In this document: positions 1 to 64,000 of the stretch, piece by piece | Numbering within the stretch: position 1 is the stretch's first letter | How the letters are laid out: the number at the start of each line of letters is the position of its first letter | NCBI GenBank assembly: GCA_018897295.1 | Contig: JAHILA010000014.1 | Location: forward strand, 3,390-67,389 | Direction of reading: 5' to 3' | Source of the DNA: Patescibacteria group bacterium | Lineage (GTDB): Bacteria > Patescibacteriota > Minisyncoccia > RBG-13-40-8-A | Length of the DNA: 64,000 bases | Position numbers and translations under genes: made by a program | Notes under the pieces: generated by a model | Database searches by the model: none | The model's input: the letters and a program-made list of their open reading frames with translations, nothing else | Told to the model about the DNA's origin: nothing

Positions 1-1
1 A

Positions 2-1699
2 TTGATTGATCCAGCTGTTTTAAATAGCTTGGAGAAAGAAGCTGTGGAAACGAATAAGAATCTGGAAGAAATTATTTTAGGAAGAGAACTGATTAACGAA
101 ACAAAATTTTACGAACTTAAAAGTCAATTTTTAAAAGTTCCTTTTAAGGATTTGACTGATTATAAAGTTGAGCCAGAAATTTTTAAAATCGTTCCATTAG
201 AAACTGTCCAGCATTACCGCTTTGTTCCCATTAGTGTTGATACAAAGAAAAAAATATTAGAAGCAGGTATGCTTAATCCGGATAATATTGACGCTAAAGA
301 GGCATTAAAGTTCGTTGCCCACCGCAATAATTTAACGCCCAAAATTTTTATTATTACTCTCACCGATTTTAAGAATATCCTTAAAGAATATTCAAGTTTG
401 AAGGGCGAAGTTAAGGAAGCATTAGATGAGCTTAAAAAGGAAATAGAAGAAGAGAAAAAAAATGTTCCTGAAAAAACCGGAAAAGAAGAAATAGAAAAAA
501 TCGCTGAAGATGCGCCAATTACCAGAGTCGTGGCGCTGATTATTAAGCATGCAATTGAACAAAGGGCGTCAGATATCCATATTGAGCCAGAAGAAAAATC
601 AACCAGAGTCCGTTTTAGGGTAGATGGAGTCTTAAAGATTAACCTGATTTTGCCTTTGCGCATTCATCTAGCTATTATTTCAAGGATAAAAATTCTTTCC
701 AATCTAAAAATAGACGAAACCAGAAAACCGCAGGATGGAAGATTTTTTACCGAAACTATGGGGAAGAAAATTGATTTCCGTATTTCTACTCTGCCTACTT
801 ATGCTGGGGAAAAAGTGGTGATGAGAATCCTTGATCCTACAGTGGGATTGAAAAGCTTGGCGGATTTAGGCCTTGAGGACAGAAATTTGGAAATTATTAA
901 TAGGTCAATTAAGAAACCGAATGGATTAATTCTCGTAACTGGTCCGACTGGCTCCGGAAAAACAACCACTCTTTACAGTATTTTGCATCTTTTAAATCAG
1001 GAAGGAGTGAATATTATTAGTTTAGAAGATCCTATTGAATATTATATTGACGGTATAAGCCAGTCCCAGGTTAGGCCGGAAATCGGTTATACTTTTGCCA
1101 ATGGCCTCCGTTCTATTTTGCGCCAGGACCCCGATAAAATCATGGTCGGAGAAATTCGCGATGGTGAAACAGCAGCTCTGGCAGTCCATGCAGCCCTGAC
1201 AGGACATTTGGTTCTGGCGACTTTGCATACCAATGATGCTATGGGTGTGATTCCGCGCTTGATTGATATGGGAGTTGACCGCTACCTGATTCCGCCGACC
1301 CTGATTGTAGCCATAGCTCAAAGATTGGTTCAAAGATTATGCCCAGAAAGCAGGAAAGAAGTTAAGCCGTCAGCAGATATTATGGGATTGATAGATGAAG
1401 AACTCTCAGGCGTCAATGTAGAAACTTTAAAACGATTTAACATTAAAAAACCCTATACTCTTTACGAACCTCAGCTTTCCAAAGAATGTCCCAGGGGGAC
1501 GAAGGGTCGAGTTGGAGTTTTTGAGATAATAGAAATGACTAGCCAGCTGGAAGAAATTATTTTAAAAGACCCGTCTGAAACCAAGATTAGAGAAGAGGCA
1601 AAAAGACAAGGCATGACTACTATGCTTCAGGATGGAGTCATAAAAGCACTCAGAGGATTAGTTGGTTTAGAAGAAGTGAGAAGAGAGGTTGAGGATTAA
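2..1699 (+). CDS. pilB: Type IV pilus assembly ATPase, PilB/GspE family. The 5' end is cut by the window edge.
   Basis: Walker A GPTGSGKTTT and a Walker B/His-box region (LATLHTND). An N-terminal GspII_E_N-like region is present. It precedes the pilT and pilC genes. Confidence 0.9.
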   Translation: MIDPAVLNSLEKEAVETNKNLEEIILGRELINETKFYELKSQFLKVPFKDLTDYKVEPEIFKIVPLETVQHYRFVPISVDTKKKILEAGMLNPDNIDAKEALKFVAHRNNLTPKIFIITLTDFKNILKEYSSLKGEVKEALDELKKEIEEEKKNVPEKTGKEEIEKIAEDAPITRVVALIIKHAIEQRASDIHIEPEEKSTRVRFRVDGVLKINLILPLRIHLAIISRIKILSNLKIDETRKPQDGRFFTETMGKKIDFRISTLPTYAGEKVVMRILDPTVGLKSLADLGLEDRNLEIINRSIKKPNGLILVTGPTGSGKTTTLYSILHLLNQEGVNIISLEDPIEYYIDGISQSQVRPEIGYTFANGLRSILRQDPDKIMVGEIRDGETAALAVHAALTGHLVLATLHTNDAMGVIPRLIDMGVDRYLIPPTLIVAIAQRLVQRLCPESRKEVKPSADIMGLIDEELSGVNVETLKRFNIKKPYTLYEPQLSKECPRGTKGRVGVFEIIEMTSQLEEIILKDPSETKIREEAKRQGMTTMLQDGVIKALRGLVGLEEVRREVED

Positions 1700-1704
1700 A
1701 ATTT

Positions 1705-2775
1705 ATGAAAGATTACAAACCACAACTCGACGAATTGTTGCAGGCAGCAGGAAAACATAGTGCCTCGGATATTCATATTTCTGTAGGTAGGTATCCGACT
1801 TTGAGAATTGACGGCCGGCTAGTAGCTTTAGATAAATATCCTGTTTTGACTGGTGAAAATACAGAGGGGCTAATTTATACTTTACTTTCTGAACAACATA
1901 AGCAAACCCTGCTAGAGAAAAAAGAAGTTGATTTTTCCTATAATTATGAAGATAAGGCCCGTTTCAGAATAAATGCATATTTTCAAAGAGGGTATCTTTC
2001 AGCTGCCTTGCGATTTTTCCCGCCAGAAATAAGGACAATAAAACAATTAAATCTTCCTCCGATTTTAGAAACATTTGTTAAATTATCACAGGGATTATTT
2101 TTGGTGACCGGTCCTTCGGGGCATGGCAAAACCACAACTCTGGCTGCTTTGATTGATTTAATAAACCATACCCAGACAAAACATATTATTACCATTGAAG
2201 ATCCGATTGAATATATGCTTGAGCAAGATAAAAGCATCATTGACCAAAGAGAGGTAGGCAATGATACATTAAACTTTAAAAGAGCTTTGCGCGCTGCCTT
2301 AAGGCAGGATCCTGATGTGATAATGATAGGAGAAATGCGGGACCTGGAAACAATTTCAACAGCATTAACTGCGGCTGAAACTGGGCATTTGGTTTTGGCA
2401 ACTTTACATACTAACAGCGTTTCCCAAACCATTGACAGGATAATTGACAGTTTCCCGCCTAGGGCCGAGAAGCAAGTAAGAACCCAGCTGGCTTCTGTGC
2501 TTATAGGCGTTGCTTCCCAGCGTTTGATACCGAAGCCCGGCGGAGGAAGAATACCGGCAGTAGAGGTAATGATAGCCAATCCTGCAATTCGCAATTTAAT
2601 TCGTGAAGATAAAGTTTTCCAGATAGATTTAGTAATAGAAACCAGCGTCGAGGAAAAAATGATTTCTTTAAACAGATCTTTGGCAGATTTAGTTCACAAA
2701 GGAATGATTTCCATGGAAGACGCAGAAACATATTCTCTGAACCGGTCAGATTTAAAGATGTTGCTAGGAGCATAA
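1705..2775 (+). CDS. pilT: Twitching-motility (retraction) ATPase PilT
   Basis: 356 aa with Walker A GPSGHGKTTT and an ATLHTNS motif. The size and layout are typical of PilT/PilU and the gene sits directly downstream of pilB. Confidence 0.85.
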   Translation: MKDYKPQLDELLQAAGKHSASDIHISVGRYPTLRIDGRLVALDKYPVLTGENTEGLIYTLLSEQHKQTLLEKKEVDFSYNYEDKARFRINAYFQRGYLSAALRFFPPEIRTIKQLNLPPILETFVKLSQGLFLVTGPSGHGKTTTLAALIDLINHTQTKHIITIEDPIEYMLEQDKSIIDQREVGNDTLNFKRALRAALRQDPDVIMIGEMRDLETISTALTAAETGHLVLATLHTNSVSQTIDRIIDSFPPRAEKQVRTQLASVLIGVASQRLIPKPGGGRIPAVEVMIANPAIRNLIREDKVFQIDLVIETSVEEKMISLNRSLADLVHKGMISMEDAETYSLNRSDLKMLLGA

Positions 2776-2781
2776 TTTATT

Positions 2782-3990
2782 ATGAAATTTAATTATCAAG
2801 CCAGAACCAAGGAAGAGAAAACCCAAACTGGAATAATTGAAGCGGGAAGCAGGGAGTCAGCCATTGAAATTCTTCAGCGGCTTGATTTGGTTGTAATTTT
2901 TTTGGAGAAAACCTCTGCCATTCCTTTTTATGCCCGTACATTAAAAATTTTCCAAAAAGTAAAAGTAAAAGAACTGACACTTTTCTACCGCCAGTTGTCA
3001 ATTCTTTTTGAAGCAAATGTTTCACCACTAGATTCTCTGGGGATTCTGGCTAAACAAATTATCAATCCGCTTTTTAAAGAGGTGATATTGCAGGTGGAAG
3101 GTGATGTTAAGGGGGGAGAATCGCTGTCCCAGGCATTGGGAAAACATCCGAAAGTTTTTTTCTCTTTTTATGTGAATGTAGTGAAAGCTGGCGAAGCAAC
3201 AGGAAATCTGTCCGATGTTTTAAAATATCTGGCTGACCATGCTGAAAGGGAATACAATTTAACCAGTAAAGTAAAAGGAGCATTTACTTATCCCATAGCG
3301 ATATTTGCTATGTTTTTGGTGGTTGGGACTTTAATGATGATTTTCGTTGTCCCTCAGCTGACATCAATGATTCAGGAATTGGGGCAAGAGCTGCCTATGC
3401 CGACTAGGGTTTTAATTTTCGTGAGCAACATACTACGTTCTTGGCTTTGGCTTGTTGTTTTGATTATCATTGGTTTGGTTGTAGCAATAGGGAGGTTTGT
3501 AAGGACGCCAAATGGTCGTTTTATTCTTGATACTGCAAAATTAAAAATCCCGATTTTTGGCGAACTTTTTAAGAAAATATATTTGGCAAGATTTTCAGAA
3601 AATTTAAGAACTCTTTTAAAGGGAGGAATTTCCATATTAAAAGCATTAGAGATTACCGGAGCGGTTATCGGAAACAAAATTTACGAAAACATAATTAAAG
3701 AAGCCAGAGAAAAAGTGAGAATCGGAGAAACGATAAGTATTGCTTTATCAAATTATCCAAAAGAAATTCCTCCGATGGTTACGCAAATGGTTTCAGTGGG
3801 AGAAAAGACAGCTCAATTGGATATTATTTTGGATAAGGTTGCCAATTTTTACCAGCAGGATGTTGATAGGATGGTTAACAACATGACTCAGCTTATTGAA
3901 CCGATAATGATTTTAATTTTAGGCGGCGGCGTAGGATTTTTAATTACCTCAATTTTGATGCCCATTTATAACATGACATCGGGAATGTGA
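2782..3990 (+). CDS. pilC: Type IV pilus inner-membrane platform protein PilC/GspF
   Basis: 402 aa polytopic membrane protein with two GspF-like repeats. It lies in the pilB-pilT-pilC order. Confidence 0.85.
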   Translation: MKFNYQARTKEEKTQTGIIEAGSRESAIEILQRLDLVVIFLEKTSAIPFYARTLKIFQKVKVKELTLFYRQLSILFEANVSPLDSLGILAKQIINPLFKEVILQVEGDVKGGESLSQALGKHPKVFFSFYVNVVKAGEATGNLSDVLKYLADHAEREYNLTSKVKGAFTYPIAIFAMFLVVGTLMMIFVVPQLTSMIQELGQELPMPTRVLIFVSNILRSWLWLVVLIIIGLVVAIGRFVRTPNGRFILDTAKLKIPIFGELFKKIYLARFSENLRTLLKGGISILKALEITGAVIGNKIYENIIKEAREKVRIGETISIALSNYPKEIPPMVTQMVSVGEKTAQLDIILDKVANFYQQDVDRMVNNMTQLIEPIMILILGGGVGFLITSILMPIYNMTSGM

Positions 3991-3996
3991 TATAAT
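3988..3996 (+). promoter_or_regulatory. Extended -10 element (TGaTATAAT) in front of the major pilin gene. It overlaps the pilC stop codon.
   Basis: The sequence gTGaTATAAT was read directly about 55 nt upstream of the pilin ATG. Confidence 0.35.
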
Positions 3997-4048
3997 ATAA
4001 TTAAGAAGAAAAGGTCGATTAAAAACGATAAAGTAACAAATTACTTCT

Positions 4049-4504
4049 ATGAGAAAATCTAAAGGTTTTACCCTAATCGAACTTTTGGTTGTTATTGCTA
4101 TTATCGGTATTTTATCAACCATTGTTTTGGTATCATTGAATTCTGCTAGGCAGAAGGCCAGAGATACTCGTAGGCTTGGCGACATAAGACAAGTGGCATT
4201 GGCTTTGGAAATGTATTACGATGATAATGCTTCTTATCCTTCTGTAACCGGCTGTACAGCAGCCAATTGGACCGGGACCCTGGCAACAGCCATTCGGACG
4301 GGCGGTTATATGACTGCACTTCCAATTGATCCGCTGAATTCCGGCAACAATGTTTATATGTTCGGCAGCATTGGCACAAATTACGCATTAAAAGCAACAC
4401 TGGAAAATAATAATGTCGCCTTAAAAGCCGATGTTGACGGTACGGCCATATCCTGTACTTGCAATGATTCGATACCGCCATATTATTATTGCATCCAGCC
4501 ATAA
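4049..4504 (+). CDS. Type IV pilin, major pilin candidate. It has a class III prepilin signal (KGFTLIELLVVIAIIGIL).
   Basis: A short basic leader is followed by G|FTLIE with Glu at +5 and an N-terminal hydrophobic helix. The 151 aa product has C-terminal cysteines. Confidence 0.85.
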   Translation: MRKSKGFTLIELLVVIAIIGILSTIVLVSLNSARQKARDTRRLGDIRQVALALEMYYDDNASYPSVTGCTAANWTGTLATAIRTGGYMTALPIDPLNSGNNVYMFGSIGTNYALKATLENNNVALKADVDGTAISCTCNDSIPPYYYCIQP

Positions 4505-4512
4505 TTTATGTT

Positions 4513-4578
4513 TTAGCTTAACAAACACATTCTGGTTCGATGTTACATCGGACCAGAGAAGTTTGCTAAGCTAATTTT
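4513..4578 (+). terminator. Nested hairpin followed by a T-run between the pilin gene and pilD. It may act as an attenuator or partial terminator.
   Basis: The outer stem is TTAGCTTA with TAAGCTAA. The inner stem is CTGGT(t)CGATGT with ACATCGGACCAG. It is followed by TTTTGT. Confidence 0.4.
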
Positions 4579-4583
4579 GTAAA

Positions 4584-5348
4584 ATGGTATTATTTTATAT
4601 TTTGATTTTTGTTTTTGGGGCAATTATTGGCAGTTTTTTGAATGTTATTATTTGCAGATTGAATACAGGAGAATCAATTTTAAAAAATCGCTCCCATTGT
4701 CCTTTCTGCAATAAAAAATTGGTCTGGTACGAATTGATTCCAATCATAAGTTTTATTATTCAGTTGGGAAAATGCCAGAATTGCCACAAAAAAATTTCCT
4801 GGCAATATCCATTAGTGGAATTTTTTACAGGAATAATTTTTTTCTCAATACTTATTACTCAATATTCGTTACTTAATACTTTGTTCTTGCTTCTTATTTC
4901 ATGTTTTTTAATAATTATTTTTGTTTACGACTTTAAGCATTATCTGGTTGCTGATATAATCATCTATCCAGCTATCATTGTCGCCTTTTTATACCAGCTC
5001 CAATTTCCAATTTCCAATTTCCAATTTCCAATTTTCAATTATTTGTTAGCCGGACTAATAGCTGGGGGATTTTTTCTGGCAATTGTTCTGATTTCTAAGG
5101 GTAAATGGATGGGGGTAGGCGATGTTAAAATCGGGGTTTTAATGGGATTGATTTTCGGGATGCCATGGGTGTTTATTGCTTTATCTCTGGCATTTTTCAT
5201 TGGGGCCATTGTTTCTGTGGCATTATTGGCGCTTAAAAAGAAGACGCTTCAATCAGAGATTCCTTTTGGTCCATTTTTGGTTCTCGCTACTTTTGTCGTT
5301 ATTTTTTGGGGAGATATTTTATTAAATTGGTATTTGAATCTATTTTAA
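4584..5348 (+). CDS. pilD: Prepilin peptidase / N-methyltransferase PilD (peptidase A24)
   Basis: An N-terminal GSFLNV motif and a CPFC...CQNC tetracysteine zinc site are present. The protein is polytopic and located in the pilus operon. Confidence 0.8.
   Translation: MVLFYILIFVFGAIIGSFLNVIICRLNTGESILKNRSHCPFCNKKLVWYELIPIISFIIQLGKCQNCHKKISWQYPLVEFFTGIIFFSILITQYSLLNTLFLLLISCFLIIIFVYDFKHYLVADIIIYPAIIVAFLYQLQFPISNFQFPIFNYLLAGLIAGGFFLAIVLISKGKWMGVGDVKIGVLMGLIFGMPWVFIALSLAFFIGAIVSVALLALKKKTLQSEIPFGPFLVLATFVVIFWGDILLNWYLNLF
5001..5035 (+). repeat. Heptanucleotide tandem repeat inside pilD: (CAATTTC)x3 followed by two degenerate units.
   Basis: Read directly as caatttc caatttc caatttc caatttt caattat. 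It encodes QFPISNFQFPIFNY. Confidence 0.7.
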
Positions 5349-5351
5349 TTT

Positions 5352-5909
5352 ATGAAAAGATTTAAAGGCTATGCCTACCGGCAGGCAGGATTTACGCTTA
5401 TTGAGGTATTGGTAATAATGTTTATTATTTCCACGCTTTCCACTGTGCTTGTGGTTAATTGGCGTAAGAATGAAAAGCGTTATCAGCTTCAGCGTTCAGC
5501 CCAGACAGTTGTTCAAAACTTCAGAAAAGTTCAAAGTATGTCTTTGGCAGGCAAGAATTTGTGTGATCAGGACTCTCCTTGCATCCCTCGGAATTATGGA
5601 GTTCATTTTGGGAAAACCACTTTAACCTCTTATGTCATTTTTGCCGATAAAAATAACAATGGTAAATATGCCAGCGCAGTGGAGACCAATGAACATATAG
5701 AAACAATCTATCTTGAGTCCGGCATAGAACTTTCGTTATCTGTGGACTTAGATGTTGTTTTCTCGGTTCCGGACGGATTCGTTATGATTAATGCGAAACC
5801 GCTGACTACTGAAGCATCTCTGACTATTAAGCGAAGCGGAACAACTTGCCCTTCTTCTAACTGTAAGATCATAATAATAAAGAAAAGTGGCCAAATAACA
5901 ATACAATGA
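5352..5909 (+). CDS. Minor pilin / pseudopilin (GspH/FimT-like)
   Basis: The prepilin N-terminus reads AGFTLIEVLV. The leader is unusually long (MKRFKGYAYRQAG). Confidence 0.7.
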   Translation: MKRFKGYAYRQAGFTLIEVLVIMFIISTLSTVLVVNWRKNEKRYQLQRSAQTVVQNFRKVQSMSLAGKNLCDQDSPCIPRNYGVHFGKTTLTSYVIFADKNNNGKYASAVETNEHIETIYLESGIELSLSVDLDVVFSVPDGFVMINAKPLTTEASLTIKRSGTTCPSSNCKIIIIKKSGQITIQ

Positions 5910-6415
5910 GAAAAATCATATTTGCCAATAAACGAGGTTTTACATTAATGGAAGTGATTGTTGCTGTGGCAATAATTATTACTGCATTGATTTCCTCGTT
6001 AGCATTAATCACTAGCAGTATTTCGAGCATCAGAGAAAATAAGTCAAAAATTATCGCAACAGGCCTTGCCCAAGAGGGCTTGGAAGTTGTTAGAAATATC
6101 AGAGACAATAATTGGCTTATTTATAAAAGAAAAGCTAATGACTGGAGAGACGGATTGTCAGCAGGAAATTATCGGGTTCAATTTGATCAAGAGAGTTTGC
6201 TTTCATTTAGTTCGGTGCCTTTAAAAATAAATACCACAGATGGACGTTATCAGTATTCCAATGGGAATAATACTATTTATTACAGAAAAATAATAATTCA
6301 GGATATAGACGTTGACCAATTTAAAGTAGTCGCTGAAATCAGTTGGCGAGAGGCGGGAAGAGATAATTTAATCAGCGCCGAAACCAGATTTTATAATTGG
6401 TTAAAAGAAGAGTGA
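5906..6415 (+). CDS. Minor pilin (PilV/GspI-like)
   Basis: The N-terminus reads RGFTLMEVIVAVAII. The gene is translationally coupled to its neighbours. Confidence 0.7.
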   Translation: MRKIIFANKRGFTLMEVIVAVAIIITALISSLALITSSISSIRENKSKIIATGLAQEGLEVVRNIRDNNWLIYKRKANDWRDGLSAGNYRVQFDQESLLSFSSVPLKINTTDGRYQYSNGNNTIYYRKIIIQDIDVDQFKVVAEISWREAGRDNLISAETRFYNWLKEE

Positions 6416-6416
6416 T

Positions 6417-6914
6417 ATGAAAAAGGCCATGCCTGCCGGCAGGCAGGGTTTTACATTAATAGAGCTTCTTGTTTCGATGTCCATATTCATAATAGTGATT
6501 ATGGTAGTTTTGGGTTTGTTTTCTGCAGCTATAAAAGCGCAGAGAAAAGCATTTGCTATGCAAGACGCCCAAGAAAATGCTAGATTTTTAATGGAATTTA
6601 TGGCTAAAGAAGTAAGGATGAGTGTAATTACTAGTAGTAATGGAACTTCACCCAATTTGACGCTTACGCGCTCTGACGGCGATAGTGTTACTTATAGTAT
6701 CAGTAGTAATAAAATTTACAGAAATAGTATTCAGGTAAGTTCTGATGAAGTTTATATTTCCGGAACTTTTTACACAGAAGGAGTTGGTTCTGAAGACGGC
6801 TTACAGCCAAAACTGACAATTGCGTTGAAGATTAAGACAACAGGCACTAAAGTCGAGGAAAGGGCCGAGATTAATATCCAAACTACTCTTTGCCAGAGAA
6901 ATCTTGATTTATGA
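6417..6914 (+). CDS. Minor pilin (PilW/GspJ-like)
   Basis: The N-terminus reads QGFTLIELLVSMSIF. The leader is long (MKKAMPAGRQ). Confidence 0.7.
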   Translation: MKKAMPAGRQGFTLIELLVSMSIFIIVIMVVLGLFSAAIKAQRKAFAMQDAQENARFLMEFMAKEVRMSVITSSNGTSPNLTLTRSDGDSVTYSISSNKIYRNSIQVSSDEVYISGTFYTEGVGSEDGLQPKLTIALKIKTTGTKVEERAEINIQTTLCQRNLDL

Positions 6915-7258
6915 AAAAATTAAAAAATAATAAAAAAGGGGCATCACTTCTTCTTGCGCTGTTGATTATATCAGCGGTTTTAAGTATTGCTTTCGGCATT
7001 TCGGAATTAAGTTTAGGAGAAATAAAGATTTCCCGCGATGCGCCTAAATCATTAATTGCTTATTATGCTGCTGATGCCGGAATTGAATGCCAAATGTTTG
7101 CCGACAGATTAAGCAAACCTAATTGTTCAAGCGCCTGCATAGATGTTAATTCTAAAATTTGTTATAAAATAACTATTTCTGGTGTTAGCCCAAAGAGAAC
7201 AATCAAATCTTCTGGCATATATCAGGATATAATAAGAGCTATCGAATTAACATATTGA
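6911..7258 (+). CDS. PilX-like minor pilin / pilus assembly protein
   Basis: A hydrophobic N-terminus and an AYYAADAGIE motif resemble the PilX_N signature. Confidence 0.55.
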   Translation: MKKLKNNKKGASLLLALLIISAVLSIAFGISELSLGEIKISRDAPKSLIAYYAADAGIECQMFADRLSKPNCSSACIDVNSKICYKITISGVSPKRTIKSSGIYQDIIRAIELTY

Positions 7259-8151
7259 TAAACATGATCAAACCAATTAAGAGTATTTTAAAAATCATTA
7301 AAAAACCGATTGTGGCTGCAATTTTAGTTTCTCTGATTATTGGTTTTATTGGCGGTTTTATTGGCGGATTTTTAGGCAAAGATTTTGTTTTTGGCAACAA
7401 ACAGGAAATTCCCGAAAGAGTTTTAAAAACAATTCCTGAAGTGGTTAAAGAAGTTTCACCAGCGGTAGTGAGTGTGATTATCAGTAAATATGTGCCGATT
7501 TTAGTACAGGAATATTACAATCCTTTTGGAGAAAACAGTCCTTTTAACATTATGATTCCGAGGATAGTTGAAAAAGGCAAAGAATTAAAAGAGGTCGGTG
7601 GGGGCAGTGGATTTATTGTTTCTTCTGACGGTATGATTGTGACTAATAAGCATGTGGTATTGGACGAAAAAGCCCAGTATACAGTTTTGGTCAATGACGG
7701 CAACAAGTATTCGGCCAAAGTTTTGGCCCGCGACCCAAATCAGGATATAGCAATTATAAAAATTGAGGCCAATGGCTTATCAACAGTTAATCTTGGTGAT
7801 TCTGACAGTATTGAGATAGGGCAAAGCGTGATTGCCATTGGCAATGCTTTGGGTGAATTCAGAAATACAGTCAGTGTAGGAATTATTTCTGGTTTAATGA
7901 GAACCATTACTGCTGGCGGAGGCGGGTTTGAAGAAAAATTGGAAGAAGTTATTCAGACAGATGCAGCAATTAATCTGGGAAATTCCGGCGGGCCATTGCT
8001 CAATCTTTTTGGCGAAGTAATCGGAATGAATACTGCTATGGCGACTGATGCGGAAAATATCGCTTTTGCAATTCCAGTAAACAAAATCAAGAAAGATATC
8101 TCAGACGTAGAAGCCACAGGAAAAATCAATAGTGAAAACAAAACAGAATAA
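7255..8151 (+). CDS. Membrane-anchored trypsin-like serine protease (S1C / HtrA-like) without a PDZ domain
   Basis: The His (TNKHVV), Asp (DIAIIKI) and Ser (GNSGGPL) catalytic triad motifs occur in the canonical order. An N-terminal TM segment is present. Confidence 0.75.
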   Translation: MINMIKPIKSILKIIKKPIVAAILVSLIIGFIGGFIGGFLGKDFVFGNKQEIPERVLKTIPEVVKEVSPAVVSVIISKYVPILVQEYYNPFGENSPFNIMIPRIVEKGKELKEVGGGSGFIVSSDGMIVTNKHVVLDEKAQYTVLVNDGNKYSAKVLARDPNQDIAIIKIEANGLSTVNLGDSDSIEIGQSVIAIGNALGEFRNTVSVGIISGLMRTITAGGGGFEEKLEEVIQTDAAINLGNSGGPLLNLFGEVIGMNTAMATDAENIAFAIPVNKIKKDISDVEATGKINSENKTE

Positions 8152-8222
8152 ATCAGTGTTTATGTTTATTGTTTATGTTTATTGCGGTTTATTACATTTA
8201 TATATCCTGTATTTGTATACAT

Positions 8223-8250
8223 TTCTTCACGATCGAGAAAAAGTGTATAT
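8223..8250 (+). promoter_or_regulatory. Copy 1 of a 28-bp motif, TTCTTcACGATCGaGAAAAagTGTATAT
   Basis: It is near-identical to the motif at 8900-8927 and contains the palindrome CGATCG and a TGTATAT(A) -10-like end. Confidence 0.5.
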
Positions 8251-8280
8251 TTTTTTAAAATAATATGTTATGATGTATTT

Positions 8281-8841
8281 ATGAAATATAAATTACCGTT
8301 TACTGAAAAATTACTTTGGGATTTATATAATTTCAGCCATAAGACAGGAAGATTAATACTTAAAGCGCTTCCTAAAAAACATGGGTTGCCTTTTTCTAGT
8401 TTTAATATATTTAGAGATGAATGGACGAGTGAAAATAAGAATAAATATCTAAGAAAACAAAGTAGGAAAAAATTTGCCCTTTTAGTTTATCGACTTAAAA
8501 AGCAAGGGTATCTAAAAAAATTAAAAATTAAAGATAATTCAGCAATTGCGATTACTCAACAAGGACTAGATAAGATTTTAAGGATTAATTTTAAATTAAT
8601 GGATAAAAAAATCAGAAAAGATAATAAGTGGCAGATGGTTTTATTTGATATCCCTGAGGATAAGAGAAGAGGTAGGGATTTGTTTAGAAATGAATTAAAG
8701 TATCTAGGGTATAAAATGCTTCAAAAAAGTATTTGGGTTTGCCCATATGACACATTAAAAGAAACTAAGGATTTGATTAAAAGATATAATTTAGGAATTT
8801 GGGTAGAATTGCTTTTAGTTAATAAAATTGGGTTAAAGTAG
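8281..8841 (+). CDS. Winged-helix + Cas2/PaaX_C-fold protein; putative transcriptional regulator
   Basis: The C-terminal segment WQMVLFDIPEDKRRGRDLFRNELKYLGYKMLQKSIWVC matches the Cas2 / PaaX_C core pattern (hydrophobic-YD-...-R...-G-Q-SV-C). Start is taken at the internal Met (MKYKLP) rather than the track start 8182. Confidence 0.5.
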   Translation: MKYKLPFTEKLLWDLYNFSHKTGRLILKALPKKHGLPFSSFNIFRDEWTSENKNKYLRKQSRKKFALLVYRLKKQGYLKKLKIKDNSAIAITQQGLDKILRINFKLMDKKIRKDNKWQMVLFDIPEDKRRGRDLFRNELKYLGYKMLQKSIWVCPYDTLKETKDLIKRYNLGIWVELLLVNKIGLK

Positions 8842-8899
8842 TTTGGATATTAATTTAATGTGTGAATTATATATACAGATTCTTACGATCGCGAAAATT

Positions 8900-8927
8900 T
8901 GTATATAATGAATATTGTTTTTTATTG
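8900..8927 (+). promoter_or_regulatory. Copy 2 of the 28-bp motif, TTCTTACGATCGcGAAAAttTGTATATA
   Basis: It is a direct repeat of 8223-8250 with 24 of 28 positions identical. Confidence 0.5.
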
Positions 8928-8948
8928 TTGTTTTTCGGTCAATTTTTC

Positions 8949-8977
8949 TTGACAAGATTTTTATTTGGGCGCATAAT
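8949..8977 (+). promoter_or_regulatory. Sigma70-like promoter: TTGACA, 17-nt spacer, CATAAT
   Basis: Read directly. It lies about 75 nt upstream of the ATG at 9052. A strong RBS (AAAGGAGG) follows. Confidence 0.55.
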
Positions 8978-9051
8978 ACCAATATACCCTAAAAGGGTAC
9001 GCAATTCCGCAAGGAATATGCACTTTATAAAAAAAAGGAGGAACAACTATA

Positions 9052-9735
9052 ATGAGTAGAACAACCTTTTCCATTCCAGGATGGTATGTGGAGTTTCGGT
9101 CCAGCGTATTGCGGCAATTGCCGCGGCCAGGAGATGGTCTCCAAAACATCGACCAGATTACAGCAGGGGGCTGGGTTAAAAATCAGGCAGCTTTGAAAAA
9201 TGTGTTGGCTCAAACTCTGATTCCGCCAAAATCTGTGTCTCCGGAGAAGTTCGGCCTGTTCATTGATCTCGGCATTATCACGGTGCCGGACAACTATGTT
9301 CACGATACCCAACTGGCCTCGTTTGAGAAAAAGAACCACGACAAGTTCCGTTTCTACGACGATGACATTACCGACAAGAATTTCGCCAAGGTTACGACAA
9401 AACTCGTGCCTGGCCAAAAGTTTCACGTCAAGGTCTTTAAGCTTATAGGAGCCACGACCGTCAAGGAACGTCTGGCGTTTTACAAAAGTCAAAACGCGGC
9501 TCTGGTCGGAGCCCAGGGTATCTCTCTTATATTCGAGCAGAAGAGGAATCTGTTGTCCAGGGGACTCTCATATTACTCTTTTAATGAGAAGGAAGCTCTC
9601 TGGATAGATACTGACGGTCATTACAGAATGCCATTTCTTGATCTGGATTTGATCGGGAACTGGGGTATTGGTCTTGATTACCTCAATTATGATTGGTCCA
9701 ACAAATGCTTGATTTGTTGTTTCTACCTAATTTAG
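9052..9735 (+). CDS. Hypothetical protein encoded by a GC-rich gene that is probably horizontally acquired
   Basis: It has a strong SD (AGGAGG) and a clean rho-independent terminator. GC content is visibly higher than in flanking DNA (about 45-50 % against about 33 %). No domain was recognised. Confidence 0.6.
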   Translation: MSRTTFSIPGWYVEFRSSVLRQLPRPGDGLQNIDQITAGGWVKNQAALKNVLAQTLIPPKSVSPEKFGLFIDLGIITVPDNYVHDTQLASFEKKNHDKFRFYDDDITDKNFAKVTTKLVPGQKFHVKVFKLIGATTVKERLAFYKSQNAALVGAQGISLIFEQKRNLLSRGLSYYSFNEKEALWIDTDGHYRMPFLDLDLIGNWGIGLDYLNYDWSNKCLICCFYLI

Positions 9736-9748
9736 TTTTTGAACGACA

Positions 9749-9778
9749 GGGGCCCTTGGTGGGCCCCATTTTTTTTAT
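9749..9778 (+). terminator. Rho-independent terminator
   Basis: GGGGCCC, loop ttggt, GGGCCCC, followed by a T8 run. Confidence 0.85.
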
Positions 9779-9787
9779 TTAATATTC

Positions 9788-9815
9788 TTGACAAGAAAAT
9801 TCTACTTGCTATAAT
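9788..9815 (+). promoter_or_regulatory. Canonical sigma70 promoter (TTGACA, 16 nt, TATAAT) for clpB
   Basis: Both hexamers are perfect. Confidence 0.7.
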
Positions 9816-9819
9816 TAAA

Positions 9820-9846
9820 TTAGCACTCTCGTATAGAGACTGCTAA
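9820..9846 (+). promoter_or_regulatory. CIRCE-like HrcA operator: TTAGCACTC, N9, GACTGCTAA
   Basis: It matches the CIRCE consensus TTAGCACTC-N9-GAGTGCTAA with one mismatch. It lies between the -10 element and the clpB start. Confidence 0.65.
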
Positions 9847-9854
9847 TTAAATAT

Positions 9855-12476
9855 ATGCGGTTGGATAAATTCACAACTAAAGCGCAGGAGGCATTGCAGG
9901 ATGCTCATGGCATTGCTTCGGAAAAAGGACAGCAGCAGGTTGATGCGCTTCATTTATTAAGAGCCCTACTCATACAGGAGGGATCTTTGGTTTTAGCTGT
10001 GTTCCAAAAATTAGGGAACAATATTGAGAAATTGGAAAAAGATATTGATATTGGATTAACAAAACTTCCCCATATTGCCATTGCAACTCCTGGAATGTTT
10101 CAGGCATATCTAACCCAGGAACTGGGAAAGATTTTAGAACAATCATTTAAAGAAGCGGAAAAATTAAAAGATGAGTTTGTTTCCACGGAACATTTTCTTT
10201 TGGGTATGCTTTTAATTCCCTCCAAAGTTAAAGATGTTCTGGAAAGCAACGGCTTAAATTATGATAAAGTTTTGAAAGTTCTGGCTGAACTTCGTGGAGG
10301 AGAACAAGTGACTGATATGGAGCCAGAAACCAAATATCAGGTTTTGGAAAAATATACCCGCAATTTAACTGAATTATCACGTCAGGAAAAACTAGACCCG
10401 GTTATTGGTCGGGACAATGAAATTAGGAGAGTAATGCAGGTTTTAAGCAGAAGAACAAAAAATAATCCGGTTTTAATCGGCGAAGCAGGCACAGGTAAAA
10501 CAGCTATTGTTGAAGGCCTTGCGCAGAGAATTGTCAGTTCTGACGTGCCAGAAACATTAAAGGAAAAAGAAATTATTGCTCTAGATTTGGGTAGCATGGT
10601 TGCAGGCACGAAATTCAGAGGAGAATTTGAAAGCAGATTAAAAGCTGCTTTAAGGGAGATTGACCGCGCAAAAGGCAAATTTATTTTATTTATTGATGAG
10701 CTTCATACTTTGGTTGGCGCTGGGGCAGCCGAAGGAGCGATTGATGCTTCTAATATGCTCAAGCCAGCCTTGGCCAGAGGAGAGCTTCATGCTATCGGCG
10801 CCACTACTTTAAAAGAATATCAGAAGTATATTGAAAAAGATCCTGCGTTGGAAAGAAGATTCCAGCCGATTTATGTCAAAGAACCGTCAGTTGAAGATGC
10901 TGTTGCTATGCTACGCGGAATCAAGGAAAAATACGAGGTCTATCATGGAGTGAGGATTACTGACCCGGCAATTATGGCTGCCGTAAACTTGTCTTCACGA
11001 TATATTTCTGATCGGTTTCTGCCGGATAAGGCAGTGGATTTAATGGATGAAGCAGCTTCTGCTTTGAGAATGGAAATCGACAGCATGCCTATTGAATTGG
11101 ACCAGATGAAAAGAAAGCAGATGAAACTGGAAATTGAAGCCAGGGCGCTAAAAATGGAAAAAGACGCTGATTCTAAAGAGGGATTAAAAGCAATTAAGCG
11201 AGAAATCGCCGAATTGAAAGAACAAAGCAGGGAAATGGAAATTCAGTGGAAAACAGAAAAAGATATTATTTCCAAAATCAGGCAGAATCAAAAACAAATG
11301 GAATCTTTAAAACAGGAAGCGGATATTACTGAAAGAAAAAGCGACTTACAAAAAGTAGCTGAAATCAGATATGGTAAAATTCCCCAATTAGAAAAAGAAA
11401 TCAAAGAAGAACAGAAAAAACTTTCTGGAATCCAGAAAAATAGACAGATTTTAAAAGAAGAAGTAAATGTTGAAGATGTGGCAAAGGTAGTTTCTCGCTG
11501 GACAGGAATTCCGGTTTATAAAATGCTGGAAGAGGAAACTTCCAAATTATCGCATATGGAGGATGAATTGGGAAGGCGAGTACTTGGACAGGATGAAGCA
11601 ATTTCTATTGTTTCTAATGCCACCAGGAGAAGCAGGGCAGGGATTTCTGAAGAGAACAGGCCAATTGGTTCATTTATGTTTCTCGGTCCCACAGGAGTGG
11701 GTAAGACCGAGTTAGCTTTGGCATTGGCTGAATTTATGTTTAATACTGAAGATGCAATTGTGCGTTTAGATATGTCCGAGTATATGGAGCGCCATACTGC
11801 TTCCAAGATTATTGGCTCCCCACCAGGCTATGTTGGCTATGAAGAAGGCGGGCAGCTGACCGAAATTGTCAGGCGTAGGCCATACAGCGTGATTCTTTTT
11901 GATGAGATTGAAAAAGCCCATCCTGAAGTTTTTAATATTTTATTACAGATTTTAGACAGGGGACGGCTTACTGATGCCAAGGGCCGGTTGGTTAATTTTA
12001 AGAATACAATTATAATTTTAACTTCCAATGTAGGCAGTGAAATGCTTCAGCAAATGGCAGAATTCGGTTTTTCTCATTCTGGAGAAGCGAAACAGAAAAA
12101 GCACGATGAAACAAAATCCAGAATTATGGAATCATTGAAAAACCAGTTCAGGCCGGAGTTTTTGAATCGTTTGGACGAGATTATTATCTTCAATGGCTTG
12201 GGCATTGAAGAGGTAAGGAAAATTGTTGATTTGCAGTTAAATTTAGTTGAAGAACGGTTGAAGCACAAGAAAATCAAAATTAATGTTTCGATTACTGCCA
12301 AGAATTTATTGGCTGAAAAGGGTTTTGACCCTGATTACGGAGTCAGGCCGTTAAAAAGAAAAATTCAGCAACTGGTCTTAGATCCATTAGCCAAAATGAT
12401 TGTTGAAGGAAAAATCAAAAACGGAGATAAGATTAAAGTAGATACGAAGGGGGAGAAAATAACCATAAACGCTTAG
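9855..12476 (+). CDS. clpB: ATP-dependent chaperone / disaggregase ClpB
   Basis: 873 aa. It has a Clp_N region, two AAA+ modules (GEAGTGKT and GPTGVGKTE Walker A) and a long coiled-coil middle domain. Confidence 0.95.
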
Positions 12477-12486
12477 TTGCCCACTA

Positions 12487-12515
12487 TTTACAAATTTTTA
12501 AAATACTGCTATACT
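12487..12515 (+). promoter_or_regulatory. Promoter-like element: TTTACA, 17 nt, TATACT
   Basis: Read directly. It is upstream of the 12554 ORF, which has a strong RBS. Confidence 0.4.
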
Positions 12516-12553
12516 AAAAATTCTGTTCATTTTATTAAATAAAGGAGAAAAGA

Positions 12554-12964
12554 ATGAAAAAATTAATTGTCAGTGAAGTGATTTCAGTTATTCTGGTTCT
12601 TGGAATTTTTCTGCTTATCTTTACCTTTCTTGACGGTTGGGAGAAGATTGGTTGGGAAAGATATGAAGTTGCTGTTGTCGCTGCTTTTACTGCTGCTGCT
12701 CTTGCTGTTTTTGCTGCTCTTGCCATTACTGTTGCTGTTTTTATTGTTGCCGCTGTTGCTACTCTTTTCGCTACTGTTGTTGCCGTTGCCATTCTTGCTG
12801 TTGCCGCTGATGCTTTCACTACTTTTGCTGTTGCTGCTGTTGCCGTTGTTGCTACTTTTGTTGTTCTTATTGTTATTATTGGTGACGAAAAGGACAAGTT
12901 TTCTTTAAGGGTAGAAGCAGTGGCTATAGTTATTCCTATTGTTCTGATTACCTTTTTTCACTGA
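12554..12964 (+). CDS. Small hydrophobic Ala/Val-rich low-complexity protein, probably membrane-embedded
   Basis: RBS AAGGAG is 6 nt before the ATG. The repeat region is read as NNT codons (GCT/GTT/ACT/ATT/CTT/TTT), which gives strong triplet periodicity in this frame. Confidence 0.4.
   Translation: MKKLIVSEVISVILVLGIFLLIFTFLDGWEKIGWERYEVAVVAAFTAAALAVFAALAITVAVFIVAAVATLFATVVAVAILAVAADAFTTFAVAAVAVVATFVVLIVIIGDEKDKFSLRVEAVAIVIPIVLITFFH
12660..12890 (+). repeat. Cryptic (GYT)n trinucleotide low-complexity tract
   Basis: Runs of gct/gtt/gcc/act were read directly. It produces ORFs in three frames. Confidence 0.8.
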
Positions 12965-12999
12965 ACATTTGACCATTTAATTTAAAAAAGGAGGAGAGA

Positions 13000-13218
13000 A
13001 TGATAAAAGCTGTTTTGAGAGAGAGGGGAATAATTCAATTAGTGCCAGGAAACGATGCAGAGGAAGAGCGAGTTAGGGTATTCGCTCTAGAAAAAGGTAT
13101 TGACGAGGACGATTTTTGCGGAAAAGTAAGTATAAGTCTATCGCCACCAATTATTTGTCGAGGCAGAAGGGTAAAGAGGAGAACTCTTAATATCCGTCTA
13201 CTTTGTCGAAGGCGTTAA
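13000..13218 (+). CDS. Hypothetical small protein (72 aa) with an Arg-rich C-terminus; an ncRNA cannot be excluded
   Basis: It has a strong RBS (AAAAGGAGGAGAGA-ATG) and is followed by a clean terminator. The region is locally GC-richer and no homolog was recognised. Confidence 0.3.
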   Translation: MIKAVLRERGIIQLVPGNDAEEERVRVFALEKGIDEDDFCGKVSISLSPPIICRGRRVKRRTLNIRLLCRRR

Positions 13219-13233
13219 AAAAAAGAAAGAAAT

Positions 13234-13275
13234 GGGGCAACAACCGAAAGGATGTTGCCCCTAATTTTTTTATTT
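13234..13275 (+). terminator. Rho-independent terminator
   Basis: GGGGCAACA, loop accgaaagga, TGTTGCCCC, then TAATTTTTTT. Confidence 0.8.
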
Positions 13276-13295
13276 GATATATTTAAATAGACAGT

Positions 13296-13856
13296 ATGGA
13301 TAACATTCCAACAATTGACAGAGAAAAAGAATTGCTTTCTCAGATTGCTTCGGGGGATAAAGAGGCCTTTGGCCAACTTTATGATTTATACGCCCCGAGG
13401 ATTTTCCGTTTCATCCGACTAAAGGTCGGTTCGCAGGTTTTGGCAGAGGACTTATCATCAGAATCTTTCTTAAGAATCTGGGAATATCTTAAAAACCCGG
13501 AGATAAGAATAGAGGAGACATTCCAAGCGCTTTTATATAAAGTTGCCAGAAATCTGATTATTGATTATTACAAGAAAAAAAGCTCGCAGGAGGTTCTTAT
13601 TGGCGATGATTTCCATTTATTTTTAAATGAGGAGCCGGCTAAAGATGAGATTGCTTCCAAAGAAACATCTGACCAGATTCACAGGGCAATAATACGCATC
13701 AAAGAAGAGTATCAGGATGTCTTAATCTTGTATTATATTGATGGGCTTTCAGTACCACAAATCGCCAAAACAATGGATAAATCGCAGGGCGCAATCAGGG
13801 TGTTGATTCATAGAGGTTTGAAGTCCCTAAAAGAGCATTTATCAGAAGAGGAGTAA
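13296..13856 (+). CDS. RNA polymerase sigma-70 factor, ECF (sigma-24) subfamily
   Basis: 186 aa with a region-2 pattern (FRFIRLKV...) and a region-4 HTH (LSVPQIAKTMDKSQGAIRVLIHRGLKSLKE). Confidence 0.85.
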   Translation: MDNIPTIDREKELLSQIASGDKEAFGQLYDLYAPRIFRFIRLKVGSQVLAEDLSSESFLRIWEYLKNPEIRIEETFQALLYKVARNLIIDYYKKKSSQEVLIGDDFHLFLNEEPAKDEIASKETSDQIHRAIIRIKEEYQDVLILYYIDGLSVPQIAKTMDKSQGAIRVLIHRGLKSLKEHLSEEE

Positions 13857-13940
13857 GGGGTGTAATGAAAGTGTAACAAAAGGGGGTAGTTATTCGTCTT
13901 ATATAGTAGAGCGAAACCAGAGCGATTGGAGGGATGATCT

Positions 13941-14714
13941 ATGGATGAATTTATTGTCAAACAACTGAAAAATTTAAGAAAGGTTAGGCCGTCCACTTCT
14001 TGGCTGGAAAGTCAAAGAAGTTTTTTGCTATCTAAAATAGCGCAAAACAAACCAGAGGAAAAGAAAAGCATTTTTACTTTTCCTATTTTTAATATTTCAA
14101 AACTATTCAGGCCAGTATTCGTGGTAGCTATGGTTCTGATTGTTTTTGCAAGTTCGTTGGGAACCATTGGCGTAATCAGCGCTGCCCAGAATAGTTTGCC
14201 TGGAGACGCATTATATGTCTTGAAAACAACATTTGAAAAAACCCAAATGACCTTTGCTTACGGCGACCAGAACAAGGTTGAACTTTCAATAAAATTTGCC
14301 ACCCAGAGAATGGACGAATTTGCGCAAGTGGCAAGCAAGCCGGAAAAAAGAGATGATATTGAAAAAACAGTTCAAAATTTAAATGCGCAGTTAGTTACTG
14401 TTCAGGAAAATATGGATAAATTAAAAGACAAGAACTCCGAGAAAGCAGCTGAAGTGGCGAGATTAATCAGCAACCAAACTAATTCTTATAAAGAGACATT
14501 AATTAAAACAAGTAATCAATTGGCTTATCTGATGCCGGAAGAAAGCAAGAAAATAAAAGCAGAAATTGACCAAGCATTAATTGAAGTTGACAAAACACAG
14601 GAAAAAGCGGAACAGATAATCAAGACAGAAGAAGATAAAACAGAAGAAACGCCCGTAGAAGAAACAATTATTTCACCTTCTTCAAGCTTTGAAGAAGTTA
14701 ACGAAATAAAATAA
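13941..14714 (+). CDS. Putative anti-sigma / sigma-associated single-pass membrane protein (DUF5667-like)
   Basis: It lies directly downstream of the ECF sigma. It has one TM helix, a PGDALYVLK motif and a coiled-coil, acidic C-terminus. Confidence 0.5.
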   Translation: MDEFIVKQLKNLRKVRPSTSWLESQRSFLLSKIAQNKPEEKKSIFTFPIFNISKLFRPVFVVAMVLIVFASSLGTIGVISAAQNSLPGDALYVLKTTFEKTQMTFAYGDQNKVELSIKFATQRMDEFAQVASKPEKRDDIEKTVQNLNAQLVTVQENMDKLKDKNSEKAAEVARLISNQTNSYKETLIKTSNQLAYLMPEESKKIKAEIDQALIEVDKTQEKAEQIIKTEEDKTEETPVEETIISPSSSFEEVNEIK

Positions 14715-14749
14715 AGGTCGAAAAAAATAACAAATTAAAAAAACTTAAA

Positions 14750-17700
14750 ATGAAAAAATTATTATCGATTACATTAGCTATCACGACAATTGTTTGGCTG
14801 GCTGGTTCATTTATATATGTCCCAGCTGCTCACGCTGCTGTTGTTGATGGCGACGTTGTAAGCCCTGATGCCACATTTGTTGACGCTGATGGAAACACAT
14901 ACTATCCGTATGATGTTTTTATTGTCAAAATAATTGGCACCAAGACCTTCAAACGTTTAGTTTTAAACCCGCAAGTTTTTGAAAGTTACGGCCACTTAAA
15001 GTGGAGTAATATCAAAACAATCTCAGCTGAGACCGTTAAAGGTTATACTACATCTGCTCTAGTAAGAGCGATTGATGATAGCCCTGTTTATGTGCTCGCT
15101 CCGAATGGAGACAGTGGTACAAAGCAGTGGGTTGATGATTTAACTTGCTTCAATTCAAAGAGTTATGACTGGGATTCAGTTTATACGATTAACGCAACAG
15201 ACAGAGACAATTACTCAACTACAACAAGTTTGTGCGGAACAGGTGGCGGAGCTTTGACGCTTTCATTAGCTTCAGACACACCAGCTGCTTCCACACTTCC
15301 TAACACTGCTCAAGGTGTAACCTTTGTCAAATACAATTTAACAGGTTCAGGAACATTAAACCAGATTGTATTCAAAAGAGATGGAGCTGGCGCTGTTGCA
15401 GATTTTGACGACCTCTACATTTACAAAGATGGAGTTCGTTTAACATCGGGCAGGTCAATTACCACTTCAACCAGTAAGGTTACCTTTATTAATTTAGGAA
15501 TTGTTGCTCCAGCTACATTTGAATTAGTAGCTGACATCAGCGGAACAGCTGGTAATGTTAACTATTTCACTGTTGAAATTGCTTCTGATGTTGTTGCTGA
15601 CACAACTGTTAGCGGAACATTTCCAATTAAGAGTAACACAATGGGAATCAGCGGTACTGCTGCTGGCACAATAACTGTTGCCAGGACTGGCTCTGCTACA
15701 AAAAATGTCACCATTGGCGCCTTAGAACAAGAGATTTCTCAATTTAAGGTAACTGTTGCCACTGAAGGAGCTAATGTCTACAGAATTCAATTATTCAACG
15801 GTGGGACAGCAGACAATAATCTAATTACTAATCTTAAACTTAAAGACAATACAGGAGCAACTGTAGCCACAGCCACAAGTATTGGCTCTAGTGGTTATGT
15901 TTCTTTTGTTTTCAGCACACCTTATTATATTCTAAAAGGTGAAAATGAAATTTTCCACATTTATGCTGATATTGGCGCAACAAAACCAGACAGAACAATT
16001 ATTCTCTATCAGGAATTGGCAACCGATATTTTGGCAAAAGGAACTACTTATGGTTATGGCATGACAGCCACTATTACTAGCTTTGATGCTACTGGTGATG
16101 CTGTTACTGTTACTTGTAAGGGTGGTGACTTAACCTTAAACAAAGTTGGTCCAAATGCCACAAGCATTGGAACTACAACTTCTGACACTGTATTCCTTGA
16201 ATACACAATGTCAGCAGCTGCTGACATTACCATTAAAAGAACAGAATTGATATTCTGTGAGGACACTGATGGCAATGGCACATACAATAACGCTTCCACT
16301 AGTGCTGGCGCTGACATTGAAGATATTAAGATAAAAGAAAAAGACAGCGGAGCCATTGTAATTGGTCCAAAAGACGGAACTTCGTTTAATGACGGTGTCA
16401 GGGCTTCTTGTCCTGGAAGTGTTAACGGTCTTTACGAAGCCTATACTGACACTATTGATTTAGCCGCTGGCACAACAAGAACTTTCCAGGTAACTGCTGA
16501 TATTAAGACCTCTAACACTAATAGTGGTCAACACATAGTGGCTAGTTCCAGAATTAAATTTATTCTTTACAGCTATGCTACAATGATTGGCACTACAGGT
16601 AATGTAAGTTATGTGAAGTATGCCGGAACAAGCGATGCTGTTGATGATTCGGCAATTGCTCCGTCAGGAGATATTGCTGGAGAAGAAATGACTATTGCCG
16701 CAGCAAGCTTAGCTATTACCTTGTCGGCAAGTCCATCAGGAGGTGATGTTACTGCAAATGAAAAAGTATATATCAAGGGCCAGGGCGGAGTAGAAGCAGC
16801 TGGATTCGTATTCACTGCTGGTTCGGCTTCTGATATTACAATCAGCACGATTCAGTTGACTGCTTATACAACAGAAAACACTGCAGTTGCATTGATTGCA
16901 GGAAAAGATACTAATTATGTTAAAGATACTGTTGGCAGTGTTTATATCTATGATAAAGACACTGGAGCAATGGTTCCTGGTTCATCCGCAAAAGGATTCA
17001 CCAGTGGAACAAACTATGAAAATGTTGATTTTACTGGTTTGAGTTGGACAATCACAGCCGGGAACTCCAAGACATTATTGGTAAAAACCGATATTTCTTC
17101 AGCTGCTCCAGCCAGCGCGTCTACAGCAGACACCTGGATTGGATTTGACATTCTTGATGTCAGCGCTGATGTTTCAGCTGTTGACGTAGATGGCAATTCA
17201 GTTGACGGAACAGGCGATGCTTCAAACCCATTAGCTGCTACTGTTAACTACGGTGTTGCTGAATATGGCTCATTGGCAGTTGTCGTTGCTTCTGACACGC
17301 CAGATAAAAGTTTGGCGGTTATGGGCACTACTGATAACGAGGTTTCCAAGTTCAAGCTTACTGGAACTAATGAGGCCTGGTACATTGAGACATTCTCAAT
17401 TGTGCTTGACGATGGCCAAGACGTTAGCTTAGACGACACAGATAACTTCAGCGCACTTAAGCTTAAGTACCAAACCCAAGCTCAGTGGGGTTCAAGTGAC
17501 TGGACAATCAGCACGGGCAAGACCTTTGCGAGTACAGCCAGTTTAGCTTTTTCCTTTACTGGTACTGATAGGATTTATATTCCTAAAGATGATAATTCCT
17601 TTGTCACTGTTTTAGCTAGTATTGATAGCTATGATGGTGGTTCTGGAGGAAAGTCAAAAGTTCCTTTTAGAATGTATCCTATTTCCGGTAGCACTAACTC

Positions 17701-18391
17701 ATTCAAGGTCTATGGCGCTCAATCAGGCAAGCAGTTGTCCACGTTTACTGATCCAACTAGCACAGATTACAATCTGCACTTCGTAACTCGCTCTAAGCCG
17801 GTGTTTGCTAAAGTATCAAGCACTGCTACAAACGAGTTAGCCAGATTTACCATCACTGCTGTTGGTTATGATGTTGTCTTTGACGGAACAGCAGGTACCG
17901 AGATAGACATTGCTAGCGCATGCTTGAGGTTTGATGTTGTTGCTTCAACAACTGACGATGCCACTGTTAATCTTTATCTTTATGACTGGAATGAAAATAT
18001 CGTTGCCAGTAGAGAAGCATTGGGTAGTTTAACCGGAAGTGTAACTAGCGTTTCCTTCGTATTTGAAGAGAAAGATGTTACTATTCCGAGTGGCACAACT
18101 AGAGAACTTCACGTTGACTTGGCTGCAGCAGATGCAAGTACTGACTTCTTAAAGACAGACGAATTCATCTATTTGCAGTTGAGAAATGATGATGGAGGCA
18201 ATTTGGCCACTGGTTCAATGGGCTTCGGAGAAAGAGATATTGTTTGGCACGATAGTACAGCCGAAGAAGGTATAAGTACTGTTGATGGAGATGCAAGCGC
18301 CGAGAGCAGATATGGTATGCCATCTCTGATTAAGAACATTGGCCCATTGCCAATTACTTTCACAATCTTGAGAGGAACAGCAACTCCATAA
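14750..18391 (+). CDS. Giant secreted surface protein (1213 aa) with a shared N-terminal 'KRL-x-LNP' module followed by long Thr/Ser/Gly/Ala-rich beta-rich repeats; S-layer or adhesin-like
   Basis: It has a signal peptide ending in AHA|A. The N-terminal roughly 120 aa are homologous to modules in the 18594, 23076 and 59011 proteins. The rest is low-complexity and Ig-like. Confidence 0.7.
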   Translation: MKKLLSITLAITTIVWLAGSFIYVPAAHAAVVDGDVVSPDATFVDADGNTYYPYDVFIVKIIGTKTFKRLVLNPQVFESYGHLKWSNIKTISAETVKGYTTSALVRAIDDSPVYVLAPNGDSGTKQWVDDLTCFNSKSYDWDSVYTINATDRDNYSTTTSLCGTGGGALTLSLASDTPAASTLPNTAQGVTFVKYNLTGSGTLNQIVFKRDGAGAVADFDDLYIYKDGVRLTSGRSITTSTSKVTFINLGIVAPATFELVADISGTAGNVNYFTVEIASDVVADTTVSGTFPIKSNTMGISGTAAGTITVARTGSATKNVTIGALEQEISQFKVTVATEGANVYRIQLFNGGTADNNLITNLKLKDNTGATVATATSIGSSGYVSFVFSTPYYILKGENEIFHIYADIGATKPDRTIILYQELATDILAKGTTYGYGMTATITSFDATGDAVTVTCKGGDLTLNKVGPNATSIGTTTSDTVFLEYTMSAAADITIKRTELIFCEDTDGNGTYNNASTSAGADIEDIKIKEKDSGAIVIGPKDGTSFNDGVRASCPGSVNGLYEAYTDTIDLAAGTTRTFQVTADIKTSNTNSGQHIVASSRIKFILYSYATMIGTTGNVSYVKYAGTSDAVDDSAIAPSGDIAGEEMTIAAASLAITLSASPSGGDVTANEKVYIKGQGGVEAAGFVFTAGSASDITISTIQLTAYTTENTAVALIAGKDTNYVKDTVGSVYIYDKDTGAMVPGSSAKGFTSGTNYENVDFTGLSWTITAGNSKTLLVKTDISSAAPASASTADTWIGFDILDVSADVSAVDVDGNSVDGTGDASNPLAATVNYGVAEYGSLAVVVASDTPDKSLAVMGTTDNEVSKFKLTGTNEAWYIETFSIVLDDGQDVSLDDTDNFSALKLKYQTQAQWGSSDWTISTGKTFASTASLAFSFTGTDRIYIPKDDNSFVTVLASIDSYDGGSGGKSKVPFRMYPISGSTNSFKVYGAQSGKQLSTFTDPTSTDYNLHFVTRSKPVFAKVSSTATNELARFTITAVGYDVVFDGTAGTEIDIASACLRFDVVASTTDDATVNLYLYDWNENIVASREALGSLTGSVTSVSFVFEEKDVTIPSGTTRELHVDLAAADASTDFLKTDEFIYLQLRNDDGGNLATGSMGFGERDIVWHDSTAEEGISTVDGDASAESRYGMPSLIKNIGPLPITFTILRGTATP

Positions 18392-18450
18392 TCTACTGAT
18401 TTTGACCTGAGCTATTTATCCTTGTAAGATAGCGTTCAGGAAAACTTGAA

Positions 18451-18480
18451 AAGCCCCGCATTTGCGGGGCTTTTCATTTG
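18451..18480 (+). terminator. Rho-independent terminator
   Basis: GCCCCGC, loop attt, GCGGGGC, then TTTTC. Confidence 0.8.
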
Positions 18481-18507
18481 GGGTTGCTTTGTTTGGTTTG
18501 TAAATTA

Positions 18508-18516
18508 TGTTATAAT
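18508..18516 (+). promoter_or_regulatory. Extended -10 promoter element: TGtTATAAT
   Basis: Read directly. It is about 80 nt upstream of the 18594 ATG. Confidence 0.4.
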
Positions 18517-18527
18517 CTGGATATATG

Positions 18528-18553
18528 CCAGCCTACGGCTGGTCACCCGTAGG
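18528..18553 (+). promoter_or_regulatory. Two mutually exclusive hairpins in the 5' leader of the 18594 gene
   Basis: Hairpin A is CCAGCC-tac-GGCTGG. Hairpin B is CCTACGG-ctggtcac-CCGTAGG. They share nucleotides and are followed by an A-run. Confidence 0.35.
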
Positions 18554-18593
18554 GTGAAAAAAAATAAAATTTAAAATTAAAAAATTTATATTT

Positions 18594-19961
18594 ATGAAAA
18601 AGTTATTTTTAGCAATATTAATAATCCTTTTGGTTTCTTTTTGGTTTATCCCTTCAAATGTTTCAGCCGCAATTATTATTGATGGCGACTTAATTAAAAC
18701 ATCCGACAATCCGGATGTTTATATTGTTAAACTTGTGGATTCCTTAAAATACAAACGTCTGATTCTAAATCCCGAAATTTTCAACCAATACAGCCATCTG
18801 AAATGGGAGAATATCAAAACAGTCAGCCAAACAGAATTAGATGAATATACAATTTCTGATTTGGTTAGGGCAGTTGGCGATGAAAAGGTTTACAAATTAT
18901 ACTCCAATGGCGATACAGGAGAAAGAAGATGGATAAAAACAGCGGAAGATTTTAATGGCTTTGGTTATAAATCAAATGCTATTTATGAAATTAATTCTTA
19001 TGAATGGAACTTTTATGCTACTGGGTTGGATTTAGCATATCAGTCCCCGGAAGCCCCAAAAACGCCAATAATCCCGATACCCCCAACAAGAACAGAAAAT
19101 ATCACTATAAAAGTTCCTGCTGATTATGCCACTATCCAGTCCGCTTTAGACGCTTCAATTAACGGAGACACGATTTCTGTTTCCAAAGGAACTTATAAGG
19201 AAAATATAGTAATTAGCAAAAATGTAAAACTGATTGGCGAGTCAGCCAATTATGTGACTATTGACGGGCAAGGCAATGATTCGGCCATAGTTATTAATGG
19301 CGCAAGTGATTTTTCAATTCAAAGATTTATCATCAAAAGCCAAGACCAAAAGGCAGTTTATTGCGTTGGTAATAGTAAAACCAAAGGAGTGATTAAAAAT
19401 ATTATTTTTAAAGATTCAAAATGGGGAGTATACACTGAAAACGATTGCGAATTAGTGATTCTTAATAATATTATTTACAATAATCGCGCATTGGATAACA
19501 AAGACGGCGGAGGAATTTTTATTAAAGATAATCTTTCCTATGGCATTACCATTGAAATTCGCAACAATACTATTGATGATAATCACCATGGCATCTGGAT
19601 GGACAATTCTAAGGTTAAAACCATAAATAATATCGTCAGTTCAAACATGGGCAGCGGGATAAGTACGGGCATATATTTAAAAAGCGGCGAGATAAACAAT
19701 AGTTACAGCGATATTTGGGGCAATGGCGCTAATTCTTTTGGTGGAGTGGGATTTGGCGATGGGGGTATTTCTTTGGATCCGCGTTTTGTCAGTACCAGGG
19801 AAAGAAACTATCGCTTGATCTGGGGTTCTGGGGATGTTTCGCCTTGTATTGATGTTGGAAGCCCAAATACCAGTTATAATGACGGAAAGCTTTTTACTGG
19901 CACTAATTACAGAAGCGATATGGGCGCTTATGGCGGATCGGATAATGGCGGCTGGGAATAA
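18594..19961 (+). CDS. Secreted protein with the shared N-terminal module plus a right-handed parallel beta-helix (PbH1) repeat domain
   Basis: It has a signal peptide and a module homologous to the 14750 N-terminus. Repeats of the form NNxI.NN / IRNNTIDDNHHGIWMD are typical of pectate-lyase-fold beta-helices. Confidence 0.65.
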   Translation: MKKLFLAILIILLVSFWFIPSNVSAAIIIDGDLIKTSDNPDVYIVKLVDSLKYKRLILNPEIFNQYSHLKWENIKTVSQTELDEYTISDLVRAVGDEKVYKLYSNGDTGERRWIKTAEDFNGFGYKSNAIYEINSYEWNFYATGLDLAYQSPEAPKTPIIPIPPTRTENITIKVPADYATIQSALDASINGDTISVSKGTYKENIVISKNVKLIGESANYVTIDGQGNDSAIVINGASDFSIQRFIIKSQDQKAVYCVGNSKTKGVIKNIIFKDSKWGVYTENDCELVILNNIIYNNRALDNKDGGGIFIKDNLSYGITIEIRNNTIDDNHHGIWMDNSKVKTINNIVSSNMGSGISTGIYLKSGEINNSYSDIWGNGANSFGGVGFGDGGISLDPRFVSTRERNYRLIWGSGDVSPCIDVGSPNTSYNDGKLFTGTNYRSDMGAYGGSDNGGWE

Positions 19962-19968
19962 CAAGAAA

Positions 19969-21027
19969 ATGGATATTAAGAAAAAAATACTTTTTTTGGT
20001 GACTCAATCCGAGTTTGGCGGAGCCCAGCGCTTTATTTATAATTTGGTAACCAATTTAAATCAGGATAAATATAGTATTGCAGTCGCAGCAGGATTAGAA
20101 GGTGATAATGAAAACGGACTTTTATTTGCTTTAGAGAAAAAAGGGATTGATACAGGACATTTAAGATATCTTAGACGGTCAATTAATCCTTTTTTTGATT
20201 TCTTGGGCGTTATTGAGATTTTAAAATTGATAAAAAAAGAAAAGCCGGATATCTTATTTTTATGCAGTTCCAAAGCAGGATTTTTAGGGAGTTGGGCAGG
20301 AAAAAACAAAATAAAAAAAGTAATTTACAGAATCGGTGGATGGACTTTTAATGACCCTTGGCCAAAATGGAAAAAGAAATTGTATATTTGGATAGAGAAA
20401 ATAAGCGCTGGATGGAAAGATTACATTATCAATAATGCTGAATCAGACAAACAGCAGGCAATAAAAATAGGTATTAAGCCACAAAGGGGAATCTTAACCA
20501 TTTACAATGGAATTGATGCAGATAAACTGAAATTTTTGAATAAAGGAGAAGCAGGAAATTTCCTGCGATTAAATAATTCGGATTTCGTTGTTGGAACTAT
20601 TGCCAATGATTACCCGACTAAGGGATTAAAATACCTAAGAGAAGTCGAAGGAAAATTACAGGATATTAAGCTTGTAATATTGAGCAATATTCCTGACGCG
20701 TATAAATATTTAAAGGCATTTGACATCTTTGTTCTGTCGTCTGTAAAAGAAGGGTTTCCTTGGGTAATTTTAGAAGCAATGTCTGCCGGAGTGCCAATTA
20801 TTGCTACAAAAGTTGGAGCAATACCGGAAATTATCCAAAACAATGAAAATGGCATCTTGATAGAGCCAAAAAGCCCGAAAGCAATTATTGATGCAGTAAA
20901 GTTGTTAATGGATAATAAAGATTTAATGAGGAAATTAGCAATTAATGGCAGAAAAACAGTTATAGAAAAATTTAATCTGGAAAAAATGATTAATAGATAT
21001 GTAGAATTATTCGAATCTACGAATTGA
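19969..21027 (+). CDS. Glycosyltransferase family 4 (GT-B, retaining)
   Basis: The C-terminal EGFPWVILEAMSAGVPIIATKVGAIPEI motif fits the EX7E signature region. Start is set at ATG 19969, just after the upstream stop. The track ORF 19834 is an in-frame upstream extension that overlaps the previous gene. Confidence 0.8.
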   Translation: MDIKKKILFLVTQSEFGGAQRFIYNLVTNLNQDKYSIAVAAGLEGDNENGLLFALEKKGIDTGHLRYLRRSINPFFDFLGVIEILKLIKKEKPDILFLCSSKAGFLGSWAGKNKIKKVIYRIGGWTFNDPWPKWKKKLYIWIEKISAGWKDYIINNAESDKQQAIKIGIKPQRGILTIYNGIDADKLKFLNKGEAGNFLRLNNSDFVVGTIANDYPTKGLKYLREVEGKLQDIKLVILSNIPDAYKYLKAFDIFVLSSVKEGFPWVILEAMSAGVPIIATKVGAIPEIIQNNENGILIEPKSPKAIIDAVKLLMDNKDLMRKLAINGRKTVIEKFNLEKMINRYVELFESTN

Positions 21028-21094
21028 TATGCGAATCTACAAATAATTCGTTGATTCGGATAAATATTCGTATCATTCGGATAATATATTTATG
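21011..21094 (+). repeat. Copy A of a recurrent intergenic cis-element of about 85 bp; forward orientation
   Basis: CGAATCTAC direct repeats with about 20-bp spacing and ATTCGGATA direct repeats with 21-bp spacing. Near-identical copies occur at 21945-22036 (inverted), 26586-26673, 27074-27120 and 28838-28884. Confidence 0.85.
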
Positions 21095-21895
21095 AGGACT
21101 TGTTTTCTCTCAATTGATGTTGAATCCTCCTACGCCCGGACTAAAGTCGGGGCTTCGAAGGACAAGAATCCGTTTGAGTCAGTAGATAAACTTGACTGTA
21201 TTCTTGATATTTTCAGAAAACATAATGTTCCGGCTACCTTGTTTGTGACTGGCGAAGTTTTGGAATATTGCCCTGATTTAGTTAAAAAATGGTCCAAGGA
21301 TTTTGAAATCGGATGCCATAATTATTGGCACGTCCAGCTGGATAAAATTGATTTAGTAGAAAGGGAGAGGCAGGTTAAAAATTTCGTTAATTTATACAAA
21401 GGTATTTTCGGGTTTTCGCCAAAAGGATTCAGGGCGCCGAGAAATGTGATTGATAACCAGCAATTCCCGATTTTAGAAAGATATGATTTTATTTATGATG
21501 CCAGTGTTTTTCCGCGTTACCCCTGGCGTATCGGAGCATATGTCGGATACAGAGGCAGAGCGCCAATTGCGCCGTATTGGCCGAGCAGAAAGAATTACAG
21601 GGAAAAGGGGGACATAAAGATTCTCGAAATTCCCGAAAGTCCGGCTTTGTTCGATGTTCCGTTTGTCGGAACATGGTTAAGGAAACTGGGCGTGAAGTTT
21701 TTTAAATTTATTTTTAAAATAAAAAAGCCGGAATTTATTAGTTTTAGTATGCACTCTTGGGATGGAATTGAGTTTGAAAACGGCAAGAACAGCGGTAAAA
21801 AATATTTAAAACAACTTGATGAAATGCTGGGATTTTTAAAGAAAATAGGGTATAATTTTAAGAGCGGAGAGCAAATTTCATCTGAAATTGCTTGA
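21092..21895 (+). CDS. Polysaccharide deacetylase (carbohydrate esterase family 4, NodB-like)
   Basis: CE4 motifs are present: SIDVE (motif 1 variant), CHNYWH (HxxxH) and FRAPRN (RxPY-like). Confidence 0.65.
   Translation: MRTCFLSIDVESSYARTKVGASKDKNPFESVDKLDCILDIFRKHNVPATLFVTGEVLEYCPDLVKKWSKDFEIGCHNYWHVQLDKIDLVERERQVKNFVNLYKGIFGFSPKGFRAPRNVIDNQQFPILERYDFIYDASVFPRYPWRIGAYVGYRGRAPIAPYWPSRKNYREKGDIKILEIPESPALFDVPFVGTWLRKLGVKFFKFIFKIKKPEFISFSMHSWDGIEFENGKNSGKKYLKQLDEMLGFLKKIGYNFKSGEQISSEIA
21127..21166 (+). repeat. Degenerate in-frame copy of the GC-rich element family inside the CE4 gene
   Basis: cctacgcc...ggggcttcg..gg.caag shares its 5' and 3' signatures with the 62401 copy. Confidence 0.4.
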
Positions 21896-21944
21896 CAGGT
21901 TTTTTTATGCTATAATTAAAAGGTAATAAATAATAATATATTAT

Positions 21945-22036
21945 CCGAATGATACGAATATGTATCCGAATCAACGAATTATTTGTAGATTCGCATATCA
22001 ATTTGTAGATTCGAATAATAAATTCATAAATTTATG
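21945..22036 (-). repeat. Copy B of the recurrent cis-element, reverse complement of copy A. Copies A and B form an inverted repeat of about 80 bp flanking the CE4 gene.
   Basis: The reverse complement matches copy A with about 2 mismatches over about 78 bp. It ends at the ATG of the 22034 gene. Confidence 0.85.
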
Positions 22037-23032
22037 AAAAACAATAAACAATTTCTTAGCGTATTAATAAGCGTTTTAATCTGCGTGTTTGTGTTTGGGG
22101 TAATTGTTTATGCCACAACAACAATCGGAGACAATATTTCCGCAGGCGGGACTTTAAGCGGAACCAATTTTTCAACAAATGATACTTATTACAACACGTT
22201 TGTAGGTACGGGGATAGAAACAACAACCACAGCCAGCTACAATGTATTTGTCGGTTATCGAGCAGGATATTCAAATGATGATGGAGCAGCAGATAGTAAT
22301 ACGGCCGTTGGTTATAATGCCCTTAACCTTAACACCACTGGTGATTCTAATTCGGCAATAGGTTTTTCTGCTCTTGGGAAAAATACTACCGGTATTGCGA
22401 ATTCAGCAATAGGAGTGGGTGCTCTTGGAGGTAATACTATAGGAGGTTATAATACTGCTGTTGGATATATGGCGGGTTATGCTGGAGTTGGAGAATACAA
22501 TAATAATACTCTTGTAGGTTTTAGGGTGGGTTATGGTAGTAGTGGTGTGTTTTCAAATAATACCGTAATGGGTTATGATGCAGGATATAATCTTACAGGA
22601 AATAATAATATTCTTTTTGGATATCAGGCAGGAGACGATTTAACGGCAGGAAGGAATAATATCGTTATTGGATATGATATTGATACTCTTTCTGCCACAG
22701 CAGATAATTATATGAATATTGGAGGATTATTATTTGGAGATTTATCTACTGCCAGCGCCAAGTATCTGGGCATTCTTGATTCTTCGCCCGCTTACACTCT
22801 TTCTGTTGACGGCACTGCATCTGTTTCGGGAACTACATATTTAGGCGATACTTATTTTAGCGGTGTGGTTTCTGCGTCTGATGCGAATGGTATGTTAGTG
22901 GGGGAAGGAATAAGTATCAAGACTGGAATTGCCTCGCCGAGCGGGGCCTGTGGTACAGCTGGAAGTCTTTATCTGGATACAACAGGGGGTATAAGTAGCT
23001 GTGGCACAGATAATAAGTGGGATCCTAAGTAA
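22034..23032 (+). CDS. Secreted repeat protein with Hep_Hag / tail-fibre-like Gly-Asn-Ala repeats; paralogue of the 60837 gene
   Basis: It has a signal peptide and repeats of the form NTAVGYNAL..NTTGDSNSAIGFSALG. The N-terminal about 65 aa and C-terminal about 60 aa are almost identical to the 60837 protein. Confidence 0.7.
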   Translation: MKNNKQFLSVLISVLICVFVFGVIVYATTTIGDNISAGGTLSGTNFSTNDTYYNTFVGTGIETTTTASYNVFVGYRAGYSNDDGAADSNTAVGYNALNLNTTGDSNSAIGFSALGKNTTGIANSAIGVGALGGNTIGGYNTAVGYMAGYAGVGEYNNNTLVGFRVGYGSSGVFSNNTVMGYDAGYNLTGNNNILFGYQAGDDLTAGRNNIVIGYDIDTLSATADNYMNIGGLLFGDLSTASAKYLGILDSSPAYTLSVDGTASVSGTTYLGDTYFSGVVSASDANGMLVGEGISIKTGIASPSGACGTAGSLYLDTTGGISSCGTDNKWDPK

Positions 23033-23075
23033 TTAGGAACTATAAGTTATTAATTTAATTTAATTTGTTTAATTT

Positions 23076-24368
23076 ATGCGCAAAAAAACTTTAACAATAG
23101 TATTTCTCTTGATTTTTACAGTAAGTATAATCAGCTGGCCATTATTGGCTTTAGCTGCTGATGAAGTTAGTTTTAGCGCTGACACTACAATTTTATTAGG
23201 TAATGGTGTATATTTAACCATATTAAATACAGGGGTCTGCGATGCAATCGTCGTTGGCACAAGTACTTTAACCGTTTCTCTTTCTACTAACTCTTCTTTA
23301 GAAATAAGATCATATAGTAAGTACGTATTGAACAATTCCTTGTTTACAACTGATTGCGAGCATAGCCAGAGTTATTCTCGATTAGTACTTACTGGACAAG
23401 CCGTAGCTACGGATTTGGTGATTACTCCCAATACTTCCGCAACCTGTCCTTCTTGGGGAAGTAGTGGCGGTGGAGGTGGCGGGGCTACTACGACTTCTGC
23501 TCAGCCAACTACAACTACTGGTCAAGTAACTGCCACCGCTTCTGGCGGAGGAAAGACAACTTTTATTACCACTGAAACTGCTACGGCCACAGTTGATTTA
23601 CCGGCAAGCGCGGTTACTTCATCTACAAATATAGCAATATCAATAGAAACCAAGGCAACGGTTACGTCTAGTAAACCAGTGCCATCAGGACAAAATGTGG
23701 TGGGCGGATATATCTATAATTTTACTGCTACTGCTGGGAGTACTGCAATAACTACATTTTCCAAAGACATTACACTGACCTTTACTTATACCGATAGCCA
23801 GGTAACAGGGTTAAATGAAGATACATTAAAGGTTTATTATTGGGACGGAAGTAAATGGGCAGCTTTAACTGGAACACTGAATAAAACGAATAACACGATT
23901 ACTGTTTTAACAAATCATTTTACCTATTTCGCAATATTGGGAGATTCGGGTACAACATCAACAACAATGGCTAAACCAGAAGATTATGGATTAAAAGAAG
24001 GAGATTTAATCAGGGCTCAAGGGGATTTTGACATCTTTATTATCAGCCAGTATGGCTATAAAAGATTATTCCTTAATCCGACTATCTTTAATATGTACGG
24101 CCATCTTAATGGAGGATGGAATGCAGTAAAAACCGTATCTACGGCAACCAGAGATGCGTTTATTACTTCTACTCATTATCGCTTTGTAGATGAAGATAAA
24201 GTATATCATCTGGAAGTAACGGGCGAGGATACTGGTACTTTGCATTGGCTGAATATGACTGGAGAGAATTTTTTGGCTCAAGGAGGAAAATCTGAGGATA
24301 TCTTCACTATTAATAAATCAGAATTGGACTGGTATTCTAAAGGCGCTGATATAACTTCCTTAAAATAA
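23076..24368 (+). CDS. Secreted surface protein with a Thr/Gly-rich linker and the shared module at its C-terminus
   Basis: It has a signal peptide, a low-complexity GGGGGATTTSAQPTTTTGQ linker and a C-terminal 125 aa region about 75 % identical to the 59011 protein C-terminus. Confidence 0.7.
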   Translation: MRKKTLTIVFLLIFTVSIISWPLLALAADEVSFSADTTILLGNGVYLTILNTGVCDAIVVGTSTLTVSLSTNSSLEIRSYSKYVLNNSLFTTDCEHSQSYSRLVLTGQAVATDLVITPNTSATCPSWGSSGGGGGGATTTSAQPTTTTGQVTATASGGGKTTFITTETATATVDLPASAVTSSTNIAISIETKATVTSSKPVPSGQNVVGGYIYNFTATAGSTAITTFSKDITLTFTYTDSQVTGLNEDTLKVYYWDGSKWAALTGTLNKTNNTITVLTNHFTYFAILGDSGTTSTTMAKPEDYGLKEGDLIRAQGDFDIFIISQYGYKRLFLNPTIFNMYGHLNGGWNAVKTVSTATRDAFITSTHYRFVDEDKVYHLEVTGEDTGTLHWLNMTGENFLAQGGKSEDIFTINKSELDWYSKGADITSLK

Positions 24369-24428
24369 CATTGATTTGGACCTTCGCTTCTTCCTTGTAG
24401 GAGTTGAGAAGGAATAAAGAGAAAAATA

Positions 24429-24456
24429 TCCCGACATGGGTCGGGACATTTTTCAT
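24429..24456 (+). terminator. Rho-independent terminator
   Basis: TCCCGAC, loop atgg, GTCGGGA, then CATTTTTC. Confidence 0.8.
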
Positions 24457-24507
24457 TGTTTTGGGGTTGTTTTTTTGCTGTGAAAATGCTATTCTTAATA
24501 CAAATAT

Positions 24508-25527
24508 ATGGGTAATTTCCAAGAGCTAAATAAGCCCGAATTTAAGGCATTATTGGATAAAACGCTTTTTAAGACGTTTTTTCATTCTATAGAATGGCAT
24601 GAATTTTTGGAAAAAGAATTTAAGTGGCTAAAATTTGAATATTATTTGTATAAGTATGATGAGGCAATATTGGTTTTTGGGCGGATAAAAACCTGCCTGT
24701 CAACAGGCATGGAAAAGTTAATTTCTTTGCCTTTTTGTGAATATGGCGGACCACTACCACTAAAGGGAAGTATTATGTGGGAAGAATTTACAAGAGATAT
24801 TTTTAAAGAATTTGGTGATAATATTAAAATTAAAATTCATCCGCGGATTTCAGAAATTTTAGGTAATCCGCGCTCTTCAAGTAATTTATCAAGCTATTGG
24901 TTATATCTGGAAAATAAATCAGAACAGGAAATCTGGGAATCTTTACGTAAAACTTTGAGGCAGGAAATCAGAAATGCCAAGGAGCAAGGTTTGGAAATCA
25001 GGGCTTATAAAAACCCAAAAGAACTGAAGAAATTCTACGATTTATATGCGGCTAATTTGAGACAAAAGAAGACCATTCCTTATCCATGGCCCCTGATTCA
25101 ATTTCTATGTCAAAACCCGTCTAGCGAGCTGTTATTGGCCTCTTATAGGGGTAAAATCGTGGGGGGTGCCTTGTTTCTGAAATATAGCTCGCCTCGCGGC
25201 GAAGCGGGTGGATTTATCCATTATTTCTTGAGCGCCTCGGATTACAAATACCATAATTTCGGCATAGCGCACCTTATTTTATGGGAAAAGATAAAGGGTC
25301 TAATTGGCAAAAATATTACTCTTGATTTAGGCGCTTCGCCACAAGGTTCGGATTTGGAAATTTTCAAGCGCGGGTGGGGAGGAACAGAGTGGCCAATTTA
25401 TCAGATTGGAATAAAAAGAACGGAAGAATCTTTCCGTTCATCAAAAATAATCAGATTTATTTGGGGATTATTGCCGAATTTTATAATTAAAAAACTTAGC
25501 CCATACTTGATAAAATACCGTCTGTAA
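24508..25527 (+). CDS. FemAB-family / GNAT (Acetyltransf_6-like) aminoacyl- or acyl-transferase
   Basis: About 340 aa with a FemAB-like tandem-GNAT architecture (IRAYKNPKELKKFYDLYAANLRQKKTIPYPWPLIQFL). This call rests on pattern recognition only. Confidence 0.4.
   Translation: MGNFQELNKPEFKALLDKTLFKTFFHSIEWHEFLEKEFKWLKFEYYLYKYDEAILVFGRIKTCLSTGMEKLISLPFCEYGGPLPLKGSIMWEEFTRDIFKEFGDNIKIKIHPRISEILGNPRSSSNLSSYWLYLENKSEQEIWESLRKTLRQEIRNAKEQGLEIRAYKNPKELKKFYDLYAANLRQKKTIPYPWPLIQFLCQNPSSELLLASYRGKIVGGALFLKYSSPRGEAGGFIHYFLSASDYKYHNFGIAHLILWEKIKGLIGKNITLDLGASPQGSDLEIFKRGWGGTEWPIYQIGIKRTEESFRSSKIIRFIWGLLPNFIIKKLSPYLIKYRL
25187..25210 (+). repeat. Degenerate GC-rich element copy inside the FemAB-like gene
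   Basis: gcctcgcggcgaagcgggtg compares with gcctcgccggcaggcgggtg in the 31489 copy. Confidence 0.4.
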
Positions 25528-26578
25528 TTTTATTAATATCTTTTTCAGTAAACCAGTTTTGAAGAGGGAAATTAATAATGCGTTTTGCAGTTTCGGCAGT
25601 ATTAGGGAATTCGTTAAATAATGGTTTTTGCCAGATACGCGAACAGAAAATCCCTTTCTTTCTTAATTTATTGAATAATTCGTCGCGGTTTGTATTTTTA
25701 GGCACAAGCGCAGATAAATAGGTAAAAGTATTATTTTCAGATTCCTGCTTGTCTGCCGATGAGGCAGGCACCTCAAAACCTATTTCTGTTAATTTCTTTT
25801 GAAAGTATTTTGCCAAGTTGATTCGTTTATTGAGATTGGTTTCAAGATTATCCAGATAGTAATTTACAATTTTTAAACATCCTTTTGATGCCTTTCTTGT
25901 CTCGTCGTAGCCCCGTAGATGCAGGGGCGAAGGCGGATTAATTCTCCTAAACAATTCCGACAATCCAGCCAGCATTGGAAACAACCTCAAAAATTTTACA
26001 ATATTAAATAATCTTGATTTATATTTTGGCAATTCTAATTCGATTTGATTTTTACAAATCAGCATTCCTCCGTTTATAACAGGAAACAATTTAGCAAAGC
26101 TGAAAAATAAAGCATCCCCGAATTTTTCAGGGGACATCGGTGGCGCAATATGCGCGCAATCCTCAATGATTTTTAAATTATATTTTTTGGCGATTCCCAG
26201 GATTCTATCCATTTCAATTGGCAGTCCGTAAGTGTGGCAGATTAAAATAGATTTAGTCAGTGGAGTAATCTTTGACTCAATATCAATAGAATCAGCATGA
26301 AAAGTTTTGAGATTCGTATCCAGATAAACCGGCTTAATATTATATTTTTCTAAAATCGGTTTTAAAATATCACAGATATAGGCAGGCATAATCATTTCAG
26401 AGTTTTCTAGATTCAGCTGTTGTATTGCTAGCCGGAAAGCAGACCTGCCAGAGTTAGTGAAAATAATTTGGTAATCAGGAAAAATCTTAGCTAATTTATT
26501 TTTTAAATCAGCTTCAGAAAATTTTCTGAAGAATACTCGTAAGGGGAATTTTTTAAATTGTGGATGCGCAAAATACAT
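25496..26578 (-). CDS. DegT/DnrJ/EryC1/StrS-family PLP-dependent sugar aminotransferase
   Basis: About 360 aa with a fold-type I layout. A putative PLP lysine sits in FSFAKLFP. It shows the typical DegT N-terminal substrate region and lies in a glycan locus. Confidence 0.6.
   Translation of the reverse strand: MYFAHPQFKKFPLRVFFRKFSEADLKNKLAKIFPDYQIIFTNSGRSAFRLAIQQLNLENSEMIMPAYICDILKPILEKYNIKPVYLDTNLKTFHADSIDIESKITPLTKSILICHTYGLPIEMDRILGIAKKYNLKIIEDCAHIAPPMSPEKFGDALFFSFAKLFPVINGGMLICKNQIELELPKYKSRLFNIVKFLRLFPMLAGLSELFRRINPPSPLHLRGYDETRKASKGCLKIVNYYLDNLETNLNKRINLAKYFQKKLTEIGFEVPASSADKQESENNTFTYLSALVPKNTNRDELFNKLRKKGIFCSRIWQKPLFNEFPNTAETAKRIINFPLQNWFTEKDINKITDGILSSMG
25901..25937 (-). repeat. 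Degenerate GC-rich element copy inside the DegT gene
   Basis: The reverse complement, ccgccttcgcccctgcatctacgggg, shares the 11-mer ccgccttcgcc and cctgc with the 31489 copy. Confidence 0.4.
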
Positions 26579-26585
26579 AATTTTA

Positions 26586-26673
26586 TTATCCGAATCTACA
26601 AATTAATATGCGAATCTACAAATAATTCGTTGATTCGGATACATATTCGTATCATTCGAATAATATATTTATG
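26586..26673 (+). repeat. Copy C of the recurrent cis-element (forward), in a divergent promoter region
   Basis: It is near-identical to copy A and lies between the divergent DegT (-) and GxxExxY (+) genes. Confidence 0.85.
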
Positions 26674-27069
26674 GAAAAAGTTTATAAAGATGTTTTATAT
26701 CCCGAATTATCATATAAAGTTTGTGGTTTATGTTTCAGAATTCATAATGAATTGGGGCGATTTTATAATGAATTGCAATATGCTGATGCGCTCGAGAACT
26801 TATTTAAAATAGAAAAAGTTGAATATAAAAGAGAGATACCATTGCCGCCGTCATTCAATGGTGAAAACGAAAGAAGAAACATTCCAGATTTTATAATACA
26901 AGAAACGATTATTTTAGACTTAAAGGCTAAACGCATTATTACTAAAGACGATTATTATCAAATGAAGAGATATTTGAACGCTTACAATAAAGAACTTGGA
27001 TTAATTGTAAATTTCAGAGAATATTATTTAAGTCCCAAAAGAGTTTTAAGTAAAAATAATTTAAATTAA
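26671..27069 (+). CDS. GxxExxY-family protein
   Basis: 132 aa. The N-terminal LSYKVCGLCFRIHNELGRFYNELQYADAL matches the family signature. This family is often found in exopolysaccharide loci. Confidence 0.6.
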   Translation: MEKVYKDVLYPELSYKVCGLCFRIHNELGRFYNELQYADALENLFKIEKVEYKREIPLPPSFNGENERRNIPDFIIQETIILDLKAKRIITKDDYYQMKRYLNAYNKELGLIVNFREYYLSPKRVLSKNNLN

Positions 27070-27073
27070 TAAG

Positions 27074-27120
27074 CATTCGTTGATTCGGATACATATTCGT
27101 ATCATTCGGATAATACCATG
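27074..27120 (+). repeat. Copy D (right half only) of the recurrent cis-element
   Basis: cattcgttgattcggatacatattcgtatcattcggataata lies immediately upstream of the 27118 ATG. Confidence 0.8.
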
Positions 27121-28278
27121 CGTATTTTGATGCCAATTTTACATTATCCTCCAATAATCGGCGGCTTTGAGATTTTCTCTCAGAATATTGCCGAGAGAAT
27201 CGGCAAAACCGATAATGTTTTTGTTATTACCAGCAGGGTTGCGAATGCGCCCAGCAAAGAAATAAACAACAATTTAAGAATACTCAGAACCTCGCCCTGG
27301 TCGCTGAAAAACCTGTCTTATAGCAAGCCATGGTTTATTGTTGGGGCAATGATATGGATTTTTTTTAAGTCAATTAAATTGATTAAAAAAGAGAAAATAG
27401 AGCTAATCCATGCTCAAGGGTTTTTGAGCGGAATTATCAGTTTGATATTAAAAAAACTGACAAAAGTCCCATATTTACTTACTATTCAATCGGCTGATTT
27501 TAGTGTATACCATCCACGCTTGAATATCAATATCATTAAGGCGATTTATAAAAAGATGGAAAAGGCGGTTTTTAAAAATGCTGATTATTGCCACGCAGTA
27601 AGCAATTATTTGGCAGACCATATAAGGCAATACTATGTGCAGAAAGTTGAGATGATCCCGAATGGAGTTAATTGGGAAAGATTTAGGCCGGATGTTGATA
27701 AATTAAAAACCAGAAAAGAACTTGGGTTTGATGCGGAAAATTTAATTGTTTGCGTTTCGCGGCTGGAGCATAAGAATGGAACGCACGATTTAATTGAATC
27801 GGTAAAATATCTTCAGGATTTTGATTTTAAACTAATGATTTGCGGCAGTGGTTCAGAAAAAGAAAAATTAGAGAAAATGATAAAGGATTTTAACTTGGAA
27901 GACCGAGTTTTCCTTTTGGGGGATATTCTCCATAGTGAATTACCCAAATATGTTGCTTGCGCGGATATTTTTGTCAGGCCGTCTTTAGCAGAGGGATTCG
28001 GGATAGTTTTTTTGGAGGCAATGGCATGCAGTGTTGCGGTTATCGGAACTCCTGTGGGCGGGATACCCGATTTTTTAAAAGATAGAGAAACGGGTCTTTT
28101 CTGTGAGCCGGGAAATCCGAAGGATATTGCCGAAAAGATAAAAAAACTTTTAGCAGACAAAGAATTATATCAAAAACTGACAGTAAATGGTTTGAAAATG
28201 GTTAGGGAAATATATAACTGGGATCAGGTAGTGAGGAAATTAAAAGAGTTATATACTAAAACAATAAATAATAATTAA
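27118..28278 (+). CDS. Glycosyltransferase family 4
   Basis: An AEGFGIVFLEAMACSVAVIGTPVGGIPDFL motif is present. Confidence 0.8.
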   Translation: MRILMPILHYPPIIGGFEIFSQNIAERIGKTDNVFVITSRVANAPSKEINNNLRILRTSPWSLKNLSYSKPWFIVGAMIWIFFKSIKLIKKEKIELIHAQGFLSGIISLILKKLTKVPYLLTIQSADFSVYHPRLNINIIKAIYKKMEKAVFKNADYCHAVSNYLADHIRQYYVQKVEMIPNGVNWERFRPDVDKLKTRKELGFDAENLIVCVSRLEHKNGTHDLIESVKYLQDFDFKLMICGSGSEKEKLEKMIKDFNLEDRVFLLGDILHSELPKYVACADIFVRPSLAEGFGIVFLEAMACSVAVIGTPVGGIPDFLKDRETGLFCEPGNPKDIAEKIKKLLADKELYQKLTVNGLKMVREIYNWDQVVRKLKELYTKTINNN

Positions 28279-28283
28279 GAAGT

Positions 28284-28316
28284 AACCCGCCGCAAGCGCG
28301 AAGCGCAAGCAGGCGG
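28284..28316 (+). repeat. Intergenic GC-rich hairpin element related to the in-frame GC-rich elements
   Basis: cccgccgcaagcgcgaagcgcaagcaggcgggcaag. A CCCGCC...GGCGGG stem encloses GCGC-GAA-GCGC, and the 3' end ggcgggcaag is shared with the 31489 and 62401 copies. Confidence 0.5.
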
Positions 28317-28325
28317 GCAAGAAAT

Positions 28326-28862
28326 ATGAAAAAAGTTATTCCATTTTTAGCAATAGCTTTTGTGGTCATCGGAGCAGCGCTGAGATTTGCTCCGCATTTT
28401 CCGAATTTTGCGCCAATTGCGGCAATGGCATTATTCGGCGGAGTTTATCTTAATAAAAAATATGCCTTGATCGTTCCGATAGTTGCGATATTTGTCAGTG
28501 ATTTGTTTATTGGTTTTTACGATGCCAAATTAATGGCAGGGGTATACTTAAGTTTTATTTTGGTTGGTTTAATCGGATTATTTATTAAGAAACATAAAAA
28601 TATAGGCACAATAATCGGCGGAACTGTTTTAGGTTCTGTTTTGTTTTTTCTGATTACCAATTTTGCTGTTTGGGCGTTCTATTCGTGGTATCCGCACACT
28701 TTAAATGGCTTAAGTCAGTGTTTTACAATGGCATTGCCATTTTTCAGAGGTACGTTAATTGGTGATTTGTTCTATGTCGCAATTCTATTTGGAGTTTATG
28801 AAGTGGTTATAGCTTCGGTTAGAAAAAAACATTTATTAGTAGATTCGAATATTAATTTGTAG
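28326..28862 (+). CDS. Integral membrane protein with 5-6 TM helices; possibly a small-substrate transporter component
   Basis: It is polytopic and hydrophobic with a FAPHFPNFAPIAAMALFGG N-terminus. Its function is not recognised. Confidence 0.3.
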   Translation: MKKVIPFLAIAFVVIGAALRFAPHFPNFAPIAAMALFGGVYLNKKYALIVPIVAIFVSDLFIGFYDAKLMAGVYLSFILVGLIGLFIKKHKNIGTIIGGTVLGSVLFFLITNFAVWAFYSWYPHTLNGLSQCFTMALPFFRGTLIGDLFYVAILFGVYEVVIASVRKKHLLVDSNINL

Positions 28863-28884
28863 ATTCGAATAATATATTTATATG
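28838..28884 (-). repeat. Copy E of the recurrent cis-element (left module inverted, fused to the conserved AATAATATATTTAT end)
   Basis: gtagattcgaatattaatttgtagattcgaataatatatttat lies upstream of the 28882 ATG. Confidence 0.75.
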
Positions 28885-29940
28885 AAAATCGTAATTGCAT
28901 CAGGAATATACCCGCCGGATATTGGCGGACCAGCAACATACTCGCAAACTACTGCGCGGGAATTTACTAAACAAGGAATTAATGTCTCTTTGATTTGTTA
29001 TTCGGATAAAAAACAAGAAGATAATGAAAATTTTAAAATTGTCAGAATTTTAAGAAAAAATAAATTATTCAGATATTTATTGTATTTTTGGAACCTTTTG
29101 AAATTAGCCAGAAATTGCGATGTAATTTATGCCCAAGGTCCATTAGCAGCTGGTTTGCCAACAATGTGGGTGAGTAAAATTTTGAGAAAGAAATTTGTGA
29201 TTAAAGTTGTTGGTGATTATGCCTGGGAACAAGGGGTAAATCAATTTGGCGTTAAAGAATTAATTGAAGAATTCCAAAATAAAAAATATAATTCCAGAAT
29301 TGAAAGAATAAGAAGAATTCAGAAAAAAGTTTGTAAAAGCGCGGACAAAATTATTGTCCCGAGCGAGTTTTTAAAGAAAATAGTAAAAGGCTGGGGGATT
29401 AATGAGAATAAAATTAAGGTTATTTATAATGCTTTTTCGGGAATTGAAAATTGGAAATCGGAAATTGAAAATTTGAATTTAGATGGCGATATAATTATTT
29501 CAGCTGGTAGGCCAGAGCCATGGAAAGGATTTGATACTCTAGATGAGATAATGTCGGATTTGCTAAAAGAAAATCCGAAATTCAAATTGGTTATAGCGAC
29601 TAAATTATCTCATAATGAACTAATGGCGTATTTTAAGACAAGTATGATTTTCGTACTGAATTCCGGGTATGAAGGATTTTCGCATATCCTTTTGGAAGCA
29701 ATGGCTTGCGAATTGCCTGTGATTACAACCAATGTTTGTGGGAATCCCGAAATCGTCAGAAACAGTTATAATGGATTATTGGTTGAGTATAATAATAAAG
29801 AGCAAATAAAAAATGCTATTTTAAGATTATGGAAAGATGAAAATTTGCGAAGAAAATTTATTGAGAACGGAAAAAAGACATTAGAGAAATTTAAATTAGA
29901 AATAATACTGGAAGAAACATTAAACGTTTTAAGACCATGA
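28882..29940 (+). CDS. Glycosyltransferase family 4
   Basis: A YEGFSHILLEAMACELPVITTNVCGNPEIV motif is present. Confidence 0.8.
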   Translation: MKIVIASGIYPPDIGGPATYSQTTAREFTKQGINVSLICYSDKKQEDNENFKIVRILRKNKLFRYLLYFWNLLKLARNCDVIYAQGPLAAGLPTMWVSKILRKKFVIKVVGDYAWEQGVNQFGVKELIEEFQNKKYNSRIERIRRIQKKVCKSADKIIVPSEFLKKIVKGWGINENKIKVIYNAFSGIENWKSEIENLNLDGDIIISAGRPEPWKGFDTLDEIMSDLLKENPKFKLVIATKLSHNELMAYFKTSMIFVLNSGYEGFSHILLEAMACELPVITTNVCGNPEIVRNSYNGLLVEYNNKEQIKNAILRLWKDENLRRKFIENGKKTLEKFKLEIILEETLNVLRP

Positions 29941-31373
29941 TAGTTTTAATCCAAATTAATTATTCCAAAGACCATTCCGAAGTTACCTTGCCTTTGGGAA
30001 TTTTATCTGTGGGCAGCGCTCTGAAAAAAGCAGGGTTTGAAGTGAAACTAATTAATATTAACGAGAAAATCATTGATAAGGCAGCTGATAAAATTGTCGG
30101 GATGCATCCGGAATTTGTCGGTATTTCGGTAATGACAGGAATGCAAACCAAACACAGCGCGGAATTAAGTAAAAAAATAAAAGAAAAAAATTCACAGCTT
30201 CCGATTACCTGGGGCGGGATCCATCCGTCTCTTCTGCCTGAACAATGCCTAGAAGAAGATTATATTGATTATGTTGTTATTGGCGAAGGAGAAGTAACAA
30301 TCATAGAATTTGCTAATAAATTGAAAAATGGTGAAAGCTTTGATAATATAGCGGGTCTGGGGCACAAAAAAAACAAGAAAATAGTAATCAACCAGCCACG
30401 GGAATTCATAAAAAATCTGGATGATTACAGGTTGGATTTCAGTTTGGTTGATATTGAAAAATATCTTTTCCGGTTGAAAGGCGCAACGCGGACAATAGCT
30501 TATAAAGCAAGCCGTGGATGCACTTTTAATTGCGCTTTTTGTTATAACAGGGCATTTAATAAAAACAGATGGAGGGTTTGGTCAGTAAATTCAGTTGTTG
30601 AAGACGTCAATTTTTTAAAAAAAGAATACGGAGTTGATGCGATAAAATTTTATGATGATAATTTTTTTATTGATAGTCAAAGAGCATTGGAAATATTGGA
30701 AAAAATTGACATACCAGCGCATACAGAAATCAGAATTGATATGATTACTGATGATTTGGCGAAAAGATTAAAAGAATTAAAAGTCAGCGAACTGCTTATT
30801 GGCATAGAATCGGGCAGCAACAGGATGCTGAAATTAATCAATAAAGGTTATACAGTTGATAAAATAAAAGAAGGTGTAGAGATATTGGCGAAGCATGATC
30901 TTTACGTCACTTATTCTACAATAGTCGGATTACCCACAGAAACAAAAGAAGAATTTAATAAAACTCTTGATTTGATGTCTTGGGTTCACAAAATACATGC
31001 TAGGGCAGGATTTACGCTTGGGGCATATTTGCCCTATCCTGGCTCATTGATGTATAAATTTGCAATAGAACAAGGATTTAATCCGCCGATTAAAACAGAA
31101 GACTGGGGAAGCATCGATAGATTTAGAAAAGATTTTTTATCTCCTTGGGTTGATGCCAAAAAAGTGTGGAGAGTCAGGGAGTATTTCAAATTTTTCAGTT
31201 ATAAAATCGGATTTCTAAACAAATGGGTTGAATATAGAATCAGGAAAAAGTTTTTTAAATTCGCCATTGATATACCAGTTATTGAATATTTTGCCGGGTT
31301 GGCAATCGAGGAAAAAGGGTTAATCGGAAAATTTTTAAGAAAAATCCATTCTTTTGTTAAAAAATTCAAGTAA
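29937..31373 (+). CDS. B12-binding-domain radical SAM enzyme (class B)
   Basis: An N-terminal B12-binding Rossmann region (GISVMTG) is followed by CTFNCAFC (CxxxCxxC). It has an ATGA overlap with the upstream GT. Confidence 0.8.
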   Translation: MIVLIQINYSKDHSEVTLPLGILSVGSALKKAGFEVKLININEKIIDKAADKIVGMHPEFVGISVMTGMQTKHSAELSKKIKEKNSQLPITWGGIHPSLLPEQCLEEDYIDYVVIGEGEVTIIEFANKLKNGESFDNIAGLGHKKNKKIVINQPREFIKNLDDYRLDFSLVDIEKYLFRLKGATRTIAYKASRGCTFNCAFCYNRAFNKNRWRVWSVNSVVEDVNFLKKEYGVDAIKFYDDNFFIDSQRALEILEKIDIPAHTEIRIDMITDDLAKRLKELKVSELLIGIESGSNRMLKLINKGYTVDKIKEGVEILAKHDLYVTYSTIVGLPTETKEEFNKTLDLMSWVHKIHARAGFTLGAYLPYPGSLMYKFAIEQGFNPPIKTEDWGSIDRFRKDFLSPWVDAKKVWRVREYFKFFSYKIGFLNKWVEYRIRKKFFKFAIDIPVIEYFAGLAIEEKGLIGKFLRKIHSFVKKFK

Positions 31374-31374
31374 T

Positions 31375-32535
31375 ATGAAACTTTTAATCATTTCAGGCGA
31401 TACAGCCTTGGCTCAGGGCAAAAAAGGGCCATTTTATTATGTGTTGGAAGAATTGTCTAAATATTGGGAGAGGATTGATATTATCTGTCCCCGCCTTCGC
31501 CAACCTGCCTCGCCGGCAGGCGGGTGCTTCGGCGGGCAAGCAAAACCATGTGTTCAAAAATTTTTTAATAACGTATATGTGCATAGTTCTAATTTGCCTT
31601 TAATCCTTCAGCCGTGGTTTATTTTTAAAAAAGGAGCAGAGATTTATAAAGAGCAGAAATTTGATTTGTTCACAATTCATAGCTATCCTCCTTTTTATAA
31701 TGATATTGGCGGATTGTGGCTTTACAATAAAATAAAAACCCCTTACTTTTTAGAAGTAATGCATATCACTGGTTATCCCAAAGCAGGGAATTTTAAGGAG
31801 TGGTTTTATAAAATTTTAACTAAATATTTTATAAATTTTTTTTCAAAGAGAGCTAAAGCAATTAGAGTGATTAATCAGATACAAACACCAGAATTTTTGA
31901 AAAAAGCAGGGGTTGATGAGAAAAAGATAAAAATTGCACCGGCATTTTATATCGATTTTGAAGTATTTAAACCCAATGCCGCAGAAAAAAAATATGACTT
32001 GGTTTTTTCCGGTCGATTAGCGAAGAATAAAGGTATATTTTTATTACTGAAAGCAGTGAGAAGTCTCAAATCACAGATTCCAAACATCAAGCTTGTAATT
32101 ATTGGAAGTGGGCCGTTGGAGAAAAGGATCAAGAAATATATTATAAAGAATAAATTAGAAAATAATGTGGAATTTGTCGGTTGGTTGCCGACCATAAATG
32201 ATTTGGCGAGAATTTATAATCAATCAAAAATTTTAGTTATGCCGTCATTTAACGAAGGTGGACCGAGAGTAACCTTAGAAGCAATGGCTTGTAAAGTGCC
32301 GGTTATTACAAGCAGAGTCGGGGTGATGCTGGATATAATTAAGCATGGTGAAAATGGAATATTTATCAAATGGAATGCCGAGGATATTGCTGAGAAGATA
32401 ATTTTATTATTAAAGGACGACAATCTAAGGCAGAAGATAGCTGAAAACGGCTGCCAAACAATCCAACGATTTGAAAGAAAAAAAGTAATTGAAAATTATG
32501 CAAAAATATATCAAGCTTTGCTACGTTCTGCCTGA
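31375..32535 (+). CDS. Glycosyltransferase family 4 carrying an in-frame GC-rich element insertion
   Basis: A NEGGPRVTLEAMACKVPVITSRVGVMLDI motif is present. Start is set at ATG 31375 immediately after the upstream stop; the track 31354 start overlaps the upstream gene. Confidence 0.75.
   Translation: MKLLIISGDTALAQGKKGPFYYVLEELSKYWERIDIICPRLRQPASPAGGCFGGQAKPCVQKFFNNVYVHSSNLPLILQPWFIFKKGAEIYKEQKFDLFTIHSYPPFYNDIGGLWLYNKIKTPYFLEVMHITGYPKAGNFKEWFYKILTKYFINFFSKRAKAIRVINQIQTPEFLKKAGVDEKKIKIAPAFYIDFEVFKPNAAEKKYDLVFSGRLAKNKGIFLLLKAVRSLKSQIPNIKLVIIGSGPLEKRIKKYIIKNKLENNVEFVGWLPTINDLARIYNQSKILVMPSFNEGGPRVTLEAMACKVPVITSRVGVMLDIIKHGENGIFIKWNAEDIAEKIILLLKDDNLRQKIAENGCQTIQRFERKKVIENYAKIYQALLRSA
31489..31548 (+). 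repeat. GC-rich palindromic element of about 57 bp, in-frame within the GT4 gene. It is translated as [20 protein letters not shown].
   Basis: ccccgccttcgccaacctgcctcgccggcaggcgggtgcttcggcgggcaagc is about 93 % identical to 62401-62457. Confidence 0.85.
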
Positions 32536-33610
32536 TTATAATTCCAAAACAGACAGCCATTTTTTCCATCTGTATGAATTTTTGGAAAAGGCGTCTAAAA
32601 AACTGGACATATTTTTAATCGTAGAAAGAAGTAGTAGCAACAAAGAAGATATCGGGAGTGTTATGCCGGATATAAAATTTATTTATATCCAAAAATTTAA
32701 GTTTATCCCTTTTCGCTTTATTGAGAGTTTTATTGCTGTTTTAATCGCCAGAATTAAAGGATATAAAAACTTTTATACCCATTATTGTTATATCGGCGGA
32801 ACCAACGCCGCAATTATATCCAGGGTTTTCGGCGGGAAGTCGTATTATTGGAATTGTGCCATGAATTGGTTGTTTAAGAAAAAAGATTCTTCAAAAATAG
32901 GATATGAATTGTGCTTGAAATGGTCTCATTATCTGGTAACCGGCAGCGCGGGGATGAAGAAAGGATATATTGAACATTATCATCTGAGTCCGGAAAGAGT
33001 TAAAGTAATGCCTAATTGGATAAACCTGGAAAGATTTAAACCGGGAAACTTCCAGCCCAAGGCTGGTCCGCCTCGGGCGGAAAAGACTTTATTATTTATT
33101 CATTGGCTTTCAAAAAGGAAGGGCGCGGATATGATTGTGCCGATAGCAAAACATTTATCCCAAATACTAAATACAAAATACAAAATATTGGTTGCAGGCA
33201 ATGGTCCGTATGGAGATGATTTATTGAAAGAAATAGAGGAAAACAAATTAAAAAAAATTATCGAAGTTTTGGGAGCCATTCCTAATGAAAATATAATTAA
33301 GTATTACGAAAAGACGGATATATTTATCATGCCGTCTATGGAAGAAGGATTTCCGAGAGTGTTGTTGGAAGCAATGGCAATGGGCGTTCCTTATATTGCT
33401 TCCGATATCGGAGCAGTCAGGGAAATTTCTTCGGAAATCGCTCAAAGATTTCTAGTCAGGTCAGGAGACGCCGAAATGTTTGCCCATAAAATAGAAAACT
33501 TAATATCGGACGAAAGGGTATACGAAGATTTCAGAAAAGAAGAATTGCAAAAAATCAAGGAATATTCAATAGATAAAGTGATTGATATATTTGTAAAATT
33601 ATTTAAATGA
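32489..33610 (+). CDS. Glycosyltransferase family 4
   Basis: An EEGFPRVLLEAMAMGVPYIASDIGAVREI motif is present. The start is either 32489 or 32498, and the gene overlaps the upstream gene. Confidence 0.75.
   Translation: MKIMQKYIKLCYVLPDYNSKTDSHFFHLYEFLEKASKKLDIFLIVERSSSNKEDIGSVMPDIKFIYIQKFKFIPFRFIESFIAVLIARIKGYKNFYTHYCYIGGTNAAIISRVFGGKSYYWNCAMNWLFKKKDSSKIGYELCLKWSHYLVTGSAGMKKGYIEHYHLSPERVKVMPNWINLERFKPGNFQPKAGPPRAEKTLLFIHWLSKRKGADMIVPIAKHLSQILNTKYKILVAGNGPYGDDLLKEIEENKLKKIIEVLGAIPNENIIKYYEKTDIFIMPSMEEGFPRVLLEAMAMGVPYIASDIGAVREISSEIAQRFLVRSGDAEMFAHKIENLISDERVYEDFRKEELQKIKEYSIDKVIDIFVKLFK
33051..33081 (+). repeat. Possible degenerate GC-rich element copy in the GT4 gene
   Basis: cccaaggctggtccgcctcgggcgg compares with ccaacctgcctcgccggcaggcggg. 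Confidence 0.3.
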
Positions 33611-35031
33611 AATTAATTCTTACAACTAGTCCTAGAGCAGAAGGCGACTTGGAAAGAAAGGGTCTGCCGTTTTTGGGCATTGGTTATATTGCCGGCTATA
33701 TGGAAAAATTCAGCCATCATCAGGTTGAGATTTTTGATGCTCATACTTATGGTTTGACCGCGTCTGAAGCAGCTGGGAAAATACTGGCTAAAAATCCGGA
33801 TGTTGTTGGTATACATTCTATTACCGACAACAGATTTAAGGCGATTGCTTTGGCGAAGGGACTAAAAAAGGAAAATAAAAATGTAATTGTTTTAATGGGT
33901 GGCCCGCATTTTTCTTTGACAGCGAAAAATGCTTTGGAATTGGTTCCAGAAATAGATTATATTATCAGAGGCGAGGGTGAAAAAGCAATTGTTCAATTAT
34001 TAGATGTTTTGGAAAATAAAGGGGACATTTCAAAAGTTTCAGGATTGGCTTATAGAGATAAAAATGGCCAGATTATAGAAAAACCATTAACTGATTTGAT
34101 AATGAACTTAGATGAGCTTCCAATGCCCGCTTGGCACCTATTTGACCTTAAAGAGTATAACAAGCCCATAGATGGCACAAACGTTCGTTCTGTAGGCGTT
34201 TTAAGCGCCAGGGGATGCCCAAATGTATGCGTCTACTGCGCTAACGCCAGATCAGTACTGAGATTAAGAAGTCCGAAAAATTTCATTGACGAGGTTGAGT
34301 ATTTGCATAAGACATACGGCTATCACGGTTTTGATTTTTGGGACGACACTTTAACCATGGTGAAAAGCCACGTTACGGCTGTTTGTGAAGAAATTATCAA
34401 AAGGAAACTGGATATAATTTGGTATGCCCGGGCAAGGGTTAATACCGTAGACAAAGAATTACTGCAATTAATGGGAAAAGCAGGATGCATCAGAATCAGT
34501 TTTGGTGTTGAATCTGGGAGTCCGAGAATCATAAAAATTATTAAGAAAAACATCACCGTTGAACAAGTGTTGAATGCCGTGCGATGGTCATCGGAAGTCG
34601 GCATGGTAGTGGTTACCAATTTTATGGTTAATTTGCCGGAAGAAACATTAGATGATTTAAAACAAACAATAGGCCTGATGAAAGAATTGAGCAAGATTAA
34701 AAATTCTTATCCCGCTTACGGCTTCACGGTTATTTATCCAGGCACGGAGCTGGAATTGATGGCAAAAGAACGAGGATTGATGCCGAAAGATTTTTCCTGG
34801 AACAGCCCGTACCAGTCGCCAAAATATAAAGTTGCCGGAACCGATCCATCTTTGTTTTATATGGAATGGCCTGGTGCTGAATTGGAGAAAATAAAAGCAA
34901 TTATGGTAAGAGGCTTGGGAATTAAGGGCAATGTTTTTAAAAAAGGATTTAATAAGCTAAGAAAAATAAAATCATTCGGCGAATTGAAAGAATTGGTTAA
35001 AACGGGAATTGATTATTTTTTTAAATTTTAA
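33607..35031 (+). CDS. B12-binding-domain radical SAM enzyme
   Basis: It has a B12-binding N-domain and CPNVCVYC. It is paralogous to the 29937, 36784, 39804, 46357 and 47746 genes. Confidence 0.8.
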   Translation: MKLILTTSPRAEGDLERKGLPFLGIGYIAGYMEKFSHHQVEIFDAHTYGLTASEAAGKILAKNPDVVGIHSITDNRFKAIALAKGLKKENKNVIVLMGGPHFSLTAKNALELVPEIDYIIRGEGEKAIVQLLDVLENKGDISKVSGLAYRDKNGQIIEKPLTDLIMNLDELPMPAWHLFDLKEYNKPIDGTNVRSVGVLSARGCPNVCVYCANARSVLRLRSPKNFIDEVEYLHKTYGYHGFDFWDDTLTMVKSHVTAVCEEIIKRKLDIIWYARARVNTVDKELLQLMGKAGCIRISFGVESGSPRIIKIIKKNITVEQVLNAVRWSSEVGMVVVTNFMVNLPEETLDDLKQTIGLMKELSKIKNSYPAYGFTVIYPGTELELMAKERGLMPKDFSWNSPYQSPKYKVAGTDPSLFYMEWPGAELEKIKAIMVRGLGIKGNVFKKGFNKLRKIKSFGELKELVKTGIDYFFKF

Positions 35032-35037
35032 ATAAAA

Positions 35038-35682
35038 ATGTCCAAAGAAACTCTTAATAAAATTTATCACTATCATCACACAGCCGAAAAACGAGAAGAT
35101 TTCGTTTCTTTTGGAATAATTAAAGGAAAGTTATTTTCCGAATGGATTGGTCGAGAGAAAAAGGTTTTGGATTTGGGTTGTAGAGATGGTGCTTTAACAA
35201 AATATTTTATTAAAGGAAACGAGGTTTTGGGCGTAGACGTGGATTGCGAAGCTTTAAAAAGATGCGAAGAGAAACTTAATATAAGAACAAAATGGCTTGA
35301 TTTAAATGATGATTGTGATTTATCCAAAGAGTTTGATGTTGTAGTGGCCAGTGAGATATTGGAGCATCTCTATTTTCCCGAAAAGGTTTTAGGAAGAATT
35401 AAAAACATTCTTAAAGAAGATGGATTATTTATTGGTTCGGTTCCCAATGCTTTTAGTTTGAAAAATCGTTTTAGGATTCTTTTTGGCAGGAAAAAAGGAA
35501 CACCATTAAACGATCCTGTACATATTAATCATTTTTCTTATAAAGAACTTAAACAAATTTTAAACAAAGAGTTTAAACAGGTTAGAATTTATCCCGTTAT
35601 TCAGAAAAAGTATAGTTGGCTGGCAAAAATTTTTCCATCGTTAATTTCTTATCAATTGATTTTTAAATGCAAAAATAAATGA
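35038..35682 (+). CDS. Class I SAM-dependent methyltransferase
   Basis: Motif I reads VLDLGCRDGALTKYF and a motif II/III pattern follows. Confidence 0.75.
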   Translation: MSKETLNKIYHYHHTAEKREDFVSFGIIKGKLFSEWIGREKKVLDLGCRDGALTKYFIKGNEVLGVDVDCEALKRCEEKLNIRTKWLDLNDDCDLSKEFDVVVASEILEHLYFPEKVLGRIKNILKEDGLFIGSVPNAFSLKNRFRILFGRKKGTPLNDPVHINHFSYKELKQILNKEFKQVRIYPVIQKKYSWLAKIFPSLISYQLIFKCKNK

Positions 35683-36803
35683 AGCTAATCTATTTAACAT
35701 CTAATCAATTTCCTTCACAAATGGCCAATAGTCAGCAGATTTTAAATACTTCAAGAGGGTTTTATAAGTTATTAAATAAAGATTTTTTGTTGATTATTGC
35801 TAATGCTTTTGAGTCGTTAAAAGGCGTTAATTATAAAGAAGTGGGCTTTAATAAAAAAGGACTGAGAACTTTTTATTATTTTTTTTGGACGTTTAAATTC
35901 TTTTTTAAAAATATTAACAAAAAAGATTATAATATTGTTTATTGTAGGGATTCAAACTTGCTTTTAATATTGAGCCTTTTGAAAAATCTTTTCCATTATA
36001 AAATAGCTTTAGAGTATCATAGATTTGAAAAGACATCAAAAGAAAAATTTATTATAAAACATGTTGATTATTTTATTGTTATTACGAATTATTTTAAGGA
36101 CTTGCTTATAAAAAAATTTAATGTTTCTAAGGATAAAATTATTGTTGTGCCCGATGCAGTTGATTTAAAGGCATTTGAGGCAATTGATATTTCTACACAA
36201 TCCATCCGCCACAAATTAAATTTACCCCTCGATAAAAATCTAATTGGTTTTATTGGCAGGTTTAAAACAAAAGGCCAGGAAAAAGGCATAAAAACAATGA
36301 TAGAATCGCTTCGATTTTTAGACGATTTAGACATAAGTATGTGTTTTGTTGGAGGAACAGAAGACGAAATAGAAGAATATAAAACAATGGCTGATAAATA
36401 TAATTTTGGACATAAGTGCATTTTTATAAAATATCAATTGACAGAAATGGTTCCGTTTTATGCGAAGGCTATGGATATTCTTACTATGCCATTTCCTTGG
36501 ATAGAGCATTATGCTTATTATATTTCACCAATGAAAATGTTTGAATATATGGCCGCCGGGAAACCAATTGTGGCTTCAGATTTACCGTCAATTAGAGAAA
36601 TTCTCAACAATAATAACGCAATCTTAATAGCGCCAAATAACCCCAAAATGCTGGCAGAGGGAATTAAAACCATTTTGAATGATTCATTTTTAGCAGAAAA
36701 GATTTTAAGCCGGGCGTCAGAGGATGTTAAAAAATACACATGGGATAAACGGGCCGAGAGAATAATAGATTTTTTAAAAAAAGATGAAAATATTATTAAT
36801 TAA
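35679..36803 (+). CDS. Glycosyltransferase (GT4-like, GT-B fold)
   Basis: A C-terminal FEYMAAGKPIVASDLPSIREIL motif is present. Confidence 0.65.
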   Translation: MKLIYLTSNQFPSQMANSQQILNTSRGFYKLLNKDFLLIIANAFESLKGVNYKEVGFNKKGLRTFYYFFWTFKFFFKNINKKDYNIVYCRDSNLLLILSLLKNLFHYKIALEYHRFEKTSKEKFIIKHVDYFIVITNYFKDLLIKKFNVSKDKIIVVPDAVDLKAFEAIDISTQSIRHKLNLPLDKNLIGFIGRFKTKGQEKGIKTMIESLRFLDDLDISMCFVGGTEDEIEEYKTMADKYNFGHKCIFIKYQLTEMVPFYAKAMDILTMPFPWIEHYAYYISPMKMFEYMAAGKPIVASDLPSIREILNNNNAILIAPNNPKMLAEGIKTILNDSFLAEKILSRASEDVKKYTWDKRAERIIDFLKKDENIIN

Positions 36804-38118
36804 ACCAAAATCATTTTTCAGCGCCAAGGGGGCTGGTCCACCGCTTAGTTTAATGTATATTGCTTCCTTCTTGAAACAAGGTGGCCATCAGGTGATTTTA
36901 AGGGATTTCATGGTCTTTAAGGGAGATATGAAAGAAGAATTAGAAAAATTAATAAAAGAAGAAAATATCAAAATAGCCGGTGTCACTTGTAATTCTCACG
37001 AGCGATTTGAATCTTTTGACGTTATTAAATTGCTTAAAAAAATTGATTCAAATATAATTACTATTTTAGGTGGACCCCATCCAACCATTTGTCCTCAGGA
37101 AACAATTAAAAATTTACCCGAATTGGATATTTTAGTTACAAATGATGGAGAGAATGCAATGAGAGTAATTATTGATTGTTTGAATAGCAAGAAAGATTTT
37201 GAAAATATTGGAGGCATCATTTATAGAACCAGACAAGGCGCGATTAAAGAAAATCACGTTGGTCGTATAGTAGTAAACCTGGACGAATATCCTTTTCCAG
37301 ATTTTAATTTAATCAATATGGATGATTATCAGCTTACGGTACCCATTAAAGGTAAACCTATGTCAGTACCGATAATTAGTAGCCGCGGATGTCCTTTTAA
37401 TTGCGGTTTTTGTGCTGCCAAAGAAACAAATTATGGTCGAATAAGATTTCGTTCTATTGACAATATAATTGAGGAATTAAAAATTTTATTGCCTAAGTTT
37501 CCCGGTTATCATATTTTCATTTATGATGATCATTTTTTAGTAAATAAAGATAGAATATTGGAGTTTTGTCAAAAAGTTAAAAAGGAAAATTTAAAATTTA
37601 AATGGGCCTGTTATGGCAGAGTTGATTCTATAGATGAAGAAATTGTTACAGCAATTAAAGAGGTTGGTTGTGTTATGATTTCTTTTGGTATTGAATCCGG
37701 CAGTAAAAAAATGTTGAAAAAAATGAATAAATTAATTTTACCCAATCAAATTATAAAGGCGGTTAAAATAGTTAAAAAACATGGTATTTCTGCTCGCGGT
37801 TCGTTTATTTTTAATTATCCAGACGAAAATATTTTTGACGTTATAAAAACTTTTTGGTTGATATTTAGATTAAAATTAACTCCTGAAGAATTTGCTATTG
37901 GGCCTTATACGGTATTATATCCAGGCACTCAATTATTTGCTGATTATAAAAATAAATGCTTGCCAGAAAATTTTAATTGGAATAAAAAATATGAAAATTT
38001 GCCTAATTATAAAGAAGTGCCGATTTATCAACCAATATTTTTTTCTTTACGGCTTTGGTTTATTCATTTTTTAAGGAAAATTCATAAAGCTTTTAATATT
38101 TTAAAATCTAAATTATGA
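36784..38118 (+). CDS. B12-binding-domain radical SAM enzyme
   Basis: It has a B12-binding N-domain and SSRGCPFNCGFCAA. Confidence 0.8.
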   Translation: MKILLIKPKSFFSAKGAGPPLSLMYIASFLKQGGHQVILRDFMVFKGDMKEELEKLIKEENIKIAGVTCNSHERFESFDVIKLLKKIDSNIITILGGPHPTICPQETIKNLPELDILVTNDGENAMRVIIDCLNSKKDFENIGGIIYRTRQGAIKENHVGRIVVNLDEYPFPDFNLINMDDYQLTVPIKGKPMSVPIISSRGCPFNCGFCAAKETNYGRIRFRSIDNIIEELKILLPKFPGYHIFIYDDHFLVNKDRILEFCQKVKKENLKFKWACYGRVDSIDEEIVTAIKEVGCVMISFGIESGSKKMLKKMNKLILPNQIIKAVKIVKKHGISARGSFIFNYPDENIFDVIKTFWLIFRLKLTPEEFAIGPYTVLYPGTQLFADYKNKCLPENFNWNKKYENLPNYKEVPIYQPIFFSLRLWFIHFLRKIHKAFNILKSKL

Positions 38119-39188
38119 CAGTTTGTTTTTTTGGCACATATGAACAAAGTTTTTCCCGAAACGCCGTTTTGATTAAGGGATTAAAAGAAAACGGAGTAGA
38201 GATTATTGAATGTTGTTCCAGATTTTTAGGCTGGAAGAAATTTCCTATTCTTGTTTTCAGGTTAATAAAAAAACATCGGCAAATTAAAGATAAATATGAT
38301 TGTATAGTAGTTGGCTTTCCAGGTCATTACATTATGTTTTTGGCAAAGATTTTAAGCAAAAAACCAGTTATTTTTGATGTTTTTGCTTCTAAATACATTA
38401 CTGAAATTGAAAGGAAAAAACTAGGTACAAATTCTTTAAAAGCCAAATTTTATTATTTTGCTGATTGGTTTTCCTGTAAATTAGCCGATAAGATTTTATT
38501 AGATACAGAAGAACATATTAAATATTTTGTTAAAACTTTTAAATTGCCAAGGAATAAATTCGAAAGAATTTTTGTTGGGACGATTGAGGATGTTTTTTGT
38601 CCTCGACCTCAAATTTATCATGAATGTTTTACGATTCTTTTTTATGCCAAGGTTACTCCAATGCATGGTTTCGAGCATATTATCAATGCGGCAAAAATTT
38701 TAGAAAAAGAAAAAGATATTTGTTTTGAAATAATCGGCAAAGGAAAACTATATGAAGATAAGATAAAAAATTTAGATAATTTAACCAATATTAAATTAAT
38801 TGATCAAATAGCCTATGAGGAATTGCCAAAACATATTCAAGAGGCCGATGTGTGTTTGGGAATTTTTGGTGGAACTCAAAAAGCGATGCTTGTTATTCCC
38901 AATAAAGTATATGAGTCAATGGCCATGGGGAAGCCATTTATTACGGGAGATTCTCGTGCCGTGCGCGAATTGTTGATAAATAAAGAGAGCGTTCTTTTTT
39001 GTAGAATGGCCGATTCGAATGATTTAGCCGACAAAATTATTGAATTAAAACACGAAGAGGCAATGAGAAAGAAAATTTCTTATGGCGCCAGAAAGGTTTT
39101 TGAAGAACGGGCAAGTTCTGTTGTTATTGGAAAACAATTAAAAGAGATTTTATTTTTAATGGTAGACAAAAATGAAAGAAAAAATTAA
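38115..39188 (+). CDS. Glycosyltransferase, GT-B fold (GT4/GT1-like)
   Basis: An E..MAMGKPFITGDSRAVRELL C-terminal motif is present and the N-terminal half has an acceptor-binding Rossmann fold. Confidence 0.6.
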   Translation: MTVCFFGTYEQSFSRNAVLIKGLKENGVEIIECCSRFLGWKKFPILVFRLIKKHRQIKDKYDCIVVGFPGHYIMFLAKILSKKPVIFDVFASKYITEIERKKLGTNSLKAKFYYFADWFSCKLADKILLDTEEHIKYFVKTFKLPRNKFERIFVGTIEDVFCPRPQIYHECFTILFYAKVTPMHGFEHIINAAKILEKEKDICFEIIGKGKLYEDKIKNLDNLTNIKLIDQIAYEELPKHIQEADVCLGIFGGTQKAMLVIPNKVYESMAMGKPFITGDSRAVRELLINKESVLFCRMADSNDLADKIIELKHEEAMRKKISYGARKVFEERASSVVIGKQLKEILFLMVDKNERKN

Positions 39189-39807
39189 AAAAATAATTCC
39201 TAATTTTTATACTAAGGCCAGGAAAACTTATTTTGGTAAAAACTCAAATTCTCTTAGAAGATTTTCTACTTATTGGTATTTGAAACTGAAATACAGTTTG
39301 TTTTCTATAGAAGAGAAAAATATTAAACTGCACCTGGGTTGCGGTCGTCAAAAAAAGGATGGATTTATAAATATTGATTACAATAAAACAAAGATAACCG
39401 ATTATGTATTAAATGTAATTAATTTGCCGTTCCCCCCTGGATCAATTGAGCGAATAGAATGTTATCACTTAATAGAACATTTTTCGATAAAAGAAATTCC
39501 TTATGTTTTTTCAAATTGGTATAAAATTTTAAAACCAGGGGGAGAGTTGGTTATGGAGTTTCCGGATTTTGATAAAAATATAGAAGCATATTTAAAAGAA
39601 GGGGACGAAAAAAGATTATTTAACATTTTTGGCGCCCAAAGATTTTTAGGCGATGTTCATCTTTGGGGCTGGAATTATGAACGTATAAAAACAGAATTAG
39701 AAAAGTACGGTTTTATAGGGATTAAACAAGAAGAACCTAGGGATTACCATATAAAAGAGGAAGATTGTATTAGGGTTGTGGCATGTAAAATAAAACAGAA
39801 AATATGA
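39172..39807 (+). CDS. Class I SAM-dependent methyltransferase (Methyltransf_11/23-like)
   Basis: LHLGCGRQKKDGFINID and ILKPGGELVMEFPD motifs are present. Confidence 0.7.
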   Translation: MKEKIKKIIPNFYTKARKTYFGKNSNSLRRFSTYWYLKLKYSLFSIEEKNIKLHLGCGRQKKDGFINIDYNKTKITDYVLNVINLPFPPGSIERIECYHLIEHFSIKEIPYVFSNWYKILKPGGELVMEFPDFDKNIEAYLKEGDEKRLFNIFGAQRFLGDVHLWGWNYERIKTELEKYGFIGIKQEEPRDYHIKEEDCIRVVACKIKQKI

Positions 39808-41285
39808 AAAAAACAATTTTACTTTTTATGCCTAATCCTTCTGAAGACAGGAAAAGAGAAACCCCGTTGAATCTAATAGCAATTTCTGTGTTTTTAGAAA
39901 AGGAGGGATATGATATTAAAATCTTTCATTCTTTTGATAAGAATCAGGCATTGATGTACGCAGACAAAGCGCTTTGTGTCGGCATAACAGCTATGACGGG
40001 TTATCAAATTTATGACGGATTACAATTCGCCAAATTGGTAAGAGAAAAAAATCCAAACGTGCCTATTGTTTGGGGAGGAATCCATCCTACAATTAAGCCC
40101 ATTCAAACGGTTGAACATCCATTGGTGGATATCGTGGTCAAGGGACAGGGAGAAGATACTTTTACTGAGCTTGTCCATAGATTAAACAACAATGAGAGTT
40201 ATGACGATATTCGAGGGATAACTTTTAAAAAAGACGGGAAAATAATCGATAATCCGACAAGGCCATTTAAAAGTATAAATGATTATCCTTTATTCCCATA
40301 CCATGTTTTGGGCGATAGTATTGAACAATATATTAGGAAAAATAATTATGCCAGCAGAAGTTTGGTTTATATCACCAGCTCGGGATGTGTTTTTAATTGT
40401 GCTTTTTGTTATTTGTCTAATCCTGCTTTTAGCAGGAAATGGGATGCTTATCCGGCCGAAAGAGTAGTTGACGAATTAGAGTATTTAGTTAAAACCTACA
40501 ATATTGATGGTGTAGAAATTAGAGATTCTAATTTTTTCGTAAATAAGCAGAGGGTTTTGGATATCTGTTCTGGATTATTGGAACGCAATATACATTTAAG
40601 CTTTTCTACGGTTAATGGCAGGGCAGACCAATTAGCCGGATATACTGATGATGAATGGAAGCTTTTGCGAAAGGCAGGAATCAGAGAACTTTTAATCGGT
40701 GCTGAATCAGGAGACAAAGAAACGCTAAATTTAATTAATAAGCAACTTTCAATAGACATGGCGATAGAATGCAATAGAAAAGCCCGAAAATATGATATTG
40801 ATATCCTAAATTCATTTATGACCAGTTTTCCCACAATACCACCAAAAAAAGAACTAAATAACACGTTTGAACTAATCTGTAGGATTTTTAAAGTCAATCC
40901 TCTTGCCAAAACTTTCTTATTTTTTTACACCCCCTATCCTGGCACTTCTTTGTATGAGTTAGCTCTTCAACAAGGATTTAAAGAACCAAAAAACCTGGAA
41001 GAATGGGGTGGGTTTGGACTAACTAGCGTAACCACTCCATGGACAAGCAAGTCTCACATTGGGAAAGTCCTATTATTAAAAGATTTATTTGTTTTAAAAA
41101 GGATTATTAGCGAAAACCATCTTAAACTTAAAAAAAGTTGGAAACATTTATTGTTAAAAAAAATGGGCATATACGCATTATTAAATTGGTGGATTGATTT
41201 AAGATTTAAATATAAATTTTATTTTTTTCCAATTGAGCGTATTTTATCTTTTTATCAAAACCGAAAGACACGAGAAGAGAAATAG
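39804..41285 (+). CDS. B12-binding-domain radical SAM enzyme
   Basis: It has a B12-binding N-domain and SSGCVFNCAFCYL. Confidence 0.8.
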   Translation: MKKTILLFMPNPSEDRKRETPLNLIAISVFLEKEGYDIKIFHSFDKNQALMYADKALCVGITAMTGYQIYDGLQFAKLVREKNPNVPIVWGGIHPTIKPIQTVEHPLVDIVVKGQGEDTFTELVHRLNNNESYDDIRGITFKKDGKIIDNPTRPFKSINDYPLFPYHVLGDSIEQYIRKNNYASRSLVYITSSGCVFNCAFCYLSNPAFSRKWDAYPAERVVDELEYLVKTYNIDGVEIRDSNFFVNKQRVLDICSGLLERNIHLSFSTVNGRADQLAGYTDDEWKLLRKAGIRELLIGAESGDKETLNLINKQLSIDMAIECNRKARKYDIDILNSFMTSFPTIPPKKELNNTFELICRIFKVNPLAKTFLFFYTPYPGTSLYELALQQGFKEPKNLEEWGGFGLTSVTTPWTSKSHIGKVLLLKDLFVLKRIISENHLKLKKSWKHLLLKKMGIYALLNWWIDLRFKYKFYFFPIERILSFYQNRKTREEK

Positions 41286-41321
41286 CATAATAAAGATTTT
41301 AAAATCAGGAATAAAATTATC

Positions 41322-41738
41322 GTGGCCATTGCATCAAATACGAAAAAGGATTATATTATAAATATAATGTACAAAAATATATTATTGACCATATTAGTAG
41401 CATTATTTACGATATTTAGTCAGACATTTTTAAAAAAAGGTCTTAAAATAATCGGCGAATTAAAAATAGCTGGTTTTCATGATTTGGGTGTAATTATTTT
41501 AAAATTAATTCAGAACAAGTTTATCATTATTGGTGTACTTATTGCGGCTGGCGGCGCTTTTTTATGGTTGATGGTTATTTCAAAAATGGATCTCACCACA
41601 GCTTTTCCTATAAGTGGAGCTATATTTTTTGTTTTGCTTTTTTTATTCTCCTGGATTTTTCTAGGAGAAACAATAACGGTTGTTAAAGTTTTGGGCGTTC
41701 TTTTAATACTTTCAGGTGCCTACATAATTTTTAAATAA
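41322..41738 (+). CDS. Small 4-TM DMT/SMR-like membrane protein (ArnE/ArnF-like). It may be a flippase subunit for polyprenyl-phosphate sugars.
   Basis: About 120-138 aa with four predicted TM helices and an EamA/SMR-like pattern. The true start may be an internal Met near 41367. Confidence 0.4.
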   Translation: MAIASNTKKDYIINIMYKNILLTILVALFTIFSQTFLKKGLKIIGELKIAGFHDLGVIILKLIQNKFIIIGVLIAAGGAFLWLMVISKMDLTTAFPISGAIFFVLLFLFSWIFLGETITVVKVLGVLLILSGAYIIFK

Positions 41739-42758
41739 ATGAATCCTCTTATTTCAATAATTATTTTGAATTATAACGGCATGCGTTTTTTAGCCACCTG
41801 CCTGAATTCTCTCAGGAAGCAGATTTATAAAAATTTTGAGATTATCCTGATAGACAATGGATCTACGGATGGATCTGTGGAATTTGTAAAAAGTAATTTC
41901 TCTGAAATAAAAATTATAAAAAATAAAGAAAACCCTGGCTTTGCAGAGGCAAATAATCAAGGGATTAAAGTATCCAAAGGAGAATTTATAGTGACGCTTA
42001 ATAATGATACAATGACAGATAAGAATTGGTTAGAGAATTTGGTCGAGGTGGCTCAAAAAGATAGAAAGATTGGTATGTGTGCTTCCAAAATACTGTTGAT
42101 GAGTGGCCAGAATGAGATTGATTCGGTGGGTGTGAATGTTTGCCTTGATGGGATGACGCGTCAAAGAGGCAGAGGTGAGATTGATAAGGGGCAATATGAT
42201 AGAATTGAAGAGGTGATGTTTCCGAGCGCCTGCGCCGCTTTATACAAACGGGAAATGATTGAAGAAATTGGTCTTTTTGATGAATTATTTTTTGCTTATT
42301 GTGAAGATTCTGATTTGGGTTTAAGGGGTAGGTTGGCGGGCTGGAAAGCGGTTCTATCGCCGAATGCAATTGTATACCACTATTATTCGGGCACCGCTGG
42401 CAAGTATTCGTCCTTTAAAGCCTACCTTGTTGAGAGGAATCATATTTGGCTAGTCGTGAAAAATTTTCCATTAGAACTTCTATTTCTTTTCCCGTTTTTT
42501 ACTTTGTTCAGATTTATTTTGCAATTTTATGCGGTTTTGGCCAAAAGGGGAGCATCGTTTCAATTTGTGAAACAGGGTTCAGTTTTCACTACCGTGGGAA
42601 CGATATTCAAGGCTTATTTTAACGCTTTTAAAAAATTACCGCTATTTATAAAGAAAAGGAGAATCATTCAAAGAAATAAAAAATTATCACGGTATGAATT
42701 TTATCCGCTTTTGCGCAAATATCGGCTAAGCTTTAAAGAATTAACTTTCAAAAAATAA
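41739..42758 (+). CDS. Glycosyltransferase family 2
   Basis: A SIIILNYNG...LIDNGSTDGS pattern and a DxD region are present. Confidence 0.8.
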   Translation: MNPLISIIILNYNGMRFLATCLNSLRKQIYKNFEIILIDNGSTDGSVEFVKSNFSEIKIIKNKENPGFAEANNQGIKVSKGEFIVTLNNDTMTDKNWLENLVEVAQKDRKIGMCASKILLMSGQNEIDSVGVNVCLDGMTRQRGRGEIDKGQYDRIEEVMFPSACAALYKREMIEEIGLFDELFFAYCEDSDLGLRGRLAGWKAVLSPNAIVYHYYSGTAGKYSSFKAYLVERNHIWLVVKNFPLELLFLFPFFTLFRFILQFYAVLAKRGASFQFVKQGSVFTTVGTIFKAYFNAFKKLPLFIKKRRIIQRNKKLSRYEFYPLLRKYRLSFKELTFKK

Positions 42759-42762
42759 AGAT

Positions 42763-43641
42763 ATGGTTTCTATTTTCGAAAAATTAAAACCAGATGTTAT
42801 TGTTTGCCCGTTTTGCAAAGAGTTGCTTATAAAGAAGGAAAAATTTTTATTCTGCTTAAAATGTAATAAAGAATATCCAATAATAAATAACGTTCCATAT
42901 TTTTTGATTGAATCCAACAAGTCAGAATATTCTTTGTCTAGTAGAAATTTTGAATTCCGAAGTCGTATTAGGAATTCGAGAATTTTTAAAATATTGAAAT
43001 ATATTTTTGGAGCTGATTTTGTACCCTATGATCCTTTGAAAAAATTTCATAGTATTTTTTTGGGCACAAAAGATGACAGATTTATTGTGCTGAATTTAGG
43101 ATCCGGCTCGAAAAATTACGGAAGGAGGGTTGTAAATCTTGACGTTGAGGCATTTCCTAATATTGATATTGTGGCAGATGGTTGTTGTCTTCCTTTTGCC
43201 GCTGATACCTTTGATGCGGTTATAGCCGAGGCAGTTATTGAGCATGTGAAGTATCCCGATAAATTTACCGCCGAAATTAAAAGGGTTTTGAAAAAAGGCG
43301 GGGCGATTTTTATTGTAGCGCCATTTGTTCATCCATTTCACAGTTACCCGAATGATTATCAAAGATATAGCATTGAAGGATTAAGAGTTCTTTTTGAAGA
43401 TTTTAAAGAGATAGAAAGCGGAGTTTATCGAGGTCCCAGCGTTGCATTTATTGGCATTTTCAGCGATTATCTTGCTGGAATATTTTCATTTTTGTGCCAT
43501 CCCATTCATCTTCTCATGAAGTCGATTTTTACTATTTTAATATTCCCAATAAAATTTTTAGACATCATTTTGGCTAAAGGCAAAAAAAGCTACATACTGG
43601 CGCACTCGGTATATTATATTGGAAAAAAGGTAAATGAATAA
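42763..43641 (+). CDS. Class I SAM-dependent methyltransferase with an N-terminal Trm112-like zinc ribbon
   Basis: It has CPFC...CLKC followed by VLNLGSGSKNYG and VLKKGGAIFIVAP. Confidence 0.65.
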   Translation: MVSIFEKLKPDVIVCPFCKELLIKKEKFLFCLKCNKEYPIINNVPYFLIESNKSEYSLSSRNFEFRSRIRNSRIFKILKYIFGADFVPYDPLKKFHSIFLGTKDDRFIVLNLGSGSKNYGRRVVNLDVEAFPNIDIVADGCCLPFAADTFDAVIAEAVIEHVKYPDKFTAEIKRVLKKGGAIFIVAPFVHPFHSYPNDYQRYSIEGLRVLFEDFKEIESGVYRGPSVAFIGIFSDYLAGIFSFLCHPIHLLMKSIFTILIFPIKFLDIILAKGKKSYILAHSVYYIGKKVNE

Positions 43642-43643
43642 CA

Positions 43644-45731
43644 ATGAAAATATTTAACTTATTGTTTGAATCTAGGATAAAACAAATAAATTCGCATCTC
43701 TTAGTTGATAAACCTTTATTTTTAATTAAGACAGCTTATCGCTATTTTTTAAAATTTGTTTTTAAGAAAGATTTACTCAGAGGGGCGGTTTTCGCATCTT
43801 CCTACCAATGCAATTTTCATTGTTCGCATTGTTACGCATTGAAATTCAGGAACGCCGGGATTAAAGAGCCGGAGTTTTATGAAAAAGCAGCAATAATCAA
43901 GGAATGTCTTAAGGCTGGCGTGATGGCATTTGATTTTGTGGGTGGAGAAATAGGAATAACGCCAGATTTTATAAATTTACTGAAAATTTGTAGGCCGAAG
44001 AGAACTTTTATTTCTTTGGCATCCAACGCCTTTGCCCTTACGAAAGAAAAAGTGAAGGATTTTAAAAAAGCCGGCGTTGATCAGATCAGTATATCAATAG
44101 ACGGCGGGACAGAACAAGAGCACGATGAATTCAGGAGACAGCCCGGATCGTTTAGAAAATGCTTCGAAGCTCTTGATATAATAAGAGAAGAAGGAATGAA
44201 CCCGGTTATTATTACTTGTGTTGCTCGGAGCGGTACAAGAAAAAAACCCTTTCGTGATTTAGTTGATTATGCCATTAAAACGCGAACGCAATTGATTTTT
44301 ACGCCTCTAATTCCATTTGGCGAGTTGGAAGGTAATTTAGACATTCTTTGTGACGAAGAAGATCTTGATTACATGAAAGAAATGCATAAAAAATACCCTT
44401 TTTTAACGAGAGATAACTATGAAAATATGGGAGAGATAGGTTGTCCGGGAGCTAAGCAGGTTATCTATGTATCTGAATATGGCGACGTGATGCCCTGTCC
44501 TTTCTTACATATCTCTTTTGGCAATATAATGACCGAATCCCTCGTTGATATTAGAGAACAAATGCTAAAGTTGCCGGAATTAAAACGATACAATCCTCGG
44601 TGTTTGGCCGGCGAGGAAACTTCATTTATTAAGAATCATTTGGCAAAACTTGCAAATATCGATAGTTATCCGATAACGGCAGAAAAAGTTTTTTCTGAAA
44701 ATAAGGATCTTTTTAGAGCCAAATCTTTTCATAAAAATATTGCAAAAATAGACCGTCCATGTCCTTTATGCGGTTCCTGGGAAAGAGAAGTAATTTCTAG
44801 TGGACGCGAACATGAATTTAAAGATACAACTCAAGACCTTTTTTTTGTAGTGAAATGTAAAAATTGCGATTTAGTCTATCTTAATCCAAGGCCAGATAAA
44901 AAAGAATTAGACATAATTTATCCAAAAAATTATTGTTGTCACAATGAACAGTATTCGGAAATAAATACAAAAAGAAATTTTTTAGTGCGCCTCAAGAATT
45001 ATTTAAATCATTGTCTGGGATTTCCGAGTAGAATCAGGCAAGTTTTAAAACTTATTCCGAAACAAAGTCAAATAAAAATTCTTGATGTTGGTTGCGGTAG
45101 CGGGGGAGCATTAGATGTTTTTAGGGAGAGTTGTCGGGGAGCACTAACGACCGGAATTGATTTCGATGAAAGGGCAATTAATATTACAGCGGCGAAGGGT
45201 CATTCTGTAATAAAGGCGAAAATTGAGGATGTCGAACTAGCGAAGGAAAATTTTGACATAATTTATTCAAGTAATGTCATTGAGCATGTTTCGGATCCCT
45301 TTCAAATGTTTCAAAAAGTAGCCTTTGCCCTCAAACCTTCAGGAATTTTTTTCTGCGAGACCCCGGACTTTGATTCCGTCGATTCCAAATTATTTGCCAA
45401 ATCTGGCCACTGGGGTGGATTCCATTTTCCGAGGCACTGGACTTTTTTTACGCCTAAGACTTTGGAAAAAATAGCGGATAAAGCCGGCTTGAAGTTGGAA
45501 AAAATTAAACATAGTCCGGTCCCAATTTTTTGGATATGGTCTATGCACTCGCTTTTATATCGGGGGCTGAATCGAAAAAAGCTTGCTGATAGACTATTCC
45601 CCCTAATAGAAAACAGGCAGAATTTTTTTATTTCTTTTTTGAATAAAATTATTTTCACGCTTATTGATATTATATTAGAAAAAACGGTTGGTCGAACAGG
45701 GGTAATGTGTGTTGTTTTTCGAAAAAAATAA
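43644..45731 (+). CDS. Fusion protein: radical SAM (CNFHCSHC) with a SPASM-like auxiliary cluster region, a zinc ribbon and a class I SAM methyltransferase
   Basis: An N-terminal CxxxCxxC is followed by a Cys-rich GCPGAK...PCPFLH segment. The C-terminal part has CPLCG...KCKNC and ILDVGCGSGGALDVF. Confidence 0.65.
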   Translation: MKIFNLLFESRIKQINSHLLVDKPLFLIKTAYRYFLKFVFKKDLLRGAVFASSYQCNFHCSHCYALKFRNAGIKEPEFYEKAAIIKECLKAGVMAFDFVGGEIGITPDFINLLKICRPKRTFISLASNAFALTKEKVKDFKKAGVDQISISIDGGTEQEHDEFRRQPGSFRKCFEALDIIREEGMNPVIITCVARSGTRKKPFRDLVDYAIKTRTQLIFTPLIPFGELEGNLDILCDEEDLDYMKEMHKKYPFLTRDNYENMGEIGCPGAKQVIYVSEYGDVMPCPFLHISFGNIMTESLVDIREQMLKLPELKRYNPRCLAGEETSFIKNHLAKLANIDSYPITAEKVFSENKDLFRAKSFHKNIAKIDRPCPLCGSWEREVISSGREHEFKDTTQDLFFVVKCKNCDLVYLNPRPDKKELDIIYPKNYCCHNEQYSEINTKRNFLVRLKNYLNHCLGFPSRIRQVLKLIPKQSQIKILDVGCGSGGALDVFRESCRGALTTGIDFDERAINITAAKGHSVIKAKIEDVELAKENFDIIYSSNVIEHVSDPFQMFQKVAFALKPSGIFFCETPDFDSVDSKLFAKSGHWGGFHFPRHWTFFTPKTLEKIADKAGLKLEKIKHSPVPIFWIWSMHSLLYRGLNRKKLADRLFPLIENRQNFFISFLNKIIFTLIDIILEKTVGRTGVMCVVFRKK

Positions 45732-46360
45732 TGCCTATCGATTATAAAAAAACTTCATCGCTTCTTTATCAAAGAGACCAATACCGAAAAGGTGGCATTG
45801 GTCGTTGGTATTGGGATTGGCGTGATAAAAAAATACTCGATTTTATTAAAAAAAAACATCAGGATATTTTGGATATCGGTTGCGGTGAAGGTATCACGCT
45901 TGAGAAATTAGTAAACAAATACAAAGATAAAAATATTTTAGGCGTTGATGTAATTGTTGAGAATGTTGATATCTGCAAAAAATACAACCTACCAGTCGTT
46001 CTGGGCGACGTTTATGGTTTAAAAATAAAAGAAGAATCGATTGACCTGTGTATCCTTTCAGAGGTGATTGAACATTTGGACAACGTAGGTTTGGCGCTCG
46101 AAAATATAAAGAGGATTTTGAGACCCGGCGGAGATTTAATCATCGTGTTTCCCAATGACACTTTTTTTAAAATAGCCAGAATACTTTTTTTAAAATTCAA
46201 AGAAGCATTTGCCGATTACGGCCATATTAATCATTTTTCGCCATGGAGTATCGAAAAGATTTTGAGTAGGGCGGGTTTCGAGATTATCAAAATCAAAAAT
46301 ACTCCGTTTGGGTTTTGGATTTTAAGTTTGCATTGCTTAGTCTTAGCGAGGAAAAAATGA
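45731..46360 (+). CDS. Class I SAM-dependent methyltransferase
   Basis: An ILDIGCGEGITLEKL motif is present. Start is probably the ATG overlapping the upstream stop (TAATG); the track ORF begins at 45707. Confidence 0.7.
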   Translation: MPIDYKKTSSLLYQRDQYRKGGIGRWYWDWRDKKILDFIKKKHQDILDIGCGEGITLEKLVNKYKDKNILGVDVIVENVDICKKYNLPVVLGDVYGLKIKEESIDLCILSEVIEHLDNVGLALENIKRILRPGGDLIIVFPNDTFFKIARILFLKFKEAFADYGHINHFSPWSIEKILSRAGFEIIKIKNTPFGFWILSLHCLVLARKK

Positions 46361-47736
46361 AAAAAGTTTTATTTATAAGGGCGATAGATCCCATAAGCGA
46401 AGTGGAAACGAGGTATCCGGGTTTAGGATTGGCTTATTTGGCAAGTGCTTTGCGTTCTCATTTTGGAGACGATTATTTTGATTTTCGGATAATAGAGAAT
46501 GGAAATGAGTCTGAAGTAAAAAGACAGATTTCTCAATTTGAGCCGAATATCGTGGGCATAAGTTCGGTTACGCAAAATTTTAATCTGGCAAAAGAATACG
46601 CGGTTTTCGCGCATAATAGAAATATCCCAGTTATAATGGGCGGGATTCATATTTCAATGTTGCCGCAGTCCTTGCCCAACGAAGCGGTTTTGGGCTGTAT
46701 TGGGGAAGGAGAACGGACGATCGTTGATCTTTTTTGTCTGTTCGAAAAAGCGGGCGAGTTTTCCAAAAAAGAATTAAAAAAAATAAAAGGAATCGTGTAT
46801 CGCGATGATGGCGGGCGACTGGTCGTGAATGAACCAGCGCCACTTATAAGTAATTTAGACGAGATAAAGATGTCGGCGCGCGATTTGCTTGAGATAAAAA
46901 AACATTCTTACATTTTTTCTTCGCGAGGATGTCCGTATAGATGCACTTTTTGCGCGTCATCTCGATTTTGGAATAAGGTTCGGTTGTTTTCGGCAGAATA
47001 TGTGGTTGAGGAAATTAAAGAGCTTTATGAACGATACGGCGTTAGGATGATTAGTTTTTTTGACGACCTTTTTATTATTAGTCCGCAGCGGTTGGAAGAA
47101 ATTGTCGTTTTGTTGGAGAAAGAGGGGTTGTTGGGGAAAATAAAATTTACCGGTTCGTGTCGGGCTAATCTGGTTAATAAAGGAGTAGCTAAAATCCTAA
47201 ATAAATTAGGTGTTGTCTCGGTCGGTCTTGGTTTGGAGTCGGGCAACGAGAGGGTGTTGCGTTATTTGAAAGGAGAGACTGCCTCGGTCGAATTCAATAA
47301 AAATGCCGTGGCTATACTAAAAAAATACGGGATTACGGTTAATGCTTCTTTTGTTATTGGTTCGCCCGATGAAACTGAAGAAGAAATGATGGAAACTTAT
47401 CGTTTTATAAAAAATAATCCTTTGGATTTGGTTGATGTTTATGTTTTGACACCACTGCCCGGTACGCCGATCTGGGAATATGCTAAAACCAGAAATTTGG
47501 TTTCGGATGATATGGATTGGTCGAAGTTTAACGTCAATTTTGAAGTCGGCCATAAAGAAGCGATTATTCTTTCAGAATTATATAATGCTGATCAGCTTTA
47601 CCGGATTTATAAAAGATTCAGGCGATTGCGTTTGTATTTAAATGCAAAAAACATTTGGCACAGTCCGTTTTTAATGGATTTACCTAAATATGTAATAAAG
47701 AAAGTTTTTGAGCGGCTAAAATCATTTTTAGGATAG
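46357..47736 (+). CDS. B12-binding-domain radical SAM enzyme
   Basis: It has a B12-binding N-domain and SSRGCPYRCTFCAS. Start is set at MKKVLFI (46357) overlapping the upstream stop; the track start 46315 is an upstream extension. Confidence 0.8.
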   Translation: MKKVLFIRAIDPISEVETRYPGLGLAYLASALRSHFGDDYFDFRIIENGNESEVKRQISQFEPNIVGISSVTQNFNLAKEYAVFAHNRNIPVIMGGIHISMLPQSLPNEAVLGCIGEGERTIVDLFCLFEKAGEFSKKELKKIKGIVYRDDGGRLVVNEPAPLISNLDEIKMSARDLLEIKKHSYIFSSRGCPYRCTFCASSRFWNKVRLFSAEYVVEEIKELYERYGVRMISFFDDLFIISPQRLEEIVVLLEKEGLLGKIKFTGSCRANLVNKGVAKILNKLGVVSVGLGLESGNERVLRYLKGETASVEFNKNAVAILKKYGITVNASFVIGSPDETEEEMMETYRFIKNNPLDLVDVYVLTPLPGTPIWEYAKTRNLVSDDMDWSKFNVNFEVGHKEAIILSELYNADQLYRIYKRFRRLRLYLNAKNIWHSPFLMDLPKYVIKKVFERLKSFLG

Positions 47737-47745
47737 TTTATCCAA

Positions 47746-49116
47746 TTAGATTTTTGTTAGGATTTTCAGCCCTCGTAGATTGTATAATAAATCCTTCAAA
47801 GATTTTATTGAACTTATCCTCTTCCAGATGTATTTCGGTCTGAAATAAAATGATCTATAAGCAGTTTTTAGATAGCGACGAAGCTTGTTAATTGAAACAT
47901 CGGATAAGCTGATAAGTGGTTTTGCGCTTAGAGCATAAAAACTTTTTGACCAATCGTTATTAATCTTTCTTGATTGTTTTGCTATTTCATAAAGTTCTGT
48001 TCCGGGGTAGGCGGTAGCAATAGCAAACTGGACATAGTCTAAATTTAATTCTTTACTAAATTTAATGGTTCGTTTAATTTCCTCCTCGCTTTCGGTGGGT
48101 ATGCCGAGTATAAAGTATCCCAACATTTGAATATTAACCCCTTTTGTTATTTCGACAGTATTTTTTATTTGTTCAATAGTAGTGCCTTTTTTTAGAAAAT
48201 TTAGGACTCTCTGGCTTCCAGATTCAATACCATAAGCAATTAAATAGCAGCCGGCTTTTTTCATTATTTTGAGTAGTTCTTTGTCGACTAAATTAACTCG
48301 GGTTTCGCACTTCCATTGAATTTTTATTTTATTCTCAATGAGTAGTTGGCAGATTTTTAATACTCGCTTCCTGTCTAAGGTAAATGTGTCGTCGTAAAAT
48401 TGGAGTTCTTTAATGCCATATTTATTTTTAAGTAATTCTATTTCCGAAATAATATTTTCTGGACTTCGGGGTCTAAATTTGGTACCAGTAATTGGCTTAG
48501 AGCAGTAAATGCAATGGTGAGGACATCCTCGACTAGTAAAAATAGTGGTGGCTGGTTTTTTAAGACTATTTAAATATTTAGAATATCTTTTTATGTTTAA
48601 TAATTCTCGGGCCGGGAAGGGTAATTCGTCTAAGTTTTCAATAAAATCAGCGTCAGGGGTATTGATAATTTGTTTATTTCTTCGGAAGGTTAACCCAGGC
48701 AGATTCTCGGGATTTTGTTTTTTTAAGATATATTCAACCAGTTTTGGAAATCTTATTTCTCCCTCTCCTCGAAAAACATAATCAATGCTTTCGGTTTTTT
48801 CTAGCACTTCATTTGGTTTAAGAGTGGCATGGGCTCCGCCTAAAATAATAATTTTTTCAGGGAATTTTTTTTTAATTATTTCTGCCAGGTAAAGAGCTTT
48901 TTTTATATTTGGCGTCACAGCAGTTAAGCCAATAATAGAAGCATTTTCTTTTTTTATAAATTTTAATAGTTTTTCTTCTGAAAATTTTTCTAACAAATAA
49001 TCAAGAATAATAACTCGATAATTTAATTTTTGGAGGGTAGCTGCCAAATAAGCCAGTCCCAGCGGTGGACAGACAAGAGACTTTTTACCTGGCGGATTAA
49101 TGAGAAGAATAGTCAT
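47746..49116 (-). CDS. B12-binding-domain radical SAM enzyme
   Basis: It has TSRGCPHHCIYCSK. It converges on the 46357 gene with only a 9-nt gap. Confidence 0.8.
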   Translation of the reverse strand: MTILLINPPGKKSLVCPPLGLAYLAATLQKLNYRVIILDYLLEKFSEEKLLKFIKKENASIIGLTAVTPNIKKALYLAEIIKKKFPEKIIILGGAHATLKPNEVLEKTESIDYVFRGEGEIRFPKLVEYILKKQNPENLPGLTFRRNKQIINTPDADFIENLDELPFPARELLNIKRYSKYLNSLKKPATTIFTSRGCPHHCIYCSKPITGTKFRPRSPENIISEIELLKNKYGIKELQFYDDTFTLDRKRVLKICQLLIENKIKIQWKCETRVNLVDKELLKIMKKAGCYLIAYGIESGSQRVLNFLKKGTTIEQIKNTVEITKGVNIQMLGYFILGIPTESEEEIKRTIKFSKELNLDYVQFAIATAYPGTELYEIAKQSRKINNDWSKSFYALSAKPLISLSDVSINKLRRYLKTAYRSFYFRPKYIWKRISSIKSLKDLLYNLRGLKILTKI

Positions 49117-49448
49117 TTTTTTCTTTTAGAACTATTTTTGAGAGCTATTTCTCTGATAATTTCGGTGATATTAGTTTCGATTTTCTGAAGCTTAATAAAT
49201 ATTCTAAATACAAGATAGAAGAGCAATACTATTGAGAAGTAAATAGCAACATCTACCCCTCTACCAACCCCCAATATTTTAGCAAAAAAAGCAGTAGTTT
49301 GAGGCAACAGAACAGCTATTAAAATTATTATCCAGAGTATTAACCAGAATAACAATCCCTTCAAAGAGATTTCCCCCCTTTTAAAATTTAAAATTATTTT
49401 TATTATAACAGATAAAGCAAAAACAATTATTAAAAATTGGATAAACAT
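49113..49448 (-). CDS. Small 3-TM membrane protein (DUF2304-like), the usual partner of Ppm1-like GT2 enzymes
   Basis: 111 aa and hydrophobic. It is directly downstream of, and overlapping, the GT2 gene. Confidence 0.45.
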   Translation of the reverse strand: MFIQFLIIVFALSVIIKIILNFKRGEISLKGLLFWLILWIIILIAVLLPQTTAFFAKILGVGRGVDVAIYFSIVLLFYLVFRIFIKLQKIETNITEIIREIALKNSSKRKK

Positions 49449-49452
49449 ATTT

Positions 49453-50154
49453 TTATTTAAATAATTTAAGAATTATTAGTTTAACAAAAGTTTTTAAGCC
49501 AAGAATAAAATTTTGTCCCTTAGAAAGTGAATAATCAGTATAAATAGCCTGAATAGGTACCTCCATTAATTTAAGATTGTGAACCTTAATTTCTTTGATT
49601 ATTTCTGAAGAAACCTCCATAGAGTTGGTTTTAAGATTTAAAAGTTGAGCTGTTTTTTTATTAAAGCATCTTAAACCCGACTGGCTATCAGTTGTCCAGA
49701 TTCCAAACAAGAAACGGGTAATTATATTAGCTATTCGGTTAGCTAATTTTCTTGAAAAGGGCATTTTGGAAGGGACCAATAATCGAGAGCCGATTATAAT
49801 ATCAGCCACTCCATTTTTTATAGGATTGACCATTTTTGGAATATCCTGAGCCTTATGCTGACCGTCGGCATCAAATGTTAAAAAAATATCACCATGTTCC
49901 AGTAACGCCCCTTTAATTCCTGTTGTTAGCGCCCCGCCCAAACCCCTGTTAATTATGTGATGATAAATACTAACTTCTTCTTTTTTTGCGGTTTCATAAG
50001 TTTTATCTGTTGAGCCATCGTCTACTACAATAATATTATCAACGTATTTTTTGACTTCTCGAATAACTTGACCAATGGTTTTTTCTTCATTATAAGCCGG
50101 GATTACTACAAATATTTTCTTGCTTTTTGATGATTTTTGATTTATAGTAATCAT
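49453..50154 (-). CDS. GT2 polyprenyl-phosphate glycosyltransferase (dolichyl-/undecaprenyl-phosphate mannose or glucose synthase-like)
   Basis: 233 aa with VVIPAYNEE...VVDDGSTD and FDADGQH motifs, typical of the DPM1/GtrB/ArnC family. Confidence 0.75.
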   Translation of the reverse strand: MITINQKSSKSKKIFVVIPAYNEEKTIGQVIREVKKYVDNIIVVDDGSTDKTYETAKKEEVSIYHHIINRGLGGALTTGIKGALLEHGDIFLTFDADGQHKAQDIPKMVNPIKNGVADIIIGSRLLVPSKMPFSRKLANRIANIITRFLFGIWTTDSQSGLRCFNKKTAQLLNLKTNSMEVSSEIIKEIKVHNLKLMEVPIQAIYTDYSLSKGQNFILGLKTFVKLIILKLFK

Positions 50155-50219
50155 ATAGGATTATATTTAAATCTTATTATAAGGATATAATATAAAGAGT
50201 TTTTTGTCTACCTTGTTTT

Positions 50220-51659
50220 ATGCAAACAATTAAAGAAAATAGATATTTTTTAATTATACTTCTTGGGTTAACTTTGCTAAGTGCCTTGCTTTGGAGTTGG
50301 GGTGATTTTGGTATTCAGCATAAATTGTTTGCCGACGGAACATATACAGATGATGGGGCTCTTTATGACAAGATTGGCAGAAATATAATTGAGAAAGGAA
50401 TATTTAGTGACGATGGTTCTACGAGGGAAAGTTTGATAGAGCCATTATATCCATTAATTATTGCCGGAGTCTATAAATTAGTAGGACCAAACCAGGATGC
50501 ATTAAGAATTTTAAATTTAATAGTTTTCTGTATTTCGATAATTTTGTTTTATTTTCTTGTCCGTTCTTTGTTTAGACATGAAAAAATTGCTAAAACCTCG
50601 GCAATTATTTTTGCTTTTTGTTATCCTTTGGCAAATGAAGTAGGGCAGATACATCGTGAAGTAATTTTTATTTTTCTAACTTTGCTTTTAGCGTTATTTA
50701 TTTATAAAAGTCAAGAAACTGGTAAAAAAAAATGGTTTTTTGGTTCTGGTATTATATTAGGCCTTGCAATTTTGCTTAACGGTGTTGCCCAATTATTACC
50801 ACTATTCATCTTGACCTGGTTTTTTTGTTTCTATAGAAAGCAGTTTAAAACATTGTTTTTTTGGAAGCGGGTTATTCTATTTATTTTAGGACTGTTAATT
50901 GTGGTTAGCCCTTGGATAATGCGGGATTTATTTAAGAAAGGGAAACTTGAATTTGTGTCGCCAAAAGGAGGTTTGATTTTTTCTCGGCGTGTCGAAATAA
51001 TGAATGGTATTAAAAATGATTTTTGGTCCCATTTGGTTGGCCAGACAGTAGGATACTATTTTGTTCAGAAATTTGATCCAGATGTTGATATTAAAAAATT
51101 GTGGAAACATCCTTTAACTATTGATTTGGCAGAAAAAATCGAAAATTCTAAAAAGGAATACGGAGATGTTGAAATCCAACTAATAAAGAATGGTCTAAAA
51201 GAAATTATTAGTAACCCTGTAATGTTGGTTGCCGCTTCATTATTAGATTTTATAAGATTAAATAGCCCTCTTTTACCGGCAAAGAATTTTTCTGTTAGAG
51301 AAGCATCTACTTTATTCGTTCAATATCGTTGGAATCACGTGCCAAATTATATTAAAACCTCATTTCTTATATTTGTTCGTTTAGTTTGGTTATTGTTTTT
51401 TGCTTTGGTTGTTTATGGTATCGTGAAATCTAAAAACAAATTGTCCGTTTTAGCTCCTATTTTATTGTTAATAATTTATTTTAATTTATTTTATAGCTTG
51501 ATTCATGGCATCCCGCGTTATGCCTATCCCATTTATCCTTTTTATATTATGTTTTTTGTGGTGGGGATTTTTGCTTTTTATTCAAAGTTTTTTCGCCGTG
51601 ATAGTCATCATACTAGTCAAGCCGAACTTAGCCAAGAGATGACTCAGGGGTCGAAATAG
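50220..51659 (+). CDS. GT-C fold glycosyltransferase, GT39/GT83-like (PMT / ArnT family)
   Basis: 479 aa and polytopic. The N-terminal region with a DDG/DE loop motif resembles PMT/ArnT. It is transcribed divergently from the GT2 gene. Confidence 0.55.
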   Translation: MQTIKENRYFLIILLGLTLLSALLWSWGDFGIQHKLFADGTYTDDGALYDKIGRNIIEKGIFSDDGSTRESLIEPLYPLIIAGVYKLVGPNQDALRILNLIVFCISIILFYFLVRSLFRHEKIAKTSAIIFAFCYPLANEVGQIHREVIFIFLTLLLALFIYKSQETGKKKWFFGSGIILGLAILLNGVAQLLPLFILTWFFCFYRKQFKTLFFWKRVILFILGLLIVVSPWIMRDLFKKGKLEFVSPKGGLIFSRRVEIMNGIKNDFWSHLVGQTVGYYFVQKFDPDVDIKKLWKHPLTIDLAEKIENSKKEYGDVEIQLIKNGLKEIISNPVMLVAASLLDFIRLNSPLLPAKNFSVREASTLFVQYRWNHVPNYIKTSFLIFVRLVWLLFFALVVYGIVKSKNKLSVLAPILLLIIYFNLFYSLIHGIPRYAYPIYPFYIMFFVVGIFAFYSKFFRRDSHHTSQAELSQEMTQGSK

Positions 51660-52451
51660 CCAACAGAATAGATAAGAAAGAATAAAATTCGTTTTATCAT
51701 TTTTACACTTAAAAACATAATTCAGTGTTTTTAGAAATATTTTCGGATTAGGGTCGAATTCAATCTTTTGTGTTTTGAAACCAGCTTTTTCCAGAAGTTG
51801 ATTTATTGTTTTGGGAGTAAAATGATAAAGATGGCGAGGGCAGTCAAGACCAAACCATTTATTTTTAAATATTTTTGCCGACAAACTGCGGAAATTTGGA
51901 CCGTAAATAATTATTTCTCCATTTGGCTTTAGAAGGTTTTTTAATTGTTGCAGAGTTGTAAGGGGATTATTGAGATGTTCCAAGCTATTATTCAGGTTTA
52001 TAATATCAAAATAATTAAATTTATAATTTGCGTCTTTAAGTTCTCCGCAAAAAATATTTAGTCCTTTCTCTATAGACTGTTTACAAGCATATTCATTTAT
52101 ATCCAAGCCATATAGTGCCCAATTGGGGTGGCTTTTTTTAATTTCTGATAATTGATTTCCGCTCCCGCAGCCAAAATCTAAAAAATGTAATCTACTTTGG
52201 TCTTCTTTATGGTTTACTCCTTTCTTATGTGAAGATGTGTTTATTTTTTTGGACTGATACGTTTTATAATCAGGAGGATAATATTTTTTTAATCCCTCGA
52301 GGGTGGGCTGGGGATTTAAATAGACCAGACCACAATTAAGGCATTTAACAATATTAAACTTAGTATCGTCTACCTTATGAAGCAGATCTTTGCCGGCAAA
52401 CAATTGTTTCGTTTCATCTTTATTACAAATAATGCATTTGATTTGATTCAT
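51582..52451 (-). CDS. Class I SAM-dependent methyltransferase with an N-terminal zinc ribbon
   Basis: It has CIICN...CLNCGLVYLNPQP followed by FLDFGCGSGNQL. Confidence 0.7.
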   Translation of the reverse strand: MNQIKCIICNKDETKQLFAGKDLLHKVDDTKFNIVKCLNCGLVYLNPQPTLEGLKKYYPPDYKTYQSKKINTSSHKKGVNHKEDQSRLHFLDFGCGSGNQLSEIKKSHPNWALYGLDINEYACKQSIEKGLNIFCGELKDANYKFNYFDIINLNNSLEHLNNPLTTLQQLKNLLKPNGEIIIYGPNFRSLSAKIFKNKWFGLDCPRHLYHFTPKTINQLLEKAGFKTQKIEFDPNPKIFLKTLNYVFKCKNDKTNFILSYLFCWLFRPLSHLLAKFGLTSMMTITAKKL

Positions 52452-52456
52452 ACAGA

Positions 52457-53707
52457 TTATTTTGTTTTTTTAAGCAGTGAAGAAGCTAAGCCTAAACCAA
52501 TAAATCTTGCAATCACTCTCGCAATAATTGCGCCCCAGAGGCCATAAAAATAGATGAATAAAAATAGAACAATTATTTGAATAATAGAGCTATAAATATT
52601 GAGCTGATATAGTTCTTTTTTTGCTGATATAGATTGCAATGCAGCAATAGGAAGCATTACGATTGTCGCGATTAAAGAAATAGCATAGATTTGAGAATAA
52701 GATATTGACTCAAGATATTGCGGGAAAAATATTTTGAAGACCAAAGGAGCGACGAGTATATAAATAATAGTTATAACAGATATTACTAATCCAAACTTCA
52801 ACATCTTTTTTAAAATACCCTGTTTAATTTCCTCTATTGTTCTTTGCGAGAATTTGGGCAGGGCTAAAAGATGGATGTTTTTGAATAATCCCTTTATTTG
52901 ATCTATGGGCACGACAGCAAATGAGTAAATTGCTAATTCAATGGCTCCCAAATAGTGAAAAATTAAAATTTTATCTATTTGGCTTGCTATTGCGTCAAAG
53001 ACCCCCATCAAACTCAAATGTTTGCCATAGGAAATTGTTTTTGGATCTTTTTTTTCGTTGGGTTGGAATTTTTTGAGAGTAATTTTTAAAAAAATAAGAC
53101 GAAGCAGCGTATTAGGGACAAAATAGGCAAAGATAACAAGAAAAATATTGTTGGTTAGAAAAAGCGTGACCATCATTATTGCTGCGGCGATGACTTGGGT
53201 AATGATATCGTATTTTGTAGAAAATTTAAAAAGTTTTCTGCCAGTCAACAAAGAACTATAAATAGCCAGAGAATCCATAAAGGGAAGGAAGGCTGCCGCA
53301 ACCAAAAAACATAAAGTTAAAGCAATATCACCATGAAAATAATAATAGCCGGCTAAAACAATACTGATTAATCCTCCGAATAACCCCCATTTAATTTTGG
53401 TTTTTAAGGCGGAAACAAAAGTACCTTCATAACCGCGGGCAACCGCTTGAATAACCGCGGTGTTTATACCAGAAAGAGTAAAGATAGTCAATAGACCTGC
53501 CAATGACAAAATATATTTATAAATACCGTAAATTTCTTTTGATAATAAATTAGCAAATGCGATTGTCAATAAAAAAGAGGCAATCGTAGAAACAATTTTC
53601 CCAAAAGTTAACCAAAAGCCACCTTCTACTAGATATACCATATCAGTTTGAGTGTATTTTTGACTCCAGCGTAGCAGATTGTAAATTTTTGATTTTATTT
53701 TCTGCAT
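52457..53707 (-). CDS. Polysaccharide biosynthesis flippase (Wzx-like, MOP superfamily)
   Basis: 416 aa with about 12 TM helices, in the typical Wzx size and position next to the initiating transferase. Confidence 0.65.
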   Translation of the reverse strand: MQKIKSKIYNLLRWSQKYTQTDMVYLVEGGFWLTFGKIVSTIASFLLTIAFANLLSKEIYGIYKYILSLAGLLTIFTLSGINTAVIQAVARGYEGTFVSALKTKIKWGLFGGLISIVLAGYYYFHGDIALTLCFLVAAAFLPFMDSLAIYSSLLTGRKLFKFSTKYDIITQVIAAAIMMVTLFLTNNIFLVIFAYFVPNTLLRLIFLKITLKKFQPNEKKDPKTISYGKHLSLMGVFDAIASQIDKILIFHYLGAIELAIYSFAVVPIDQIKGLFKNIHLLALPKFSQRTIEEIKQGILKKMLKFGLVISVITIIYILVAPLVFKIFFPQYLESISYSQIYAISLIATIVMLPIAALQSISAKKELYQLNIYSSIIQIIVLFLFIYFYGLWGAIIARVIARFIGLGLASSLLKKTK

Positions 53708-55077
53708 TATCTACCTCCTCCTTTAAGGACGATGTTAATTGTTTTAAGAACTATGCTTGAATCAAAGATGAAGGAACGGTTTTTTATATAATATAAATCG
53801 TATTGAACTTTCTCAAAATTATCTGCAACAGATGAACCATAGCCGTATTTTATCTGCGCCCAGCCAGAGAGTCCTGGCTTTATTAAGTATCTTTCCTGGT
53901 AGAAAGGGATGTGTGCTTTGAGTTCTTGGTGAAATTCCGGTCTTTCTGCCCGTGGTCCCACAAAACTCATTTCTCCTATAATAATGTTCCAAATTTGCGG
54001 TATCTCATCTAATCTTGTTTTTCTTAAAAATTTTCCGAATTTAGTGATTCTGGAATCTTTTTGTGTAGTCATTTTTGGTCCGTCTTTTTCCGCGTCTTTT
54101 ATCATTGAGCGGAATTTTACAATTTTAAATGGCCTGCCACCTTGTCCGACTCTTATTTGTGTATAGAATATTTTGCCTCGCGATTCCAGTTTTACGATAA
54201 TTGCAATTAGTGGCCAAAATGGCAAACTAATTACTAGAAGAAATAATCCGAAAATAAAATCAAATAATCTTTTAGCGACTTCATAAGGTTGTTTTTTCTC
54301 CTGGGATATATTTTCTAGAAACCAAACTTCATTAATTGCCGTAAGTGGAATTTTTTGCGTTATGTTTTCATAGAACTCGGGCAAATTTACAAAGTCAATT
54401 TTATATTTAATGCATTCAAAAAGATTTTGGATTAATTCCTGTGATTTATAAACCTCTGGCGTGACAATCGCTATGTTTACTCTTTCTTGTTGTAATGTTT
54501 CTCTTAAGTTCTTAAATCCTTGTGTTATTTTTATTTCGGGCAATTCGGTTCGGTCGACTTCTTCATGATTCTCAATAATTAATTTCAGTTTGTAGCCCAA
54601 TTGAGGATTTTTGATTATTTCTTTTGCCAACTCAATGGCTTGTGGATTGTAGCCGATAATCGCTATATTGGTTTTTAGTTTTAAAGATCCTGCTAATAAA
54701 TTAAATAAATATCTCCAGCCGTAGAATAAGAATACGAAAAAGACGATATTTAAAAATAGGTTTGTTTTTGGCGTGATTGAAGATATAATGAATCCCGGTA
54801 TGATGTAAAAAAATGCAATTGAAATTAATCCGCCAATAATTAATGCTCGGATTAGGGCCGAAGAAAAAACGATATTATTTTTGGCAATATCTATTTCGTA
54901 GAGATTGTGAATATAAAAAACAATTATCCAGACCAAATAAACAATTGAAAAGGGGATAAAGTGGGCTTGAAAAGTGCCAAAATCAAACTCTTTATAGCGG
55001 ACTATAAGAGCGATGGTCAAAGAAACGTATAAAATAACTAAATCTCCGATAAGAAGGATTAATTTCTTTGTTTTCAT
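53707..55077 (-). CDS. Polyprenyl-phosphate glycosyl-1-phosphate transferase (bacterial sugar transferase; WbaP/PglC-like initiating enzyme)
   Basis: The C-terminal domain has KRLFDFIFGLFLL...KFRSM...PQIWNII.GEMSFVGPRAERPEF, the bacterial sugar transferase signature. Confidence 0.8.
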   Translation of the reverse strand: MKTKKLILLIGDLVILYVSLTIALIVRYKEFDFGTFQAHFIPFSIVYLVWIIVFYIHNLYEIDIAKNNIVFSSALIRALIIGGLISIAFFYIIPGFIISSITPKTNLFLNIVFFVFLFYGWRYLFNLLAGSLKLKTNIAIIGYNPQAIELAKEIIKNPQLGYKLKLIIENHEEVDRTELPEIKITQGFKNLRETLQQERVNIAIVTPEVYKSQELIQNLFECIKYKIDFVNLPEFYENITQKIPLTAINEVWFLENISQEKKQPYEVAKRLFDFIFGLFLLVISLPFWPLIAIIVKLESRGKIFYTQIRVGQGGRPFKIVKFRSMIKDAEKDGPKMTTQKDSRITKFGKFLRKTRLDEIPQIWNIIIGEMSFVGPRAERPEFHQELKAHIPFYQERYLIKPGLSGWAQIKYGYGSSVADNFEKVQYDLYYIKNRSFIFDSSIVLKTINIVLKGGGR

Positions 55078-55119
55078 ATTGGCTTCATTCTATCTCAATT
55101 TATTTTTATTGACAATAGT

Positions 55120-55148
55120 TTGACACGAAATTTATGTAAACATATAAT
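55120..55148 (+). promoter_or_regulatory. Sigma70 promoter: TTGACA, 17 nt, TATAAT. The -10 element is 10 nt from the ATG, so the mRNA may be leaderless.
   Basis: The hexamers and spacing were read directly. The ATG at 55158 lies 9-10 nt after the -10 element. Confidence 0.55.
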
Positions 55149-55157
55149 AATTGTATT

Positions 55158-57392
55158 ATGGTTATTTCTGAAGCTTTTGCGAAAATACTCCGTTGGGGGG
55201 TTTTTATTTCTTTGTTTTTGCCGTTGGTAATTTTCTCTCAATATCTATCGCCGTTTCATTTCGGCAAGGTGATTATTTTTAGAATCCTTGTGGGAATAAT
55301 GGCGGTTTTTTATATTCCGTTAATCATTGTTGATAAGAGATATCGGCCAAAGTGGACAATGATTTTAATCAGTATTTCTGTTTTTGCTTTTCTGTATTTA
55401 TTCAGCGGCTTAGTAGGAAATAGTTTTTATTCCAGTTTTTGGGGGACGATTGAAAGAATGGGGGGAATTTTCAGTTTTTTGCATTATTTGGTCTATTTTC
55501 TAATTTTAATTAGTATTATTAAGAAAGAAGTTGACTGGGATAAAATTTTAAAAGTTTCGCTTTTTGTTGGTTTTCTTTCTATTCTTTTCGCTTATGGTCA
55601 GCGCCTGAAATTGGGCAATTTTTTCGTTGGCTGGCAGCATGGAGATAGGGTAATTGGCACCATTGGCAATCCTGCTCTTTTTGCCGGCTATCTTTTATTT
55701 ATTCTATATTTGGCAATTTTATTTCTCTCTAGAAAAATAACTCGGCCTGCTGAGAAAGGGTTTTTTGCTGCTATTCTTATTTTGGGCGTTCCGGTTTTAT
55801 TGATGACCGCAGTAAGAGGAGCTATTATAAGTTTTTTTGGCAGTCTTTTGCTTCTGGCATTGTTTTTTCTTTTTTTCCAGAAAAGCCGGAGAATAAAGAT
55901 TCTTTTATTGGTAGCAATTATTGTTTTCGTAATTTTTGGTACCATTATCTGGTTAGAGAAGAATAAAGATTGGGTTAAAAATAATAGTTTACTGCAGCGA
56001 ATCACTGATATTTCTTTTAAGAGTGACACTATCCAAACCAGATTATGGTCATGGGAAAGCGCAATCAATGGCTGGAAGGAAAAACCGATTTTCGGATGGG
56101 GTCCGGAAAATTTTACTTTTCTGCATATGAAATATTTTGATTCCCGACATTTTTCCGGCCTGGGGTCCGAAACAATTTGGGACAGGGCCCATAATATAAT
56201 TTTGGAAATGCTTTCAACCATGGGCATAGTTGGTCTTTTAAGTTATATTTTCATTTTTTTCAGCATCTTTTATATTCTGATTAAAAAATTTAAGCAAAAG
56301 CAAATCGAGAATTCTGATTTTGGCATAATTATAGCAATGCTTATTGCCTATATTGGACAGAATTTGTTTATCTTTGACACATTTGCTAATTATTTTTTAT
56401 TCTTTTTGATATTGGGATATATAAATAATCTTCATTTAAAAGAGGAGACCTATTCAATACCGACAAAAGAGCCATCTGTCTTTTTGGCTGCGATTTTATT
56501 GGTTTTTGTCTTAATATTGACATATCAAACCGGAATTAAACCGGCAAAAGCCAATTATGCCTGCACTAGAGCAATTGTAGCTGGCCAAAGGGGAGATGCG
56601 AATGAGGCTTTCCAGTATTACAAAAAAGCATTGAGCTATGATAATCCGCAGGTTAATTATGACATAACCCACAAATTAGCTACTTTTACCATACAGCTTA
56701 TTGAAGCACAGAGACAGAAGAATAAAACCATTGATGTAAATTTGGCGCATTACACAATTGAAGCAGTAAAAAAGAATATCGAAAGATTTTCCCTAGACAC
56801 AACGCCTTATCTTTATGTTGGAAGAATGTATATTCTTTTAATCGATGAGGAGGCGGATACAGCTGGTAAACTGGCAGAAGAATTCATCGGCAAAGCCCTG
56901 GATTTAAATAGAAAGAATCCAAGAATATGGTATGAACTTGGACAAGCGCAATTATCACTCGATAAATATAAAGAGGCCTATGATAGTTTCAAGGAAGCAT
57001 TAAACCTTAATCCGCAGGTAGCCATTTCTTACTGGTTTTTGGGTATGGCTGCTTATGAAAATGGCCAATACGATTCAAGTCATTACCAAGAAGCTGCTCA
57101 ACTTGTTGAAAAGGCGATAGTAATGGGATACAATTACAAAGGCAGTATAAATGATTTAATGCGTTTAGTTCATATTTATGACAAGGTCGGGAATTATAGT
57201 AAAATTGTAGAAGTTTACAAGTTGGCAATATTGAAACAGCCAAGCAATGCTCAACTGCATGCTTCTTTGGCTGCTGCATACGCTAAAATTGGAGATTACG
57301 AAAATGCTAAAAAAGAAGCGCTGAAATCAGCTGAAATTGATCCGAATTTTAAATCAGATGCCGAGAAATTCATTAATTCATTGCCGCGTTAA
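55158..57392 (+). CDS. O-antigen ligase-domain (Wzy_C) membrane protein fused to C-terminal TPR repeats. It may be an O-oligosaccharyltransferase or a ligase.
   Basis: It is polytopic with a WSWESAINGWKEKPIFGWGPENF / RAHNIILEMLSTMGIVG Wzy_C signature. The C-terminal 250 aa carry TPR-like repeats. Confidence 0.7.
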   Translation: MVISEAFAKILRWGVFISLFLPLVIFSQYLSPFHFGKVIIFRILVGIMAVFYIPLIIVDKRYRPKWTMILISISVFAFLYLFSGLVGNSFYSSFWGTIERMGGIFSFLHYLVYFLILISIIKKEVDWDKILKVSLFVGFLSILFAYGQRLKLGNFFVGWQHGDRVIGTIGNPALFAGYLLFILYLAILFLSRKITRPAEKGFFAAILILGVPVLLMTAVRGAIISFFGSLLLLALFFLFFQKSRRIKILLLVAIIVFVIFGTIIWLEKNKDWVKNNSLLQRITDISFKSDTIQTRLWSWESAINGWKEKPIFGWGPENFTFLHMKYFDSRHFSGLGSETIWDRAHNIILEMLSTMGIVGLLSYIFIFFSIFYILIKKFKQKQIENSDFGIIIAMLIAYIGQNLFIFDTFANYFLFFLILGYINNLHLKEETYSIPTKEPSVFLAAILLVFVLILTYQTGIKPAKANYACTRAIVAGQRGDANEAFQYYKKALSYDNPQVNYDITHKLATFTIQLIEAQRQKNKTIDVNLAHYTIEAVKKNIERFSLDTTPYLYVGRMYILLIDEEADTAGKLAEEFIGKALDLNRKNPRIWYELGQAQLSLDKYKEAYDSFKEALNLNPQVAISYWFLGMAAYENGQYDSSHYQEAAQLVEKAIVMGYNYKGSINDLMRLVHIYDKVGNYSKIVEVYKLAILKQPSNAQLHASLAAAYAKIGDYENAKKEALKSAEIDPNFKSDAEKFINSLPR

Positions 57393-57404
57393 AACAATAA
57401 ACAG

Positions 57405-57971
57405 ATGAATAAAAAAACATTAATTATTCTGGTAATATTATTTATTATATTAACAGGATTGGTTCTGGCTTATTTTTTTATTTTTAAAAAGACGCTGCCA
57501 CAGCAAAACGCACAAACCGAAATAAACAAAGACGGCTTCGTTATTGAATTACCAGATGGATGGGTGGAGGTAGAAGCTGTAATGGGTTCTTTTGCAACAG
57601 CAATGAATAATAAAGAACAGATTAACAATGCGGATGCTGCGAAAATAGGTTTTAGGAGTTATTACTCTGTTGTTTACGATACTTTTAATGAAAAAACCAA
57701 TAATGATTATCTGGAGAAAATAGAAACTTCTTTAAAGGGAAATTTTCCAGAAGTAAAAATATCAAAGGAGGAAGGCAGGAATATGGATGGCGAACCAATT
57801 TATTTTATGGAAACAGACATTATTCAGCAGGATATTGATTTTAAAGTTTTATTGGCTGTAAATATTAAGGATAAAGATGTCTGGATAATCTCGTTCAATA
57901 CGCTTGAGGAAAGCTGGGAAGGATACAAAAATCTATTTTATCAAATTGCGGGAAATTTCCAGATTAAGTAA
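57405..57971 (+). CDS. Hypothetical membrane-anchored extracytoplasmic protein
   Basis: It has an N-terminal TM segment. No motif was recognised. Confidence 0.4.
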   Translation: MNKKTLIILVILFIILTGLVLAYFFIFKKTLPQQNAQTEINKDGFVIELPDGWVEVEAVMGSFATAMNNKEQINNADAAKIGFRSYYSVVYDTFNEKTNNDYLEKIETSLKGNFPEVKISKEEGRNMDGEPIYFMETDIIQQDIDFKVLLAVNIKDKDVWIISFNTLEESWEGYKNLFYQIAGNFQIK

Positions 57972-57981
57972 TAAATAAAAT

Positions 57982-58740
57982 ATGGAAGATACAAATAAAA
58001 GTAAAAAGATTAACTGGGCTATAATTGCGCCCGTGATTTTAGCTGTAGTTGTTGCGGCAATTTTCATCTATCTTGATTATAGGAAACCAGGAGATGACCC
58101 AAATTCACCGAATAATTCAACTTCAGAAGAATATAAGCCAAAGCCAGTTTCTCTCAAGGATAACCCAAGGCGTTCTGAAGTAATTACGGATTTCTCCAAA
58201 TATGGATGCGCAAGCCCGGCAACCATTGAGCCCACAATAACAAAAGAACCGGATAAAATATGGACAATACCAAAAGATGGCGGATCTAGTATAGTCAGTT
58301 TGGGCAGATATAAAATCAAAAATTCAGTCAATACGATTTTAGATATACGCAAGCTTTGGCTGTATTTTTTCAGCGACAAATTGAGCGTCAGAGAAGACAA
58401 GGTTTATGCTTTGGAAAAATCATATGTCTCTAAAATGACTTTAGTGGTGAATGGTTATGAGCAGGAAATAAAATTAGGGGGTACAGAATATATGTTGATA
58501 GAACTTTCTGATTATCCTTTAGGTGATATTTATCCCTATGACAGAGAAACGTTTTTGGAGTTTGAGGTTTTAATTGAATTAAAGTGCAATAATCTTCAGA
58601 ATGGAACTTGTCTAAGCAATGAAAATAAATCTTTGGAATTTTTGGACAGAGCTGATATTTCTCCAATGTTCAAGATTTTTGCTCTCGGATGTCAGGAATT
58701 TGATAAAGATATCACTATAGATGCTGAATTTTCTTATTAA
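57982..58740 (+). CDS. Hypothetical membrane-anchored extracytoplasmic protein
   Basis: It has an N-terminal TM segment and a Pro/Ser-rich linker. No motif was recognised. Confidence 0.4.
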   Translation: MEDTNKSKKINWAIIAPVILAVVVAAIFIYLDYRKPGDDPNSPNNSTSEEYKPKPVSLKDNPRRSEVITDFSKYGCASPATIEPTITKEPDKIWTIPKDGGSSIVSLGRYKIKNSVNTILDIRKLWLYFFSDKLSVREDKVYALEKSYVSKMTLVVNGYEQEIKLGGTEYMLIELSDYPLGDIYPYDRETFLEFEVLIELKCNNLQNGTCLSNENKSLEFLDRADISPMFKIFALGCQEFDKDITIDAEFSY

Positions 58741-58744
58741 TACT

Positions 58745-58773
58745 TGACAGCCAATTTTTTACCTGCTAGTATA
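58745..58773 (+). promoter_or_regulatory. Promoter-like element: TTGACA, 17 nt, TAGTAT/TATATA
   Basis: Read directly. It is followed by a GNRA hairpin (TCCC-GAAA-GGGA) and a terminator-like hairpin. Confidence 0.4.
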
Positions 58774-58821
58774 TAAACAGTTGAATGGGTGATCCCGAAA
58801 GGGAAAACTCTATATTTGGGG

Positions 58822-58858
58822 AAAAACGTCTGGCTTTTAGTCGACGTTTTTCTTTCTA
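58822..58858 (+). terminator. Terminator-like hairpin: AAACGTC, loop, GACGTTT, then TTTCTTTC
   Basis: Read directly. It would end a transcript of about 80 nt initiated at the 58745 promoter. Confidence 0.35.
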
Positions 58859-58887
58859 TTTGACACGTATTATTCATTCCAGTTATA
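58859..58887 (+). promoter_or_regulatory. Second promoter-like element: TTGACA, 17 nt, TTATAC
   Basis: Read directly. It is about 125 nt upstream of the 59011 ATG. Confidence 0.4.
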
Positions 58888-59010
58888 CTTAAACTATGGA
58901 TTGTGTTGCTTAAGGAGTTCGGGAACTAGTACCCATTCAACACTAAGTATTGGGGTTTTACTTTCCCGGCTCCTTTGGCAACGCAATTTAGGATATAATT
59001 AATTATAATT

Positions 59011-60813
59011 ATGTTTTTTCCAAAATCTAATTCGATTCAGAAATATAAGAAATTTTTATCAATCCTGCTGGTTTCAGGCGGGATTTTTATTATTTGCAGT
59101 TGTTCTGTTTTTGCTGCTTTTGAAGTTGGCGACAGCAGGGAATTTTTTGTTGATTCATCTTTTGATTATGAAACAAGAACAAAGATAGCAGCTACATTAC
59201 AAAAGGTTTCTGCTAATGCTTATTTTTATGTTGAAGATCCATTTTGGCAGGAATTGTCTCTGGCCCAGCAAAGTTCTTTTCTTGACGGATTAGATGACAT
59301 TGCTGTTCAATTTAATGAGAAAACCTATCCTTCCTTAAGATATATTTTCGGCTCGGAATGGAATCCTGGAATTGATAACGATGAAAGAATTACAATTCTT
59401 CTCACGCAGTTAAAAAAGACAGCAGGAGGATATTTTAATGAAAGAGATGAAGTTGCCAACTTACAGGAACCTACTTCCAATAACAGAGAAATGATTTATA
59501 TCAATGTCAGCCAGGTTGGCACCAGTTTAGTTCACGGTTTGATTGCCCATGAATTGCAGCATATGATTAATTGGAATCAAAAACAAAGACTTAATAATGT
59601 TCAAGAAGATATTTGGCTTAATGAATTGAGAAGTGAATATGCTCCAACAATAGCTGGACTGGATAGCGATTACGTAGGAAGCAATTTAGAAAGGCGCGTT
59701 GAAGATTTTCTTTTCCAGCCATCAGATTCCCTGACCGAGTGGAAAGGCGACAGGTATGATTATCCATCAGTGAATCTTTTGGGCCATTATCTGGCTGAGC
59801 AGTTCGGCGAAGATATTTTTTCTTTAATGATAAAAAACAATAAAGTGGGAATCTACAGCATTGAACAGGCATTAAAAGAAAAAGGATATAGTTCTACTTT
59901 TTCTCAGATATTTAATAATTGGGTAATTGCTGATTATCTGAATGACAAATCAATCTATAGCGGAATATACGGCTACAAAAATCCGTATTTGAAAGGAAAT
60001 GTCCAGATTTCACCAATCACTTACAGCATCGTATCAGCAAGCGTAATTAATATCTCGCAGCAGGTAAAGGATTGGTCGCCCTATTGGTATCGTTTTATTA
60101 ATAAACAGGATGCAAGCACTATTGCTAAAGATTTGGAAATTGAGTTTGAAGGTTTTATGGGACAGGGGGATTTTAATGTTTATTACATCGTTGATTACAT
60201 AGACCAGCAGACAGTAGTTGGAAAATTAACATTAGAAAATCAAAGCGGAGTATTAAAAATACCTGATTTCAAAACAAGAGTTGATTCGGTTACGATTGCT
60301 ATTTCTAATCAATTTAAGAAAAGCGATTTTCAAAGCAATGAACCGACAAATCCTTTTATTCTTTCAGCAGTTACGACTCTCTTTGATGAAATAGTTGAGC
60401 CACCTGGAGAAGAATTGCCCAAGCCAGAGGATTATGGATTAAAAGAAGGGGATTTAATCAGAGCAGTTGGTGATTTTGATATTTTCATCATTAGCCAACA
60501 TGGCTATAAAAGATTATTCCTTAATCCTGTTATCTTTAATATGTATGGCCATTTGACTGGCGGATGGAAAGCAGTTAAAACCGTTAGTCCGGAAGTAAGA
60601 GATGTATTCAAGACATCGAATTATTACCGTTATGTTGATTCGCCCAAGGTTTATAATTTAGAGATTTCCGGCGAGGATACAGGAATTTTAAGTTGGTTAA
60701 ACATAACCGGCGAGAACTTTCTATCTCAAGGCGGAAAACCGGAATCAATATTTATAATTAACAAATCAGAATTGGATTGGTATCCAAAAGGAGAGGATAA
60801 AATGGGGTTGTGA
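59011..60813 (+). CDS. Secreted putative zinc metallopeptidase (HExxH) with the shared module at its C-terminus
   Basis: It has a signal peptide and HELQH within LVHGLIAHELQHMINW. The C-terminal 125 aa are about 75 % identical to the 23076 protein C-terminus. Confidence 0.55.
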   Translation: MFFPKSNSIQKYKKFLSILLVSGGIFIICSCSVFAAFEVGDSREFFVDSSFDYETRTKIAATLQKVSANAYFYVEDPFWQELSLAQQSSFLDGLDDIAVQFNEKTYPSLRYIFGSEWNPGIDNDERITILLTQLKKTAGGYFNERDEVANLQEPTSNNREMIYINVSQVGTSLVHGLIAHELQHMINWNQKQRLNNVQEDIWLNELRSEYAPTIAGLDSDYVGSNLERRVEDFLFQPSDSLTEWKGDRYDYPSVNLLGHYLAEQFGEDIFSLMIKNNKVGIYSIEQALKEKGYSSTFSQIFNNWVIADYLNDKSIYSGIYGYKNPYLKGNVQISPITYSIVSASVINISQQVKDWSPYWYRFINKQDASTIAKDLEIEFEGFMGQGDFNVYYIVDYIDQQTVVGKLTLENQSGVLKIPDFKTRVDSVTIAISNQFKKSDFQSNEPTNPFILSAVTTLFDEIVEPPGEELPKPEDYGLKEGDLIRAVGDFDIFIISQHGYKRLFLNPVIFNMYGHLTGGWKAVKTVSPEVRDVFKTSNYYRYVDSPKVYNLEISGEDTGILSWLNITGENFLSQGGKPESIFIINKSELDWYPKGEDKMGL

Positions 60814-60836
60814 AATAATTAATAAATAAAAAATTT

Positions 60837-61898
60837 ATGAAAAACAATAAACAATTTTTCGGAGTGTTCTTCAGTGTTTTGATTTGTGTGTTTGTATTTG
60901 GAGTGATTGTTTATGCCACAACAACAATCGGAGATAATATTTCCGCAGGTGGGACATTAAGTGGAACTAATTTTTCAACAAATGCCACTTATTACAACAC
61001 GTTCGTAGGTACGGGGATAGAAACAACAACTACGGGTAGTTGGAATACATTTGTTGGTTATCAGGCAGGATATCAGAACGATGATGGAGCGGCTGATCAG
61101 AATACGGCTATCGGTTATGACGCCTTTTATTTAAACAATACAGGACAACGCAACACCGCCGCAGGTACGTATGCTTTATCTAATAGTGTTTCAGGTGACT
61201 ATAATGTTGCGATTGGTAGTTATGCAATGGAACTGAATACAACCGGAGATTACAATGTGGCTGTTGGTGATTCGGCATTAGATTGGAATGAGACGGGTTC
61301 GTATAATGTAGCGATTGGTTGGTCAGCCATGTTAGGAGCCTGGCCTGCTTCTACAGCTAATACAGCTGTTGGATATCGAGCCGGGGACGGCAATAATAGT
61401 ACCGGATATTCATCTTCGAACAATTCAATTTTTGGATATAAAAGCGGATTTAATGTTCGAACAGGTTCAAAGAATATTCTTGTTGGCTATCAAGCAGGAG
61501 ACGCTTTAACCTATGGTTCTAATAATATTGTTATTGGATATGATATAGATACATTAAGTGCTACAGCAGATAATTATATGAATATCGGCGGTCTGATCTT
61601 CGGAGATCTATCTACTGCCAGCGCTAAATATCTTGGTATTCTTGATTCTTCTCCTGCTTATACTCTCTCTGTTGACGGCACTGCCTCTGTTTCCGATACT
61701 ATGTATGTAAAAGATATTTATTTTAGCGGAGTGGCATCTGTTTCAAGCAGCGGCATTCGGTTGGATGATGGAGTAATGATTACTACCGGGATTGCTTCGC
61801 CGAGCGGAGATTGCGGCACATCAGGAAGTTTATTTATAGATAAAGTTAATGCCGGATTATATATGTGTGGCACAGATGCAAGGTGGAATGTTAAATAA
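60837..61898 (+). CDS. Secreted Hep_Hag/tail-fibre-like repeat protein; paralogue of the 22034 gene
   Basis: The N-terminal about 65 aa and C-terminal about 60 aa are near-identical to the 22034 protein at both protein and DNA level. The central repeat region has diverged. Confidence 0.7.
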
Positions 61899-61900
61899 TT

Positions 61901-64000
61901 ATGTTGGAAAAATTATTCGGGGATCCGAATAAAAGATATTTGAATAAAGTCCAGCCGATTGTGGAGAAAATAAATGAGCTCGAAAAAGAATTCGAGCGTT
62001 TTTCTAACGAGGATTTAAAAAATAAAACTAAAGAATTTAGAAAAAAAATAGAAAACTACGGAGGACAGACCTCCGTAGTGCTTGATGATATTTTGCCGGA
62101 AGCATTTGCTGCTGTGCGGGAGGCATCGAAAAGAACTTTAAATCAAAGACATTTTGACGTACAGCTTGCCGGAGGCATTGTTCTGCACCAGGGGAAAATT
62201 GCAGAAATGAGAACCGGAGAAGGAAAAACATTAACCGCAACCCTATCATTGTATTTGAATGCATTAGAGGGAAAAGGCGCGCATCTGGTTACAGTTAACG
62301 ATTATTTAGCCAGAAGAGATGCTGTTTGGATGGGGCAAATATATAATTTTCTTGGATTTAGCGTGGGATGTATAAATCATGAAACTTCTTATATTTATGA
62401 CCCCGCCTACGCCAACCTGCCTCGCCGGCAGGCGGGGGCTTCGGCGGGCAAGCCAGAACTAAAATTAGACAAAGAACGTGATGAGGCGGGTGGGTTCAAA
62501 GTGGTGCAGGAATTTTTGAAACCGTGCAGTAGAAAAGAAGCTTATAGCGCTGATATTTTGTATGGCACTAATAATGAATTTGGGTTTGATTTTTTGCGGG
62601 ATAATATGGCTTATGATAAAAACGAGATGGCGCAAAGAGCTTCTAATTACGCAATTATTGATGAAGTAGACAGTATTCTAATAGATGAAGCCAGAACTCC
62701 TTTAATTATTTCTGCGCCAGATGTGGAATCAGCCCAGCTTTACAAGAAATTTTCCAAAATCGCTCCGCAATTAAAAAAGGACATTGATTTTAAAATTGAT
62801 GAAAAAATGCGCGCGGCAACCTTAACTAATGCAGGCATGGATAAAGTGGAAAAAACCTTGGGAGTCGGGAATATTTATGATGAAGCCGGAATTCAATTAG
62901 TGCATCATTTGGAACAGGCCTTGCGCGCGGAAGTCCTATTTAGAAGAGATAAGGATTATGTGGTGCGCAATGGGGAAGTGATTATTGTTGATGAATTCAC
63001 TGGTAGGTTGATGCCTGGTAGGCGCTATTCCGGCGGGTTGCATCAGGCATTAGAGGCAAAAGAAAATGTGCAAGTACAGAAGGAATCGAAAACTTTGGCA
63101 ACAATTACTTTCCAGAATCTTTTCAGAATGTATAAAAAATTAGCCGGAATGACAGGAACTGCATTAACTAATGCTGAAGAGTTCGACAAGGTTTACAAAT
63201 TGGACACCATAGTTGTGCCGACTAATAAGCCGATGATTAGGAAAGATTTGCCAGATAAGATTTACAAGACCGAGCAAGGGAAATTTAAAGCAATTGTTCA
63301 GGAAATAAAAGAACGCTATGAAAAAGGTCAGCCAGTTTTGGTGGGCACGATTTCAATTGAAAAAAATGAGCATTTGGGAATGCTCTTAAAAAAAGAGGGA
63401 ATACAATGCGAGATTTTAAATGCCAAACAGCACGAAAGGGAAGGCGCGATTATTGCCCAGGCAGGAAGATTAGGAGCTGTGACAGTTGCAACCAATATGG
63501 CAGGTCGTGGAGTTGATATTGTTTTGGGGGGCAACCCTCAAGATCCTGAGCAGGGTCGAAGGGTTTGTGACGTTGGCGGACTTCATGTCCTTGGCACCGA
63601 GCGCCATGAAGCAAGAAGAATTGATAATCAATTAAGAGGAAGGTCTGGCAGGCAGGGAGATCCTGGCTCTACTGAATTTTTTGTTTCATTGGAAGACGAA
63701 TTAATGCAGAGATTCGGTTCTGAGAAGATTAAGACCCTGATGGATGCTTTGAAAATTCCCGAGGACCAGCCAATTGAAAATAAGATGATTTCATCGGCGA
63801 TTGAAAAAGCCCAGGCAAAGATTGAAGGATATAATTTTGATATCAGGCATCATGTTTTGGAATATGACGAGGTGATGAATAAGCACAGGGAAACGATTTA
63901 TAAAATGAGAAAAGAAATTTTATTCCAAGCAACAGATAAAGAGATGCATCAGAAAGTTAAGGAATTAATGACAGAGGACAAGTATAAGCAATATTGTAAT
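61901..64000 (+). CDS. secA: Preprotein translocase ATPase SecA. The 3' end is cut by the window edge. It carries an in-frame GC-rich element insertion.
   Basis: The N-terminus reads [14 protein letters not shown]. Walker A is [13 protein letters not shown] and the DEAD-like motif is [20 protein letters not shown]. The frame stays open to the window end. Confidence 0.9.
62401..62457 (+). repeat. GC-rich palindromic element of about 57 bp, in-frame within secA. It is translated as [18 protein letters not shown].
   Basis: ccccgcctacgccaacctgcctcgccggcaggcgggggcttcggcgggcaagc is about 93 % identical to 31489-31548 but is read in a different codon phase. Confidence 0.85.

Follow-up and report, generated by a model that had tools for sequence, protein, structure and literature searches.

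GC-rich islands within a 64-kb stretch of Patescibacteria DNA (35% GC; the whole stretch that was analyzed, hereafter the window) are true insertions: small hairpin-forming DNA cassettes that leave their hosts unbroken. Within genes the usual cassette length is 21 bases, or seven codons, and the commonest cassette is letter-identical in bacteria of many other phyla. The cassettes are a DNA-level element and not a protein motif, the identical cassette sequence occurring on either strand and in three reading frames. We consider it likely (roughly 70%) that the islands belong to a guild of insertion cassettes, all very small, GC-rich, and palindromic, that are copied to new sites at the DNA level. 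In our best reading, the members of this guild are codon-length and stop-free, nest in each other, and decay.

An earlier note on this DNA had described five of the islands (sites 1 to 5) as degenerate copies of a 57-bp GC-rich element, forming an old, decaying, proliferating family rather than chance composition. All five islands and every quoted string are present at the claimed coordinates, all host ORFs are open, and the CE4, FemAB, DegT, and GT4 labels are backed by Pfam. Four of the five islands resemble pieces of the 57-bp element beyond composition. The family is indeed proliferating, not a product of chance, and in part decaying; "old and decaying" applies to sites 1 and 3, as well as to a cassette at 25748-25768 that had been missed, and fails for sites 2 and 5. 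The description as degenerate 57-bp copies has to be replaced, the 57-bp element itself being a nested structure.

Architecture of the 57-bp element

Comparison with orthologs shows that the 57-bp element is a composite and not the unit, a 21-bp core (CCTGCCTCGCCGGCAGGCGGG) lying inside an older frame. The frame is a ~35-nt palindrome, CCCGCC-TWC-GCC-AA^GGC-TTC-GGCGGG-CAAG, with the core seated at its apex, and the empty frame was found in relatives at both SecA and GT4. The SecA composite (E2) occupies 62398..62453 on the plus strand, with the frame at 62398-62415 and 62437-62453 and the core at 62416-62436. The closest SecA ortholog (L121, 88% amino acid identity) reads GCCAA|GGCTTCGG, with exactly the 21 core nucleotides absent; at the filled site the core lies exactly between GCCAA and GGCTTC, and its boundaries are unambiguous. 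The other composite (E1; 31486..31541, plus strand; core at 31504-31524) is found in a GT4 gene (GT4a; start ATG 31375), where its reading frame differs from that of E2 in SecA. Orthologs of GT4a fall into four classes. Most lack the frame; L147 and P0282 have it empty; in the window and L148 it holds the forward core; and in L146 and P0245 it holds, at the same bond, the exact reverse complement of that core. Neither target duplication nor base loss was seen in the SecA and GT4a filled/empty pairs, comparisons made without a species tree, in which gain and precise loss are not separable. In-situ flipping of the loop was considered for the reverse core of L146 and rejected: only the 21-mer is inverted, and the neighboring AA/AG keeps its side. 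The GT4a target is itself quasi-palindromic, which qualifies its two-orientation result.

The core contains zero stop codons in all six frames, so its insertion in a tolerant loop keeps the host ORF open and adds ~5-7 residues. The fold energies of E1 and E2 are no better than those of shuffles (z about -0.8).

Cassettes in the window

Three of the islands share with the 57-bp element the frame only, their inner hairpins being different. Site 1, in the CE4 gene (21121..21169, plus strand), reads TCCTCC-TAC-GCC-[CGGACTAAAGTCGG]-GGC-TTC-GAAGGA-CAAG, with a decayed outer stem; it is missing from 9 of 10 CE4 orthologs, and L132 carries another frame-type island in the same place. Site 3, in the DegT gene (25893..25941, minus strand), reads TCCGCC-TTC-GCC-[CCTGCATCTACGG]-GGC-TAC-GACGAG-ACAAG and has a decayed 3' stem. 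Diverged versions of site 3 are present in L125, L128, and P0123/124/130/131, the closest relative lacks it, and the net difference from L148 is +21 nt. Site 4 is an intergenic composite hairpin (28282..28324, plus strand; DNA fold -14.4 kcal/mol, z -4.1) in which the outer stem and CAAG tail of the frame enclose a different inner hairpin, CCCGCC-gcaa-GCGC-gaa-GCGC-aagca-GGCGGG-CAAG. It marks the left edge of a 626-nt block (28266-28891) that is found only in the window and also contains a DUF6580 gene.

Site 2, in the FemAB-like gene (25188..25209, strand unassigned; CTCGCCTCGCGGCGAAGCGGG, encoding SPRGEAG), is an independent 21-nt core-type cassette. It forms a clean seven-codon indel that, of 17 orthologs, just those of the window and of L124, its closest relative, carry. 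On the minus strand it matches the core without gaps at 16/21 positions, and the plus-strand match is 15/21. The missed DegT cassette (25748..25768, minus strand; CCTGCCTCATCGGCAGACAAG, PASSADK) is a decayed core: a clean 21-nt indel, confined among 20 orthologs to the window and L124, that matches the core at 16/21 positions, with all five differences being G/C to A/T. Core-like GC palindromes also occur in two prepilin leaders, at 6427..6447 on the plus strand (MKK-AMPAGRQ-GFTLIE; 15/21 ungapped) and at 5369-5389 (MKRFK-GYAYRQA-GFTLIE; 13/21 ungapped), with a shuffle p of 0.002 or less and a confirmed N_methyl motif. Two other GC islands are ordinary coding sequence and not cassettes: 25365 is a conserved coding motif (KRGWGG), and 22921 is a conserved coding motif common to a paralog.

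Site 5, previously taken for a weaker copy of the 57-bp element, is a separate and intact double hairpin in a GT4 linker (33051..33085, plus strand; QPKAGPPRAEK; DNA fold z -4.6), CCAGCC-CAA-GGCTGG + TCCGCC-TCG-GGCGGA + AAAG. Its DNA is 100% conserved, with 31 nt identical, in four distant relatives (L129, L132, L134/135), although the flanking coding DNA of those lineages has diverged to ~66% amino acid identity. It is absent from L127, L130, and L140/141, and the closest relative, L148, has another cassette instead. The element is also found elsewhere, at L127 9086, at L129 15281, and twice in L059, and L129 has a reverse core (19/21) nested in the loop of the site-5 hairpin. The complete identity in four diverged lineages could be due to selection on the sequence instead of recent movement. 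An intergenic double hairpin of the same architecture (18528..18556, plus strand; DNA fold z -4.4) reads CCAGCC-TAC-GGCTGG-T-CACCC-GTA-GGGTG and is followed by an A-run.

Statistical tests of kinship

Similarity to the 57-bp element was tested by shuffling the query with dinucleotides preserved (N=500) and scoring it against the real islands. The resulting p-values, which are optimistic because the sites were chosen by eye, were about 0.01 for site 1 (matching the outer frame), about 0.02 for site 2 (matching part of the core), about 0.002 for site 3, and, for site 4, 0.17 with the full element and 0.012 with the frame. Site 5 showed no specific similarity (p 0.9). Windows matching the core at 15/21 positions or better numbered 6, the two exact copies and site 2 on each strand included, against a mean of 0.16 for shuffled cores.

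We also built a covariance model (R1) from six empty-frame copies, all from other genomes and none from the window, and scanned the window with filters off (128 kb). The top five hits in 128 kb were E2 (38.9 bits, E 1e-6), E1 (37.5 bits, E 2e-6), site 1 (19.1 bits, E 0.028), site 4 (18.7 bits, E 0.034), and site 3 (17.7 bits, E 0.056), in that order. Three of the five sites thus come directly after the two full copies; site 5 scored 11.4 bits (E 1.5), and the frame model did not find site 2. R1 also detects more frames in relatives. A plain Smith-Waterman search of the window with the 57-bp element could not tell the five sites from background, since a long gap has to be paid for at the variable inner part; the same scan brought out the pilin-leader copies.

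The comparison with orthologs, which the earlier note had proposed as a check, gave lineage-specific in-frame indels for sites 1 and 2, a patchy distribution among relatives for sites 3 and 5, and a window-only block for site 4. Neither a shuffle-level frequency of matches nor protein-level conservation in distant orthologs, the two outcomes named beforehand as speaking against the family, was seen: the islands are lineage-specific indels in different frames and on both strands, not conserved protein motifs.

The core across phyla

More than 120 exact core matches with unrelated flanks are listed from GTDB species representatives, where a hand estimate from base composition puts the chance expectation well below 1 for low-GC genomes. 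The bearers among the matches listed include Patescibacteria, Omnitrophota, Bacteroidota (cultured isolates included), Gammaproteobacteria, Acidobacteriota, and others. Long ORFs contain 60 of the 129 matches listed. In UvrB of L069, a gammaproteobacterial MAG, the exact core is a 7-residue insertion relative to solved UvrB, and the core is also present in-frame in Era, TsaD, and CopA-like ATPases. A TrmH-like protein from an Aureibaculum isolate (L014) was set aside, the region being too variable relative to PDB homologs to call an insertion.

The frames in which the ORF matches listed are read give PASPAGG 24 times, PPAGEAG 13, LPRRQAG 6, RLPARQ 4, PACRRGR 3, and CLAGRR 2, and usage across genomes leans to Pro/Ala/Ser/Gly translations. 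The biased frame usage leads us to infer that translation takes place and that selection at the peptide level filters the cassettes. The flanks of the 129 matches listed yield no consensus for a 5' target motif; the sole flank bias is a pyrimidine as 3' neighbor (116/129 of the matches listed). Stems of at least 6 bp flank the core in 9 cases against about 2 expected, and most core copies do not sit at hairpin apices. A full-text search by concept, DNA substring, or encoded peptides (PASPAGG etc.) found no published description of the cassettes, which is not proof of absence.

Origin and spread of the cassettes

The basic units are 15-21 nt long and multiples of three. Cassettes are often lodged at the tip of a hairpin that was already there, generating nested composites such as the ~35-nt frame with the 21-bp core. 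The core enters in either orientation at one bond, with no target duplication or loss. The core and the site-5 double hairpin remain sequence-identical between genomes; other copies, namely sites 1, 3, and 25748-25768, gather changes from G/C to A/T and so come to blend with their AT-rich surroundings. Our working guess for the moving step is a single-stranded DNA hairpin mobilized in trans by an enzyme of the host or of a mobile element, a candidate being an enzyme of the HUH/Y1 kind (IS200/IS605 or RAYT) or a structure-specific nuclease. No mobilizing gene was identified in the 64-kb window, and no RAYT gene was seen among its scanned ORFs. A PD-(D/E)XK (PDDEXK_3) gene in the window was rejected as a partner, having no homolog in 120 core-bearing GTDB stretches (861 kb). 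The sharing of identical sequence across phyla counts against the guild where a vehicle is concerned, with a single exact core match in the phage collection IMG/VR and 0 in the plasmid collection PLSDB. Further points against it are the missing 5' target motif, the position of most core copies away from hairpin apices, the ordinary fold energies of E1 and E2, and the reading of site-5 identity as selection.

More tentatively, and at somewhat less than even odds, the core may be part of a new pan-prokaryotic class of codon-length, stop-free hairpin cassettes with precise, duplication-free integration in either orientation, often at hairpin tips, by a putative trans-acting mechanism. Such a class would be shared horizontally among >10 phyla and would place inserts of 5-7 residues in housekeeping proteins, among them SecA and UvrB, for which indels of 7 residues are shown. 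The class would probably take in the ~35-nt frame and the 15-nt hairpins as well.

The chief alternative to trans-mobilization is template switching in replication, or short-patch gene conversion, between GC-rich hairpins, with no dedicated element or enzyme involved; we regard it as unlikely. A stalled nascent strand, by this route, would copy the loop of another hairpin with similar stems and then go back. Such switching fits the nesting of cassettes at hairpin apices (SecA, GT4a, and L129 site 5), the lack of target duplication, and the failure to find a transposase, and the stems that composites have in common (CCGCC/GGCGG) offer possible microhomology. However, many core copies have no flanking hairpin or microhomology, for example in UvrB of L069, the exact 21-mer boundary is constant in unrelated contexts, and both orientations occur at a single bond. 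Letter-perfect identity across phyla also needs an incoming donor template, which template switching does not supply.

Much less probable is that the hairpins are selected functional signals, such as pausing or stabilizing mRNA structures or protein binding sites, that are kept for their function and do not move. Site 5, identical at 31/31 positions between such diverged flanks, would suit this explanation, as would the invariance of the core across phyla and the strong folds at sites 4, 5, and 18528 (z about -4). Yet the same cassette turns up in genes that have nothing in common, whatever the frame or strand, as well as in variable loops and between genes; closest relatives do without it, and decayed copies persist. 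Nor are the sites terminator-like. An intrinsic terminator (GC-rich hairpin and T-run at a gene end) was rejected for sites 1, 3, and 5 and E1, which went unflagged in a scan of 18000-34000 (E2 lies outside); these four are within ORFs with A-rich sequence downstream, and the only weak matches in the scan fell on site 2 (minus strand) and on a portion of site 4. Rfam covariance models gave 0 matches at the gathering score across the whole window, and a permissive scan of E2 returned only chance hairpin matches (15 bits or less).

Chance likeness among GC codon runs for Pro/Ala/Gly/Arg linkers in an AT-rich genome, or an assembly artefact, is highly improbable: the dissimilarity of site 5 and the coding motifs at 25365 and 22921 would agree with chance, but the covariance-model ranking, the shuffle tests, and the exact 21-nt DNA-level indels oppose it and already contradict it for sites 1-4, and the insertions recur in independent samples and assemblies (L124 and L148 share them with the window, and four lineages share site 5).

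Comparison with known systems

The proposed guild resembles several described families in part. Rickettsia palindromic elements (RPEs) are about 100-150 bp long and confined to Rickettsia and relatives. Like them, the cassettes are palindromic and lie in-frame in coding genes of an AT-rich, gene-dense genome, preserving the ORF and adding a peptide; the indels in SecA, GT4a, FemAB, DegT, and CE4 are all multiples of three. The cassettes fall outside the RPE length range, and they are set apart by description: unlike RPEs, the units measure 15-21 nt and the composites at most 57, they nest mutually, and the core is identical across many phyla.

REP/BIME/REPIN sequences (RAYT, Y1 HUH) are GC-rich imperfect palindromes of ~20-40 nt that are multi-copy, form mosaics, are near-identical while active, and cause no target duplication, features which the cassettes share; core, frame, and 15-nt hairpins are each present repeatedly, both in the window and among its relatives. 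REPs are extragenic, have a GTAG-type head, and are species- or clade-specific. The cassettes, in contrast, are largely inside ORFs and common to several phyla: both composites and most window cassettes are in open ORFs, with sites 4 and 18528 being intergenic. A GT(A/G)G head is absent from both strands of the core and frame, and the flank logos contain no such motif.

In fungal mitochondria, the mobile GC clusters and palindromic elements are likewise GC hairpin islands in a very AT-rich genome, with in-frame coding insertions and nested or degenerate copies. They are organellar and lineage-restricted, usually 30-60 bp long, and often have short target duplications. PATEs (palindrome-associated elements derived from IS200/IS605) and MITEs are also non-autonomous and hairpin-bearing, and the IS200/IS605 type makes no target duplication, as is the case in SecA and GT4a. 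These elements are at least 100 bp long, their defined ends derive from a parental IS, and a fixed target of 4-5 nt lies on the 5' side of the insertion, whereas the cassette unit is 21 bp with no conserved 5' flank. In place of a fixed 5' tetra- or pentanucleotide and a single orientation, we found no 5' consensus in the 129 copies listed and both orientations in GT4a, and the terminal inverted repeats with target-site duplication of MITEs were not found.

Significance

With the empty frame, the core in forward and in reverse orientation, and the decayed core, the cassettes offer a concrete, dated series of stages from which the insertion mechanism, target rules, and decay rate are measurable. 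For annotation, the inserts make proteins look more diverged than they are and give rise to spurious "motifs", and the cassettes are relevant to structure prediction for proteins of candidate phyla. They also raise the question of how unrelated environmental bacteria come by identical short sequences. If the proposed reading is true, this 21-bp sequence would rank with the smallest mobile or copied units of DNA so far known, and with the most widespread of them, and would time and again introduce small insertions into conserved proteins of different bacterial phyla.

The 57-bp element and the GC-rich islands

The genome carrying the window is a member of the Patescibacteria, Paceibacteria/Portnoybacteria-like; an NCBI protein from a Patescibacteria group bacterium matches its SecA at 100% identity. 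The window has a GC content of 35.5%, and a glycan-biosynthesis cluster spans 19-35 kb. Pfam agreed with the gene labels assigned earlier to the CE4 deacetylase, the FemAB-like protein, the DegT aminotransferase and three GT4 genes. Two copies of the 57-bp element, 95% identical, lie in the window: E1 at 31486-31541 within a GT4 gene (GT4a, start ATG 31375) and E2 at 62398-62453 within SecA. Their reading frames differ, giving a 21-residue translation in GT4 and an 18-residue translation in SecA. Diverged paralogous gene segments (22014-24267 and 60416-61917; 70-82% nucleotide identity; repeat families D1-D3, D9 and D16) lie beside the glycan cluster and upstream of SecA.

The earlier note had described shorter GC-rich islands in the CE4 (site 1), FemAB-like (site 2) and DegT (site 3) genes, at an intergenic position (site 4) and in a second GT4 gene, GT4b (site 5), as degenerate copies of the 57-bp element. 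Every string it quoted lies where it was placed and all host ORFs are open; its observation of scattered islands was largely right, but it had the unit of the family wrong. The 57-bp element is itself one composite among several, assembled from a 21-bp core, a palindromic frame of ~35 nt and 15-nt hairpins. The frame family takes in sites 1, 3 and 4. Site 2 is a core-type cassette (a small GC-rich hairpin-forming insert), whereas site 5 is an intact element distinct from these.

Similarity beyond composition

Island similarity beyond composition was assessed with shuffled queries, an independent covariance model and ungapped core matching. With shuffled queries, whose p values are optimistic given the selection of sites by eye, sites 1 (p ~0.01) and 3 (p ~0.002) matched the outer part of the 57-bp element and site 2 (p ~0.02) its central part; site 4 gave p 0.17 against the whole element and 0.012 against the outer part, and site 5 gave p 0.9 against the element. 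The covariance model R1 was built from six frame copies outside the window (L121, L136, L125, L069, L086 and L059) and searched against both strands of the window with filters off. Its best five hits were E2 (38.9 bits), E1 (37.5 bits), site 1 (19.1 bits, E 0.028), site 4 (18.7 bits, E 0.034) and site 3 (17.7 bits, E 0.056), where the E-values are rough and the ranking carries the weight. Site 5 scored 11.4 bits (E 1.5), and site 2 was not detected in this search of the whole window. Site 2 matched the 21-nt core at 16/21 positions, ungapped and in register, and six windows matched the core at 15/21 or better, compared to a mean of 0.16 for shuffled cores. The earlier note was right to read the islands as a proliferating, partly decaying family and not as chance composition.

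Filled and empty sites in orthologs

In an alignment of SecA orthologs, the closest (P0002, 88% identity) reads DPAFAK-ASAGKPE, against 20 residues in the window. At the DNA level, the relative has GCCAA joined directly to GGCTTCGGCGGGCAAG, and in the window the two are separated by precisely CCTGCCTCGCCGGCAGGCGGG, with unambiguous limits and no base duplicated or lost. In GT4a, most orthologs have neither frame nor core. The frame is empty in L147 (CGTCAA joined to GGCTTCGGCGGGCAAG) and P0282, holds a forward core in the window and its closest relative L148, and holds the exact reverse-complement core at the same bond in L146, as does P0245 judging from its peptide. In L146 the 21-mer alone is inverted and the neighbouring AA/AG are unmoved; therefore its reverse core did not arise by a flip of the hairpin loop. 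Since P0282 and P0002 share one contig, both frames are empty in a single genome, and both are filled in the window. Frames were also found beyond this lineage (L069, L086 and L059).

For the five sites, syntenic loci of relatives were collected by a metagenome scan anchored on DegT and compared in codon alignments. At site 1, the window reads SSYARTKVGASKDK versus KK-EGQQDQ in nine orthologs, a net gain of 7 residues over the nearest, and L132 has in this position a different island built on the same outer plan, TCCGCC-TCC-[GCTCGC TCGGA GCGAGC]-TTC-GGCGGA-CAAG. Site 2 is a clean 7-codon insertion in 2 of 17 orthologs (the window and L124). In the FemAB-like gene of relatives, three frame copies were seen (L125 4313-4349, L136 2034-2070 and L142 1793-1862), one holding a 33-nt nested insert, and L129/L144 carry another cassette, the double hairpin TCCGCCAAAGGCGGA plus TCCGCCTCGGGCGGA (SAKGGSASG). 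Site 3 (INPPSPLHLRGYDE) has diverged forms in L125, L128 and several database orthologs and is missing from the closest relative, a net difference of 21 nt. DegT also holds an overlooked core-type cassette at 25748-25768 (CCTGCCTCATCGGCAGACAAG), a clean 21-nt indel present in 2 of 20 orthologs whose sole differences from the core are five G/C to A/T changes. Site 4 lies at the left end of a block of 626 nt (28266-28891) that is missing from the closest relative; the block also contains a DUF6580 gene (28326-28862), without a match in any syntenic relative, and an AT-rich repeat. Site 5 is a 31-nt sequence, CCAGCCCAAGGCTGGTCCGCCTCGGGCGGAA, identical in the window, L129, L132 and L134/135, whose proteins are only ~66% identical; it is missing in L127, L130 and L140/141, and L148 has a different cassette at this position. 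The site-5 double hairpin has further copies elsewhere in L127, L129 and L059, and at site 5 of L129 a 19/21 reverse core is nested in the loop of the first hairpin.

Spread of the core

Among the listed matches in GTDB species representatives, the exact 21-mer core had more than 120, in many CPR lineages, Omnitrophota, Bacteroidota (including cultured Aureibaculum and Agriterribacter), Gammaproteobacteria, Acidobacteriota, Elusimicrobia, Planctomycetes, a Bathyarchaeota MAG and others, with flanks unrelated between matches. By hand estimate, chance would give well below one match in low-GC genomes and a few in high-GC genomes, so matches such as that in Sorangium may be chance. Long ORFs contain about half of the listed copies. 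One of them adds precisely 7 residues to the UvrB of a gammaproteobacterial MAG, as a comparison with solved UvrB shows (LIDFFP-aspaggl-KDYLMFIDESH). Frame usage among the listed in-ORF copies is uneven (PASPAGG 24, PPAGEAG 13, Arg-rich frames 15 in total), the pattern that would be expected from selection on a translated insert. A pyrimidine directly follows the core on its 3' side in 116 of 129 listed copies, and no 5' motif was found in these 129. Flanking stems of at least 6 bp occur at ~4 times the expected frequency, yet in a minority of listed copies. In other phyla, the core was also seen as the apex of larger repeated palindromes of ~100 nt with conserved arms, e.g. ...CCCGGCACTCCGCTGCG-core-CTCCGTGCCGGGCTAATTACAATCG... 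(L031, L042, L103, with two copies, L106, L109 and L039 in Acidobacteriota; L004, L090 and L120).

Other repeats and inserts

Several other repeats and inserts were observed. First, a PD-(D/E)XK nuclease gene (PDDEXK_3 by Pfam, 26671-27069) lies with AT-rich repeats on both sides in a segment (26579-27117) identical to L148 at 539/539 nt, compared to 88.8% for the adjoining DegT; the gene is missing from most syntenic relatives and present twice in L146, and with its repeats has the look of a gene cassette that moved recently. Second, the AT-rich repeat family (~90 nt; 21006-21094, 21935-22033 inverted, 26571-26673, 27035-27123 and 28822-28882), with internal sub-repeats CGAATCTAC and ATTCGGATAA, forms a 98% inverted pair around the CE4 gene, flanks the PDDEXK_3 gene and closes the DUF6580 block; the end of a copy coincides with the start codon (ATG) of the gene downstream, and the repeats may mark the ends of mobile gene cassettes or serve as their promoters. 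Third, two type IV pilin-like genes (5352-5392 and 6417-6456) have unusually long leaders, MKRFK-GYAYRQA-GFTLIE and MKK-AMPAGRQ-GFTLIE, whose seven apparent extra residues come from a core-related GC palindrome (GCCTGCCGGCAGGCAGG). Fourth, AT-rich short tandem oligomers (TTTCCAA and similar; NFQFPIS or KSKIQN) at 4999-5040 and 29442-29483, in L058, L097 and SecA/GT4a orthologs, are low-complexity inserts, likewise in frame, in variable loops that also take GC cassettes, directly flanking the core in L058 and L097; they are a second kind of insert with sites in common. Fifth, the L148 ortholog of the GT4 gene at 27118-28278 has a 105-nt in-frame insertion (L148 2332-2450) of ATCAGCGTNTATC repeats and small hairpins (TCCCGAC-AAG-TCGGGA and TCGCC-GAA-GGCGGA), and the cassette at its site 5 position (L148 7095-7145) is of the same family. 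Lastly, 18447-18476 and 24421-24454 are long, perfect, bidirectional terminator-like intergenic hairpins, the latter with a TCCCGAC/GTCGGGA stem also present in cassettes.

Nature of the cassettes

The cassettes are discrete units that fall into two size classes, one of 21 nt and one of 15-nt hairpins. Their sites are precisely filled or empty without target duplication; they occur in both orientations at one bond, nest at hairpin apices, and are found in every reading frame and on both strands, patchily among close relatives, with identical copies in many genomes and some copies decaying AT-ward. Movement may involve a single-stranded hairpin intermediate and an enzyme acting in trans. The main alternative to such an enzyme, template switching between hairpins, accounts for the nesting, but leaves unexplained both the constant 21-mer boundary where flanks lack hairpins and the identity of the core across phyla. 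For their composition, E1 and E2 have ordinary fold energies, in contrast to sites 4 and 5 and a hairpin at 18528, whose folds are far stronger than those of shuffled sequences. The cassettes are neither terminators, judging from a scan of 18000-34000, nor a known RNA family, the whole window having given no Rfam match at the gathering score.

We file the cassettes as a new variant within the small-palindromic-repeat kind; no published description was found in the literature, searched also by DNA substring and encoded peptides. Three systems come nearest in behaviour. The cassettes resemble Rickettsia palindromic elements in their in-frame, probably translated insertion but not in size (~100-150 bp), and REP/REPIN as short mosaic palindromes without duplication, although they lack the extragenic location and GTAG head of REP. 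Like mitochondrial GC clusters, they are GC hairpins in AT-rich DNA. They have neither the target duplication of MITEs nor the fixed 5' target of IS200/IS605 derivatives, and we count them in none of these families.

The cassettes would be selfish, or at least copy-pasted, palindromic units that are probably translated; a length divisible by three and the absence of stop codons may be what lets them persist in a gene-dense genome.

Follow-up and report, generated by a model that had tools for sequence, protein, structure and literature searches.

The closest described systems to the gene pair reported here are the trimeric autotransporter adhesins (YadA, EibD, UspA1 and BoaA/BpaC; PF05658 YadA_head, formerly Hep_Hag) and the tail fibres and tailspikes of phages. 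Comparisons can also be made with conserved-leader families of variable surface proteins, such as Vlp, Vsp and Vsa of Mycoplasma, and with gene-conversion systems such as pilE/pilS of Neisseria and vlsE of Borrelia. Trimeric tailspikes offer a precedent for autochaperone domains at the C-terminus in which cysteines are critical (PMC3357383). Apart from type IV pili (for example PMC12206443), little is known of how CPR/Patescibacteria recognise their host cells and stay attached to them. Our literature searches found no published description of the protein family that we describe below.

Two members of this family are encoded in the window (the whole 64-kb stretch of Patescibacteria DNA analysed here). 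Gene A (22034..23032, + strand) encodes 332 aa and gene B (60837..61898, + strand; P0001, NCBI locus tag KKF60_00390) encodes 353 aa. Based on the ORF, its homologues and an AF2 model, A consists of a leader, a body of type C1 (a beta-roll of 17-residue repeats), a neck and a knob of type K1; B has the same architecture, with nine repeats and a knob of type K2. In a tblastn search of the window, each gene found only the other as a relative (65% aa identity, E 1e-117), and both are complete ORFs with their own start codon and leader. Specifically, protein alignment showed 61 of 66 amino acids identical over residues 1–66 and 56 of 57 identical over aa 209–265 of A (22658–22828; NIVIGYD...DGTASVS). 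The repeat core was divergent, with one complete 17-residue repeat of B missing from A, and the two-Cys knob (last ~45 residues) was 55% identical. A and B are genuine paralogues with conserved ends, and the divergence of the central repeat region and of the extreme C-terminal Cys-containing knob agrees with an earlier note on this DNA. We estimate a probability of about 0.72 that A and B are modular exported surface fibres, with ends kept by purifying selection and with bodies and knobs reassorted over evolution.

Both genes lie in a non-phage, surface-related setting. The window carries, in order, type IV pilus genes (2–7258), ClpB, an ECF sigma/anti-sigma pair, two large secreted proteins, a glycan cluster and secA-secDF. 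The surface-glycan cluster spans ~38 kb and includes GT4/GT2 glycosyltransferases, methyltransferases, five B12-binding radical-SAM genes, Wzx, Bac_transf, Wzy_C and PMT_2. A and B are found at its opposite edges, B just upstream of secA-secDF. Each paralogue adjoins a protein with a shared C-terminal module, as had been noticed before: N1 (23076..24368, + strand; 430 aa, secreted; module at 23967–24362) lies next to A, and N2 (59011..60813, + strand; 600 aa, secreted; HELQH motif at aa 180; module at 60415–60810) lies next to B, the start of B being 23 nt after the N2 stop. The common module of ~132 aa is 76% identical between the two neighbours. Pfam and NCBIfam searches with N1 and N2 returned nothing significant, and no Rfam family was found in the whole window.

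The leader of A (aa 1–30; 22034..22123, + strand) can be read as a Sec signal peptide with a cleavage-type site between VYA and TTT, or as an N-terminal membrane anchor. We infer from the sequence that it directs Sec export and would be either cleaved at that site or retained in the membrane. AF2 predicts a helix at residues 4–25. Canonical lipobox residues are absent when the leader is read by eye (VLIC is followed by hydrophobic residues), and neither a lipoprotein signal nor a type IV pilin sequence seems a likely reading of it. The 30-residue leader is nearly invariant across 14 family members with unrelated bodies, and the same leader heads an LVIVD beta-propeller protein (Pfam E 7.5e-75) on contig L017. 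That the leader is so unusually conserved, even on unrelated cargo, speaks for a role that depends on its exact sequence.

The body of A (aa 31–251; 22124..22786, + strand) begins with a conserved N-body (aa 31–66; 35/36 residues identical to B), which is followed by eight repeats of the 17-residue unit N-x-A-h-G-x-x-A-h-x-x-N-T-T-G-x-x. It is joined by the neck (aa 252–289; 22787..22900, + strand), with an LSVDG.AS core that is invariant in an alignment of 12 family members. This neck motif also occurs in three copies in a 1156-aa fibre protein of the Paceibacterota genome SMAG_U14235 (L012), where the last copy immediately precedes an S74-type 'SDERLKKNI' chaperone sequence. The protein ends in the knob (aa 290–332; 22901..23029, + strand), a small beta-rich domain of type K1 with invariant cysteines C306 and C323 and W329. 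This shape comes from a model of the knob alone (pLDDT 65–89), for which no structural neighbour was found. Across the family, knobs follow the pattern G.AS...C..GSLY...C....W, in which certain Gly, Cys and Trp residues never vary; the knobs fall into at least six types that are mutually only 27–55% identical. The knob occupies the position of the S74 autochaperone of distant homologues, and it may on that account be a registration/folding module, a distal binding tip, or both. By this analogy, a C-terminal folding or trimer-registration module or a distal binding tip would be the most likely function.

Searches of metagenomes yielded a census of ~15 family members that share leader, neck and knob on otherwise unrelated bodies. 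These comprise P0002–P0005, P0007, P0009, P0011, P0012, P0043 and P0116, a 357-aa gene (r357) in L007, and members in L016 and L017, the last being a leader-bearing fragment that ends at the contig end. Six JGI metagenome contigs carry family members, and a scan of genome contigs recovered one GTDB species representative with clear members (Paceibacterota SMAG_U14235) together with a weak match in Portnoybacteria. On these matches, the family is specific to a narrow Paceibacteria-type lineage of Patescibacteria/CPR.

Module typing distinguished at least eight body types and at least six knob types in free combination. Body C1 was found with five knobs (A-K1, B-K2, P0002-K3, r357-K4 and P0003-K5), knob K1 on three body types and knob K3 on four. 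Neck variants grouped the genes in a third way, incongruent with both body and knob types. Gene A is itself a DNA mosaic, with a body like that of r357 (79% nt identity), a neck like that of P0011 (86.5%) and a knob like that of P0004 (76%); the match of its neck to P0011, in a relative, exceeds its identity to the positional orthologue. Judged by these incongruent groupings, the family is a mosaic generated by module exchange over evolutionary time, through recombination events located in the conserved leader and neck.

The leader and the knob occurred together in all 14 complete members, across at least eight unrelated bodies. This co-occurrence allows a different reading, in which leader and knob form a dedicated pair of sorting or anchoring signals around an interchangeable passenger, and the knob is neither a tip nor a folding nucleus. 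The leader on the LVIVD cargo fits such a reading, as do the invariant Gly/Cys/Trp positions of the knob and the purifying selection on knob K2 between B and P0007, a gene of a syntenic relative (89% aa identity; pS, the proportion of synonymous differences, 0.35). However, no candidate sorting enzyme was co-located, the knob types vary more than sorting domains usually do, the LVIVD protein is cut off by its contig end before its C-terminus, and the family is small for a test of co-occurrence with a processing enzyme. We consider this reading quite unlikely. A related and broader idea, which we put forward tentatively and judge unlikely, is that leader and knob together make up a system, not described before, by which Paceibacteria-type CPR export, anchor or assemble their surface fibres. 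The leader would be a dedicated anchor or sorting signal on unrelated cargos such as beta-roll fibres and LVIVD propellers, and the knob would be a novel fold standing in for the S74 autochaperone as trimer-registration or tip module. If true, free body/knob reassortment would give host-dependent cells a combinatorial host-attachment repertoire.

Evidence for module replacement at a defined locus came from the syntenic relative (JGI Ga0378408_0000014; L001). The window aligned with this relative at 84% over 53707–60926 and at 83% over 61737–63971 (blastn), with no match between the two segments. Position 60926 is the exact end of the B leader, and the second breakpoint falls inside the neck. 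The replaced segment of B (60927..61736, + strand; body and most of the neck) therefore lacks DNA homology to the orthologue P0007: 810 nt of B stand against 1089 nt of P0007 with no DNA similarity. Leader and knob of B and P0007 are homologous at background identity, and knob type K2 is common to both. The body of P0007 is 79–82% identical to that of P0004, which is encoded at a different locus in another genome. The N2 orthologue is retained upstream of P0007 (89% aa identity).

The A locus, flanked by a polysaccharide deacetylase gene and a FemAB-like gene, differs in gene number between the two genomes. In the relative it holds three tandem family genes and an N1-like gene, in which only the C-terminal module is conserved with N1; in the window it holds A and N1 only. 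The replaced body at the B locus and the change in gene number at the A locus indicate that module replacement is real and takes place on an evolutionary time scale. The cassette shuffling proposed in the earlier note holds in this sense, with modules exchanged in the evolution of the family, but the signature of ongoing conversion that it implied was not found, as described below.

In the reading that we favour, the leader would take the protein across the cytoplasmic membrane, or anchor it there, by the Sec route. The variable body would form a left-handed beta-roll fibre, probably trimeric, comparable to the head domain of a trimeric autotransporter adhesin or to the repetitive shaft of a phage tail spike or fibre. 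The neck may serve as a generic joint between body and knob, and the small two-Cys knob would close the protein C-terminally as a registration/folding module or a binding tip. Over evolutionary time, recombination in the conserved leader and neck has brought bodies and knobs of different paralogues and orthologues together in new combinations, resulting in a combinatorial mosaic. A surface fibre or adhesin of this kind would probably diversify what an episymbiont-type cell can bind.

The same layout of conserved ends and a divergent middle had been taken to indicate an antigenic- or receptor-variation cassette pair. Under this alternative, the ends of A and B would be substrates for ongoing gene conversion or cassette exchange that switches the repeat core or the knob within a population. 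The layout itself is real, but the DNA of the ends is less similar than had been claimed. blastn aligned 22016–22324 with 60820–61127 at 82.8% identity over 309 nt, and 22583–23035 with 61446–61901 at 73.6% over 459 nt. The first ~200 nt, reported as almost identical, were 87.4% identical over 198 nt, with longest exact matches between A and B of 29, 27, 26 and 23 nt. The conserved 3' part was not the last ~180 nt: the conserved C block (22658–22828; 84.2% nt identity) sits about 200–375 nt before the stop, and the last ~130–180 nt (the knob) are divergent. Paralogy, conserved ends at the protein level, and a divergent core and knob were thus borne out by the alignment, but near-identity of the terminal DNA was not (83–87%; 87.4% and 84.2% in the two end blocks).

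Synonymous (pS) and non-synonymous (pN) differences between A and B were estimated per block. The leader (codons 1–30) gave pS 0.53 and pN 0.07, the N-body (codons 31–66) pS 0.33 and pN 0.012, and the conserved C block pS 0.52 and pN 0.035. pS in the repeat core ranged from 0.65 to about 1. The pN of the C block arose from multi-step codon-family switches at Ser and at Leu codons that leave the amino acid unchanged, and differences in the end blocks include a Ser TCN/AGY codon-family switch. As background, we used orthologous housekeeping and envelope genes of the window genome and the syntenic relative, for which pS was 0.44–0.64. Since pS of 0.33–0.53 in the conserved blocks is close to this orthologue background and amino acid change is close to zero, the ends reflect purifying selection and not recent gene conversion. 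On this comparison, strong purifying selection acts on the amino-acid sequence of leader, N-body and neck, and ongoing DNA copying is not what keeps the two genes alike there. An old conversion tract in the N-body is possible, given that its pS (0.33) is lower than that of the other blocks. More generally, synonymous-site divergence should be checked before a pattern of conserved ends and a variable middle is called gene conversion.

Other observations bear on active variation in both directions. Module exchange in the history of the family is compatible with it. Leaders inside the tandem array of the relative are 89–93% identical at the nucleotide level, as compared with 72–88% between genomes, which may point to a degree of concerted evolution within the array or to a recent duplication. 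An 85-nt palindromic intergenic element (21935..22019, strand undefined) ends 15 nt before the ATG of A and is an inverted copy (98%) of 21006–21090. However, these inverted repeats bracket the upstream deacetylase gene, and their inversion would leave the sequence next to A unchanged; no inverted-repeat switch was found inside A or B. Both copies are full genes at species-level synonymous divergence, and no silent, truncated or extra DNA copies of A or B were present in the 64-kb window. Among the checked genes flanking both loci there was no integrase, invertase, recombinase, reverse transcriptase or phage structural gene, and in A and B TRF detected neither a tandem DNA repeat of 51 nt nor any simple-sequence tract. 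All public contigs with A or B encode identical proteins. Taken with a longest identical tract of 29 nt, these results make an active variation pair very unlikely. The two genes were also considered as targets of a diversity-generating retroelement, which was rejected: no reverse transcriptase was present among the annotated genes, and no extra A/B DNA copy in the window.

Direct sequence comparisons revealed little about the two proteins. Pfam and NCBIfam returned no match for either A or B at E<=1, and a PDB sequence search with the family profile found no match. Matches to PHROGs phrog_4636 (tail spike), phrog_6002 and phrog_23837 (virion structural proteins), with E values from 1e-11 to 1e-26, were confined to the repeat region. 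An exhaustive HMMER search recovered the repeat from over 43,000 proteins, a large share of them giant multi-repeat proteins. PF13884, the endosialidase-type chaperone, forms the C-terminal end of many distant homologues; one distant homologue carries Mtd_N, and the homologue P0008 has a sub-threshold YadA_head match (18.5 bits vs a cutoff of 25). In Pfam searches, the S74 intramolecular chaperone (PF13884) was absent from A and B, and Pfam and NCBIfam searches found no C-terminal YadA-type anchor beta-barrel in either protein. The description of A and B as Hep_Hag/tail-fibre-like therefore stands at the level of fold, to which the sub-threshold YadA_head match adds, but not as a Pfam or NCBIfam assignment.

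The PHROG matches, and the PF13884 and Mtd_N domains of distant homologues, might be taken to mean that A and B are tail-fibre or tail-spike genes of a prophage, a tailocin or another phage-derived particle. We find this highly improbable. An N-terminal Sec-type leader is atypical of virion proteins, and phage genes are absent from the window and from the syntenic loci of relatives, where the surrounding genes are those of glycan synthesis, secA/secDF, GroEL or DnaB; the prophage reading was rejected on this non-phage context. In addition, a scan of viral contigs (IMG/VR) found no family members, and the loci keep their position between genomes that are 80–84% identical.

The AF2 model of A (monomer prediction) had a mean pLDDT of 72, rising to 84–96 over residues 130–230, with one strand per repeat; aa 30–120 and the neck were poorly modelled. 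The predicted body is a left-handed parallel beta-roll. Its likenesses at fold level include CbpF, UspA1 and BpaC, as well as phi29 gp12 and LbH acyltransferases, and Foldseek returned nothing significant against the PDB. The best structural match was a plant ice-recrystallisation-inhibition protein, but such fold-level matches are common to many beta-roll/beta-helix proteins and adhesin heads score nearly equally, so that an ice-binding or other non-adhesive surface is scarcely credible.

Modular surface fibres under purifying selection, as favoured here, would most plausibly function in attachment. This role is suggested by the likeness to the heads of adhesins and to tail fibres, and A and B are by the same analogy probably adhesins. 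CPR bacteria are host-dependent episymbionts. A lineage-specific exported family with conserved ends and reassorted bodies and tips, encoded at the edges of a glycan cluster, makes a concrete candidate for attachment specificity. The small unannotated C-terminal domain and the unusually conserved leader offer material for experimental study.

In comparison with known systems, A and B are of a known kind, mosaic fibre/adhesin proteins, to which an uncharacterised leader and an uncharacterised knob are joined. They differ from pilE/pilS and vlsE in that silent or truncated cassettes are absent in 64 kb and the conserved DNA is only 83–87% identical. With the Mycoplasma-type families they have in common several paralogues per genome, a near-invariant leader on divergent bodies and, in one relative, a tandem array; unlike in those families, no lipobox can be read in the sequence, and no poly-nucleotide tract or site-specific recombinase was found.

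The beta-roll head fold is, according to the model, shared with the trimeric autotransporter adhesins. However, A and B have 17-residue repeats in place of the about 14 residues of YadA-like heads, no Pfam match and no YadA anchor barrel, with a Sec-type leader/anchor N-terminally and a two-Cys knob C-terminally. As they lack the anchor barrel, they are not trimeric autotransporters; CPR bacteria are usually regarded as having no outer membrane. In contrast to phage tail fibres, A and B are chromosomal, with a signal leader, a non-phage context and no member on viral contigs, and they carry a knob of ~45 aa instead of the chaperone of S74-bearing tail fibres (PF13884). Their repeat shaft is nonetheless homologous to PHROG tail-spike and virion families, and A and B share with the tail fibres and tailspikes of phages a conserved neck ahead of a C-terminal module, together with combinatorial exchange at the conserved junctions.

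In the syntenic relative, the interval between the deacetylase and FemAB genes (L007 7988-11864 = L009, L008, L018) holds a tandem array of three genes bearing the near-invariant 30-residue leader of the A/B family. The array genes encode proteins of 289, 357 and 323 aa whose bodies are unrelated, and a gene resembling N1 (23076..24368), the secreted neighbour of fibre-like gene A (22034..23032), lies in the same interval. The corresponding interval in the window holds one family gene and N1. The same leader also begins a protein of LVIVD beta-propeller repeats (L017 1-840, minus strand; Pfam E 7.5e-75 for LVIVD), whose C-terminus is missing because the contig ends there. The neck, the conserved segment between body and knob, recurs as a motif three times in a 1156-aa fibre protein from Paceibacterota SMAG_U14235 (L012 78-3548), the end of which consists of an S74-type chaperone sequence and, after it, a PAEE-rich tail.

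A second module, of ~110-130 aa (…DGDLI…KRL.LNP.IF..YGHL.W..VKTVS…KVY.L…GEDTG…W…), is present in four secreted proteins of the window. It is C-terminal in N1 (23967-24362) and in N2 (60415-60810), the neighbour of gene B, and it follows the signal peptide closely in a beta-helix/NosD-like ORF (18594..19961; module at 18681-19034) and in a 1213-aa ORF (14750..18391; module at 14909-15217). The module had no match in Pfam; one possibility is an anchor domain that binds wall or glycan. N2 (ORF 59011..60813) also carries HELQH at aa 180-184 (59548-59562) followed by NELRSEY; these motifs suggest a zinc metalloprotease-like domain, for which both Pfam and PDB sequence searches were negative.

The glycan cluster between A and B includes, at 36784-49116, five genes of the B12-binding radical-SAM type, a radical-SAM/SPASM-methyltransferase fusion and several SAM methyltransferases, a set that suggests surface sugars with heavy methylation or other modifications. 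A type IV pilus gene set that looks complete (2-7258) is located ~15 kb upstream of A. It encodes two T2SSE ATPases, one with an MshEN domain and the other possibly PilT-like, along with a T2SSF platform protein, a prepilin peptidase and four N_methyl pilins. Adjoining type IV pilus and protease genes is a gene for a 219-aa protein with a PaaX_M/Cas2-like domain (8182-8841; E 3.6e-20), near which no CRISPR array was noticed.

Directly upstream of A, the polysaccharide deacetylase gene (21092..21895) is enclosed exactly by an 85-nt inverted repeat (21006-22019; 98% complementary), and by this geometry the segment is a candidate for inversion. The two arms are copies of an AT-rich palindromic intergenic element of ~85 nt, found five times in 8 kb of the window at 92-100% identity: at 21935-22019, at 21006-21090 and 26582-26669 (both minus strand), as a left half at 27075-27115 (minus) and as a right half at 28833-28874 (plus). 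The element contains TATCCGAAT and TTGTAGATTCG, each twice; its predicted fold, a long hairpin, has dG -27.9 kcal/mol and z -4.7. It had no match in Rfam and is missing from the corresponding sites of the syntenic relative; its right end also occurs upstream of the family gene P0004 in another genome. In both orientations the element ends directly 5' of start codons, namely those of A, the deacetylase, DegT, ORF 26671 and ORF 28882. It could be a shared bidirectional promoter cassette or an element of the REP/MITE-like kind.

Follow-up and report, generated by a model that had tools for sequence, protein, structure and literature searches.

During moenomycin biosynthesis, the class-B radical SAM (rSAM) enzyme MoeK5 modifies an oligosaccharide carried on a lipid, and HpnJ acts together with two other hopanoid enzymes, the glycosyltransferase HpnI and the deacetylase HpnK. 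Of the class-B enzymes characterised to date, the majority are methylases (review PMC12931638). The class also includes non-methylating members, for instance OxsB, BchE and HpnJ. MgmA/QCMT is a methylase; OxsB is a non-methylating sugar enzyme that performs a ring contraction, and its chemistry uses cobalamin; AprD4, likewise a non-methylating sugar enzyme, acts as a diol dehydratase and does not bind cobalamin. Here, we analysed a 64,000-nucleotide stretch (the window) of a MAG from an uncultured Patescibacteria/CPR bacterium, which contains a ~21-kb operon with glycosyltransferases (GTs), six predicted B12-binding rSAMs (B12-rSAMs) and methyltransferases (MTases). The initial annotation regarded this architecture as highly unusual and was aware of no characterised glycan pathway that shares it. 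Likewise, no published description of a pathway with this GT4/B12-rSAM/MTase architecture was found in the literature, and the arrangement is unusual compared with characterised pathways, but it is recurrent among the sampled Patescibacteria MAGs.

ORF calls and Pfam searches reproduced exactly the gene order proposed for the + strand. The proposed operon start at 28882 was not retained, as the co-directional unit probably begins upstream at 26671 or 27118, with genes for a PDDEXK_3 protein, a GT4 and a DUF6580 protein preceding 28882. With the likeliest ATG starts, 10 of the 16 junctions overlap (4 nt of the ATGA type in six cases, and 1, 17, 20 and 38 nt once each); the others comprise five gaps of 0–6 nt and one gap of 36–81 nt, between B12_4 and the EamA-like gene. 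In addition, consensus terminator-like sites showed no enrichment (11 vs. 13.4 ± 3.7 in shuffles). Closely spaced genes and terminator-like sites that are no more frequent than in shuffles fit a single long transcription unit. GT and B12-rSAM genes do alternate, but only approximately, and a strict one-to-one interleaving was not observed.

The paralogues on the + strand are B12_1 (29937–31373; PF02310 78.7 bits, PF04055 97.7 bits), B12_2 (33607–35031; 65.7 and 84.2), B12_3 (36784–38118; 72 and 89.2), B12_4 (39804–41285; 50.2 and 62.2) and B12_5 (46357–47736; 47.9 and 99.7), and B12_6 (47746–49116; 83.3 and 94.7) lies convergently to B12_5 on the − strand. All six exceed the gathering cut-offs of both families (47.9–83.3 bits against 32.1 for PF02310 and 62–100 bits against 29.5 for PF04055), as the B12-rSAM assignment predicts, although a PF02310 match alone is not proof of cobalamin binding. 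Moreover, the expected Cys triad, CxxxCxxC, is invariant in all six. Their pairwise identity is 27–36%, and they are therefore old paralogues rather than recent tandem copies. In the profile built from the six paralogues, the N-terminal domain aligns with the B12 domains of OxsB, TokK, TsrM and CysS. The AF2 model of B12_1 (pLDDT 88.8) matched MgmA, OxsB, TsrM, AprD4, CysS and TokK over its full length, covering the solved cobalamin-dependent rSAMs over both domains, and its top fold match was the MCR glutamine methylase 9CCB.

None of the six paralogues reached an NCBIfam equivalog cut-off. The best sub-threshold scores were obtained for BchE, HpnJ, ApyD and PhpK, with B12_6 scoring highest on HpnJ (276.7 bits, cut-off 577.6). 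AprD4, MgmA/QCMT, OxsB and TokK are the closest relatives of solved structure; of these, AprD4 gave the best sequence match to the six-paralogue profile and also to B12_6, with the similarity confined to the rSAM core (profile positions 165–400). The earlier designation of these enzymes as C-methyltransferases was thus not borne out at the family level. Since equivalog matches are lacking and the closest solved relatives include the non-methylating AprD4 and OxsB, C-methylation by the six paralogues is plausible but unproven.

The GT4 genes on the + strand comprise GT4_0 of the conserved core block (27118–28278; PF00534 153.9 bits, PF13439 69 bits), with orthologues of 70–76% identity in the related loci L004, L007, L008 and L023; GT4_a (28882–29940; PF00534 119.7, PF13439 72), which overlaps B12_1 by a 4-nt ATGA; GT4_b (31375–32535; PF00534 166) and GT4_c (32498–33610; PF00534 124), with close-relative orthologues of 66–67% and 60–62% identity, respectively; GT4_d (35679–36803; PF00534 88.7), which has relatives of 35–40% identity in most CPR loci; and the GT4-type GT4_e (38115–39188; PF00534 63.9), in which the C-terminal domain alone was detected. 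GT2_a (41739–42758, +; PF00535 108 bits) is of the chain-elongating type, with chondroitin synthase, heparosan synthase and GalT1 as best PDB matches and a homologue of 48% identity in L075. Class-I SAM MTases are encoded on the + strand by MT_1 (35038–35682; PF13489 67.8 bits), MT_2 (39172–39807; a weak PF08241 match with 26.2 bits, cut-off 21.2), MT_3 (42763–43641; PF08241 48.4) and MT_4 (45731–46360; PF13489 75.3). An rSAM/SPASM-MTase fusion (43644–45731, +; PF04055 69, PF13186 25.4, PF13489 83.5 bits) belongs to a rare family with 24 matches, the best non-self identity being 57%. The small multi-pass membrane protein at 41322–41738 (+; five hydrophobic segments) resembles EamA, TMEM234 and ArnF below threshold (25, 24.5 and 28.7 bits, the last on NF002816 with a cut-off of 99); its former label, ArnE-like, is not supported at family level, and the protein may serve to flip a lipid-linked sugar.

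A membrane protein of the DUF6580 family is encoded 19 nt upstream of GT4_a (28326–28862, +; PF20221 175.7 bits). Its AF2 model (pLDDT 92) has an ECF S-component fold, and Foldseek placed BtuM with cobalamin on top, followed by the ECF S-components RibU, FolT, ThiT and PanT; the family profile gave a single PDB match, the 182-aa chain of ECF-CbrT 6FNP (E 0.012). In 80 metagenome loci, 16 same-strand cobalamin riboswitches were found upstream of DUF6580 genes, with DUF4430 in between in nine of ten tested cases and PduO in the tenth, and the riboswitch–DUF4430–DUF6580 arrangement is likewise present in L073 and L074. These loci link the DUF6580 family to the B12 regulon. In the window, neither an ECF energising module nor a DUF4430 partner was found, and the protein is a probable S-component-like cobalamin importer. 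Real B12 use is supported by this fold together with the riboswitch-associated relatives. Cobalamin synthesis is not known in CPR bacteria.

Conservation of the GT/B12-rSAM/MTase alternation across related genomes was confirmed by its recurrence in 27 sampled CPR loci, a typical string being WzyC GT4(−) GT4 GT4 B12 B12 GT4 GT4 MT GT4 B12. In related loci, B12 ORFs lie directly next to GT4 (53 cases), B12 (26), GT2 (7), MT (4) and PMT2 (3), and the window holds the most B12-rSAM copies among the sampled loci, six. Across CPR, no other gene of the locus is as well conserved as B12_1 (60–85% identity), which has 60–64% identity in distant CPR lineages vs. 23–43% for the flanking GT4s. B12_1 matches more than 120 known protein clusters at 60–84% identity; those with a source name are all Patescibacteria, Parcubacteria, Paceibacterota or merely "bacterium", and in five clusters it is fused to a class-I MTase. 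B12_2 has orthologues of 82–85% identity in L004, L007, L008 and L010, and B12_3 has no close orthologue in the sampled flanks. A 47%-GC genome shares the cassette that makes up the 3′ half, at 45–55% identity, and its locus (L075) contains a full-length B12_5 homologue (51% identity). Both L075 and the P0252 contig carry the rSAM/SPASM-MTase cassette, and on the latter the shared cassette adjoins a Wzm/Wzt(Wzt_C) exporter of the O-polysaccharide type. Both the domain content of the locus and its conservation are evident from these comparisons, and the array is composite, with a CPR-wide core as its 5′ half and a shared cassette as its 3′ half.

Beyond B12_6, the − strand encodes a small DUF2304 membrane protein (49113–49448; PF10066 84.1 bits; three hydrophobic segments) and GT2_b (49453–50154; PF00535 99 bits), a polyprenyl-phosphate sugar synthase of the DPMS/ArnC-like type whose best PDB matches are dolichol-P-mannose synthase 5MLZ (2.4e-19) and ArnC. 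B12_6 is linked to both genes. Both L075 and the P0252 contig likewise have DUF2304 adjoining the GT2, and a DPMS-like GT2 and a B12_6-like gene, sometimes with PMT_2, are adjacent in L005/6, L015, L019, L020, L022 and L075. The next gene (50220–51659, +; PF13231 58.1 bits; nine hydrophobic segments) was previously read as GT39 protein O-glycosylation machinery, but only PMT_2, a general GT-C family, was detected; such an enzyme would act outside the membrane, with a lipid-P-sugar as its donor. The adjacent lipid-linked assembly genes were all recovered by Pfam: a Wzx-type flippase (52457–53707, −; PF01943 70.8 bits), the initiating phosphoglycosyl transferase (PGT) Bac_transf (53707–55077, −; PF02397 221 bits) and a Wzy_C (O-antigen ligase/polymerase-like) membrane protein with C-terminal TPRs (55158–57392, +; PF04932 77.3 bits plus TPR families; twelve hydrophobic segments), whose gene borders many of the related loci. 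MT_5, a class-I SAM MTase, lies at 51582–52451 (−; PF13489 75.1 bits).

On the upstream side, a conserved block belonging to this glycan locus (18594–26578; Pfam; L004 orthologues of 52–64% identity) encodes a NosD/beta-helix protein, a GT4, a polysaccharide deacetylase, a FemAB/GNAT-like acyltransferase and a DegT aminotransferase (−) in the same order as in L004, L023 and L072, and also two signal-peptide proteins unique to this genome among the compared loci. NDP-sugar modification genes are few in the window, DegT being the only one. The PD-(D/E)XK_3 family gene (26671–27069, +; PF13366 81 bits), the first co-directional gene past the divergent DegT, is missing between DegT(−) and GT4 in L004, L007 and L008, and is probably an insertion. 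Several signal-peptide proteins are encoded around the glycan locus, which also has genes for large secreted proteins and a type IV pilus cluster in its vicinity.

The same locus and pathway could instead rely on other radical chemistry, most class-B-like enzymes acting on lipid- or nucleotide-linked sugars by deoxygenation/dehydration (as AprD4), ring contraction (as OxsB and HpnJ), oxidation or epimerisation; the sugars would thereby be diversified despite a very small nucleotide-sugar repertoire, with methyl groups coming solely from the six class-I MTase domains. We consider this rather unlikely, though it deserves serious attention. The top rank of AprD4, the position of OxsB among the best matches in both sequence and fold, the HpnJ score of B12_6 beside a polysaccharide deacetylase, the solitary DegT, and class-I MTases numerous enough to explain methylation all agree with it. 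However, the AprD4 likeness is restricted to the rSAM core while, in the N-terminal domain, the alignment is to genuine cobalamin-binding proteins, and characterised class-B enzymes are mostly methylases. Cobalamin-free chemistry is disfavoured because a B12-regulon transporter gene lies within the operon, although OxsB-like chemistry uses cobalamin too.

A glycolipid natural product akin to the moenomycin phosphoglycolipids, either released or bound to the membrane and perhaps directed against or placed on a host cell, seems very unlikely: MoeK5 is listed among the sugar-related class-B methylases and the 3′ cassette is shared horizontally with a non-CPR genome, as secondary-metabolite cassettes often are, but PGT, Wzx, Wzy_C-TPR and the GT-C enzyme are hallmarks of envelope glycan export and attachment, the core is kept in many CPR classes beside large signal-peptide proteins, and the cassette adjoins an O-polysaccharide-type exporter on the P0252 contig. 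Least probable of all is that the rSAMs target a polypeptide (for example a surface protein, pilin or RiPP-like precursor), which the GTs then glycosylate. The sub-threshold likeness to the protein/peptide-modifying ApyD and the RiPP C-methyltransferase family TIGR03975, the 9CCB fold match, and the nearby secreted proteins and pilus cluster are consistent with this possibility. Against it, ORF and Pfam searches of the array detected neither a short precursor-like gene nor genes for RiPP recognition, leader peptidases or transporters, B12 genes sit between GTs in every related locus, and B12_6-type genes pair with a polyprenyl-P-sugar synthase.

We therefore favour, with reasonable though far from complete confidence, a polyprenyl-phosphate-linked surface glycan locus of the Wzx/Wzy_C type with extensive radical and methyl tailoring, in which the class-B enzymes mostly transfer methyl groups. 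The substrates, step order, methyltransferase chemistry and acceptor that we infer are as follows. The Bac_transf PGT would prime the lipid carrier, and seven GT4s and one elongating GT2 would lengthen the oligosaccharide at the cytoplasmic face. On these lipid-linked intermediates, individual sugars would be tailored by the six class-B rSAMs, one rSAM/SPASM enzyme and six class-I MTase domains. The per-sugar assembly line envisaged initially does not follow from the gene layout, as gene order does not equal reaction order and, in the 3′ half, a lone GT2 is accompanied by three MTases and two rSAMs. By analogy with GenK, Fom3 and TokK, most class-B enzymes may methylate unactivated sugar carbons, the 5′-deoxyadenosyl radical abstracting a hydrogen and methyl-cobalamin donating CH3, and the class-I MTases may add O- or N-methyl groups; cobalamin would be imported via the co-transcribed DUF6580 protein. 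In a side route, the DPMS/ArnC-like GT2 would make a polyprenyl-P-monosaccharide, B12_6 would modify it, DUF2304 or the EamA-like protein would flip it, and the PMT_2 GT-C enzyme would add the sugar outside the cell. Finally, Wzx would flip the tailored product, and the Wzy_C-TPR protein would transfer or polymerise it onto a surface acceptor.

The gene order reported for positions 28882–49116 in the initial annotation was reproduced without exception by the ORF map and Pfam scans. The array opens with GT4, B12-binding radical SAM (B12-rSAM), GT4, GT4, B12-rSAM, methyltransferase (MTase), GT4, B12-rSAM, GT4, MTase, and B12-rSAM genes, and continues with a small EamA/ArnF-like membrane protein, GT2, MTase, a 695-aa radical SAM (rSAM)–SPASM–MTase fusion, MTase, B12-rSAM, and a convergent B12-rSAM; the six B12-rSAM paralogues are numbered B12_1 to B12_6 in this order. 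Nearly all junctions had been described as overlapping by 1–20 nt. Measured from the likeliest ATG starts, 10 of the 16 plus-strand junctions overlap, and nine of them agree with that description (six ATGA and others of 1, 17, and 20 nt); the tenth overlaps by 38 nt, and the rest are gaps, five of 0–6 nt and one of 36–81 nt. The co-directional unit probably starts 5′ of 28882, after a divergent DegT aminotransferase gene, and would then include a PDDEXK_3 gene (26671), a GT4 gene (27118), and a DUF6580 gene (28326), with gaps of 48, 47, and 19 nt, respectively. A consensus scan, which has little power, found no excess of terminator-like sites (11 vs. 13.4 ± 3.7 in shuffles), and its count of promoter-like sites (94 vs. 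80.8 ± 8.6 in shuffles) was uninformative. The stop codons of the convergent B12_5 and B12_6 genes are 9 nt apart (47736–47746), and the 3′ ends of the MTase gene MT_5 (minus strand) and the PMT_2 gene (plus strand) overlap by 78 nt (51582–51659), so that both convergent pairs leave scarcely any space for terminators. The GC content of the window is 30–38%, and a protein identical to B12_1 is encoded in NCBI assembly GCA_018895295.1 (contig JAHION010000002.1, 'Patescibacteria group bacterium').

The assignment of the six paralogues to the B12-binding radical SAM proteins was borne out by Pfam. All six passed the gathering thresholds of both PF02310 (47.9–83.3 bits, cut-off 32.1) and PF04055 (62–100 bits, cut-off 29.5), and the failure of these matches, named beforehand as grounds for rejecting the proposal, was not seen. 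Alignment of the six shows an invariant CxxxCxxC triad and an invariant GGxH motif, and C195, C199, and C202 (B12_1 numbering) are unchanged in the six paralogues and 27 orthologues. A profile of the six matched the PDB sequences of AprD4 within the rSAM core only, of OxsB with its B12 domain included, of TsrM in the B12 domain, and of the MCR glutamine methylase 9CCB, TokK, and CysS. The AlphaFold2 model, made for B12_1 only (pLDDT 88.8), matched the same solved set across both domains, with the two-domain fold of MgmA (9CCB; E 1e-20, TM 0.66/0.75), OxsB, TsrM, CysS, and TokK. At the level of domains and fold, the paralogues are therefore class-B enzymes. None of them reached a curated NCBIfam cut-off (BchE, HpnJ, HpnR, PhpK, BzaD, ApyD, MCR-Gln methylase, TIGR04295, and others); the best sub-threshold scores were 146–277 bits against cut-offs of 481–750 for the best-scoring models BchE, HpnJ, and ApyD, and PhpK was also among the best sub-threshold matches. 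Placement in named subfamilies was rejected because the scores were far under these cut-offs. Pairwise identity among the paralogues is only 27–36%, indicating that they are ancient rather than recent copies; recent tandem duplication was rejected as their origin on this ground and because they fall into separate deep clades. The fusion gene at 43644–45731 was identified as radical SAM/SPASM (PF04055, 69 bits; PF13186, 25.4 bits, cut-off 21.5) with a C-terminal MTase (PF13489, 83.5 bits), and it reached no NCBIfam equivalog.

The alternation of glycosyltransferase, B12-rSAM, and methyltransferase genes is kept in related genomes, and the non-conservation that had been named beforehand as refuting was not observed. 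More than 120 protein clusters match B12_1 at 60–84% identity, and all those with a source name come from Patescibacteria, Parcubacteria, or Paceibacterota MAGs or are labelled just 'bacterium'. Neighbourhoods were classified for three homologues and for 21 additional Patescibacteria loci identified by scanning genomes. The gene string 'WzyC GT4(-) GT4 GT4 B12 B12 GT4 GT4 MT GT4 B12' recurs in CPR loci, and the direct neighbours of 59 B12-rSAM ORFs were GT4 (53), B12-rSAM (26), GT2 (7), MTase (4), and PMT_2 (3). Four close relatives (loci L004, L007, L008, and L023; B12_1 77–78% and B12_2 82–85% identical) retain the block DegT(-)-GT4-GT4-B12_1-GT4-GT4-B12_2, and in distant CPR lineages B12_1 is still 60–64% identical, with flanking GT4s at 23–43%. 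A neighbour-joining tree resolved deep orthogroups, namely a B12_1 clade, a B12_2 clade, B12_6-like clades that adjoin GT2 genes, and a further clade that lies directly 5′ of B12_1 elsewhere and has no member in the window. Related loci carry one to four B12-rSAM genes within ±10 kb; the six in 20 kb of the window are the highest number seen.

Five B12_1 clusters (P0073, P0104, P0111, P0116, and P0120) are fused to a C-terminal class-I methyltransferase, and these Rosetta-stone proteins tie the radical enzyme to an MTase. The fused orthologues, 60–64% identical to B12_1, are 712–721 aa long and occur in other Patescibacteria; one such gene lies at 10001–12166 of locus L005. One Portnoybacteria contig (MHMT01000003.1, loci L008 and L010) has a pair of B12_1-type genes separated by about 13 kb, with identities of 78% and 73% to B12_1 of the window, indicating that the core gene was duplicated within one genome. 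Locus L072 (6537–9151), on a 626-kb contig of a close relative, encodes a single 746-aa fusion of the two GT4s that follow DUF6580, and its glycan locus contains a bAvd-like gene and is missing B12_1; bAvd is an accessory protein of diversity-generating retroelements. The non-CPR relatives from the genome scan (L028–L071, at most 34% identity) were lone rSAMs without glycosyltransferases and were set aside as uninformative on function, with one exception. This locus, L030 from a Clostridia MAG, is a run of seven consecutive B12-rSAM paralogues in whose flanking ORFs blast detected no glycosyltransferase, and is a different expansion from that of the window.

The array is composite. Its 5′ part is a CPR-wide core, and the genes at 41739–50154 have counterparts of 32–55% identity at 6540–15211 of L075, a locus which is probably not CPR, because its GC content is 47%. 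These comprise MT_3 (32%), the fusion (55%), GT2_a (48%), MT_4 (45%), B12_5 (51% over the full length), a B12_6-like gene (35%), and a GT2_b-like gene (32%) adjoining DUF2304. An apparent lack of the B12 domain in the L075 orthologue of B12_5 (373 aa) was dismissed as an artefact of a late gene-start call, since tblastn aligned residues 3–456. The contig carrying P0252 has the same gene families in similar order, compared as families rather than by identity, followed by a Wzm/Wzt(Wzt_C) exporter. The shared genes mark the 3′ part (~41.7–50.2 kb) as a transferable tailoring cassette around a single GT2, and its recurrence in L075 and beside Wzm/Wzt suggests horizontal transfer. The fusion family is rare (24 hits, best non-self identity 57%). 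The cassette would suit a heavily modified, perhaps terminal, sugar.

The DUF6580 gene (PF20221; 28326–28862, 178 aa), 19 nt 5′ of the first GT4 gene of the array, encodes a small membrane protein whose predicted fold is that of an ECF transporter S-component. A single-sequence PDB search gave a spurious match only and was replaced by family-profile and fold searches. The 25-member family profile had one PDB match, the 182-aa membrane chain of 6FNP (the vitamin B12 transporter ECF–CbrT; E 0.012), which was taken as CbrT from its size alone. The AlphaFold model (pLDDT 92) had BtuM–cyanocobalamin as its top Foldseek match (probability 0.98), and the other top matches were all S-components (4HUQ_S, TM 0.66/0.71; RibU, FolT, ThiT, and PanT); E-values were weak, with probabilities of 0.9–1.0 and TM-scores up to 0.71. 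In two loci (L073, 4829–6513, and L074, 3729–6513), a cobalamin riboswitch precedes a DUF4430-(...)-DUF6580 series. An Rfam scan of 80 DUF6580 metagenome loci (L076–L155, 339 kb) found 17 cobalamin-clan riboswitches, all 17 on the DUF6580 strand and 16 upstream of the gene, and otherwise two tRNAs only. Of 10 tested genes between riboswitch and DUF6580, nine carry DUF4430 and one is a PduO-type adenosyltransferase. DUF4430 is the C-terminal domain of transcobalamin-type binders (PMC4350170). For the family, this genomic context is decisive and places DUF6580 in the cobalamin regulon; the riboswitch–DUF4430–DUF6580 operon of many genomes is a candidate vitamin B12 uptake system.

The DUF6580 gene of the window has no DUF4430 partner and is preceded by no riboswitch (the Rfam scan of the window gave no match), and no ECF module was found within the 64 kb. 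The glycan operon seems to have co-opted this gene; DUF6580 also lies beside B12-rSAM and glycosyltransferase genes in L005, L072, and L073. Like CbrT of ECF–CbrT and the solitary BtuM, DUF6580 is a membrane protein with several helices, a length of only about 180 aa, and a predicted S-component fold, and its context in the B12 regulon, PduO included, recalls the nrdJ–cbrS–cbrT–pduO cluster (PMC5997447). In contrast to CbrT, to which its sequence likeness is marginal, this predicted transporter family has DUF4430 instead of CbrS as partner and no ECF module nearby. A full-text literature search, limited in coverage, found no mention of DUF6580 or PF20221.

The array is embedded in glycan assembly genes. 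Downstream lie DUF2304, a DPMS/ArnC-like GT2, a PMT_2 GT-C enzyme, and a further MTase, followed by a Wzx flippase, a Bac_transf phosphoglycosyl transferase (PGT), and a Wzy_C protein with TPRs. The PGT (PF02397, 221 bits), flippase (PF01943, 70.8 bits), and Wzy/ligase-type protein (PF04932, 77.3 bits) that define a Wzx/Wzy system are thus all present. Two more specific labels given earlier did not hold at family level. The gene at 41322–41738, called ArnE-like, scored below the cut-offs of ArnF NF002816 (28.7 vs. 99 bits), EamA (25 vs. 28.2), and TMEM234 (24.5 vs. 30.1), and the gene at 50220–51659, assigned to GT39, matched only PF13231 PMT_2 (58.1 bits), a general GT-C family. The GT39 protein O-mannosyltransferase architecture is PMT (PF02366) with MIR domains.

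Upstream of the array are a NosD/beta-helix protein, a GT4, a polysaccharide deacetylase, a FemAB/GNAT-like protein, and the DegT aminotransferase. Beyond these, the upstream region encodes an ECF sigma factor, DUF5667, a 1213-aa protein with no match in Pfam, ClpB, and the components of a type IV pilus. A single N-terminal hydrophobic segment marks the 1213-aa protein, and likewise several other proteins around the locus that belong to no family, as candidate secreted or surface proteins. The 1213-aa gene (14750–18391), predicted to encode a signal peptide, follows the ECF sigma factor and DUF5667 genes (13296–14714) and is kept directly upstream of the glycan locus, with 66% identity in L004 and proteins of comparable length in L003 and L072; it is possibly a surface-layer protein or a glycosylation target. 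Two further family-less signal-peptide proteins of 332 and 430 aa (22034–24368) and the PD-(D/E)XK_3 gene (26671–27069) are absent from the collinear L004 and L072, indicating strain-specific insertions in the locus. The pilus set (2–7258) encodes one PilB-like and one PilT-like ATPase, PilC, and a prepilin peptidase, and includes several short ORFs that resemble pilins and carry an N_methyl motif. At 8182–8841, a 219-aa protein has a PaaX-central/Cas2-like domain, with no CRISPR or cas context seen.

From the domain content, we infer a pathway in which the PGT would prime polyprenyl phosphate and the GT4s and GT2_a would elongate the chain at the cytoplasmic face, the only place where rSAM enzymes could work. 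The class-B rSAMs and MTases would tailor the sugars of the lipid-linked intermediates, after which Wzx would flip the finished product and the Wzy_C–TPR protein would ligate or polymerise it. In common with Wzx/Wzy loci for O-antigen, capsule, or S-layer glycans, the window has a Bac_transf PGT, Wzx, a Wzy_C-domain protein, and many GT4/GT2 genes. It differs in the TPR tail of its Wzy_C protein and in having, by Pfam, no outer-membrane export genes and no Wzz/PCP chain-length regulator, in a scan that covered nearly all window ORFs of at least 100 aa, except six short ORFs upstream of 13 kb. We know of no O-antigen or capsule locus with a comparable load of rSAM and MTase tailoring enzymes. 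Mycobacterial MMP/MGLP clusters likewise alternate sugar addition and methylation, with glycosyltransferases and SAM methyltransferases yielding a heavily methylated glycan; these glycans, however, are cytoplasmic and O-methylated only, and the clusters have no radical SAM enzymes or lipid-linked export genes.

A side branch may consist of GT2_b, B12_6, DUF2304 or the EamA-like protein, and PMT_2, an arrangement supported by the repeated occurrence of GT2, a B12_6-like gene, and PMT_2 side by side. Arn/Gtr-type systems combine a GT2 that synthesises a polyprenyl-P-sugar with a small flippase and a GT-C transferase, and include a modification of the lipid-bound sugar such as that by ArnD. GT2_b matches DPMS and ArnC, and DUF2304, the EamA/ArnF-like protein, and the PMT_2 GT-C enzyme adjoin. 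B12_6 is placed where the on-lipid modifier would be and could perform that step, but it is a class-B rSAM instead of a deformylase.

The matches of the class-B enzymes to TokK, CysS, and QCMT were no better than those to OxsB and AprD4, in both sequence and fold, and no sequence motif known to us distinguishes methylases from the remaining members of class B. The main rival to C-methylation is non-methylating radical chemistry on sugars. Among solved structures, AprD4 and OxsB rank with the best matches by sequence and by fold, and HpnJ is the best NCBIfam model for B12_6, yet with 276.7 bits against a cut-off of 577.6. AprD4 is the radical SAM diol dehydratase of apramycin biosynthesis, OxsB carries out the oxetanocin ring contraction on a nucleotide sugar ring, and HpnJ forms the hopanoid cyclitol ether on a lipid-bound glucosamine. 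The 6FD2 complex with paromamine gives an aminoglycoside pseudodisaccharide as the AprD4 substrate. A 2026 review lists OxsB, BchE, and HpnJ as non-methylating or of unknown function, and places AprD4 and ArsL-like proteins in the same similarity network without cobalamin binding (PMC12931638). The likeness of the paralogues to AprD4, however, is limited to the rSAM core, and unlike the settings of HpnJ and OxsB, the window contains no hopanoid or nucleoside-antibiotic genes. Cobalamin use by the paralogues is backed indirectly by the co-located DUF6580, a transporter-like member of a B12-regulon family. Given cobalamin use, C-methylation is the favoured reaction for most class-B enzymes of the locus, at somewhat better than even odds.

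The closest analogues are GenK, GenD1/GntE, Fms7, and MoeK5, Csp3-methyltransferases acting on carbohydrates or antibiotics (PMC12931638). The paralogues have in common with them the B12-binding Rossmann domain, the rSAM core, CxxxCxxC, the fold of solved class-B enzymes as predicted for B12_1, and coding beside glycosyltransferases and class-I MTases. A glycolipid natural product is a minor alternative to an envelope glycan. GenK-type pathways belong to aminoglycoside or phosphoglycolipid secondary metabolism, mainly of actinomycetes, and have one or two such enzymes, whereas the window has six very divergent paralogues, none reaching an equivalog model, in a CPR envelope glycan locus of Wzx/Wzy_C type. 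Protein or peptide substrates are likewise a minor alternative.

Each part of the locus is of a known kind, and its genes already carry generic NCBI annotation; the combination is new, namely up to six class-B rSAMs and a candidate B12 importer within one predicted surface-glycan locus that is conserved across Patescibacteria. The full-text search, which was limited in coverage, turned up no paper describing loci of this type. Tentatively, and at somewhat less than even chances, we propose that a lineage-specific radiation of cobalamin-dependent rSAMs acting on lipid-linked sugars, with the B12_1 family (60–85% conserved) as founder, builds Patescibacteria surface glycans, and that the surface of these B12-auxotrophic episymbionts depends on B12 scavenged through DUF4430–DUF6580 uptake. 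If true, both the substrate class and the cellular role would be new for class-B rSAMs, and DUF4430–DUF6580 would be a previously unrecognised uptake system.

Its value for enzymology lies in a number of deep, as yet uncharacterised clades of class-B rSAMs with a genomic context that predicts lipid-linked sugars as substrates, and in natural Rosetta-stone fusions of rSAMs to MTases. For vitamin biology, the locus would tie B12 scavenging to envelope biogenesis, and the widespread riboswitch-controlled DUF4430–DUF6580 pair is a candidate B12 transporter. Patescibacteria, which make up a large share of bacterial diversity, have roughly 1-Mb genomes and a lifestyle of attachment to host cells, and to our knowledge their surface chemistry is essentially undescribed. 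Their conserved outlay of more than 20 kb on glycosyltransferases, up to seven radical SAM enzymes, MTases, and a candidate B12 importer suggests that the surface glycan is modified in unusual ways, and such a glycan may bear on host recognition or phage evasion.
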